DNA from: Pavona decussata
Taxonomy: Eukaryota
Length of the DNA: 64,000 nt
Assembly: GCA_977016875.1 (NCBI GenBank)
Contig: CDRNST010000060.1
Span: forward strand, 1,736,001 to 1,800,000
Direction of reading: 5' to 3'
Numbering within the stretch: the stretch's first letter is position 1; each line of letters begins with the position of its first letter. Shown here one piece after another: positions 1 to 64,000 of this stretch. The position numbers and the translations under genes were made by a program. The notes under the pieces were generated by a model. The model had not been told where the DNA came from. It was given only the letters and a program-made list of their open reading frames with translations, and did no database searches.

Positions 1-3000
1 TAAACAGTAGTTGTAAGTGTTCGGCAGTAGCTCCTATCTAACGAAACTATTGTAAATGCATTATAGACAATTCACTACCTTACAGAGAGAAGTAAGTTAA
101 TTATGAAAAGTCAATCCATTTTAAAGGGGCTATATCATGGGGATTTTTATGTGTTTTGATCAAGAATTGTGCTGCAACTGAATCTAAGTACCTATTCCTG
201 TTTATGAAATCCCCCCAAAAACACCAATAAAAAGAAGATGTCAAGTTTTCAATTTTTAGCAATTTTTCAAAGACACAAGAGGACTTGAAAAAGTTGGCCG
301 TTTTTTTCAAGTTACAACCCACTTCTATCTTCGCCATCTGTAGCCAGACTTGTAATTACGTGTAATCACAGTGTACACTATAGTGTTGTAACTTTTAACA
401 AAACTGCAACCTTCATTTTTGGGCTTGCATGTGTGAGAGTGCATCTAGGTACTTCAATGAAAGTGTTACTTAAAGTAACTGACATTGTCCTCCAACCATT
501 TTCTTAGCAACATAGGTCATTCAATGCCTTGTGACATCACACCTGGGTATACATAACCTTGGCTAAAACGGCAACGCAACTGTACTAACAGAAATTGTCA
601 TTGTCAGATTCACGCTTGGTCAATACTTACCAGCCGTTACCCTTGCTGAAGGGAATGTTAGACAAAATAGACATTACCTCGCTCCGAAGACCGTTTTCCA
701 CTTTAGGGACTAACACACAAACTCTAATTTTCACCATCCCTCCAATAACTGCCACGTGGGCTACAAACGTACTTTTCCTAACTCAATACTGGTTGAAAAC
801 TTATCTGTGTGCGTAGTGAGGATATTTTTTGATTAATTTATTTTGCTTTTCTGAAATAGATTGACAGAAACATAACTGGAGTTATAATTGGATGAAGCAC
901 CGCAGAAGATACATAAGAAGACTAAGAGGCAGATTATGAGGACATGATGAAAATAATGGAACTTTGTGCAAAAAAAGTTTGTTGAATTAAAGAAACTCAC
1001 ATTGAACGGCCAGCATCAAGTTGAAGTCAATCTATTGTACCATTCTGAGAGAATCGCTGCTTGTAAACCATTTACACTTTTTAACTTTAAGCGATTCGTT
1101 AATTCTTTCAGTTGATCCTTTCGCCCGTACCAAGAGAGCCATTTTTTTTACGAGATTTTAAAACAAACAAACAAATAAACACATCAAAATTGAATGAAGT
1201 CTTTATAGCTTTGGAATAAATTTGAAGTCGCCATCTATATCCATACACTTATTTATAGCTTGTTTTGCAGCGCTTGGTGCACTGATAAATGTTGCAAATG
1301 TCATAGATAACAGAATAAACAGAGAGTTGAAAGGTTTTGGAGATAGACAGTCATATCATGTCTAGGAGGGGCTCAAGATTTTGAGCTATTGATGAGTCAG
1401 GGAACATGAAAAGATCATCTCACTGGCACAAATTCTTGAGGGATCTCACCAGCCATCGACCATATGTTATTTGTCCCGTTGAATTAGCTGAACAGTAGAT
1501 TTGCAAAAGGAAAAATATTGGCTTGCGGAAAGAACTATTTATGAAGGCTCTTAGTAGTTTTCCATTCTTGCTCGTAATGCTAACGAAAATCAGCGGCCGG
1601 TTTTGCTTTGATGAGGCCTCTTTAACCCGCTAAACGTTCGAGTAATGAGTTGTAAAATTCGATTGAGGTACGATTTTCCTTTCTATCTGTGAATATATCA
1701 ACTTTCATGATGTTCCAGCTGGCTTCAATGCTGAACACACTTTTTCATTAATTGAAGAGAGGAAAGACTTCTATTGATCGTCATAAGGCAACCCTATTGA
1801 CCAACGCTGTTGGTAGACACCGGCGCGCGGACAAAACTTTGTAAGGGGCGCTGAACGCAATTTAATGGAACTTGTTAGTCGTTTGTGAACAGAGACGGTT
1901 TTAGAATTTTTGTTGCCCAAATATATCTTGGCTACCAGAATTCAGTGCTGTCTATAACACAGAGGATTTGTAGTACCATTTTCTCTGCGTTTTACTAGAC
2001 AAGTTGTGGCTTGTACAATGTGCTAAGGGTTCCGCCTAGAAGCCACAGTATTCCGAGTGATCAGAGAGTGAAGGAGGGGGAGGAAAAGTTAACGTGTGGG
2101 GAAAAGTATGACTAGGGGAAAAAGGGGAGAGCGTGTACACCTTCACTCATTTATGGCGTAAACTACTGGGCCCTTTCATTTGTCATTCGAGTCCTTTTGC
2201 TTTTCGATATTGTTTTGATTCACGAAGTTGAGGTTTTTTGGATGATGTAAATAGCCCATCTTGTTTTTATTTTCCCGGGGCTTTCAGCGCCCAGGTATTA
2301 CGACGGCTTTGATCCTAAGAAACTGGATCTCCCTGATTGGTTAAGCTCAGTGTCATTCTTCACGCGTTGAGTGAGGCTATTTTACCAGTAAATACATGAT
2401 TTTCGATCATTTGATTACAAGGTATGGCAAATCATCATGAGAACTTAATTCGTGCTCCGATAGTAGACCATTTTTCCCGACAAAGTATAATCATTTACGA
2501 CTGGGAAGCAGCAGCAAATACAAAACGTACAAACAAATAACAGGATTATATCTGTACTGATGAAGGGCCTATCGCACATTGTTAAGAAGTCAATCAGATA
2601 ACAACAGATTGCTGTTCTGATGAGAACCGAATTACCAAAAAGTACGTCATCGTAAAACAACTTTGCTCGAGGGTCAAAGAAATCGGCCGGTGCTGTAGAA
2701 GAGCCTGTTATTTCCACTCCCCTTCACCTCCCTCCAAAATAAAAAATAAAACTTGCGCTGGGTGGCAGTGATTTAACTGATTTGAAATCACTTGAAAAAC
2801 TGGATTATAATGGATAAAAAAAAATGAAATAATTGACTGATAGTTCATCGTGCTGCCAATTGCTGAGCTCCTTTCTCAGTGCGGTTTCAAGTGTTCCGAA
2901 TTACTCAGTCTGAATTGGACTCACCAGGTGCCACAAAGCAACGCACTTTCAACTTAACTTTTCAACTTTATTTATTGCCCAAAATCACTGACAGGTATCG

Positions 3001-3019
3001 TTACATTAGTATTTCTTAA

Positions 3020-3498
3020 CCCTTTAAGCCCCGAGGGAAATGCCAAATTTTTCTAAATCGGTAACTATAAACCAGGAGACCACATGTGATATACCATTTG
3101 AAAGGTGTTTTCTGGGGTATGCTATAAATCACACCAAAAGAAATGGAGGAGGTCACAGATTGAATTGACAAGTGCCCAAAATAAAAAAATAAAAATGTTT
3201 AAAATTTTCCTGTTCCTTGTACAGATTGGGTATGTCCCTAAACTGTAGCTTAATTTGCAGCTCTCAGTGCATTGGTTGTTGTCAGATATTAACTTGGCCT
3301 AAAAAGTACAAAGATAAAAAGTTCCAAAAGTTGCAGGGGTGGTAAATCAAGTCTTGTAAAGGAGTGGGGCATGATATTATGCCTTCCATATGCAGATCTT
3401 TCCAAGATCTTTTAGTTGTGCAAATTTCACACAAATTGACTGAATATTGAGCATGTAATTGCATCTTGTACCATATGGCACTATCGGGGCTTAAAGGG
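3020..3498. mobile_element. piggyBac-like MITE
   Basis: TIRs ccctttaagccccga / tcggggcttaaaggg flanked by TTAA on both sides (3016-3019, 3499-3502); no ORF. Confidence 0.8.
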
Positions 3499-3599
3499 TT
3501 AACAAAAGTCATGATATTGAGCTGGAAAGCTCACAAGCCTTTCTAGGCTTATCCGCGGAGACCCCATATTCACTAGTATCTCCGGTTGTAATAACCGCG

Positions 3600-3867
3600 C
3601 CACAGAGCGCTTTGTGGTGTTTTGATTAGGCCACAAAGCGCTCTGTGGCACCTTCTTTAGTCCGCAAAGCGCTCTCTGGTGATAAAATTGGAAAAATCAT
3701 ATAATGTTCACAAGATCGTGTGATATGCTTGTAGGTGTCAAGGAAACACCCAGTTTTCATTGTTGAATGCCCTAAAACTGACCACAAAGCACTTTATGGC
3801 TTCACATACAAAACCACAAAGCGCACTGTGGTAATTGTCAGATAAAACATCACAAAGCGCTTTATGA
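3600..3867. repeat. Array of six ~18-bp palindromic motifs (ccacaaagcgctytgtgg)
   Basis: Copies start at 3600, 3631, 3662, 3782, 3814 and 3850, separated by unique spacers. Confidence 0.75.
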
Positions 3868-4740
3868 CTTTCGTATAAAACGACTTAAAAAAACGCTCTC
3901 AGTGAAGACAAAAAGACATAAATCTGCAAATTCCGCTAGTTAGTTTTAAAGTAACAGAAGTAAGGCGACGGTAGATTAAAAACATGAGACAGACGTGAGT
4001 ACTGAGATTTGTGTCGCGCTTCTCCTTTGGGCTCCCTGGGTGTTTGTTTGCGACAAATAAATGGTACTGAAAACCGGACAACTGATGTCCCAAAAATGTA
4101 TATAGACTGAGGACACAACTGAACAATTGAAACGGTACTATTGTAATAAAACTTCAGAACGTTGCCGAACATATTGCGCTCTAAGTCACAGCAATTTTGC
4201 TTTTTAATTTGGGTGCACTAGGTTTCTAGAGAAAATTGGAATGCTATGATACGAAGATCAAGGAGAATCGTTGAGTTTGAAGCTCTCCCGTTTGTCGGGA
4301 AAGAAGCGTTCTCCTTCTTGTGACCTCTTGTCGGTTAGATCGTAAGCTCAATGTTAGCATTTCCTTCTCTGATTTATCCTCTTATTTACGAGGATAGTAT
4401 GAACAAGACTTTAGAGGCTTATGGAAACTGAACACCAACGCACATACTGTTGCTTTCGATTTTTAAACGAAGTCGATCGATGTAAGCCGCTCAGTTACGT
4501 CGCTTTCAAATCAAGTCAAATATATTTGCCACTTACCCTCACCCCGTCGAATAACCAATTTTGCTCGAAGACCGAACTGCAACGGAGTCTCTTTACCAGT
4601 CTTAATTCGCGTGGGCCAAGATAGATCGCATTATGTGATTGGCCCATCATATCACATGACGTCAGAGGACAGGTCTGCAACGGAGGACATAACTGCAATG
4701 GTACAGACGTTGGCTATTTTGCGTCTTTTTTGCGTGCCCC

Positions 4741-7325
4741 CATTCTCGTCCCCAGAGCCTCCTGTCCCTCTTAGCCGGCGGGGCCTTCGCACGAGGGAAA
4801 GGAGGCTCTGGGGACACAGGATTTGATTGGCTACTTCCTGACAAAAGAAATCTAAAACGGAAGTGAAAATGTTAACGGCAGAGCGTGGGATGGGCGACTG
4901 GCGGCCTGGCGCGAAAAATAAAAGTAGCGTAAAAATGCAGCACGATGGCGGACGCTGAAAGATCGCTAAAGATTCTCCGAAAAAGCCGTTGGCACATTTT
5001 TTAAACATCTGTAGGTGTTATAATCAAACGGGTTTTAATTAGAAACCACTCTGTCAATAGTTTCGTGAAGGAAAGACGGTGTGGAGTTGGCAAAAGTCTT
5101 TAGAGTTTTTATTCGGGAAGGGAAGTTTCGCTCGATGATAATTTTCCTAAAAAAAACTCTGTCAACCTTGTTTTCACAAGATAAAAAACATTTACGAATT
5201 GCAGTCTTTAAAGAAAAAGTAGAGTCTATCTTCGCAGGAGCTTTCATTGGCTGAGATCGAGACAAAAGTGAAAGAGCTCGCAGTTCTACGCAATTGAATG
5301 GCTAAATTTCCCGAGCCTATCGGTGCAAACTGCTCACAAATGGCTGGAGCATTCCCCACAAATTTCTAACTTGGAATGAAGCACAGTAAGGGGCATCTCT
5401 CTCAACTCCTTTACAGTCCTTTAGCTTTGTGATGTAAGGCAGCAAGAAGGCCTCTATTTCATTTATGTTGGTATCTAGCAACATTGTAAAATATGTTCTT
5501 TCTGTTTGAGTTCACTTCAATGATATGATGACAGGATCCACCATCTCTAAGGAATTTGAAATTATATCTCTTGGCTCTGTTGCTGTTACTGTCAGTTCAA
5601 CTATAGGTACATTTGGAAACATGACACTTAGCATACCTAGGAACAGGTCTAAAAATAATTATTTCCCGATGAATATTATTAAGTTTTGCAACATCCATTT
5701 TTTAATTGTTTTTTTTTTTCGGGAGGGGGGAGGGGTTGGTGGCGGAATTTGGGAAATTACCTACTTGAAAGTGGAAGAGGGCAACACAAATAATTTACAT
5801 GTGCACTGCCATCCCTTCAAATCTAATACTGTTAGAATTATCTTTGAGACATGAAAAGAGGGTCACTAAAAATATGAAAATTCATTGTATTTTATGTCAT
5901 AATAGAAATTGCATTCAACATTTTGTCTTTTTTAGAACAACTTTCTAATTTTCCTAATATTTGGAACACTCATTGAACCCAATGAACTCAAAATAAGTCT
6001 CTTGAAGGCTACAGACACATTAAACACACAAATGTCAATGTGTAATATAATAAGTGAATGAGTTAATGTGTGCTGAAGTCAAAATGGGTGAATTTATAAC
6101 AGAGATGGATAATCCAACCCGATGAATCTGTATGGTAGTTAATTTGCAGGCATACATGCTAGAGATGGAGTGTTACTAGTTTGCCTGATAATCAGTCATC
6201 TGTGTAAAACAGTATGGGCACAGATTATCCTTCTACTGGTATTCATGTATTAAAATTATTAAAAGTATAATTGTTAATAGAACTGAGTGGAGTGCAAAGT
6301 TCAATATTTAGTAATTTATTACACCCATTTTGAAATCACATTTCTTTTTGTCAATGTTAATATTTATTGATTTGCTTCAAGAAACCCGTTTTTTAAGTGG
6401 TTATTATATAAGGATCACCAGTGATTTTAAAATAGGTTCAATAAACATAGAAACAAATAATTGAATGATCCATCAGATGGTCCATCTTTATTATAAATTG
6501 AGCCCTCGAAACGCCAGGTCCATCCTAAAAATGCCAACATACTGTAGTCATTTTCCTATTAATGATTTGCATAACATTGTACAAGATTAACCCTCACAGG
6601 TTTGTATAGTGTGATTTAGGCTGATCACAAAGTATATAGTTCTAGAGTATCTATATGTTTATTGTGAAAAGAAGAAGAATAAAACTTGTTACCATTCTGC
6701 AATGAGATGTGCCTCATCAACTACAGCTGCTTTGATCTTTTCCTTAATCTCGATCACCACTGTCCAAAACCTGCCTATTTTTTTTTTTCAATAAACTTAA
6801 ATACACTTAATATTCCTCCATTTGGGATACAGAGAAGTCTAGCGATTCGCCTCAAAGAATCATTGCAGATGGTAGTTTCATGCTGTCAAGTTTGATATCT
6901 GATCCCGTATCAGCACATTCAACGGCGATGCGACCAAAATTAAATGCAGTCACTGACCTCAAGCCATGGGTCAAAACAAAGGGCAAAAGTTGGAATATCA
7001 AGGATTTGTCGAAGGCAGAGACACCTGACACATCCCTCCTTTTTTCGACAATAATTCTAATTGCGTTCCTGGAAGCTGCTCACGAAGAGAAATCGATTCC
7101 AAAATAAGGAGACGCAGAACATTCGCCAGTATCTCAATAAACTTATCGCCTCTAGCAGCCGCCATGTTATTCTCACTAAATTTAATGACATTTCAAGACT
7201 TCATACATGAATACCGGAAGTCCTAGAATCTAGGACTTCCGCAATTCTGTGTCCCCAGAGCCACTTGGTCCTCGTGCCCAGCCTCCAGCGGCTAAGAGGA
7301 CCAGGCGGCTCTGGGGACGAGAATG
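4741..7325. mobile_element. Decayed AcademH-like DNA transposon (2585 bp)
   Basis: TIRs cattctcgtccccagagcc / ggctctggggacgagaatg; 9-bp TSD gcgtgcccc (4732-4740, 7326-7334); internal RecQ-type helicase remnants on the - strand. A RecQ-like helicase plus ~9-bp TSD are the described hallmarks of AcademH. Confidence 0.75.
5340..7165 (-). pseudogene. Transposon-borne RecQ-type SF2 helicase pseudogene (frameshifted, intron-containing)
   Basis: Minus-strand fragments in RecQ order: KSLIFQLLPFV (~6971-7007, motif I tail), LILVASPLNVLIRDQISNL (~6887-6943, Ia), KIKAAVVDEAHLIAEW (~6692-6740, II), FPNVPIVELTVTAT and NRKNIFY (~5485-5625, III), MPLTV (~5385, IV). Stops and frameshifts lie between them. 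Confidence 0.8.
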
Positions 7326-7599
7326 GCGTGCCCCCAAACAATCCCACAATCACTTGGGCAGTTACTCTCGACCCAGGCCATCACTCATTTTCAAAGTGGG
7401 CTAATGATCTCTCTTGGTTGCTCTCCTTTGACAAAACGACTAACTGAAAGTTAAACTTAGCACGTATTGCACTGTCCTTCAATAATTGATTAGTCCTATC
7501 CATAGTATAACCGTGCTTTTCCATCGAGTAGTCCCAAGTCGTTCTCCTTCTCTTTTGAACGAGCGTGTAGCGCGCGCAAGAACCTGGTAACGATCCCCT

Positions 7600-7738
7600 A
7601 TTTTACCGGGCCCGGAAATTACCGGGAAAGTTTACGGGTGCTTCGAGAAACACATTATCGGGCCCGGTAAAGTTTCCCGGTAAGTTGCAACAAGTTAACG
7701 GGCCCGGAAATTACCGGGACTTTCGAGAAACGGGCCCC
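7600..7738. mobile_element. Truncated MITE end just upstream of the DDX28 start codon
   Basis: Repeated gggcccggaaattaccggga units ending in ...tttcgagaaacgggcccc, resembling the GGCCC-type TIRs of other MITEs in the window; no partner TIR found. Confidence 0.5.
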
Positions 7739-7774
7739 TCAGTGGCGAACTGCCTCAAGGGATATGTTTTCAAA

Positions 7775-20079
<12,305 letters not shown>

Positions 20080-20323
20080 TGCCTCTGATCTCCTCCGCGA
20101 CCGTTTTGGAAAGCCCGAAAAGGAAAGAGGAAAACGCGAACTGTACCCTTGAACTGTTGTTGGACGATGCACTGCTCTCGTGAAATGTCGACTCTGAGGG
20201 AAAATCGGAAGCGCCGAGCGGAAGGTATTTATCGAATAGTGGATGAACATATGAGCAACTGACTCACTTTCGCTGTACATCTCCGAAGAGGCATGGGAAG
20301 AGATACTGATAGAAAGCATGGTG

Positions 20324-20548
20324 TAGGCCATTTTACCGTTGTGTGCTTAGTGACCTGGCCTTTGATTGGAAATGAGGCCGGGGTGACCTTTTTTTGATAC
20401 AAACCTCACTGCTTTTCATTTGTAAATGCAAACTTGTTAGCATAAGAACAGCGTGATCTACATGTGAAAAGCAGTGAAGCAAGATCACCCTCAGCCTCGC
20501 TTCCAAGCGAAGACCAGGTCACTAAGCACACAACTGCAAAACGGGCTA
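20324..20548. mobile_element. Palindromic TAG-ended MITE in the DDX28 3' region
   Basis: taggccattttaccgttgtgtgcttagtgacctgg / ccaggtcactaagcacacaactgcaaaacgggcta. Confidence 0.65.
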
Positions 20549-22548
20549 TCAGTGGTTTGCAACCAACCAGTTGACAATGGTGTGGCAGCCATATTGGGAA
20601 AATTAACAGATGGAGGGAATGAGAAATCGCGTTTGTGTTGGCACTTCCATGGCGGCGATGACATAAAATGCTTAGAATTCAATTTCCCGAGTGGATTGTG
20701 AAAGCAGTAAGGCGACGAATTGATGATTTATAACTAATCCCTGGCGATTTAGTTGACGGTGGAGTGGTAGCCATGTTGGTGAAATTTAAAAAAAAAAAAC
20801 AAAAAAAAAAACAACAACAACAACAACAACAACAAAAGGAATGTGAAATCGTATTTTTGCCCAGCAGCATGGCGGTAATGGCGTTAACTGCCAACGATTC
20901 GTTTCTCGGATAGATTGTGAAAACAATAAAGAGAACAAGAACAATTTACCTTTGAACTCGAAAAATCGAATCCAGTGCTTCAAGCCCAGCATATGTTTCC
21001 GACTTTATTTCTCTGCGCTAAAAAGGGTTTTTCGCTTCTTGGCTAAAACCCACGGCGACGCTTGTTGCACACGCTAACACGAACTTAATACAGTTTCCTC
21101 TACTGCGATCATTTAGGAATTTAAACCCTGATGGCCGCAAAGTATTACAGATTGCAATAACGGTAAAAGGCTCCTTCTTAACGCAAAGCGTTTTTCTGGT
21201 CTTGCTAATGGCCAGTTACCATGCCGTTACTCGCCATAAAATACCATCAACCACTATAAGCTCCAGATTAGCTTGTTGATGATTTATTTTTCCTTACTGA
21301 TGAGATACACACGAATAACAACATGCACAAGCGCGCGGTTCTAAAATGAAAACAAAAATAGCGGTAACTAAAGTGATACCGAAACGAAATGAAGCGAAAT
21401 AAAACGAAATAAATGCAAATAAACAAAGAACACAAGCTGGTACCTCATACAGTAAGAGATCCCCGGTAAGGAAACAAAAATACACAGATAACCTCCGTGG
21501 TAAAAAATTTTTTGACCGAGCACTTAGCAAGTAAAAATATAAATCGCTACCAGAGAATCATGGGAAACAAGCAGGCCCGCAATGCTTGCAAAGTACTTGA
21601 ATAGATCCTACAACCACAGTAGGTTATGTCAACCAATCAAAATTACTGATTTTAATATGGTCTTTCTTGTGATATAAATAGTTCATGTCCTTGCCTAAAT
21701 TTACAAATTTATACATGAATTGGATATATGTTTATCCTTTCGGAAGAGACGTCGACCAAGCAGATTTTTGAACAAACACTGAGTTTATTAACAATTAAGT
21801 TTAGTGTTTTACGTTGTCAAACTACAAAGGGAAAAAAAGAGAAATATATACGTTACAATATTTTACAGATACAGCTAACTACAGGAATTGCGAAAGGTAC
21901 AAGAAAATCACTAAAGCTACTTACAATTCTGGTTGCCTTCTCTTCTGCTTTATGAAGCGAGGCACGTACTGACCTATTTATTCTTTTACAAAAAATATGC
22001 ATGATATGTAAAACACGTACCTTTTAACACGCATTTATTAGTCCTTTACAAAGTCCCAACTTTTACGGCAAAAATATGCGCATTATGCAAAACAATACTT
22101 ATTTCCTTTTAAACTGCTCCCAGAATAAACACTGCCAGTATCACGATGAATATGCTCTTTGCAGCAAGAAATTCTTCCCCAAACATAGGGTGCAATTGAC
22201 AAACAGCACTTCTTCCAAGTATGTCACGTGTGCAGTATCGAAAGGCGTCGAAACAGCTATCGATACTTTATATCCAGAGTTATCGAGCATTTGGTATCGA
22301 TATATTAAACTTCCCGGCTTATCTTTTATAAGAGTAAATTGCACTCCTTTCTCCTTTATCACGGTAATTTAAAACTTTTGTGCAGGCCAGATAGCATAAA
22401 ACAATTGACTCTGGTGTAAAAAAGCACCTTACAATTAGTAAAAAAGCTGAGTTTGAGAGTTTTGTCTTTTGAAATAGCGAGCATATAGCTTCGTTAAGTC
22501 TAAAAATGTTATGGGCGTTTGTGTGAAAACGGGCAAGTTTTTCTCGTC

Positions 22549-22703
22549 GATAAATAAAGCGCTGGAAAGTAAAGAAAAACCTCGACGTTCCAACATTACT
22601 GTCTTCTTGAGGGTACAAAAAATTTGCACGGTGCACCCTTATAAGAAGAAAGTATTGTCGAAACGTCGGTTTTTGTTTTTCAAGTTCCAGCGCTTTATTT
22701 ATC
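22549..22703. mobile_element. PLE-like palindrome
   Basis: Arms gataaataaagcgctggaa.. / ..ttccagcgctttatttatc; right arm contains agaagaaagtattgtcgaaacgtcgg (decayed hammerhead-like end). Confidence 0.55.
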
Positions 22704-23038
22704 AATTACTACTTATTTGAAGGCGCTGCGCAGTTTATAAATTTTTTTAGTTTTTCACGTCCTCATACAATAGTCTGCAAAAATTCCTGAATTTACGTTG
22801 ATTTATCGTCGCTTTTTTTAAAGACAAGTCTCTCCAACTTGGTTCTTTTTATAAAACTAATTTTCAGGTGCTGTCAGCACTTTCCAGCAGTTTTAATTGG
22901 TTTTTGTTACCTGGCAAAATTCTAAATTACTGTGGTAAAGGTCTATGTTAGGAGGAAGGGAAGTCTGGATGGCAGAGACAATATGTACGGTCGAGTCTGT
23001 CTTTCGATTAAATTGAGTAGCTATTATGGCGCTTTCTG

Positions 23039-23277
23039 GGCCCGGTTGTTCGAAAGCCGATTAACGTTAATCCACGATTAAAAGTTAACCGAGGTTTTCT
23101 TCTCGCTCGTTAAGGAAGGTTTTTAAGGCTAATTTTAAGCTTATGGTAAAGAAAAGTTTAAGGCAAAACTGAGGGACAAATTTCATTTGGAAGAATTCGC
23201 ATGGGATAGTAAATAAACTCGAATCAAAGTTCACTTTAACCCAGGATTAGCTTAATCTAGCTTTGAACAACTGGGCC
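23039..23277 (+). mobile_element. PIF/Harbinger-like MITE family A (239 bp)
   Basis: TIRs ggcccggttgttcgaaag / ctttgaacaactgggcc; CTG TSD 23036-23038 and 23278-23280; homologous to 34109-34341, 37196-37434 and 49921-50160. Confidence 0.85.
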
Positions 23278-24802
23278 CTGGGCTCAGTTGCTCGAAGCAT
23301 GTCTTTCACTAGTAATTTAGGAGAAGGTTGTTGAAGTGGCTGTGTCGAGGAGGATTCTGTCTCTGATGCAAGAGTTTCGTGAGATTGAAAGCGGACCTTT
23401 TCAAATGCTTTGTGGAAACGGGCAACTTCCATTGAAACTTTTGACTTTCCAACACAGTCCTTCCAAAATCTCTTGTCAAGGATCATATATTGGATTGGAA
23501 CCACTGCAAAGCTGGAATAAGCTAACGAGTATGCCCAGAGGTAAGCACAGTGTATTGGCAAGGAGGCAAATCTGTTTCTTAGTATGACCATTATGGCAAA
23601 CATAAGCCACAGGCTCAGGTAAGTAACAATCATGGCCACGCAAATTTTCGTTAGTTTGACTTCCTTCTGCACGCCTGACTTGCCGAGGACGGCCCGAAGA
23701 TGTGACGAGTGCTCCCGAACATGCTTGACAATCCCGTAAAACCGGTTGAAGATGACGCAGAGTGAGGGGACAATCCATACGGTTACTACGACGAGCATAA
23801 CATTCTTCCCCGTGTTTGCCAGGGTGTCAAATACCCGCCCGGGAACACTGCATAAGGGCTTCCCTCGTGCGACGGTTAATATATGCCCGGTGCCCCCAGG
23901 AACGACTGTGAAACATGCAAAGAGCCAGATGAAGATGAGATAATAGGCTGTTTTCCCGCAGGTCATTTTGCGGACTGGTGCGCGGCAAATGGCATCGTAG
24001 CGATCAATAGCGATGGTTGCTAATGTCATGATGTTGACAGCGAAGCACGTGAACATTGTGAAGAATCGCGCCAAGCACACTAAGTAATCAAGTAAATAAA
24101 TTCAAAATTATGTAAGCTTATAAAATGTATTTTGTCATTTAAATTCTGAGTCATACTTGGGTTCAATACACGGACTTAAAAGTTAGAACCATCTTGTGAA
24201 ACAAAACGACAGAAAGGTACTTCGTCAACAGCCAGTCAAACTTTAGGATTTTGTTCAGTCTCAAAAGCTACAAACCTTAAGTTGTGTAATAAATAATACC
24301 AGTAAAATTATATAAGAAGGAGCTACCCTAGTGGCTTTCGTGAATTTTCGTTACCGAGATTTTTTGCCTGGATCCAAAAAAAAAAAAAAAAGAAAAGAAT
24401 AATTTACTGACCCATCATTTAGACGAAGTTTTCACATCGTAAAGCATGGTTTTAGTCGACAAAAAGATAAAAAAAATATATATCAGTTGTAAAAATTTAT
24501 CTCAAATTACCTTGGTTATCCGAGAGGTCGGAGTTGCCGTTGAGGGCTCGCACATGAAGCGGAAGGCTGATCACGTAAGCAATGAGATCAACGGCCGCAA
24601 AGTTTATGATCAGAAGTTTATCGGGTGTTAAACTACCTCGGTGATGTTTGAAGCTGAAAATAAGCAGGATCGAATTTACCATAATCCCCAAGAAACACGC
24701 TAATCCTAAAACAACATTTTGCCCAACTAAACCTGGGCACTGTGCGTTGGTTTGATCCTGTGAACGCCCCAGCGAAAATGTAGAGTTCGGAGAGGTGGTC
24801 AT
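23247..24802 (-). CDS. Orphan rhodopsin-like (class A) GPCR, 2 exons, 374 aa
   Basis: Exons 24802-24511 and 24079-23247, phase-1 GT-AG intron. TM1 LGIMVN, TM2 NFAAVDL, TM3 C...IAIDRYDAIC, TM4 IWL, TM5 IVP, hydrophobic TM6, TM7 VVPIQY; N-terminal NST sequon. Confidence 0.88.
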
Positions 24803-27170
24803 CTTGGATCTTCCAGCGGTTGAGGAGATTCGGCCGTAAAGTTTTGCCTACTAAATTAATCTTTTGTTTTTGCCGAGTACCTGGACCTGGATCAGCAATA
24901 TTCGATTTTAAATCTTCAATGAGCAGATGACCGTGGATGACGTCTTCAATTTGATAAGGAAATCTTTGCACTGAACGGTTCGGATCGTGTAGTACAGGTT
25001 TAGAATACAAAAACGCTTAAATACTGTAATACGAAGGCCAGTCTTGTTACGCCTATATTGAATCAGCAATAGATACGTGATAAAATGAGACTTAACAAAT
25101 ATATCTTTGAATTTGCATAGCGATTATGCATCCGACTTTTAAATATTGATTTTTTCAACATAGCTTCAAGGTTTATCGCGACAAGCCTTGGCAACAAAGA
25201 GCTAAAAGATCATTGCCTATTGGCGCTTTTTACTTTGATAGTAGCGGGGATTTGGAAATAATTACTCAGAGTAAACAGTTATTGAAGCGAACTACATCAG
25301 AGGCTGCGAATTAATTCGTTGTTCTTCATTGCTCAGAAACAATTGGAAAACATATCATTTAAATTTTGGAAAATGGACATTATCAATTAGCCTGATTCAA
25401 CGAAACTTTAAGCAATAAACTCCCAAAATACCGGCCAAATTTGGTTTGTCCCGATTCTTTACCAGAAAACTGAAGAAATTTTAAGGAATCAAATTTTATT
25501 CCACCAATTTAGCTTCATTGAAGCGTTTTTGGTGGTGATTCTCGGAAAACCTTGCTTAGTTAAACTGACTTTAATCACCGAAGTAGCGCTTTTTTTTTTG
25601 TTCTCTCCACAATTGCATGACGTTAATTTTTTTCCAATATAACGAAAACACTTGGTGAAAATGAGAGATGACCAACACCTAACCAACACGTATTTTACCG
25701 GGACGATGTGTTGGGCGCACGCCTTTAATCTACAGCGGGAAGGTAAAAAGTTGACTAAATTTAGTGGGAAGAAAAAAAGAAAGAAAAACTTTGGAAAACT
25801 AAATTCTGCATAAGAGATTTTAATTTGACATGATGGACAAATGAAACAAGATAGCAATCGTGTAAGAACTGAAATAAAATTTTATTTTTTTTGAAGTGAT
25901 GGCGTCAGTTAAGCATGTGACGGTCCCAGGGCAACGTCTTCAAGCCGACTTTGTTCCTCTAAATTCGGGAAACGATGTGTTTAGCCAGCGCAGTGGCACC
26001 CTCTGTACGGTTGACTTTAAAAGAGGGGGGAAGATTCAGTGAGAAGACGGCTTATGCTAAGCTCCTTTTACGCTGCTTAAACAGGAAGCCTACTGATTAA
26101 AGACTAGAACATTAACTCGATCGAAATTCTGACAATAGTATTAAGCGAATTCGCAGTTCACATATATCACGTTTCACTTTCATCTAGATTTAAAACGTGA
26201 TATTCACTGCTCAATCGCCTTATCTACGTGAGCCGTTTCCGTATTGGCTTCCAATATCAGTTTGGCTAAGGTATAGAAAGTAATTAACTTTCCATTTATA
26301 TTGGCCGACAAACAATTACCTGACCTATTTAAATGCAAGTCCATTCGCTAGATTAGATGTTCGTGCGAGCTCGCGTAATTCGGTCGCTGCACGCACGTAG
26401 TCTATCACTCACTTAGTCGGAACCAAATTTTACAGCCGATTTCACTGCAGCGTCCGTTGTCCACCATGGTCTACCCGTGATAAGACAAACGTAAAAGAAA
26501 TTCATACGTAAACTGAGTTCCCACATTAAAGATTGACTTCCTGAAATCCATCCTGAAATCGGCGTATAGACTTGATTCGTAAAACATGACCCAACGGAGT
26601 GAATCGGCTGCATAAACAAATGGTCTTTACATGTATAAAATGTTCATACTAACTGCTTTATCGCTTCTTTTCCTGTCATTTTTGATTTACGGTTGGCGAA
26701 ACAAGTACAAAAAAATAATCTTAACCTCATTTCCTTTTTGGTGGACTGACTAAATCTAATATTTTGGTATTAACCGTGGGAAGTCAACATCAGGTATTAA
26801 TTAAAGTGCAGCTTCATGAAAAATGTATGAAAATTGAAGGTTAAGCTTCAGGACGAATGCCCTGTGATTTTTTTGTTCGAGAACACGCGGAACGCTTTTA
26901 AAAGTGATTCTGAACCAAAATTTGAAACACTTTAAGACCTATTCCAACTTTATCAACAATCGTTCAACAAACGTTTATCGAATGTTGAAATAAATGTTTT
27001 CAAATTCATTAATAATTCATAAAGACAAAACAAGGAAATCACGTGATCTTAATTATCATAAGATTTGGTACAATTTTGCTTTGAATTTCTACCGACAGTT
27101 ATTAATGGTTTGAGAAGCTACATCAAACACGCAAACGAGTTTTTCATCCCATTTCCAAACAACTCGAAGT

Positions 27171-27390
27171 TGGTGAATGAATGAGAATGATGATTATTCT
27201 AGAAAGTGACGCAGGCATACTCGGAAAAAAGAAATGGTAGAGCATCCGAACTAGTAATCGGAAGGTCTTAGGTTCGACTCCTGATAGGAGCACTCGCATT
27301 TCTTTTTTCCGAGTATGCCTGCGTCACTTTCTAGAATAATCATCATTCTCATTCATTCACCAGGCTGGAAATATACCATCACATTTCTTT
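27171..27390 (+). mobile_element. tRNA-centred repeat T1 copy with inverted 5' duplication and 15-bp TSD
   Basis: Perfect 66-bp inverted repeat 27171-27236 / 27297-27362 around a 5'-truncated tRNA-Thr(AGT)-like sequence; TSD caactcgaagttggt 27160-27174 / 27391-27405. Confidence 0.85.
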
Positions 27391-27522
27391 CAACTCGAAG
27401 TTGGTTTTCATATTACTTGAAACCGTCTAAGCGTAAGTGTGGGCTTCATGTATAAAAAAATAAACCACATCGTCTTGTCTTGAAACATTTGTTTTAATTT
27501 GCATCGGTTTTTTTTTTATCTA

Positions 27523-27664
27523 CAGTCGACTCCCGATAACTCGAACCTCCCGCTAACTCGAACCAATTTTCCTTTCCCTTCAGGTCATCTTCTATATAAT
27601 TTTACCCTCGATAACTCGAACTTTTTGTCAATTTTTCTTGAAGGTTCGAGTTATCGGGAGTCGA
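27523..27664. mobile_element. Tc1/mariner-like MITE
   Basis: TA|cagtcgactcccgataactcgaacc ... ggttcgagttatcgggagtcga. Confidence 0.6.
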
Positions 27665-29269
27665 TCAGCTTTTTTATGTTTAACTTATATATTACATAAA
27701 ACACGAAAACAATATTAATGTGGAAATCTATGGTCTACATTTAATCCAGTGGCCATAAGTATTTAATTTAAGATAACACTTCTTACTTTGCCTAACTTGA
27801 ACAGGGACTCACCCACAATCAAGCGTCCAGCCTGGGCATAGCTAAGGGGTTTTGAAAACAATCGACTGTGAAGGTGTTTTCTCTCTATCAAATTTAGCTT
27901 GAAAGAGATTCGAAGATCATACGTCCAAAAGTGTACTAAAAAAAATTAATAACAGAAACAGAGGAAGAAAGTCAAATTTACTGAGATAGTGGCAGAAATA
28001 AATACCAAGTAGCAGAAATGGTTCAATACTGGCTTGCATCAAAATACGTTAATAAAACATGTAAATTTTGCCATTACTTTGAAGAGAATATCTCATACAG
28101 GGTGAGTATACCCCCAGGCTACTTCAGAGGCTTAAATCTTACGGAGCACATTAAAGAGACTATGTCAGCTGGGGCTGATGCACACTAGAATCCGGTTGAG
28201 ACTAATTTGCATACAACTCGTCGCGGGATTTTCGCTTTTCCGCCATTGCAAAAGCTTTCAAAAATATTGCAATAAACAGCTAGCTTCTGTAATTACTGTT
28301 CTCAAACTCATTAATAATTCATCAAGAGAAAACAAAGAAAATCACTACCGTGACCGTGGTTTGGATATGTGATCCTAATTACCATAAAATTTTGCCAACT
28401 GTAGCCTTGAATTTCTCCAAGAATTATTCATCATTTGAGAAGCCATATCAAACACTCGAAAGTGTGTTTCATCAGATATCCAAACACCTCGAAGTCGTTT
28501 TAAAAAACTCGGCTGCGCCTCGTTTTTTCAACCTACTCAGTGTTTGGATATCTGATGAAACACGCTCTCTCGTGTTTGATATATTACAAGAATGTTTGTA
28601 AATAAAAAATTCAGCTAACTTTCCCAAGATGAACGCGATTCAAACAGATGAAAATAGCTTTCTGAACTCTCCGACAAAAAATTTGAAAACTTTGGGCCAA
28701 CGATTTCAAAGTGCTTCTCATCAACTCGCGCATGCGCCTGGGGTGACATAGTCCCTGTAAAGAACCCGAGTGAATAACCCTGCCTACAGACCTGAACTGA
28801 AACATGGTAACAGACTAACAGGCAGACACCTGTTCAATTTCATCAACGATAGTAACATCCACATAAAAAAATTATTCCGACAAAAAGACAATACACAACA
28901 TCGTAAATGTTAACATATCTTCCGGTTCTTCGTCGGCTCAAAAATATTGGAAAACTTAATTTTTCACTGAAATAATTCTTTTGAATAATCTTGTATAATT
29001 TAACAATTTAATTAAACGAAGGATGAAGGGCAATCAGAACAACAACTGAAACAACTACAAAATAATATCTTATCAAAGTCAGTATCATCTTCGTGATCGC
29101 CAACGTCTTCACTAGACATCTGAATCTTTTTAATTGTTAAGTTCAATTTCATCTCCTTCATGTCATCGTACATGTTACCATATTCATAATGCCAATCCTC
29201 GTTATATCAGTGTAAGCGTCAATTCAACCATCGTCTTCGTAAACGTCACCGTCCTGATTATTATCCGAA

Positions 29270-29580
29270 CATCATCATAATTTTCGTAGTCGATCTCATT
29301 TAAATCATCATCGTCATCATCGCCTTTGTTGTTCTCATCATCATCCGTCGTTAACGTTGTTGTCATAAATATCAATCATCGTCGTCATCATCATCATCCA
29401 TCATCACCATCGTCGTCGTCACCATTTTCATCACCATCTTCATCATTACCAACATCATCTCATCTCGTAGTATTGTAAGTACTGTAGTATTGTAAGTAAT
29501 GAGTATTGTAAGTAATGTCGTATTGTAAGTACTGTGATATTCAAGTAATATAGTAATGTAAGTACTGTAGTATTGTAAGT
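29270..29580. repeat. Degenerate (CAT/CGT)n microsatellite followed by tattgtaagta minisatellite
   Basis: Direct inspection. Confidence 0.8.
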
Positions 29581-30669
29581 AAAAAAAAAAAAAACATCTC
29601 ATTATCGTTGTAACCTCATCACCTTTAATACGCTAATTTCCAACATAATTGCCATCGTTATGTTACTCTCCCACTTCCTAGTTATCACTAACCTCTTCAA
29701 ACATATCCTCAAACTCAAGCTCCACCATTCTTATCGTCATCGTATAAAACAGCATCAGTTCTAATCTGTCTTTGTAAACCCACTGACACCTAATGGTGTT
29801 GGCCAGGGACGAAATTGACAGAACCCTCTTAAGTTAAGACGTGTCCTTAGTACTGTTTGTTTATAATAACCTTTTGCTGGCAGAACAATATTCTATCGTT
29901 AAACAGGAAGTTCAGGTATAAAAGGGGCCTGGTCAGGCCATTTTCACCTTCAATTGTCAATCAATCACCAGAGCGTAAACAACTGACAAGCAACGTGTGC
30001 CTTTTTCTTCGGCTTTTACGGATAAAATTGGCTTAGTTTTCAGAATAACCCTCGTTAAACAAATTAAAACTTGATATCTTTTATTGCTGTGGTGATATTT
30101 TAACATATTGAGGCATATTTCTAAGAGGACGCTTGAGTCAACACGCCCACAAAGGTGTGAAATGAAGGAGGGGCTTGCCCTTTTATAGCGGAACTTCTTG
30201 TTTAAGGTAGAATACGTGAATCCGTCCCCTGGTTCTTCTGACATTCAAATACTGTAACAAGTAAAATGTTCTCTGCTGGGACAACTTTGAGCAAACGGCC
30301 AAACAACATTAACAGTTCAGATGTCTTTCGTTTCTCCGTCATCGGAAACAGTCTTTAACCTGTTCTGCTTCACTACAAACAGGTAAACTGTATAAGCAAC
30401 TGACCCGCCTTTTGACAGAACACAAACATGAACAACTTCAGAAGGTGAGATTTGTCCCTTCAAACAGTTTCCAATCTGTTGCATAAACCTCAAGCGCTTG
30501 TCCAGATGAACCCAGACCTGGCTCACCAGTGCTGCAATGTAACAGAACTCGAACAAGCTCCAACAACTTCAGTGTAGATGCTTTTCCAACCTTGGCGATA
30601 CCAGTCCAGCTCCAGTCACCGAACTGCAGAACTACAGAACTATAAAGGCTACTAAACATCCCTTTAGTT

Positions 30670-32604
30670 TCAGTTCCCATACAGCTGGTTTTCCAAGTCC
30701 CTGTGGGAAGCGCTTCTCAGATGCATTGACACAGCCCTCGGGTGCCTGCACAAGACATTGCACAAGGGACAAACAACCTCCTGCGTAAACTGCTCCGAGG
30801 TTCTGAAAACAATGTTAACTTGTAAGTAACTTGTAAGAATCTTTTCTTTTATATAACCTTTCATCCGCAGTGCGTATACGTGTTTCATATATATTCATAT
30901 TTATTTATTCTTTACGGGTATATCATTAACTCGAAACATGACCAGCTCCCAGTTGGCTTGATAGCTCAGCTGGTAGAGCACTGCAGCACCGCCATTGCAG
31001 AGGTCATGGATTCAAATCCCCTACAGGCGTGGATTTGTTTCAGGGTTTTTTCGCAACAGTCTGGTTGCGTAGATAACTGCAGAATCTTTTCTTCTATATT
31101 GTCTTTCATCCGCAGTGCTTATACATGTTTCATAAGTAACTTGAGGTCGTCTTCTTTTATTACCCATGGGCTAATCAGAGTGGGGTTGGGGGTGGGGTTT
31201 ATTATCGGAAGGATTTTAGCGTCAGAGGTTTGGGGGTGGAGGGGGTTGGGCTTTAGATTCGGAATGTTAGAGTAATTGGGCTACTGTACGAGGCACAGAA
31301 AAGCAGTCTAATTTACCTTCCCTCCAAGCTCCTAAGCCACTCCAATTTTTCCAGCAGCTCTGCCTGCTTGATTATGGACTCTTCATCTTCATCCAGTGGC
31401 CTGTTCGAGATGGCAATGCCCTGGTGCAGAGTGTACAGAGCGCAGTCGGTTTCAGTCTTCTCTGGTTGCATTTTGTAAGCATGGTCGATCTGCAATGTTG
31501 TAACAGAAGTTGTCAACGTTGTCAGCACTCTTCAGCTATCTGAACCAACCAGAATGGCGACTAAACTATCACTGGACCTGCCTAACTTTAGCCAACGAAT
31601 AAAGCTGCCTGTTATCACTCCAACACCCTTGGCGGCCGAGATATGTACAACCCTAGCCATGAAAATGGAAGTGTCTACACTTTGGAAAAATTCTACAATT
31701 CTCTATATGTGGAAGTATAGAATTGTGTGAAAGACTAGTTTGTCACACTATTCCACACTTCCGCGTTTAAGAAGTGTAGAACGAAGTAAAGATAACAAGG
31801 GTTCAGTGTCTCCGAAAATGGGTGATATAATCCCTAGTTTGTCGCACTATTCCATACTTCCACATTTAAAGAAGTGTAGAACAAAGTCAAGAATAGTTAG
31901 TCATAGTTAGTCGCGCTATTTCACATTTCCGCACAAAAGAAGTGTAGAATTATTCCAAACCTGGGATTTCAAGGCGAAGGATGGACATTTGTGTGGCGGC
32001 CGGCAGCGATGAGAGGAGGTTGTGTTCGTAGGTTAGCCTAACTTAAAACTGAAAGCAGGTCTATTTACCTGGTTCCATCGGCATGGCCTGGGGAAGGCCC
32101 ACGGCTTTCTGGTTTCTCGGGGTTTTAAAATAAGCCTACGAAAGCAAAAAGAACAAAAAACTGACTTAGAAAAGAATACGGTCAATACAAAAAAGACGCG
32201 TACAGCAGCTAAATGAAGCTTGATAAAACTTTTTCACCAATATTTGCTGCGACAAAGTTTTTTTTATTCGGGTTTACTTAGCCCGCGAACGCAGACGTAT
32301 TTCCAGCTGTCGCTTCTCTCCGCCTTATTTTTCGACGGAGAGAAGCGACAGCCGGAAATACGTCTGCGTTCGCAGGCTAAGTTTACTTTTCCCAGTAACC
32401 AAATAACGGTTGCTCAATAGACTAATGACATCCCAATATAGAACATGGTATTTTGCGGTGACATACTTGGTGATGAGGCGTTTACTGGAGTTTTGAATTC
32501 TCTCCACAGCTGGCGTCCCCCATCCTGCCACCTCTGCTTCGCTTTGTAGCGCCATGTTGATGGCGGTGCGCACTGAGTTTATCTGTAATTAAGCAACGGA
32601 GAAA

Positions 32605-32639
<35 letters not shown>

Positions 32640-35600
32640 AGAGGAAGACGACATTCTAAAATGTGGAGGACTTCCTTGTGGTCCTGTGTCCTGTATTCAA
32701 ATGCAAGCTGTTCGGTGGCACTAGTTGTTGACTGGGTTTCACTTCCAAGTCCGCCAGCGATGAAATTTTAGTGTGACAATACAATGAAGACAACTGAACA
32801 GTTACTTTCCTGTGGTATTATTTCTTAAGCTGCAGAAGGTGGTTCTAGCTTTTGAATATGTGGAGGAAATCCTAAAGTGTGACCATTTAAATGAAAGGTA
32901 CTGAGCCTTCCTTTTCTGTGGTGCTGTTCATTATGCTATACAAGGTGGTTCTATCTTTTGAATTTGTGGATGAAATCCTTGAGGGTGACCATTCAGCTGA
33001 AAGCTACTGGGAAGTGCTTTGCTGTAGCGCTGTTTGTTATGCTCTACAAGGTGGTTCTAACTTTTGAATTTGTGCATGTAATCCTCAAGTGTGACCATTT
33101 AGCTGAAGGGCTGCTGAGCAGACATTTCATTCTATCATCATCAAAACACTTTTAAAACATCGCCCAAAACGTACCAGAATGATGTCGTCTTGTGTGATCT
33201 CCACCTCAAACACAAGCTCACTGTCATGGTCTGGAAGAAGGGCGTGTCCTGTGCTGGGATCATACCCCAGGCCTACCAACGCTCCTGTGTACTTACGCAT
33301 TTCAGGGTCAGTTCTGTAAACAAAGAAAAAGGAATCGATAAAACAGAAACAAGACTCCGAGCTGTTAATAGTGTATCCTGGATGCCGGAGGTCGAGTTTT
33401 TAATTCGAGATACATATATTAAGTCCAAAATCGGCGTCATCTGTTTTCCAACCACCAAGCTAATTACCCCATTTACAGTAAACAGGTTACTAACTATTTC
33501 TACCCAAGACGGAACGCCGAGATTCAGCGAACAAACGATTGGATGCACTGCAGACATGCATTTCTATAGAGTGTGTGCACGGCGGCCATGTTGGAGGACT
33601 AAAACAATAGAATACATTTGCATAAAAATAGAATATATTTCCCAAAGGAAAATCATTGTATTGTTTCGGTCCTCCAACATGGCCGTCGTGCACACACTCT
33701 ATAGCCTAATTCAGTTCCATACTATCGTCCACGATCTTTTGATTTATAAACCAGTAGCAGTCTTTTGCAGCTCGTATGTGTGAGCTTTGATGGCAATTTG
33801 AAATAGTTGCAGAAGTTGTGAAAGAGATAGGATGTTATGTTTAAAGCCTGGTGAATAAATGATTGATGTGTTCTTTCAGTCAGTGACACAGGCACACTCG
33901 GAAAAAGAAAATCCGAGTGCTCCTATCAGGAGTCGACCGTAAGACCTTCTGATTACTAGTTCAGATGCTCTATCACTGAGCTACAGGAGACTCGTGGGAG
34001 CAAACAAAGGCCATCAAATTAGGTTCATGGGACAAACATCCTGCATACTGCTAGGACTTGAATGTCAATGAGTGGTATATATGTAAGAGATGTTACATTT
34101 TAAGCCTGGGCTCGATTGTTCGAAAGCTGATTGACGCTAATCCACGGTTAAAAGTTAACCGAGGTTTTCATCTCGCTCGTTAAGATGATTTTTAAAGGCT
34201 AAGTTTAAGCTAATGGTAAAGAAAAGTTTAAGGCAAAACTGAGGGACGAAAATCTTTTGGAAGAATTCGTATGGGTTAGTAAATAAACTCGAATCAAAGT
34301 TCGCGTTAACCCAGGATTAGTTTAATAGGAACAACTGGGCCCTGGTGAATATACTTGATCTAGTATACTATCATTATATCATTTAGATGTAAGTTGGACG
34401 AGTTGTATGGACAAACGCTGCCCCAAAGCAAGATCTTATCATCAAGCAACGTTTTCCGTAAGTATAATGTGACTATTATAAATTTTTTAAATATTCTAAC
34501 CACCATAAAATCTCTGTTACTTGTCTGAGGTCTCTAAATGGGAAGTGCACCCATTGAGACAACGACAGGGAACTACTTAAATGAATATGAATACCTGAAA
34601 ACATGTATTATTTAAATGCAGGTGGAACATTAAATAGAAGAAAGGCCCTGGCAGTCATTTGCGCAACTAAAGCAGTTGCGAAAAGAAAGCCTGCAAAAAA
34701 TGATTCGAATTCACAACGATACCGGTGCAGTGCTCTACCAATTGAGCTATCAAGCCAACTGGGAGATGGTCATATTGTGCATTCGTAATATACCCCGTAA
34801 CCCGTGGAGGATGAACATGTATGAAAACATATATTTGCACTGCGGGTGGAAGATTAAATAGAAGAAAGGCCCTCGCAGTTATTTACGCAAGGAAATAACT
34901 TGCCTCTAAAATTGAATTAAATGATCAATACCATCAATGATCACTGTTTTCAGCGCGATCGTTGGCGATCAACGATCAAGACTTGTTTGCGTGACCCCAG
35001 CTCCAAGGAGCAACTGCGGCACGAACGAGGCAACAAAGATTTACCTTAGTTCAGCAAATGGAGCAAAGATTAGCGAGACAATAGGCAGCAGGCCGTGTAT
35101 GTTTGGCATCAGGGTTGTATCTCTGAAATGTAAGCAGACAAAACACATCAGTATACAGCTTGTCCGCGTTAGCACCATGCAAGGAAATACACTGACGGGG
35201 TAGGGTGGGGGTCTTATGCCTTTGACTCCATGTTTTCTTTTTCACTAGCGTAGGAAGAGAACGTTCATGTAGGTGGTTTTTCTATTCTTGTCGTCTAGGG
35301 GTGGGGAGGGGTGTAGGGGTTATTGCTGGGTTGTGGAAATTTGCCAGACAAGGGAGCGCTATTCTGCCGGTGTAGGGACAGGATGGCTACAATGTAAGCC
35401 CCTGGATCTCACTCAACGCTAGCATTCACTGGTGCTTAAGCGACGTAGTTAGTATTACGCAATTGCTTGTTTGGAATATTTGGCTTTGTGTGCTTACCTC
35501 CAATTTTCTTTTTGGATCTAATAGCCTTTGATACTAAGACCTGCTTTTCCCACATAGTAATAAACTGCGCAAAAATATCTCTGTATTAGGAGCCTGAGAG

Positions 35601-38600
35601 CACCGTCGTTCTACATCGTGGAAAAGATTTACCTTGCAACTACTGTAGACCCTGTGGCATTAATGCCAATGTTGGCCGCGACTAGAAACCTCGTATGAGG
35701 GTCTTGGGGCTGGTCATTCAGGGTAACACTGTTTACGGAGCCCTGTTCAATTCTGGCTGACCTATAGTAAATAAACAGTGACAGTTAATACGTTCTCTGG
35801 CTTACCTTCGCTCTGTGAAGTACTTACATTTGCTTATACAGACTTTAGAGTGTATATGAGCTGAATTTTTCCATGTCTTTTAGCTGCCGAACCAAACCTA
35901 TTTTTCCTTATCAAGTGTCCCGGAGACTGGGGGCGAAAATTGGGCTCGTGACGTCAGCTGGTTTCATTCACGGATTTCAGAGTACTTGATTTCCAGCCAT
36001 TTTTGGGGCGCAGCACTTGAAATTTTCGCACAATTACTTCTCATTTTAAAGCTGTTTGGTTTGATTTAGCGAATGTCTAGCATTTCAAAAAGCAACGAAT
36101 CTCTTTCTTCTGTGGAAAGTTTTGATGAAAGAGAAGATTTAGACGAGGAATGGAGATTATAGAAAGCGAAATAACGCCATATCAAGACACACCGATGCCC
36201 TAGATAACTATTTTATTGGGGCTCTATACAGCTCTGCCAAGACACCTTCCCAAGTATGGTGGAAGTGACCAAACATTCTTATGATTACAACCAACGCTTA
36301 CCAAGATCACAAAAAGATCCAAAAAGTTTACAGAAGTTTGCTTAAATCAACGAATGGTATAAGTTCTTGTAAAACCCTTTGAACATCGCGGATGCTATCC
36401 AGGTTGTTTCGAATTTGTCGTGAAAACAGTGCAAACCCGCAAGCCCAATTTTGCGGAATGCAAACGGTATAGAATTAATTAACTGTGACACACAGGTTAC
36501 TTCACCTCATCCGTCCTATGTTAGTGATGTTGTAGAAACTCATTTCAATTGGGCTCTCAGGTCCGCGTAAAGTCACCTATCCAGGAACAAAGATTGAAAT
36601 ATTAACTCTCACAACTCCTGATAATACGTCCCATTTACTCTTAGCTTTGAGAATTTGTTATTTCGAAGCTATGTTCTTGATAATCTCGCTGGACTATGTT
36701 CATACTGTACTGGATCAATTTTGGATGAGTAACAGAAGTTGCACTGGTTGACCTTTTGTCCACACTGTACCTGCTATCTGTGCAAGTTTAGAACCTATTC
36801 CAGAATCTGAAACACTTTTGAATCCAATTGGCTCGGTGTGAACATCTGGCTACAATTATAGAGAAAATGATGGCATAACTCAGTCAGTTCTGTAAAGGAT
36901 CCAAGCTGTACTGGTGTTCGGATCTTCGACAGCTGTATACTACTACAGATTGAACCATGCAAATTTTGCACCAGTATACTATAAACACCCTCTAAGAGCT
37001 GAGTATTGGTCAACCCATCCCTTGTTTTTAAAGTAAAATAGCACTACGAGCCTAAGTGGCCCACACGGCCAAAACTTAACCCGCTTTCTGCAGCATGAAG
37101 CAACTAGGAGTATTGCTACTCCCTCCCTGGATGGGATCATCCATCGTGCAGGGTTACCCCAAGCAGTATGTGGCTGGTACCCATTTATACACCTGGGCCC
37201 AGTTGTTCAAAGCCCGATTAAGCTAATCCTGGGTTAACGTGAACTTTGATTCGAGTATATTTACTAATCCGTAAGAATTCGTCCAAAAGATTTTTGTCCC
37301 TTAGCTTTTCCTTAGACTTTTCTTTTCCATCAGTTAAAAATGAGCCTTTAAAATCATTTTTACTGAGCGAGATGAAAACCTCGGTTAACTTTTAATCGTG
37401 GATTAGCGTTAATCGGCTTTCGAACAACCCGGCCCTGGGTAAAGAGAGATAATGTGGAGCAAAGTTTCTTGTCTATGGAAACAACACAGCAATGAAGAGA
37501 CCAACCTGGCCTCCGACCACCACCGGACCCTTCGATCTTCGTCCGATCGAAAATCCGACGCGCTAACAACTACTCCACCACGCCTCCACAATAAAATATG
37601 ATGTAGTAAAAATATAGCCGCACGAGACTTAACTGATGTCCAAGTGATGTGCATGTTATACGCAAACAATTAGGAAATATCTTGTTACAATCATTGCGGT
37701 ACCTTCGTACAGACGTCATCCTGTACATCCATGACGCTCATATCTACTGTATCAAGCCAGGTGGTGTTATCAACACCTTCCCCGGAGGCATTCTGATGAG
37801 CCATCTATGCAAAATAAACAAATGAAAAACATCATTGTCGTCATCATCAGCAGCATCGTTGTCAACACCATTACCATGATGAAAATAAACACTTAATAAC
37901 TGGTCTCGAGGGAGGGAGTTCAATGGAGTCTATAACCTTAGACGCATGAGACTCCTCCTGAAACATGGCGAACCCCTCATCAATGAGCCTCTGGTTGATG
38001 TGAATATCTTCTTCAGTGCTGGTGTCATACAAGTCCACACGAAGAACGTTCCTCATCAGCGAGTACACCTACAATCAAACAAAAGAATGAGAATTGATTC
38101 GCTTTCTATACGACTTGTACTACGTGAAGGAATGATCCAAAGAACGTGGAAGGTTCAGTGTTTTCAAACCAATAGGCCATTTTCGAGTTGCTTTGAACCT
38201 CATTATGAAACCGAGGCTAAGTGCAAAGTTTTTATTTGAAAATAAATTTTCGTCCGAAAAGGTTTTGCACTTAGCCTCGCTTTCATAATGAGGCTCACAG
38301 CAACTCGCAAATGGCCTATGAGGATAGATCTTTCTGCAGGGGCTGCCTTGGCACTATGGAACAAGTTGCCCAGCGAACTTCTACTGTTAACTACTGTTAA
38401 ATTAACTAACTAATTAACTACTGTTGAATTGATTTCAGTGCATGGTTTGTCAAAGCTGAGGACGAGTACGTACCATCTATCAGCTTTGACTTTTAATACT
38501 AATTAAGTTGTGATACCATTTAAAATTCGTAATTTTAGCAAAGTCTCAACATAGTGTTTAGCTTTCCTCGTGTCATTTTATATTTCAACAAGAAAATTAA

Positions 38601-41600
38601 CGATAATAAAATAACATGACGTTTCGACGACTTCATATCGTCATTGTCAAATGAGTAAAAATGGAAATAACGGAAACGCATATTTATAGGTATTGAAAGT
38701 GAGAAAATAAATTAGCATGAAAGCATTCAGGTAAAGAGTTTCGCGCGAATGGAATCCGCTTGCGTGTTCAGTTTCGGTCTTTTGTTCTTGATCCACAGCA
38801 TTTCGTAGACCAAACATTCAAATTTGTCACGGCATTTCATTTGAAATGATTTTCTTGTTGAAATGTTTCTCAAAATCGTTTCTCATCATTTTATATTTGT
38901 ATAGTTTCATTTTTTTTTGCATAGTTTTAGTTTTCAAGTTTTTACACTTTTAAAAGTTATTACGCGCATTGGACCATATTTCCAAGGAATTTGCGCGGTA
39001 GCATATATTAATTCAAAACCAATTTTGAATCAATCGCGACTTAGCTTACACAAGTTTCCGGCGTATTCTAGCGGCTACGTGAATTTATATCAAGTTCTAA
39101 CTGTTTTACGCAGACATTCAGATTCACTTCGATGACCTCACGTCCTTTTGAGTTTAACATCGACAGTGACTAATCTAGGCTCAAAGGTTTAACACGTTTG
39201 TTCCTTGTCTCCAAAGCTAGCCTCATACGCAGACATGACGTTCTTTGGCTCGTTACGTCACGTACTCCAAAGCTCGAGCCAATAGTTCATATTGCAAGCG
39301 CAGGGAGAATCTTTTGGTGTTGAGTAAAAATGTGTGATGACCCAACGCGAGTTCACCTGGATGTTTAACTACTAGAGATTTCTTCAAACACTAACTAATA
39401 GCCGGTTAGATTTTCTCTTGTTTTGCTTTTGTACGCTACCTTGGCAGCCAGCTTTCTATTTGCCGTGAGCTCAATAAACCTTTGAGTCGCTCTCTTAGAC
39501 CATGAGCCCGCGGGACAGTGAGCAGTGGGTACAGGAGCTACTTCACATAACACGCACTCAAATGCCTGCAAAATAGAAAAGCAAAGAAGAATCTCGGTAC
39601 CAATTCTACGTTATTTTGGTACTGTTCATCTATAGAAGGCGGTTCTAACTTTTCAGCCTGTGATGAAGTTCTTAAGTGTGACCATTCAAATGGAAGCTAC
39701 TGAGCAGTACGTTCCTGTGGTGCTATTTATTGCGCTGTGCAAGGTGGTTCTAATATCTGGGTCTGGATGAAATCCTAAAGTGTGACCATTCAAATGAAAG
39801 CTACTGACCAGTACTTTCCTGTGGTGCTGTTTATTATGCTGCACAAGGTGGTTCTAATATTTGAGTCTGTAGATGAAATCCTAAAGTGTAACCTTTCAAA
39901 TGAAAGCTACTGAGCAGTACTTTCATCTGGTGCTGTTGGTTGCTTATTATTTTATCATCTAAAAGTTGGCATGCTGTTGTCCCAGTTTTGAACTTTGTGC
40001 ACTTACACGAAGGAATTAAACTGAATGGCAGAGATTCACATCCACTCTTTCAAAATAACATACCTGGAATTGCAAACTCAGAAATTCATTTTCCATTTTC
40101 CTCAGTTGATCTACGTGCACTAATGCTACATTACCAAAATCCAAGAAAAACACCTAAGAAACATGAAAAATACTTCAACACAAGGCAACTCGAAGCTTGA
40201 ACACCTGTTACCCTTCCAAAGTTTACTCCTCTTACTTTACCTTTTTAAGGTTTCATTTGTGTTCAAGAGCGCTTGCTATTATCCTCAGTCGGGTTACCCA
40301 ATGATTACTTTAAATGATTTTCAGATTTTTTTTATTTATTTATGCACTATTTCAAAAGTTTACTACAAAAGGAAATTACAATACATCACAAAAGTAACAT
40401 AAAGACGACATTAAATTACATAAATATCAAAGGTAAAATGTGCACAGTGACCAAAGGAGCTTAGGCTTTCGAGTCGGTCACTGCCACGTGCAGCTAACTG
40501 GCGTATAACGTGCAACTAACTGGTAGAACAGAACAAAAGACAAGAATAATGAGAGTGCATAGAATCATACTACAATTTTTACATAAAAAAATCAAACAAA
40601 CAACAGAAATGATAATTAATAGTGAGGGTAGAGAAATAAAATTTTCATTGGGTATTTAAAAGGTACAATTTGTATCGCTTGTAGAAGCTATTATATAGGA
40701 GTTTTTTTAATTTAGAGGGAATTTTTTCCCAAATTTTAGACCCAGCAAATGCAAAAGTGGCAGCTCCCGTAATTATTCCTTATCCTCGGCCGATGAATTA
40801 ATTAATTCTTAATGATTCTACTTAGTCCCCGCCCTCCAACGAGCATCCCCTTTTGAGATAATATAGTAGCTTTCAAACCACCGTGCCGAAAAAGATGTCG
40901 ACTGGTACATAAACACAATTCTTAACGTACGAAAACCCTAAAAACGCTCATAAAACGCATAGCAAAATTCCAAAAACTTCAAACCTAGCATACACAATGT
41001 GGATAGTACAGAGATGAATTTTGCAAAAATATGGCTTGCTTTGTGCCTATTAGCTGTATGTCAATGGGCTGTTTGATTCTCCTTTTAAGTGTATCATCTT
41101 TCTGCAGTAGTTTCACTACAGACCTAACAGTACTCAATTTTGGAGACATCAATTATTGAAACAACTTCTATGTTCGATGTTTATCAATTCATCGTAAAGT
41201 CTAAGAACATTTTTAGCATCCTTTATAAAAAAAAAACAAAAAAAAAACAGGTCCTCGGGGGGGGGGGGGGGGAAGGAAGGGAGGGGGTTTTACAGGTCCT
41301 CATAAGCCCATTTATAGAGTAAACGCTTCGTTTACCTCAACATAGTTTCTATCCTTGAAAGAGACAATCTTTGCTCTGTAGTACAGTTCATCTTCCTCAT
41401 ACAAAGCCACACACCACATGCCAACACGCAGCCTCTTTCTGTCATTTTCCTGGACAAATAAAACAGAGAGTGACATACTCTCAGCAATTCCACAACTTTC
41501 TGCACTATTTTCATAATAGATCAATCACAAAAACTGTAAATGCACTGTTTATAGTGCGAGTGTAATTAGGGCGCGTTTTACTTTGACATAATCTGTGTAT

Positions 41601-44600
41601 TCTGAAAGAGGAATACGCTGAAAACTGTTGCTTGGTAACGAAAAATATCCAAATAGCCAAAGTAAAAGAATCGAATTCTTATTATGTTTTAGAAGAAATT
41701 AAATTTTTCGAGGTATTGAATTCTGATTTGCAATATCCGAAATATTCCCCCATAAAAGCGCCCTTAGCTAACTCACGAGCATCCCACTCCAATGTTTGAT
41801 GAGGCAAATCCTAGAGACATGGAGCTTGCTGCAGTCAGAATTCAGCCCAAGTAATTCCTTGAGGAATGGGTAATATTGTGTTGTATTTATGGTTATATTT
41901 GTCACCCTGTATTAATCATATTTGAGTAATAACTTTATTCGTGTCAAAGTAAACTTAACATGAGGAAAAGAATCGTTCTCACGGCTACTTGGGGACACCT
42001 AACCAAGGTCGTAAATTTACAATTATATACATGATTTATTTAAAATATCGTAAAATTACATCCATGATTATTTATTGCATTCGACGAAGAAAGAACGCAC
42101 TATTAATAGGCCTTTATCACACAGCGGCCATGTTGAGTCTCAGGAGAATAAAAAGCTTTGCTTTTGCACGGTAAGCCTCGAACTGAATTCGCGTCTGGTC
42201 GAGGCTTGCCGTGCGAAAACAAAGCTTTTATTGTCCTGAGACTCAACATGGCCGCCGAATGACAAAGGTCTATTGCGTTTAGAGTCGAGATTGTATGGGA
42301 CAATGAATGGATCTTGGGACGTGTACCTGGCATCCCCCGCAGATTTTGCAGGGGCGGATGACATCACCACAAACTTGGCAAAGGAGAGAAAGAGCCTGCA
42401 ATCTAGATCATCGAACGCACTCCTAATACAGATTGGAGTTGAGACTGTATGGGATAGTCGATCGATCAACGAATGGATCTTGGGACGTGTATCTGGCATC
42501 CCCCACAGTTTTTTCAGGGGCGGATGACATCATCATCAACTTGGGAGAGAACCAGGTGACATCTAACACACTCCCTAATCTTTGATTACTACTAGACATG
42601 TATACGCTATACGCATTGGAAACTGCCATTTAAATCCATACCTTCAAATTTCTACCTTCATTCATGTTTATTTTCTCTTGCAACATTTGCAGCCTTGTAG
42701 CGGATTCACTGTCCGGCTTCTGAGCCCAAAAGTGTCCAGCGTCCATCACCTGTAATCACACATAGGTGGGTATAAAAACTCACAGAAATGCTCTTGTTAC
42801 GATTGACTTTTGTTTGTCACTAGAAATGTAGGGTAAGAGTGAAGTCGGCAATTCTTCCAGTGTCTGTAGCACAAAACAGCAGGAGAGACGTGAAAGGGTC
42901 CCTTACGGGTTAACCGTGGTCAAACGCAAAACATATGAAAAAATCCGTTAAAGATGAGGCTTTTACTTGAGGACTCAAAGTTGATAGAGCGGTTTTCAAT
43001 TGAGTGTTGTAAAACCAAAACCAAAGTAATTTCTCAGGCCAATCGCAACAGATGTAAACAGCACAATCAGCCAATCAGAACTCGAAGCAAATACATGTAA
43101 CCGGCGCCAAGCGCGGGAAAACGCGTGCGGCCAAAACACGATTGGTTTTGGTTTGGCTTCCCATTGGTTGAGAAAATGGCGCGAACTTTACCAACCAATC
43201 AAAGAGTCTAGTAAAGCAAAACCGAAGCAAACGCGAAGTAACTTTCGACACTCAATTGAAAACCACTCTAAGTTTTTTGTGGGTCTGTGAGTTTACCAGA
43301 TTTAGGATATGCCAAAAACGTTTCAGGAATCATTAAATGAATCGGTTTTACAGATGTCACACATTTAAATAGAAAACAAAGACATAGCACCGACGAGTCT
43401 CCATTTGAAATCAAATCAAATCCTTCTCTTTCAGCATCACATGTTGGTTGAGTTTGCACTGGTTCTTGTCCTGCTTCAAGTTTAGTTTGCTTTCCACCAC
43501 ACAAACCAAGATTTCTCTCCTCCAATCCAATCTAGATCCAAACTGGGGGCCTCAGACAAAAGACTTACATATCCTCTCCAAGTAAATATTGTGAAACTAA
43601 TTTTGGAGTTCTTACCACTGATGTCACAATTTCTAGGTAGCCAGTCTTTGGAAGTTTAATCTGTTGAGCATAAATTCGAAGAGAATTATATTAAGGTTAC
43701 AACACACTCGTGTATATAATTTGACTTTTTTCCACATTTCTGACATATTTTATTTATACTCTCCACTCTTACTGTTACATAAGCGCAAAATACAAAAGTT
43801 GGAGGTATTAAGGCATAGACTAACACGTAGCTCAAAAATAAACTAAATAGGGGAGAGGAGAGTAGAGGGGCACCTCTAGTAAAACTAATACTGTGCCCCT
43901 TTAAAGGAAGTAAATTGATAAGAAACGTAACTAAGTAGAATAGAAAAAATAAGAAAGATATAGCAAAAGGAAAACAAAAAACAAAGAGAAACGGAAATAA
44001 TGTATATAACGTAGTGTATATAATATAGTGTATATAATATAATAATGTAGCTTAAAGACTGACCCGCCTCGATTAGCGTTGCTATTTTGTGGCCCAGTAT
44101 AACATCTACCTAATTTTCTGTAAATAAATATATTGCTGTGGTTGTTGTTACACTCCGCCCAGTCTGCCTAGATGTCACGTTAACGCGTGAGTATCGTTCG
44201 CGCACGTTTTGTGTGCACGCCAAAATTTTCATGATGCACGACAAATTTAGTATTCTGAATTAACTTGCTAAAAAACAGCCTCTAGGTAATAAAACAGTTG
44301 GAGTTGGAAGGCGCATGAACATGTTTTGGTTGCTTTCTCTTCTAAATGCCTTTGTCAGTATGTTGAGAATATAAAATTAGCAATGTTTCAAGATAATTCA
44401 TGTTTGTTTATTTTTTGTTATCAAGAACGGCATCATAACAGAACAAGTCCGCTACCTGATTTGCTGCTTCGACAGGCTCCCCACCGTAAGTACCCCTTGA
44501 CGACAGAGTTGTAGCAATCCTAAACAAGACAACATGACAAAAAGAATAAATTAAAGGCAACTAAAAGAAAATAGTAATATTAAATCTTTTCTGTTAAAAT

Positions 44601-47600
44601 TGAAAGTATATATTAACCTTCTCTGAAAAGAAGACGAGAAATAGGGAAGGGAGGATTAGGGTTGAGGTTAGATTAGGGTTAGGTTTACAGTCTACCCCCA
44701 AAAATCACACCCCGTTTTTTTTAAAATTAGGTTACGTGTAAAAGCAGAACAGTAATTCAGCCTAGGTTGTTAACGCATTTGACCTTAATTTGGATTCCCC
44801 TGGCAACTTATTTGCCTATGACAAACAAAATTCAGAACTAGTAATCGGAAGGTCTTAGGTTCGACTCCTGATAGGAGCACTCGGATTTCTTTTTTCCGAG
44901 TATGCCTGTGTTACTTTCTAGAATAATACATAATTCTCATTCATTCACCAGGCTTGAAAATATACGATCACATTTATTTCATATACCACACATTCGACAT
45001 TCAAATCCTTGCAGTACGCAGGATGTTTGTCCCATGAACCTAGTTTGATGGCCTTAGCTCCCACGAGTCTCCTGTAGCTCAGTGATAGAGTATCCGAACT
45101 TGTCTAGTAATCGGAGGGTCTTAGGTTCGACTCCTGATAGGAGCACTCGGGTTTTTTTTCCGAGTATTCCTGTGTCATTTACTGATTAACACATCATTGT
45201 CAAAATTCCACCTGATGAAATCTCTGTCACATACATCCCTGAGTATTGATCATTGTTGAATTGGATAGCAAACGTACTTGTTTGATCTGAGTCTCCTCTG
45301 TTCTCCTTGAGTTCTATCTGCCATAGCATTCCTCTCTTCCATTAATTGATCCATCTGCCTTGTTTTGGCTTCCGAAATGAACAGATTTAATGGAATCCGA
45401 AGGTGTCTGAATGGGGCAAAACAACAAAATTATGACAATCACACAACGGTAACATAGGTATAATTTTGTCAAATTAAGTTAGACTGCGAGCAGTCGTACT
45501 TTTTGCCCCGAATCACACGCGCAAAGTGACGTTCAAAAACTCATTAATAATTCATAAGCCCATTGACCTATCAAATGGTCGATAAAACATCACATGCAGT
45601 GGTTTTAAAACCTGATAAAACCTCCTCCTTATTAGTATGCGGTGTTTCATCAGTTGATAAAACACTCCTTATTAGTATGCGATGTTAAATGTTTTTCTCG
45701 TATGCTACTTTCCAACGTTCACAAAAGCATAATTGTTATAAACTCTGTTGACACACCCTTTTTAAGCCGTTCAAAAACCTCGCAGCACATGTTTTATCGG
45801 GTCTAAAACCACTCGGCTGCGCCTCGCAGTTTTAAACATTACATAAAATTATGCAAATTAGAAAAGTAAACGGGGAGGGATTGCAGACCTTAAGAGAAGA
45901 AAGAGACTCGCAGTCTAAAATATCATTGATCCAACATATCTCCTTGGAAAGTAAAGTAGCCATGAATCATGAGTTCATTTGAAGTAGCCTTACATGTATA
46001 GTCTTTCAGCAATTGACGTTTCGAATCTCACCTCATTTTAATGGCCTTGTAAACACCTGGAAAAATAGTGTTGGACTGCTGCTCCATTCCAGGCGGTTTC
46101 TCAAACTCAATGTAAGCTCTGAATGTAACCAAAAGAAACGCATTTCATTAAACTACCAAGATGTCATATAACCAAGCAACAATTATCTTTGGTATTCCGT
46201 GGAGTAGGGAGACATACCACAGGACCCTTCAGTTACTTGTTGGGAGAATTAAATTTAAATAAAATAAATAAAAAATAAATAAATGGGAATTTCATTGCCT
46301 TTCACACAGTGCCTCTTTCATCTGCTGTTTCCAGGTCGAATTGGAGTTTGGGATGTTGGTTTTTGTTAAGGAAGGAAAATTGGAGTACCGGGAGAAAAAC
46401 CCTTGAAGCAGGGATGAGAACCAACAACAAACTTCTTTCACAATTTATCTGAATGTTGAGATATTTTATCTTCTGTTTACAATCATTTCCTCTATTCTCA
46501 TGGACTGTTGTTTGATCAAGTAGTGATATTACGAGGGGAAATTATATGTAAAATACTCTACCTAGTGGCTAACAGGTCAAACAAAATAATGATCTGTATT
46601 GTTTCGCATATTTAATACCATTTAATTATGCACAAAGTAATCTAATTAAAGGGGAAGTATCATGGGGTTTTTCATATCTTTTGTCAAAAATGATGACATA
46701 AGACATTCAAATCAGCTGACAAATAATTCTAGAATGACGAGAAGAAAGAAATCAACTCAATTCTTGAAAGGAACGACTCGTGATCTGTTCTAGCGCATTT
46801 TGGAAACAAAAATGCGAGAACTTGAAAAACATTAGCCTAACATTTTTCAAGTTTCAATCCATACCGGCCTACTCTGTCTCTGGCTAGGGGCTCTAATTGA
46901 CAGTTTTATTGCACTTGGGTGATAATTTATAACAAACTTGACAATTATTTCTCTGTTTCTGCTGACAGACAAAGATTTTTGGGTTTTGAAATGACAGCGA
47001 ATTTGCGTGATACTTCCCCTTTTAGCAACGTTCAGTTAATTTATGCAGATTCTTTAAGATTTTAAGTAACATAAATGAAACCAAGCTTACACACCTGCTT
47101 TCTTCAAAGAAGAGAGCTTTGCCTTTGCCACACTGGCGGAACATTCTTGCAATTGCTGAACGGTAAAGAGCGCCATGTGGAGGCATGTTTCTGACCTGCA
47201 AAATAATTAAGGCGGCAAGAGATTTATGCGGGATTTCTGATAGCGAAATAGTCAAGCAGACATAATAACTTCAAGTAAATGACGAACGTGGTTGTTGTTT
47301 CTATTGTAAGTTACTATATAATAATTTATGGGAGAACAATATTATAGATGCTTTATTCTAGGAATGAGAAGTCAAAGTATCCCTGCTTACTATAACAGTG
47401 GTGAAAGGATCATGGCCAGACATGGTCTTCATCACTTCGGCTTCATCCATATCAGTCGAGGAGAAGTAGTTGGGATAGAATGCACCACAGATCACAAGCT
47501 GAAGGGACAAAAACAAAGTCGATCTCATCCTCTAATTGTTGGGCATGGTTTGTAAATTGCATTTAATGAGAAATAAGTAATAGTTAAGCCAAAGAAAAGG

Positions 47601-50600
47601 AAGGCCAGAAATAAAATAACTACCACTAAAACAATGTATTACTTTTGTAAAGATTTCTTAAACTTGAATGGAGAATAAAGTGTCTTATAATACTTGACAA
47701 ATTGCAAAAGTTGGCATAAATTTGCCAAATGTTCATAAATAAATTATTATAATGATCAATCTTTTGCGTACTGGTAGAATTTCAGAAAAAAAATCCAGGC
47801 TGCTCTAAGAAACGAGAGAACAATACAAAACAAACACACAAACAAATGACAAAGGAAAGAGCACCTTTGATTCTGGCATGCGCTGGTTCTACATACATTA
47901 TTGGTACTTGAAAGTAATTCTCAAAATCAGGAGAAAACAAAGAAATTCACTACTGTGAAAGAGGTTGGGAAATGTGATCGTTATAATCATAAAATTTGGT
48001 GATCTTTTTCTTTGAATTTCTCCAAGAATTACGGTTTGAGAAGCTATAAAAAACATGTAAAAGAATGTTTCATCCAATTTCCAAACACCTTCAAGTTGGT
48101 TAAAAAAAAAAACTTGCCATCAACTTGGTGTTTTCAACACATCTCTTGGCGTTTGGAAATTTGAAAAATATGATGAAACACTCTTTGTTGTGTCTGATAC
48201 ATGTATGTTGTAAACATGAGCACTAAACTGACCTTTAAGATTCGCATGTTCTCAGTAGAGTTACTGTTCCTACAAAGAAATGTTGTGCATGACTTTGTCA
48301 GTTGCTTTATTTTCACTGTTACAGCTGCAGCTACTGGAAGTTACCATTGTCAGCTACAATAGCTGCTTATTAGTGGACACCACTGGAAAGATGTTCAATC
48401 ATCCACTAACAGGGTGCTCACATGAGACCAGTGAGGCTATCATTCCAGTATGAGATCAACATTTTAGACCAGGGATTTCATTAAGATTTCTTTCAAACAG
48501 TTAGGCAAGAGGTTAGTGCACCTGGAGCAGGATAGTTCACTCCGATATAATCTTTTAATGAAAAAGTTGGTTGAGATTTTTAAGCAGCTAGGCAAAGTTG
48601 AGTTCACAGACAGTCAATTTGCCAGTGGCCGGGTTGGCCCTTAATGAAACCCAAACTTTAGACCATGTTAGATAGTCCAATATTTTAATTTGAGTGAGAC
48701 TCTATTTCAAAAATTAATAAGGTCAACATGTTAGTCATCCATTGACCAACTGTTGGCAATTTGTCTGCCATCTGTTTGGCTGTTTGTTGGCCAACATTCA
48801 GCTGACAGGTTTATGGGGGAGCTGTTCTTCAATGATGCTGACCCTGCGAGCTTATAATCGAAAGTCAAGTTGAAAATCAGATATTCTAGCCACTACACCA
48901 CATAAATTAACTCTGTAGAAGCACTGAAAAAATGCTTTTGGTTTCTTAATTATTAAACATTTTGTTCCTGAAAGTGAATACAATTATTTGGGACACTGAT
49001 GCCGAGCAAGTAGAAATTACTAAATATATTTTTGCAACAAAATTACAACTTACTTCTGATAAAGGGGCTTGATTGAGATGATATTAAAATCCTTGAGCCT
49101 ATTGGTCAACTCTTTGACAACTTCATCAACCTAAAGATTCAAACATCAGTAACCAACAAGAAATACAGTATACAGGGTTCGTACCCATTTTTTGGACTTA
49201 AAATTCAAGGACTTTTAAGGACACATTTTTCGTTTTTCAAAGACTCCATGCAGTGCAAAATCAAGCCAATATAATAACAAATCAGTTCCTCATAGTAGGG
49301 AGTGTGCCTGCCAGACAGGTAATGACCTTTTCTGTGATGTCGGTGTTTGATGTTTTTTGACTTTCAAGTCGCTGAAAGCACACTTGCCCATTGTTGTGAA
49401 TCTTTTACCGTGAAACAATCCGACCAGGGGCACCCACGCAAACAACGAAGCACTCGAAGGCGAAGCACATGCTTTTCGCAGAAAGAGGGAATAGTACAAA
49501 ACATTTCATTGAATCTTAGCATTGCAGATATTGAACCAATCAGTGCATTGATTATAGCCAAGAACAGGAATAATTAATAGGTGTGAGCGGGGCGCTTGAT
49601 GGACGTTCGGAGAGGTGTAATGATCACTTTTATTTGTTTTTTTGTTTGTTTTACTATTGTGTGTTGCTACTGCAATTTTAAACTGTTCTGCCAGTAGCAT
49701 ATATTTTCATATCAGGCACTTGAGAATCTAGGTTGGATGAAAATAGCTACATATTTCAAGGACTTTCCAGTACTAACTGCAATTTTCAAGGACTTTTAAG
49801 GCCTTGAATTTTTATTTTCAAATTCAAGGACTTTCAAGGCGCATGCGAACCCGGAGTATATCATCCATTCAACAAAATATGGCCAAAGAAATGAGATGTC
49901 ACGTTTTAAGCATGACAGATGATGTTCATAGCCCAATTAAGCTAATCCTGGGTTAATGTGAACTTTTGATTTGAGTATACATCTAATCCATGAGGATTCA
50001 TCCAAAAGATTTTTTTGTCCCTTAATTTTGCCTTTAGTTAGACTCTTCTTTATCATTAACTTAAAATGAGCCTTTAAAATCATTTTTAATGAGTGAGATG
50101 AAAACCTCTGTTAACTTTTAATTGTGGATTAGCGTTAATCGGCTTTCGAACAACCGAACCCAGAAGGTCATAGGTTTGACTCCTGTTGGGATAACTCAGA
50201 TTTTCTTTTGCGAGTATGCCAGTGTCACTGACTGTAAACAAATTCATCCTGATCAACATACATGTATGAGTACCAACTCTATACTTTAAGCTTAAGCATA
50301 TTTAGTTACATGTACAACAAGAGGATTTATTTTACCTCTCTGATACGACCTGGCTGAATCATGTTATCCTGACACCAGTTGTGTTCTCCCTGTATAAAAT
50401 AATACAAATCAAATTCTCATTAACTTTCTCAAAAGGGGCCAGAAATAGTGATGCACTAAAATAATAGTCTGCATTGAGATTCATACTAGTAAAAATTTGT
50501 TGCTTCTGGATAAAATGACCCTACAATCATGAAGATTGCCCGTTAAATATCAAGGTTCCTTCACAGGTATTCAGTTGAAACAGGTGTTACGGGTAACAGT

Positions 50601-53600
50601 CATGTAAAGTTCTTGCTTCTGGTATGAAACGAAAGCCCTGCACATGGTAGCCTCCCACGCAGACGTCCTTCGGGGTTTGCCATGCGTTTCCTCCCTGTGG
50701 CAAACCTCTAAGGACATCTGCATGGGAAGCTATGCACATGGCTGCAGCTTAAAGTATAATTAATCCAGTTTCAATTCTTTAAGCGTGAATTAACTGGGAT
50801 GAAGTATTTTATTGCTGAAACCTGCCACGGATGCTACTGCATTGCAGGGCCATACATAATTGACAGTTATTTCATAAAGTACATTGTAAATGTTTGACTA
50901 ACCCTAGGGAATCCTTTTCTTCTTTTCAGCATGTTCCACTCCTATAAAATAACAAAGTAACATAGAGGTCAATTAACTACCTTTAAGAAGTACATGTATT
51001 CATTCGCCATCCATGTGGACTGGCTATTCAACCACAGAGCCAACATGAAAATTACTAATAAAATAAATATAATAATACCTTGTAGGCATTAAGCACTGTG
51101 ATGCAGTCACTGTATGACCAGTTACTCCATGCCATCTTCTTGCTGTACAAGAAGAGAAAACAATAACAAAAAAATGAGCGGCAAATGAATTAAACTTGGT
51201 ATTTATGAATAAACCTTCAAAGTTAATACATGTAAAAACACCCTTGTGTACCTGTAAGAATCAAACTCCTTCCTGTAGGGGTTTGCAAAAAATGACTGCA
51301 AAGACAGAGCTGCACCTGAGAAAAATACAAATGTCACATGAAATTTATGCTTAATTACAAATAGTTCCTTTAAAAATACCTACAAGTACAGTATAAATGA
51401 TTACAGGTCAAGTTCAGGGTTGAAAGGATCATGGGGTATCAAGTTAGAGTGAATAGAGTTGTATGTGTAAAGGCCAAGAGGTCAAAGAGCGAGTGGGCTG
51501 AGGGATTTACATTTTTCTTTTCATTTCACTTGGAAGTTCATTTTTTGAAGACACTTACTGATAACAAGACATTCCTCAAGACAACCAAACACATAACTCA
51601 ACACCAGTAGTTTTCCAAGATGGACATCGATAGGCAACTGCCCCATCACTTTGCCGATAAACGTCAGCTCTCCATTACAAGGATTGATCGTGCCGTTCTT
51701 CATGTAAATGGTCAGAGCTCCAACCTACAATTATAATAAAAATTAATGCATGTACACGTACACTTTATCTTCAAAAACTCATTAACAATTCATAAGCACA
51801 CTGAGCTATCAAATGGTTGATAAAACATCATGTGCAGTGGTTTTAAAACCCGATAAAACCTCCTCCTTATTAGAATGCGGTGTTTAACGTTTTAATCCTA
51901 TGCATATTTCCAACATTCACAAAAGCATCATTGTTATGAACTCTCTTGACACACGCTTTTCCAGGAATGTTTTTGTAGCCGTTCAAAAAACTCGCAGCAT
52001 GTGTTTTATTGGGTCTAAGACCACTTGGCTGCGCCTCGTGGTTTTAAATCCCAATAAAACACTGCTCCTCGTGTTTTAAACATTTCATAACTTTTGAATC
52101 ACAAAAGGTATGGGAGGTATTTCATGTTGAGTTTGGAAATCATCCCAACATCTTTGGTCAGGATGGTAGCTTTCAAAACTACAGGACTCCAGCATCAGCT
52201 CTAGTTACCTGTTTCAAAAGGAGGACAGTTCGTTCAATATCATCTGTGTCAGGAGGCTGTAATGCCAGTCTCAGTATGGCTTTGGGAGGACCAATATCAA
52301 ACAACTTCACTTTTAATACCAGGTGCTCAAGTGGGCATCGCTGCAAAAGGAAACAATATTATCAGTAATGTTCTCTAAAATGAATGAAGATGATGTTGTG
52401 ATGCAGCAGGAGCGAGCTCAAAAAAAAAACACTTGCAGTGTTTGGTATTTATAATGGGCAAATAAAACAAAACAAAAAATTAAAACAAAACAAAAATCAT
52501 AGCCAATATAAAAAATTCAAAATTTGAACAAACATAAAAGCAGGTTTCAAGAAGGTTGACAAAACTGATCTGGCCAATTAGTATCAACTTAAGTTACAGA
52601 CTGAACAATTTAACCATGCATGCAAGTCATGCTCATGTACCAACAATAGTACATGACTTAATTTTGATAATGAGCAGACACATTCTGGCAATTACAGTAC
52701 CGGACAGAAGAAACCAAACAGAAAACGCTGCACTGAACGCATTCTTGAAGCGTACCGCTTTGCATTCCCTTAGCGTTCCAGTAACGCGTTCCCTGTTAGG
52801 TTACTTCTGTCCGGTACTGTAGCAGAATATAACAAACACCAAGATGGTTGGCTGAAGCTACATTAAACACACACACAAGTTTTCTTCTGTGTCTGTCCTT
52901 AACAATTAGGCAAGAATTACTACAAGGCAAACAGCATCACTCTACAGACCTGAATTTCAGGAATCCCAAATGCTGGGATAAATGATTCATAAAACTCTCT
53001 GGTCACCATTCTGAAGCAAGTTCCAGCAGACACACGGCCAGCACGACCTAAAAGAGGTGTAAAAGAAATCTTAAAAGATGGCAAAAAATTATTTATTTCA
53101 TTCATTTTGGACTATTTCTGGTCATTCTTTAGGCATGACAAAATGCATGTGCATGCATAATTGCCAATGATAATTAATTTTTTAGATATTATAGATATAA
53201 CTACCTTATACTGAGGCTTAAAGAATTGAAGTGAAATAACCATAGGCCGTCCAAATTGTTTAGACTTTCTGATATCCTACAACAACAGAACACAAACAAC
53301 ACACCTTTGCGCTGAGTACTGCTGGCTTTGGATGACCATTGTATCCTTAAACTCTGATAATTTGTTTCCGCATCACAGACCAGGCATTTCACCAGGCAAA
53401 AATCAACCACTACAAAAATAAAGACATGAAAATGCAAAGTTAACAAACACATTTCCCAATTTCATTTACAAAAAAAACAGTACAATCAAATTAAAATACA
53501 TTTCTTGAATGCCATAATCCACTAGCTGTCCATGGCGCTTTACCAAAGAAATTTACACAGAATAAAATTCTAAAAATTACAAATCAAATGCATCCTTAAA

Positions 53601-56600
53601 CAGCTAAGACTTACAGTCAACCCAGGTCACGCATGAACGATATTTTTGAAATTTGAGCGGAGTTTTGAAATTTACATGTCAGGTTTGAAAATCACCAATG
53701 GGATTTCAGAGTTCCCGTATAAATTTCCCTAGCTTATTGACAGTATAAAGCTATGAATTTTTCTTTACACTGCAAAATTGAACATTTCAAGAATACAAGT
53801 ACAACATAACATTCTGAACCACTTTGGAACTGTTGTTACAAATTCTGCTGTGGATTGTTACAATTTGCTCTTTTTCAGCTGAAATTCAAACAATCCTTGA
53901 AGTGCAAAACTGCTGCCAAGTAAATCTGGGGCTTAATAAAAGGCCTTTGAACCAATACAATTCACTGCAAGTCATATTGTACCATATTTAATGTCTGGAA
54001 CAGTGATGGAACTTTCTGCAATGTTTGTTGACAAGATGACCTGCAAAAACCAAGAAAAAAAGATGATGTCCACTTAATAACATATTTGCTGGAAAACCTC
54101 TTCCACTCAATTTGAAGTGGACAAAACTCAGACCCTAGATATGAAAAGATTTGGGTAAGGCCTTAACTGTCACATGTACATCCAAAAACACCAGGGCCCA
54201 GTTGCTTGAAGCATGGTTAGCGCTAACCCGGGTTAAATACCATGACAACCTATAGGTTTTAATATCTCTTAACCAATGGTTAGCGCTAACCATGCTTCGA
54301 GCAACTCAGCCCTGCTGGCCTTCAGATTTGACAAAAATTAATTTCAAAAACGTTATTATTTATAGAAAGAAATACTGATGAATTTCTCAAAGTAACTTCT
54401 CCCATCCACGTTCCAAAAAATAATATTAAATGTTTAATAACAAATGGAATGGTCACCGTGGTAAATTGATTGATCTATATTTATTGATTGATGGAGATCA
54501 ATCGATGAACTGATGAGTAAATAAACAAACAACAACAATAACATAGTAAAAACTTGAATAATTTCTGTTGACAAATTTTTGTGTTATGCATAATTTGCTC
54601 AGGGAGAGCTGCTGAAAATCAGTTACGAAGGTTACTCTACCTTTCTAAATCCCTCTTGAGGTTTCTTGAAAACATCTGCTTGCTCGATAGTGGTGATTTT
54701 GGAATGCAAAGGAAGGATCAATAACCTGCATTTAATGAAAACAAAGATAATGCATCACTACTAACATACACTGTATGTAGGTGTGGAGAGCAAGGTAAAT
54801 TGAATACAATGCAAATGTACTTTACCTTAATTTATCACTACTTAGCTTAATGTTTATTCGTCTTTAAAGGGGTCCTCCAATTACAAAACTACAGAAAATT
54901 CAACTTACATGTAAGAAGTAGGCTGACAAACAGTATTTAATTTTTATGTTCAGTAACAGGCATTCAGCCTTTGTGTTACGATGTCACTCGGGTGGTACAG
55001 TGGAAGATTGTGAAAGAACTTACCTGCGATCATTGCACATATCTTCTAGTAACTGATCCATCTGTTTGATTTCAAATTCACCTGATGACAAGCATTATTG
55101 TCAAAATTTACAAACTGTTAATAAACAGGCAGTGTTCTGAAAGCCATGACTTACAGTGTACTTACATGCCATATAGTAATGTCATCTGCCACAACACGAA
55201 TACTTTGATACACATGGTTTGTATATAGCTTTAGCAAAACAAATGCAAGGGCTTAGTACATGTATTAAGGGAGCTTTCCTGGAAAAAAATTGTTGATTTT
55301 TACCAAAGGCCTAGTATATTCTACACACCTACAGTGCAGCAGCTGTACCCAGAAGTCTGTAATTTTGTTCTGTTCAACAATGTCCATCTAAAGTCGGCAT
55401 CAATGTTTTTTGTGTCTCAAGGGGCACTCCAGTATTGACATGTATGGGCACAAAGTCCACTTGGCAAAAGCTCTAACCAATTCAAAAATTAAGGACTTGA
55501 TTCCATAAACATGTATACAAGTATAATTATGCACTAACCGGGAAGAAACACGAGGACTGTTCCACGATGTACTGGCTGTCCTCGCCTGTTAAGGGAACAA
55601 CAAGAATAATAAAGTTCCCAAAAATCATGTGACGGTAGACAATACAGTGTATGTCATTACTGAATGTGTAGTTCCAGTGTTATCATGAATCAAACTGCAT
55701 GCAGCAGCAAAGAGAATATCACAGTTTGTTTTTACTCTCACAAAGCTGTGTAGTTTCCCATGCTCTTACCTTATAGCTTCGGTTTGTTCTCTCTCGTCCA
55801 GATGACGAATGAGCTGGCCCACAAGTTCATATCCAACTTTATCAATTCCTGGTTCCTCGGGAATAATATCCGGGATCCTCTGCAGGTGAAATCAGATAAT
55901 TTATCCTTTTTTTCAATTTCTGTTAATTCACACTTTGGCAGCAGCCAAAACTCTTTAATGTATCATGTAGACCAATGGAATGTGTCATGGATAAAAGTAC
56001 AAGACAGACTGATGTCCTGACAATTTTGTAATTCATGTCTGATTAAACTAAAGAAGTGAGGACAAGTGCCCTGATAAGCACAAAAACCTATTTCCAGCAC
56101 TGTACTTACTCCAATATCTTTTAGATCCTCAAGATAGCATTCCACTACAGGAAAGGACTTGCCATCTACAGTGACAACAGGAGCCCCCTCTACCCTACCC
56201 CTGACAGGTACAGCAAAATACATGGAGAACAAGTCACTTTCAATGGTGGCTGACATCAGGACAACCTATGAGAAAAAAATCGTGTAAACATCAAAAAGAT
56301 GAAGGTAATTAACTTGGCTCCTGACAGCCCACCCCAGTGGTGCTTGTAGCATTTTTTTCTTTTTTAATTCACCTCAAATTTACCTTAAAGAGTCTCATAA
56401 AGGTTTAGGTGCATTTGATCATATGCACATGTTAATTTGTGCCATACAAATATTAATTATTATTGTTATAGGGCAAAGATTACAAAAAAGGGAACCTGGT
56501 ATAACTAGTACATCTCTTCAGTGATTTTTTGATGTTTCAGGAAATTTATTCCAAGAAAATGAAAGATATGTTTTCTCTTGGTAAAAAGATAACAAATGAC

Positions 56601-59600
56601 AAACAACCTTTGCTTCACAGTCTCACAGGTGTGGTTAAAAGATAAGGCCGGGACTGGACTGTTCTGAAACTTAAGGCACTTTCACAGATAAAGCGGCACC
56701 CTGCGTCCAATGCCTTGCAGATTTAATTACCCCTAGTGGTATAGCGTAAACATTTATTTTAATATTACATGTAATTAATATTGTAGGGCACCAAAAATTG
56801 TATTGTAGGTTGAGGCTGTGTAATTTATTGTTAGTAATAACTACGTGTAGTATTAGATAGGTAAGTTATGTAAACCGTTAGTATTGTAAACAGTGTTATT
56901 TCGTAGCGTCCATGTAAGTGTAAATTTTTATTTTAATATTAATAAATATTGTAGGGCACCAAGAATTGTATTGTTTCTGTTAGCAGATTTAGGCTGGCAG
57001 TGTAACGTACTGTAATAACGATGTGCGGTACTAGATAGGTAAGTTATACCAATCGTTAGTATTGTAAACAATGTTATTTTGTAGTGTCTGTGTTCTTGAA
57101 ATCAACTGTATTTATGACGGGAAAAAAAAGATAAAGTCGCACCCCCAGTTTGTAATGAACATTAATTTTTTACCTTGACATGCCTAGAGTTTGTTCTGAG
57201 CAATTTTTTCACCACCAGGAGACAGAAGTCTGTGCTTTGGTCACGCTCATGGACCTAAAAAAAAGGAGACTTTTGATATATATTACACAATCATACTGTC
57301 AATCACATTGGCCAGCTTTTTCCAATTATTACAATCCATGTCATCTGTGGCCAGACACTTTTAAATTGTGTTAGTGTACTGCTGTTATAATAATGTTAAA
57401 AAAAGCTGGATTCCCTTAAGGTTAGTGAAAGTGTGACTTTTCACTTTTGAGTTTTATGTGTACTACATTAAAAGTCACTGACAAAGCCCCTTTAGCGAAG
57501 ATTAAAAGAAAAAGAATCTTCCCTCACCTCATCCAGAACAACATGAGTAAACTGGTTCATATTCTTGGAATGGATCAACTTGTTTAGCAACACATCAGTA
57601 GTGACATATGTCAAACGTGTGTCCTCGCTAATGCACTTGTCTCTTCCAATCTGATAGCCTACCAAGCTGCCCTGAGTCCACCCTCTTTCTTGGCAAACCC
57701 GCTTGGAAATGCTCATTGCCGCAATACGTCTGGGCTGGGTTACAATGATGTTACAATAGCGCTGGTCTTTGGCATACTCATCCAGTATGTACTGAGGAAC
57801 TTGAGTGGTTTTACCACTGCCGGTTGCTCCTGAGTTTTAGAAAAGGGAACACGTTTCACGCAACAAGCTAATAAATGTCCTTACATGTAGATTATAGAGT
57901 AGCAGTACAAGATTGTGTCTTTGCTTCTAACATCTTGTGAATTTGATAATGATTATACTCTGAGCCTCTTAATCTTCAAGCATCGTGTTATTTTTATTAA
58001 AGAAATAACGTTAACAATAATCATTTTATTATTATTTTTATGCATATTTATTTGTACACTGTACATTTCAGTCTGTTCAATAGCTCAGTAGATTACATCT
58101 CAACAAGCACACCATCTTAAAGTGCTACTGTGATCAAATTTTTACCTCTTGAATTTTAAGGTTTATCACATAGAATTCTAGGAAAGATTAAAAACGCCGT
58201 TTTCAGTTGCAGCAGTGACAAAGTTCATTTTGGCGGCCTCTCAGAAAGGTGAGTTAGTTTTGCGACTTTTTCCCATTAAAAATACATGATTTCACAACAT
58301 TTGTAAACCTTTTTATAAGAAAATAGATTCCTAAATTGTTTGATTGAAATTAATTTTAAATTGTTTTCATAATTCAGGTTTTAGCGTGTTTATTGAGGGA
58401 AAGTTGAACGTTGAGCCTTCAGAATGGAATCCGAACAGCAGGTAAATTTCCCAGTACCAGAGTATTGCTTTGTTTCTGATTTTAAACTTCATTTTAATCT
58501 TTTGAAACTAATCAGCGCCAGGTTAGGACCGCTCTAGAAAATGATTTTGCATTATTTCGAATAATTTGTAATAAACACACACACTGTGTGGATTTTATAC
58601 TCATCATTTTTTCTTCAACTCATGTTTTTATTTACCATCTAAAAATGGATCCCTGGTTACATACAAAGCCATCAGGTATTTGTAACCACTCTGCTAAAAG
58701 TGGCAGGTCACGTTTGTTCACGCGGAACTCTGCTCTGACTTTGAATCTGCCATTTCTTCGAGGTTAAATCTTCCATACTCTTCATACGATATTTCTAAGT
58801 TCTTTGAAAAGCTGCAGTCATAGAGGAGCACGAATTCTTCGTCAGAAATGATGTCAGCCAAATAGCATCCTGCTAAAAGTTCTCGGGTCTTCTTAAACAA
58901 AGTCACAACAGCGAAACCCCCTTGATCTCTGACTGAATCTGTTTGTTGTTACTCGTTTTGGCCACCCCTCGCATAACGCAAATCTTAAGGTTTGTTTTTC
59001 CTGCGTAAAGGTGGTGGTCACGACCCATGCCCTCTCGGACATGACCGCGTTCTTCAAGGCCGCTGCGTCCAGTATCTTAAGGTCCCTAATGACAAAAAAC
59101 ACTGCCTGATTTGATATTTTCAAACACACCTTGTATAACTGTGACTGAATTACTCTCAATAGTATCCAAAATCTGCTGGCGATAGGCAGTAATAGGAAGG
59201 TCTGGAGAATATGTGTGATCAAAAGAGTAGTTCTCAAAGATATGTGTAGCTTCCTCTTCTCTCAGTGCTGCTGGTATTTCATCAGAACCTCCTAGGGGTG
59301 GATTCTTTTCTAGTTGATCCATCTCTTCATAAAGGTCCTCCAGTTTTGGGCCAGTTGAACAGTAACCACCAACATATGCAGGAGAAGGTGGGGGACTGAA
59401 AAAAATATGAACAAGTTCAATGACAGCAGACACTTGTTTTTGCTTTGTTTTGGGGAGAGGGGTGGGGGGATTTTGGGAGAGGGGTGGGTGGGAGAAAGAC
59501 AATCACTGTGGTCACAGTTTAACCTTTCACCTTGGTTAAACACTTTGCAATAGACGAGCTTTGGAACTGGTGCCAAGGAAGCTGGCAGGGTAACCTGTGC

Positions 59601-60673
59601 CATTCATGGTCAGCATGGAGGTAACCATGGAAAGCTGCAAGTGAACACCCTCCCCCAACCGGACCACGATGGCATTGTCACACTGAAAGATCAGTGGAAA
59701 GAATACTTACCTCAACCAATAATCATCTTGGGCCCGATTCACAAAGCCCTTGTAAGTTGAGATGTATCCTAAGTATTGTTCCTTAACAATAGGCTGTTGT
59801 TATCCAATAAAAAGTACACACAAAAATTCCTCTCCAAAATCCAAATCCAGCGCTGCCATTTTGCTTAGCACTTACAGCTGTAGTAGCCTGGCTGCCTTTT
59901 CAGTTTTTTTTTTTGCTTCCCTGTGGGAACCTAAAACCCATTGGAATTGCACTGAAACGGCCAAAATACATGTATGCCACACAAACAATGACAAGTTATC
60001 AATGCAAGAAGGCAAGGTAAGGAATTTTTGTTAGATTTATGTTCTTTATTTTCAACTCCAAAACACATTATGCAGTTCCACATTCATATTAAATTCCTAT
60101 ATAAACCTTTATAATTTACGCCATTGTGCTACTCAACATGATATAAACGCTCCTAGAGCTTGGGCTACCCGTGGGTTAGTTGGGTGGAGTTGATATTGGG
60201 GGGGTGGGGGGGGGGGAAGTGGATCAATTTTGGGGGGAGGAGGGTAGGGAAATAAGCGAGGGGTGGTTGACTCAAAAGTAAAAACAAAAAACCAGATTTC
60301 AGATCTTCAGAGATTGGCATTTCTGCATTTGGTGAACATATTATACCGTAACTTTGTTTCAGAGATGCATATTTTGTTGGTTAGTTGTCCTCGTTTACTT
60401 GTGCAAACTGAAAGTGATCTGGGGTAGGGGTCTATCGTAGGCTTCAGTCGAAAATAAAGTCCTAGCTATCGCATTATTCAGCTCCCAAAAGCAACCATTT
60501 CCTCACCTTTGTGGATTATTCTTCTTTGCCAATTTGAACTCTTGGCGGTACGAATTGCTGTTGTCTTGGTCCCAGTGTCGTCCGGTTATTTTCGCGTCTG
60601 TCAGTGTGTGGGCTCTAGAAAGCGGCTTGAGACTGAAAAAGTCTTTTATCATATCCAGATTTATGTCTCCCAT
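30670..60673 (-). CDS. TDRD9: ATP-dependent RNA helicase TDRD9 / Spindle-E (41 exons, ~1440 aa)
   Basis: Exons (5'->3'): 60673-60507, 59920-59876, 59395-59130, 57829-57528, 57254-57174, 56265-56110, 55879-55770, 55585-55539, 55081-55024, 54725-54641, 54040-53983, 53409-53305, 53047-52950, 52340-52209, 51724-51559, 51315-51252, 51142-51079, 50941-50903, 50389-50336, 49130-49054, 48269-48233, 47498-47391, 47195-47095, 46118-46032, 45406-45278, 44519-44456, 43660-43616, 42749-42642, 41449-41336, 40153-40064, 39565-39440, 38068-37937, 37804-37703, 36576-36506, 35761-35633, 35122-35045, 33313-33175, 32582-32467, 32135-32069, 31489-31317, 30802-30670. Total 4323 nt, in frame, GT-AG. Motifs GATGSGKTT, QPRRIAA, DEVHER, MSAT, VFLPG, STNIAESSIT, QRKGRAGR, HA2 region, GAFYPNYF, Tudor (GHFWAQ..LYYRAKI..FFLDFGN) and the TDRD9-type C-terminal region (YTGALVGLG..PDHD). 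Exon 2 is plausible but optional (symmetric phase). Confidence 0.92.
30834..31132 (+). mobile_element. tRNA-centred repeat family T2, terminally redundant copy with 11-bp TSD
   Basis: Direct repeat 30836-30888 / 31081-31134; tRNA-like ggcttgatagctcagctggtagagcactgca...ggattcaaatcc at ~30955-31030; TSD taagtaacttg 30823-30833 / 31133-31143. Confidence 0.8.
31670..31950. repeat. Degenerate tandem repeat (gtcrcactattccacacttccrc..aagaagtgtagaa)
   Basis: Three to four diverged copies in a TDRD9 intron. Confidence 0.6.
32279..32379. mobile_element. Short palindromic TAG-ended MITE
   Basis: tagcccgcgaacgcagacgtatttcc / ggaaatacgtctgcgttcgcaggcta; near-identical gtttact flanks. Confidence 0.7.
32760..33110. 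repeat. ~105-bp tandem satellite-like repeat (about 3 units)
   Basis: Unit gatgaaatcctaaagtgtgaccattcaaatgaaagctactgagcagtactttcctgtggtgctgtttattatgctgtacaaggtggttctaac...; second array at 39625-39935. Confidence 0.85.
33564..33704. mobile_element. Palindromic MITE
   Basis: ctatagagtgtgtgcacggcggccatgttggagga / tcctccaacatggccgtcgtgcacacactctatag. Confidence 0.75.
33823..34350 (-). mobile_element. tRNA-centred repeat T1, full unit plus terminal redundancy, interrupted by a MITE
   Basis: Complete tRNA-like cloverleaf 33918-33990 (-); agagat..gtta..ttaa.gcctggtgaat recurs at ~33823-33856 and ~34086-34108/34345-34350. Confidence 0.8.
34109..34341 (+). mobile_element. Harbinger-like MITE family A nested in T1
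   Basis: CTG TSD 34106-34108 / 34342-34344; near-identical to 23039-23277. Confidence 0.85.
34579..34890 (-). mobile_element. tRNA-centred repeat family T2, terminally redundant copy
   Basis: Direct repeat ~34597-34666 / 34822-34890; minus-strand ggcttgatagctcaattggtagagcactgcaccggtatcg at ~34717-34757. Confidence 0.75.
37041..37587 (-). mobile_element. Conventional tRNA-headed SINE (interrupted by a MITE)
   Basis: 5' head ggaggcgtggtggagtagttgttagcgcgtcgg (A-box-like); body cccaggtgtataaatgggtacc..ggggtaaccctgc..cccatccagggagggagtagcaatactcctag; partial copy at 11009-11245. Confidence 0.75.
37196..37434 (-). mobile_element. Harbinger-like MITE family A nested in SINE
   Basis: 239 bp; CTG TSD 37193-37195 / 37435-37437. 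Confidence 0.85.
38172..38319. mobile_element. Palindromic TAG-ended MITE
   Basis: ataggccattt.cgagttgct.tga.cctcattatgaaa.cgaggctaagtgcaaa and its reverse complement. Confidence 0.75.
38582..38864 (-). mobile_element. Penelope-like retroelement 3' remnant (GIY-YIG C-terminus plus hammerhead-like 3' end)
   Basis: 38837-38727 (-) encodes KCRDKFECLVYEMLWIKNKRPKLNTQADSIRAKLFT*; downstream ttgacaatgacga..tcgtcgaaacgtca; 16-bp inverted repeat atttcaacaagaaaat at 38582-38597 / 38849-38864. Confidence 0.8.
39625..39935. repeat. ~105-bp tandem satellite-like repeat (about 3 units)
   Basis: gatgaaatcc recurs at 39766 and 39872; same unit as 32760-33110. Confidence 0.85.
40330..40810 (-). mobile_element. 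L2/CR1-group LINE 3' fragment
   Basis: Minus strand RPRIRNNYG../ATFAFAGSKIWEKIPSKLKKL..YLLNTQ*, a typical ORF2 C-terminus, followed by 3' UTR. Confidence 0.6.
42105..42274. mobile_element. Palindromic TAG-ended MITE
   Basis: aataggcctttatca..gcggccatgttgagtctcagga / tcctgagactcaacatggccgc..tgacaaaggtctatt. Confidence 0.75.
42290..42560. repeat. Two-copy tandem duplication (~165-bp period)
   Basis: gaatggatcttgggacgtgta.ctggcatccccc.cag...caggggcggatgacatca occurs twice. Confidence 0.7.
42985..43270. mobile_element. TAG-ended MITE (CCAAT-rich)
   Basis: TIRs tagagcggttttcaattgagtgt / acactcaattgaaaaccactcta; 5' partial copy at ~15659-15797. Confidence 0.75.
44834..45200 (+). mobile_element. 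tRNA-centred repeat T1, ~1.4 tandem units (261-bp period)
   Basis: gaact(a)gtaatcgga recurs at 44835 and 45096; second tRNA-like copy at ~45068-45146; possible TSD caaaattc 44826-44833 / 45201-45208. Confidence 0.85.
45535..45838. repeat. Dispersed repeat (aaaaactcattaataattcataagc...cggctgcgcctcg) nested in a tagactgcgag-ended MITE (45480-45917)
   Basis: Homologous copy at 51773-52088; related fragments near 27000-27170, 28300-28580 and 48010-48190. Confidence 0.65.
46650..47020. mobile_element. Kolobok-like (TTAA) MITE
   Basis: ttaa|aggggaagtatca ... tgatacttcccct|ttta. Confidence 0.65.
49173..49854. mobile_element. Non-autonomous DNA transposon with CAGGG TIR
   Basis: cagggttcg / cgaacccgg ends, subterminal ttcaaggactt repeats, flanking agtata direct repeat. 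Confidence 0.6.
49921..50240. mobile_element. Harbinger-like MITE A (49921-50160) abutting a T1 fragment (50164-50240)
   Basis: Homology to 37196-37434, followed by cag and aaggtcataggtttgactcctg...gagtatgccagtgtcactgact. Confidence 0.7.
50648..50732. mobile_element. 85-bp hairpin MITE with 9-bp TSD (Academ-like TAG ends)
   Basis: tagcctcccacgcagacgtcctt / aaggacatctgcatgggaagcta; TSD tgcacatgg 50639-50647 / 50733-50741. Confidence 0.8.
52695..52819. mobile_element. Tc1/mariner-like MITE with TA TSD
   Basis: TA|cagtaccggacagaag ... cttctgtccggtactg|TA. Confidence 0.8.
54135..54311. mobile_element. Harbinger-like MITE family B
   Basis: TIRs ggcccagttgcttgaagcatggttagcgctaacc / ggttagcgctaaccatgcttcgagcaactcagcc; CAG left and CTG right. 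Confidence 0.8.
56740..57090. repeat. Two-copy tandem duplication (~170 bp)
   Basis: atattgtagggcaccaa.aattgtattgt..tagataggtaagttat..cgttagtattgtaaaca occurs twice. Confidence 0.7.
58640..59086 (-). pseudogene. PIF/Harbinger-type transposase N-terminal relic with terminal repeat
   Basis: LFKKTRELLAGCYLADIISDEEFVLLYDCSFSKNLEISYEEYGRFNLEEM, then a frameshift to EFRVNKRDLPLLAEWLQIPDGFVCNQ; end tta|gggaccttaagat at 59086. Family assignment is from recall of HARBI1-like N-termini. Confidence 0.6.
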
Positions 60674-61292
60674 TTTGCAGGGTGTCTTCCTCTTTCGATA
60701 AAATTCGCCAACAACGGAGTTATCGATTCACATCCGGCGCCATTTTGCAATGTTGTCTTCTTCCTTACCAGGATTTTGCCAGCTGAGATTGGGATCCCGG
60801 CTGAAACTTGACCAATAAGAGGCACCATACTATTTTGAAGAACCAACCAAAAAGCTTGTTATAACGAGGAAGTGAGCCCGCAATATATTCCCTGCTGTTG
60901 AACCATACACGTGAAGAAGCGCGATTATTTTGCGCAAAACATAAACACATCAAGCCATGTTTAGGTAGCGTAATGGCAGAGTTTATTCAACATGGATGAT
61001 TGGCAGACCTGTCCGAGATGTAAGACAACCAAGTACCGGAACCCCAAGTTGAAGCTATTGGTAAATGTTTGTGGCCACAAATTGTAAGTTAGGCGTTTTA
61101 TAAGTCTATGATAATCTACCACTACTAACAAAAAGAACTGTAGAAAATATTTTGTTTCCTTGGGCACGATTACAGCGCGTTCACTAAGGTAATACAAAAC
61201 CTGATAACGATCTCAGATTGTTGGTGGACAGGGGTTAAGCTTGCAGGAACCAATTCAAAATTGATGTGAACCTGTGTTGATTAAATGTAAGC

Positions 61293-61837
61293 CCGGGGAT
61301 GGGGGGGGGGGGGGGGGGGCACTTGACCCATGTTTGGGTATAGGGGTGCCGCTGGCGGTTTGAAACCCTGACCCTGTTTAGGACGAAAATACCTTAAATA
61401 CCTACCCTGTGTAGGACAGCGCCCTCTATTTTAAGACCCTATTGGCAATAGTAATAACATTTTAAAGGCCCACTGTCACTTACCGGACGTGATGTTCCAC
61501 GCATTGAAATGCAAATACCAATCACAACAGATAAAATAATACACTTCCAAGAAGTGATGATGAAAAATCCCAAAATTTTGCATTAACAGCTGTGTTTAGT
61601 GGAAAATCAATTGACGTGAAGCATTGTCCACTAAAATAAATACAGACTAACGTCTCTGATTTTGGATTGCCAAATACAAGACGACAGTCTTGCAATCATA
61701 CCCTGTCTAGGACGGGTCCAGGACAGATTCGCTTGAAATTATATACCCTGTTCAGGGCAGAGGGGCCAAAACCCATACCCTATCCAGCAGCACGTCCCCG
61801 TATAGCTCACATAGGGGAGTACCCCCCCCCCTCCAGG
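61293..61837. mobile_element. MITE with G/C-run termini and 9-bp TSD
   Basis: ccgggg..ggggggcact / agtaccccccccccctccagg; TSD aatgtaagc 61284-61292 / 61838-61846. Confidence 0.7.
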
Positions 61838-62039
61838 AATGTAAGCCTCTCCAATTCCCTCTCCCCTCCCCCCTGAGGTAAGCAGTTACCTTGCCCCATT
61901 GCCAACTTGGGGTGCAAAGTCAGCCTACATGCCCCTATCATCACACCAAATTTACCTTATGCCCGGTGAATACTACGGTTACCAAGAAGGGTTGTCTGGG
62001 ACCCTGAAAAGGGAACAGAATGCAAAGCAGACACTCTAG

Positions 62040-62490
62040 ACAGCTCACAATAAGTGTATTCAAACCTCTGAATAATCTCTATCCTGGACGGTTTGGAGAA
62101 TATGTTTAAACAACCTTCTTGGTTCATTCATATAATGACGAGACTCCTCAAACAATGTTTTTGTGCCCAGGCCCTGTACTAAAGCTGCTAAGAGAGCGTT
62201 TAGCTATAGGGGGGCTGTCATGTGGAATGGCCTTGGTAACAAACTTAAAGATGAGACAAATCTCAACTCTTTCAAGGGTGCTCCGACTTTGTCTGGAACT
62301 GGGGTGGACTGAGGAAGTTTGCGATAGTACTTATTTAGCTACAGCTTAGGTTAATTTTTATGCAATGAACTGTAGAATAGTTTCTTTTAGTATTTGCTGT
62401 CTAGGATCATGTGTTTTAACTTTAGTGTCTTTTTAGCATCTTAGTTTTGTAATTTGTTCCGTAAACGGCTCACTGGAATAGCGCTTTTAA
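62040..62490 (+). mobile_element. L2/CR1-group LINE 3' fragment
   Basis: VHSYN../NNVFVPRPCTKAAKRAFSYRGAVMWNGL, a typical ORF2 C-terminus, then an AT-rich 3' UTR. Confidence 0.65.
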
Positions 62491-62503
62491 TGAAGTGATA
62501 CCA

Positions 62504-64000
62504 TGTTGTGTTTAAGGGCCGCAGGGTGACACTAAGTCAGACACAAAGTCACTAAGACACACTAAGGTCCGCCATTATGGTTTCTATTTCAACAACACCT
62601 TCCTTAATTACATTCCCGGATGTAAACGTGTCTTTACTCGTACCCAGAGCACCACAATCTCTCCTTTTCTCGAGTAACAACTTCTAACACGCCATTAAAA
62701 CTGATCAATGCAAAGGACTTAGTTCAACTTGTAAACAACTAAGCATACTAGAAACAATGTTCATCAAAAGAGTTGAAGCTTTGTCTTAAACAGTTCAATA
62801 TCATTCAACAATATCAACAAAATCACTAATGCAAAACAAGTCAAGGTCTCTGTTTTTCTAAACAGTTCATCAAAAGCTCAATCCAGAACATAGTCATCAA
62901 GGCGCCTGGGAGGCCGACTAACTCTCCCCGAACGACGTGGCGTGACTGCTGCTTCCTGAGGCACCTGCCCTTCAGGTGGACGGTCCACTGGTTCTGGTAT
63001 CAGGGTTTCCTCAGTTGGTTCTGGTTCCTGTTCTGTACTGGGTTCAACATCTGGAGTCACAAGTGGTTTTATGTGTTGTAGATTCCTTCTGTATTCGACT
63101 CCATGGGGTGACTTCAGAACAACCTGATCACCATGACATTCCGTAACTTTGTAAGGTTCAGTTTCATACGATGGACACAATTTGTTCTCCTTCCTTCTTT
63201 CCAGCAGTACAGCATCTCCTACATTGACAGCTCTGTCTTTTGCATGATTTCTTCTGTCAGCATAGTCTTTGGCTAGCTGTTTTCTTTCTGCGTCACGATC
63301 TCTGACTTGTTGGTAGACCACATCACTCTGTTTTTCAGCAACTTCTGTTAGCTCTGGTAGCTTGGTTGTCAACTTTCTCTTGAAAAACAGCTCAGCTGTG
63401 CTCACTCCTGTGGTGGTGTGATTGGTCGATCGGTAAGCCAGCAAGAACTTGTTGAGTTTGGCTCGCCAATTTTTTCCTTCAGCATGGAAAACTCTCATGG
63501 CTTTGAGAAGAGACTGGTTTTCTCGTTCCACCCCACCGTTGGCTCTTGGCCACAAAGGCGTTGTGTGATGATGAATGATGCCCACTTCCTCTAGGTATTT
63601 CTCCATCTCTTCAGACACAATGTTTGAACCATTATCAGTTCTCAAGCCAACTGGTACACCGTACCGAGCAAAATGGCTGTCTAGGCATTTGATAAAATTT
63701 TGTGGCACTTGTCGTTGAGTAGATAACATCTACCTCCATCCATCTAGAGAAATAGTCAACCGTTACTAATAAATACTCTCCTCCAGGCAACGGTCCTAAC
63801 AAATCCAAAGCTACTTCCTGCCAGGCTCCATCAGGTAGTCTTGTGGGCTTAATTGGTGGGGGTGGAACATGCTTGGTTACTAGCTGACACCCAAAGCATT
63901 CTCTACATTTCTTCTCTGCTTGCTTGTCAATTCCTGGCCACTACACCTATGATCTTAGACGCTCTTTGGTCTTAACAATCCCCTGATGCCCCTCATGAGC
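62504..64000 (-). mobile_element. Gypsy/Ty3 LTR retrotransposon 3' part (integrase region, PPT, 153-bp 3' LTR)
   Basis: PPT agaaaaggagaga (62670-62658), LTR TG...CA at 62656-62504, integrase upstream; runs off the window. Confidence 0.85.
62878..64000 (-). pseudogene. Gypsy pol (integrase) pseudogene
   Basis: HHCC finger AHEGHQG..CRECFGC, VDYFSRW, TDNGSN, PRANGGVERENQ, GPY/F-like PSYETEPY. In-frame stops (RS*V*WPG) and a frameshift near 63700. Confidence 0.85.

What the first reader, a model, noticed from the sequence alone, without database searches (positions are those of the whole stretch)
27160..45208. tRNA-centred, terminally redundant mini-retroelements (family T1): a candidate Penelope-mobilised or circular-RNA system rather than a SINE
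Seen: a ~261-bp unit has a foldable tRNA-Thr(AGT)-like cloverleaf in its interior (acceptor tctcctg/taggagc, D arm, anticodon stem tccga/tcgga with an 8-nt loop actagtaa, T arm ttcgact). It is followed by a hairpin enclosing an oligo-T run (actcgga-tttctttt-tccgagt), and ~150 bp of conserved sequence lies upstream of the tRNA. Copies begin and end at different points of the unit: 1.4 tandem units at 44834-45200, one unit plus redundancy at 33823-34350, a truncated copy at 27171-27390, and fragments at 12293 and 50164. Known: classical SINEs start at the tRNA, and Pol III would stop at the T-run, so the upstream part could not be copied. Partial tandem units and inverted 5' ends are hallmarks of Penelope-like insertions and retrozymes. 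Inference: a non-autonomous PLE-dependent element in which a tRNA fold (RNase P/Z processing, promoter or stability) replaces the hammerhead ribozyme, copied from a circular or multimeric RNA.
Basis: partly seen in the sequence, partly recalled or inferred. Interest (0 to 1): 0.8.

Follow-up and report, generated by a model that had tools for sequence, protein, structure and literature searches.

The report
Penelope-type mini-retroelement carrying a tRNA cassette
A young 259-bp repeat carrying a tRNA-like gene spreads through this animal genome with the same odd insertion pattern as the resident Penelope-like retrotransposons, so it looks like a ribozyme-free relative of "retrozymes"; its helper element and its RNA form are still unknown.

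Summary
T1 is a 259-bp unit with at least 1,200 near-consensus units in the 602-Mb genome. Sampled copies are 97-100% identical to the consensus, and one insertion is absent in another sample.

Each unit holds a tRNA-like cloverleaf (Rfam tRNA, 49.6 bits in young copies). A 7-bp hairpin enclosing a T6 run follows it. No ribozyme was found.

Insertions are unit multimers with scattered 5' ends. Many have a head-to-head inverted second arm, 7-15-bp target duplications and no poly(A). There are two 3' end points, at unit positions 57-70 and 100-104. In 16 of 16 inverted insertions one arm ends short and the other long.

The resident RT+GIY-YIG Penelope-like elements (PLEs) show the same geometry and the same one-sided tail. 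I therefore read T1 as a non-autonomous element copied by PLE machinery (about 0.8).

No sequence-related PLE partner was found among about five families sampled. DNA copies do not begin or end preferentially at the tRNA boundaries, so "tRNA replaces the hammerhead as a processing site" is not supported. The A-box half and the T-run are the segments best conserved with sister family T2, which points to a Pol III cassette.

Circular versus multimeric template is unresolved, because no RNA data were available. First readers flagged the same family elsewhere in this genome.

The parts
27160..27174 (.). Left target-site duplication of copy A (caactcgaagttggt)
   Evidence: The same 15 bases recur at 27391-27405
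27175..27235 (-). Copy A, inverted arm: T1 unit about 6-67/70, ending near the 'short' 3' end
   Evidence: 100% identity to the consensus over unit 6-70 on the minus strand; inverted repeat I8 is 96% complementary
27235..27390 (+). Copy A, forward arm: unit 202-259 (3' two-thirds of the tRNA-like module) plus unit 1-100, ending at the 'long' 3' end
   Evidence: blastn to the consensus at 99-100% identity
27391..27405 (.). Right target-site duplication of copy A
33819..34109 (-). Copy B (older, 78-87% identity): unit 68-259 plus 1-100, so about one unit plus tail redundancy
33918..33990 (-). tRNA-like module of copy B
   Evidence: Rfam RF00005, 34 bits
34110..34340 (+). Unrelated repeat of about 230 bp nested inside copy B; not part of T1
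   Evidence: Repeat families D3, I1, I2 and I4, also at 23036-23256, 37192-37435 and 50038-50165
34341..34352 (-). Remainder of the copy B 5' end (unit about 60-71) beyond the nested repeat
   Evidence: Reading of the sequence
44826..44833 (.). Left TSD of copy C (caaaattc)
   Evidence: Repeated at 45201-45208
44834..45200 (+). Copy C: unit 212-259, one full unit (44880-45145) and unit 1-57, ending at the short 3' end; 1.4 units
   Evidence: 92.5% identity to the consensus, with a 7-nt insertion in the anticodon loop
45068..45145 (+). tRNA-like module of copy C, with A box TAGCTCAGTG and B box GGTTCGACTCC
   Evidence: Rfam RF00005, 38.6 bits, E=1.6e-6 in the local search
44879..44901 (+). Hairpin enclosing the T-run, directly after the tRNA-like 3' end
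45145..45165 (+). Second hairpin and T8 run of copy C
45201..45208 (.). Right TSD of copy C
12287..12501 (+). Diverged relative: unit 164-223 and 7-55, split by an insertion of about 107 bp from another repeat
50142..50253 (+). Diverged, 5'-truncated relative (unit about 209-259 plus 1-60), abutting the unrelated repeat at 50038-50165

Best explanation
T1 is a recently active, non-autonomous retroelement with a 259-bp unit. It is inserted by target-primed reverse transcription of the Penelope-like (PLE) type, presumably by a resident RT+GIY-YIG PLE acting in trans.

Shown:
- The template RNA is in the tRNA-sense orientation and spans the tRNA-like module uncut.
- Copying starts at one of two places, unit 57-70 ('short') or 100-104 ('long').
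- It runs through one to several identical units and stops at scattered 5' points.
- In most sampled insertions a second arm, copied from the same template, is attached head-to-head.
- One arm ends short and the other long. This is the one-sided 'tail' described for PLEs.

Inferred:
- Each unit carries a complete Pol III-type cassette: a tRNA-like cloverleaf with A and B boxes, then a T6 run 7 nt downstream.
- I take this cassette to be a Pol III / TFIIIC module, acting as a promoter or keeping chromatin open as in SINE heads and TRIMp3 elements. I do not take it to be a cleavage signal that replaces the hammerhead.
- The copied template is a homogeneous multimer or a circle. Which of the two is open.
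For: Family and age:
- The first look gave 2,337 candidate places. 30-mers of the unit occur 828-1,235 times at up to 2 mismatches.
- 37 sampled genomic units are 95.8-100% identical to the consensus, and 36 of them are at least 97%.
- A contig of run X7 spans the empty site of the L016 insertion.

Target-primed reverse transcription:
- Most of the 20 sampled loci show clear TSDs of 7-14 bp, and none has poly(A).
- 3' ends fall at unit 57-66 or 100-104. 5' ends and arm junctions are scattered.

PLE signature:
- 16 of 16 inverted insertions (15 loci plus window copy A) have one short and one long end.
- All 17 opposite-strand neighbour clusters among the first 100 listed matches are (-,+) and none is (+,-); one search shows the same.
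- The resident PLEs do the same. GIY-YIG gives 933 candidates, and 13 of 13 neighbour pairs are (-,+).
- Their arms are 97-100% identical.
- In PLE families A and B an 85-90-nt tail sits at one end only, on either arm, with TSDs of 7-12 bp.
- Craig et al. 2021 (PMC8557442) describe exactly these features: 5' truncation, partial tandems, an adjacent inverted copy, and a 30-40-bp tail at one end.

One template per insertion:
- Private variants are shared by all units and both arms: 170G>A in L019, 97T>G in L028, 81A>T in L026 and L031, 30T/41T/97C in L010, 114T in L018.

Cassette:
- Rfam tRNA scores 49.6 bits in young copies, and no ribozyme is found at E<=10.
- The T-run is present in all diverged copies read.
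- Against sister family T2, the A-box half is 85% identical and the hairpin/T-run 81%. The anticodon and T arms are 57-58%, the leader 43% and the tail 52%.
Against: - No sequence similarity was found between T1 and the 3' ends of the sampled PLE families. No other repeat shares T1's tail at high identity. Partnership therefore rests on geometry alone.
- A T6 run 7 nt after the tRNA should stop Pol III. A Pol III transcript from the cassette would then be about 90 nt and could not be the template for copies that include unit 17-186. The cassette's role in mobility is an inference.
- No RNA data exist. No holder run is on record as RNA, and the runs that were laid behave like DNA.
- The sampled loci are the best-scoring hits, so they are biased towards young multi-unit copies.
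Confidence: 0.8

Rival explanations
1. T1 replicates through a 259-nt circular RNA, retrozyme-like, whose unit-length ends are made by tRNA-processing enzymes (RNase P/Z or the splicing endonuclease plus a ligase) instead of a hammerhead. PLE reverse transcriptase then rolls around the circle.
For: - Arrays have a perfect 259-bp period, and all units and both arms share private variants.
- Young insertions hold 1-5 units, and copying starts at internal sites (unit 57-70 and 100-104). A template without a 3' end would behave this way.
- Metazoan retrozymes are thought to work like this with hammerheads (PMC7229834; bioRxiv 10.64898/2026.07.22.740005).
- In PLE family A a hammerhead-like core (CTGAAGA, helix, GAAA) ends about 50 nt before the short end. 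The T1 tRNA ends 59 nt before its own short end.
Against: - No ends of DNA copies pile up at the tRNA boundaries.
- RNase P and RNase Z together would cut the tRNA out of the unit, yet every copy keeps it.
- RNase P/Z products (5'-P, 3'-OH) are not substrates of RtcB, the ligase implicated for retrozymes (established knowledge; for RtcB).
- The unit is not rod-like: MFE z = -3.6, and the cloverleaf is not formed in the whole-unit MFE.
- Homogeneous linear multimers transcribed from existing arrays explain the same DNA facts.
- No RNA data are available.
Confidence: 0.15
2. T1 is an ordinary tRNA-derived SINE moved by a LINE. The inverted arms come from twin priming, and the tandem units from template jumping or later unequal crossing-over.
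For: - A and B boxes, variable TSDs and 5' truncation are also LINE/SINE features.
- Up to 46 copies begin at the tRNA 5' end.
- Tandem and palindromic SINE structures are reported in a blood clam (PMC11481361).
Against: - The tRNA is not at the 5' end of most copies, and 82 nt of leader are always included between units.
- There is no A-rich or simple-repeat tail.
- The strict pairing of a short with a long end (16 of 16) and the prevalence of inverted arms match the resident PLEs, not twin priming, whose inner breakpoint and outer end are not fixed.
- The internal T6 run is atypical for a Pol III-transcribed SINE body.
Confidence: 0.07
3. [quoted passage not shown]
For: - Terminal redundancy that contains a tRNA-like sequence resembles Helenus (PMC10886601).
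- Both outer ends finish in ...TCA.
- Arrays reach about 16 units on contig C58.
Against: - TSDs vary from 7 to 15 bp, against a fixed 4 bp for animal Helenus.
- 5' boundaries are variable, so there are no fixed LTRs.
- Inverted arms are common.
- T1 k-mers are absent from the Helenus supplementary files.
- Variable-length TSDs exclude a DDE transposase.
Confidence: 0.03

Closest known systems
Metazoan non-LTR retrozymes (Cervera & de la Pena 2020, PMC7229834; Li et al. 2026 preprint 10.64898/2026.07.22.740005)
   Same: Short non-coding units (about 170-400 bp) in tandem. [quoted passage not shown]
   Different: Retrozymes are defined by a type I hammerhead in every unit and by circular RNA. 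T1 has no ribozyme and carries a tRNA-like Pol III cassette instead. Circles were not tested.
Schistosome Sm-alpha / Sj-alpha SINE-like elements (as reviewed in PMC6765202)
   Same: A Pol III promoter lies inside a unit of about 330 bp that is found in tandem. The promoter is not at the 5' end of the processed monomer, so tandem copies are needed for propagation.
   Different: Sm-alpha has an active hammerhead. T1 has none, and it has a T6 terminator right after the tRNA-like part.
Non-autonomous PLEs such as MRC1 / Chlamys-N in Chlamydomonas, and ribozyme-free Naiad PLEs (Craig et al. 2021, PMC8557442)
   Same: pLTR or multicopy head-to-tail insertions, inverted copies and a one-sided tail. 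A hammerhead is not obligatory.
   Different: Those non-autonomous elements share their 3' ends with an autonomous family. No such similarity was found for T1. None is reported to carry a tRNA gene-like cassette.
TRIMp3 elements: Cassandra (5S), Helenus (tRNA), Ajax (Kojima 2024, PMC10886601)
   Same: A small-RNA-gene-derived Pol III promoter (and in Cassandra a terminator) sits in the terminally repeated part of a miniature non-autonomous retroelement.
   Different: Those are LTR elements with PBS/PPT and fixed 4-5-bp TSDs. T1 has PLE-type ends, 7-15-bp TSDs and inverted arms.
Classical tRNA-derived SINEs
   Same: A tRNA-like module with A and B boxes, TSDs and high copy number.
   Different: In T1 the head is not at the 5' end. 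There is no LINE-type tail, a terminator lies inside the copied unit, and the architecture is multimeric and inverted.

Membership tests
PLE-dependent non-autonomous retroelement | Fixed 3' end without poly(A), frequent 5' truncation, variable TSD | tested here: met
   Most of the 20 sampled loci and 2 window copies show TSDs of 7-15 bp. 3' ends fall at unit 57-70 or 100-104, and 5' ends are scattered
PLE-dependent non-autonomous retroelement | Partial tandem (pseudo-LTR) and adjacent inverted 5'-truncated copy | tested here: met
   15 of 21 sampled loci are inverted and nearly all hold more than one unit. 17 of 17 opposite-strand clusters are (-,+)
PLE-dependent non-autonomous retroelement | Short extension ('tail') at only one end of the insertion | tested here: met
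   16 of 16 inverted insertions pair a short end with a long end 35-47 nt further on. Resident PLE families A and B show the same with 85-90-nt tails
PLE-dependent non-autonomous retroelement | Autonomous PLEs present and recently active in the same genome | tested here: met
   933 GIY-YIG candidates, arms 97-100% identical, and a 991-aa RVT_1 + GIY-YIG ORF
PLE-dependent non-autonomous retroelement | 3' end similar in sequence to an autonomous PLE family | tested here: inconclusive
   No similarity to the 3' ends of families A-D or to the 30 further GIY-YIG loci, which appear to be mostly family A. Other families could not be fetched
Metazoan retrozyme | Type I hammerhead ribozyme in each tandem unit | tested here: not met
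   No ribozyme family at E<=10 on a three-unit array or at E<=1 in the window. There is no CUGANGA...GAAA core on either strand
Metazoan retrozyme | Unit-length circular RNA | not testable with these tools
   No run on record as RNA, and only contigs are available
Classical tRNA-derived SINE | Copies begin at the tRNA-derived head | tested here: not met
   At most 46 matches with a foreign upstream context at the tRNA start, against about 1,200 units. A control position gives 39. The sampled 5' ends are scattered
Classical tRNA-derived SINE | Internal Pol III A and B boxes | tested here: met
   TAGCTCAGTGGTAGAGC and GGTTCGACTCC lie within a 49.6-bit tRNA match. The box consensus itself is from established knowledge
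Classical tRNA-derived SINE | LINE-derived or A-rich / simple-repeat 3' tail | tested here: not met
   Ends are ...CATTCTCA or ...TTTCTTTCA(TAT), directly followed by the TSD. Similarity to LINE 3' ends was not tested
Helenus / TRIMp3 | Fixed LTR boundaries and a 4-bp TSD (animal Helenus) | tested here: not met
   TSDs are 7-15 bp and 5' boundaries vary. T1 k-mers are absent from the Helenus supplements
Functional tRNA gene | Canonical cloverleaf with a 7-nt anticodon loop and a paired 1-72 | tested here: not met
   The loop is 8 nt (ACTAGTAA) and there is a U1.C72 mismatch. ARAGORN finds no gene

The most novel reading that the evidence does not exclude
T1 (with its sister family T2) is a ribozyme-free 'retrozyme'. 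Unit-length RNA would be released from multimeric transcripts and circularised by host tRNA-processing and ligation enzymes acting on the embedded tRNA-like module. PLE reverse transcriptase would then copy the circle by rolling-circle synthesis, starting at two internal sites. That would be a protein-enzyme route to small replicating circular RNAs in animals.
Probability: 0.12. Interest if true: 0.85.

Novelty: new variant of a known kind. Interest (0 to 1): 0.6.

Why it matters
Penelope-like elements have the least understood insertion mechanism of the major retrotransposon groups, and no in-vitro system exists for them. T1 offers many very young insertions of a 259-bp unit in which every junction, arm, tail and TSD can be read exactly, including the strict pairing of a short with a long end. 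That makes it a natural reporter for the PLE mechanism.

T1 also shows that a PLE-type parasite can do without a hammerhead and can carry a complete Pol III tRNA-gene-like cassette instead. This extends the theme of a small-RNA gene inside a non-autonomous retroelement from LINE partners (SINEs) and LTR partners (Cassandra, Helenus) to the PLE class.

For annotation, such families are likely to be mislabelled as SINEs, satellites or LTRs.

Tried and rejected
- **Partner search.** blastn (word size 7) and Smith-Waterman of the T1 dimer against 30 GIY-YIG loci and 13 full PLE pairs found only independent T1 insertions near PLEs (L031, L063, L065) and nothing above shuffled controls. A pattern demanding the T1 tail after a non-T1 context found 5 places, all truncated or inverted T1.
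- **Ends at tRNA boundaries.** Negative-context patterns gave 30 hits at unit position 1, 46 at the tRNA start, 39 at a control position (131) and 5 at position 60. The baselines differ too much for any claim. Ends at the RNase P site gave 13 hits, mostly 1-nt indel variants.
- **Recurrent junction GAGTGCTCCTCGG.** It occurs at 17 or more loci and looked like a hot spot at the tRNA 3' end. None of them continues as T1 consensus, so it probably belongs to another subfamily. Left open.
- **Copy-number differences between 30-mers** were meant to count short and long termini. Polymorphic sites confound them, so I dropped this.
- **Expression.** No run on record as RNA holds T1. The depth profiles of the 'RNA?' runs match the DNA-like run, so there is no conclusion about transcripts, circles or RNA ends.
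- **Covariation.** The only compensatory change in the anticodon stem (TCCGA/TCGGA to TCTGA/TCAGA in copy B) is two CpG transitions. That is not evidence of selection on structure.
- **Hammerheads in resident PLEs.** Rfam finds none at two PLE 3' ends. A regex finds a hammerhead-like core only in family A.
- **Prior description.** T1 k-mers are absent from the full-text library and from the Helenus supplements. The bivalve SINE papers hold no supplements as text.
- **Organism.** It could not be named, because run names are coded.

Full report
**What is in the window.** The coordinates given hold three members of one repeat family.

- Copy C (44834-45200) is 1.4 units between 8-bp direct repeats (caaaattc).
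- Copy A (27175-27390) is a perfect young insertion between 15-bp direct repeats. Its left 61 bases are the reverse complement of unit positions about 6-70, joined head-to-head to unit 202-259 plus 1-100.
- Copy B (33819-34352, minus strand) is an older copy of about one unit plus 41 nt of redundancy. It is split at 34110-34340 by an unrelated repeat of about 230 bp that also occurs at three other places in the window.
- The pieces at 12287-12501 and 50142-50253 are diverged relatives.

Rfam calls a tRNA at 45068-45145 (38.6 bits) and at 33918-33990 (34 bits). ARAGORN calls none. The fold is a normal cloverleaf except for an 8-nt anticodon loop and a U.C mismatch at the top of the acceptor stem. 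Directly after it lies a 7-bp hairpin whose loop and 3' stem hold a T-run.

**The family in the genome.** The assembly is 602 Mb. A search with one unit gave 2,337 first-look candidates. Three 30-mers of the unit occur 1,077, 828 and 1,235 times at up to 2 mismatches, against 0 for the reversed controls.

From 20 non-redundant loci and the window I took 38 full units. The consensus is 259 bp. The 37 genomic units are 95.8-100% identical to it (36 of them at least 97%), and the window unit is 92.5% identical.

A contig of run X7 joins the two flanks of the L016 insertion without T1, so that insertion is polymorphic. A metagenome contig, Ga0099808_1639414, holds a relative of about 80% identity with an inverted arm and the same end motif, so the family is not confined to this assembly.

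**Anatomy of insertions.**

- Most of the 20 loci show a clear target duplication of 7-14 bp, AT-rich, and none has a poly(A) tail.
- On the tRNA-sense strand the downstream end is fixed at one of two places: '...CATCATTCTCA' (unit 57-66, 'short') or '...CACATTTCTTTCA(TAT)' (unit 100-104, 'long').
- The upstream end is anywhere in the unit. The template was therefore RNA of tRNA-sense polarity, copied from a defined 3' site towards a variable 5' stop.
- Most insertions hold more than one unit, usually 1-5 and about 16 on contig C58.
- 15 of 21 sampled loci, and window copy A, carry a second arm in inverted orientation with the 3' ends pointing outwards.
- Among the first 100 places listed for one 30-mer, 17 clusters mix strands. 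All 17 are (-,+) and none is (+,-); one search shows the same.
- In all 16 inverted insertions one outer end is short and the other long. The long end can sit on either arm, and on the longer or the shorter arm.

**One template per insertion.** Variants private to a locus are present in every unit and in both arms. Examples are 170G>A in L019 (four of four), 97T>G in L028, 81A>T in L026 (five units) and L031, 30T/41T/97C in L010, and 114T in L018. A few arrays show single differences between neighbouring units (L015, L023). The arms are therefore products of one event, and the template was a homogeneous multimer or a single unit copied repeatedly.

**Comparison with the resident Penelope-like elements.**

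- The GIY-YIG family gives 933 candidates. Among the 150 scored, 13 neighbour pairs lie within a few kb, and all 13 are (-,+).
- I fetched these pairs. Their arms are 97-100% identical.
- In families A and B the two outer ends differ. One arm stops at a short end, and the other runs on for 85-90 nt to the TSD of 7-12 bp. This extension can be on either arm.

Craig et al. 2021 describe this set for PLEs: 5' truncation, partial tandems forming pseudo-LTRs, an adjacent inverted truncated copy, and an extension at only one end (PMC8557442; also PMC8969392). T1 reproduces every point with a tail of about 41-44 nt. This is my main ground for assigning T1 to the PLE machinery. It is an argument from shared geometry, not from a shared sequence.

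**The partner is not identified.** T1 shows no similarity above shuffled controls to the 3' ends of PLE families A, B and C, and no blastn hit to the other sampled loci apart from independent T1 insertions nearby. No other repeat carries the T1 tail behind a different upstream sequence.

One weak lead remains. T1's two ends, T2's end and the short end of family A all fall at TCA|T.

**What the tRNA-like module does.**

They do not.

- The fixed 3' ends lie 57-104 nt downstream of the tRNA.
- Copies that stop at the RNase P site are nearly absent (13 hits, mostly 1-nt indel variants).
- Foreign-context starts at unit 1 (30 hits, 17-18 of which share one junction that does not continue as T1) and at the tRNA start (46) are in the range of a control position (39).
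- Every copy keeps the tRNA inside the copied stretch. This means the template was not cut there.

*Pol III cassette.* The module looks like a whole tRNA gene. It has A and B boxes matching the consensus, and a T6 run 7 nt after the discriminator base. A T-run is kept in all diverged relatives I read.

The sister family T2 (window 30838-31134, TSD aagtaacttg) aligns with T1 over the whole unit (z = 6.2) and has its own tRNA-like part (28.7 bits) followed by a T6 run. Between T1 and T2:

| Segment | Identity |
|---|---|
| A-box half | 85% |
| Hairpin / T-run | 81% |
| 20 nt upstream of the tRNA | 70% |
| Anticodon arm | 58% |
| T arm and acceptor | 57% |
| Tail | 52% |
| Leader | 43% |

These figures are, which compares a single T2 copy with the T1 consensus. 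The pattern fits selection on a Pol III promoter and terminator better than selection on the whole fold.

The difficulty is that a Pol III transcript ending at the T-run (about 90 nt) cannot be the template of copies that include the rest of the unit. The template must come from read-through or from another polymerase, and the cassette's contribution is inferred. Possibilities are an occasional read-through promoter as in schistosome Sm-alpha, TFIIIC-bound open chromatin, or ribosome or export mimicry as proposed for SINE heads.

**Circle or multimer.** Perfect periodicity, unit homogeneity, internal start sites and multi-unit arrays in young copies fit rolling-circle copying of a 259-nt circle. 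They fit equally well the copying of multimeric transcripts from arrays that are already homogeneous.

The unit is moderately structured (z = -3.6) but not rod-like. No run on record as RNA holds T1, and the contigs of the 'RNA?' runs behave like DNA. I leave the circle at about 0.12-0.15.

**Other rivals.** A LINE-driven SINE with twin priming explains neither the fixed pairing of short and long ends nor the constant inclusion of the 82-nt leader between units. It also does not explain the missing A-rich tail. A Helenus-type miniature LTR element is excluded by TSDs of 7-15 bp and variable boundaries, and T1 words are absent from the Helenus supplements. Variable-length TSDs also exclude a cut-and-paste or foldback DNA element.

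**Novelty.** The text library holds hammerhead retrozymes as PLE dependants, Sm-alpha with a Pol III promoter plus hammerhead, non-autonomous Chlamys elements, and tRNA- or 5S-bearing LTR miniatures. It also holds an unexplained report of tandem and palindromic SINE structures in a blood clam.

I found no description of a PLE-type element with a tRNA gene-like cassette and no ribozyme, and no printed match to T1 words. The library is incomplete, and Repbase and Dfam could not be searched. I rate T1 a new variant of a known kind.

First readers of this scan flagged the same family on many other pieces of this genome. Those notes are unchecked and were not used as evidence.

**Limits.**

- The sampled loci are the best-scoring ones.
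- Genome-wide end maps were approximated by pattern counts.

Noticed in passing
window 30838-31134 (+), and a second, partial copy around 34587-34903 (-): Family T2 is about 1.2 units between direct repeats aagtaacttg. It has its own tRNA-like module (30955-31030, Rfam 28.7 bits) and a T6 run, and it ends in ...GTTTCAT like T1's long end. It is homologous to T1 over the whole unit (z = 6.2), so T1 and T2 form a superfamily.
   Followed up: partly
window 34110-34340; also 23036-23256, 37192-37435 (-), 50038-50165 (-): An unrelated repeat of about 230 bp (85-89% between copies). It is nested in T1 copy B and abuts the T1-like fragment at 50164. It was not classified.
   Followed up: no
L074 (metagenome contig Ga0099808_1639414), about 670-830: A T1 relative of about 80% identity with an inverted 5' arm and the end motif ...CCATTCTCA, in a public metagenome. 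The family therefore exists in another sample, possibly a related species.
   Followed up: partly
17 or more genomic loci, e.g. G000:C37:1505669, C49:5006372, C121:112312: A recurrent junction GAGTGCTC|CTCGGATTTC: the reverse complement of the tRNA 3' end joined to the start of the hairpin. None of these loci continues as T1 consensus over the next 45 nt, so they probably form a separate subfamily with an inherited inverted junction.
   Followed up: partly
L061:8903-8962 (G000:C179): A 60-nt piece of the T1 leader (unit 128-187, 80% identity) that stops at the tRNA 5' boundary and is followed by unrelated DNA. A genome-wide search found no class of such ends.
   Followed up: yes
L061-L063, L070 (PLE family A); L067-L069 (family B): Resident RT+GIY-YIG Penelope-like elements occur as head-to-head pairs with 99-100% identical arms, an 85-90-nt tail on one end only, and TSDs of 7-12 bp. 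Family A has a hammerhead-like core (CTGAAGA, 6-bp helix, GAAA) about 85 nt before its short end. Rfam does not call it.
   Followed up: partly
L030 (G000:C72:2507138-2510396): A T1 insertion inside an (AAT)n microsatellite. Microsatellite targeting is reported for some PLE clades. This is a single case.
   Followed up: no
window 62878-63729 (-) and 23247-24080 (-): A 283-aa ORF with a partial integrase core (rve, below the Pfam cut-off), and a 277-aa open frame matching 7tm_1 (a GPCR exon).
   Followed up: no
T1 subfamily with 41A>T and 48T>A (e.g. L013, L017): The 48T>A change turns AATAAT into AATAAA 11 nt before the short end, which falls at a CA. This could be a poly(A)-signal-like context. 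It may be coincidence, since the copies carry no poly(A).
   Followed up: no
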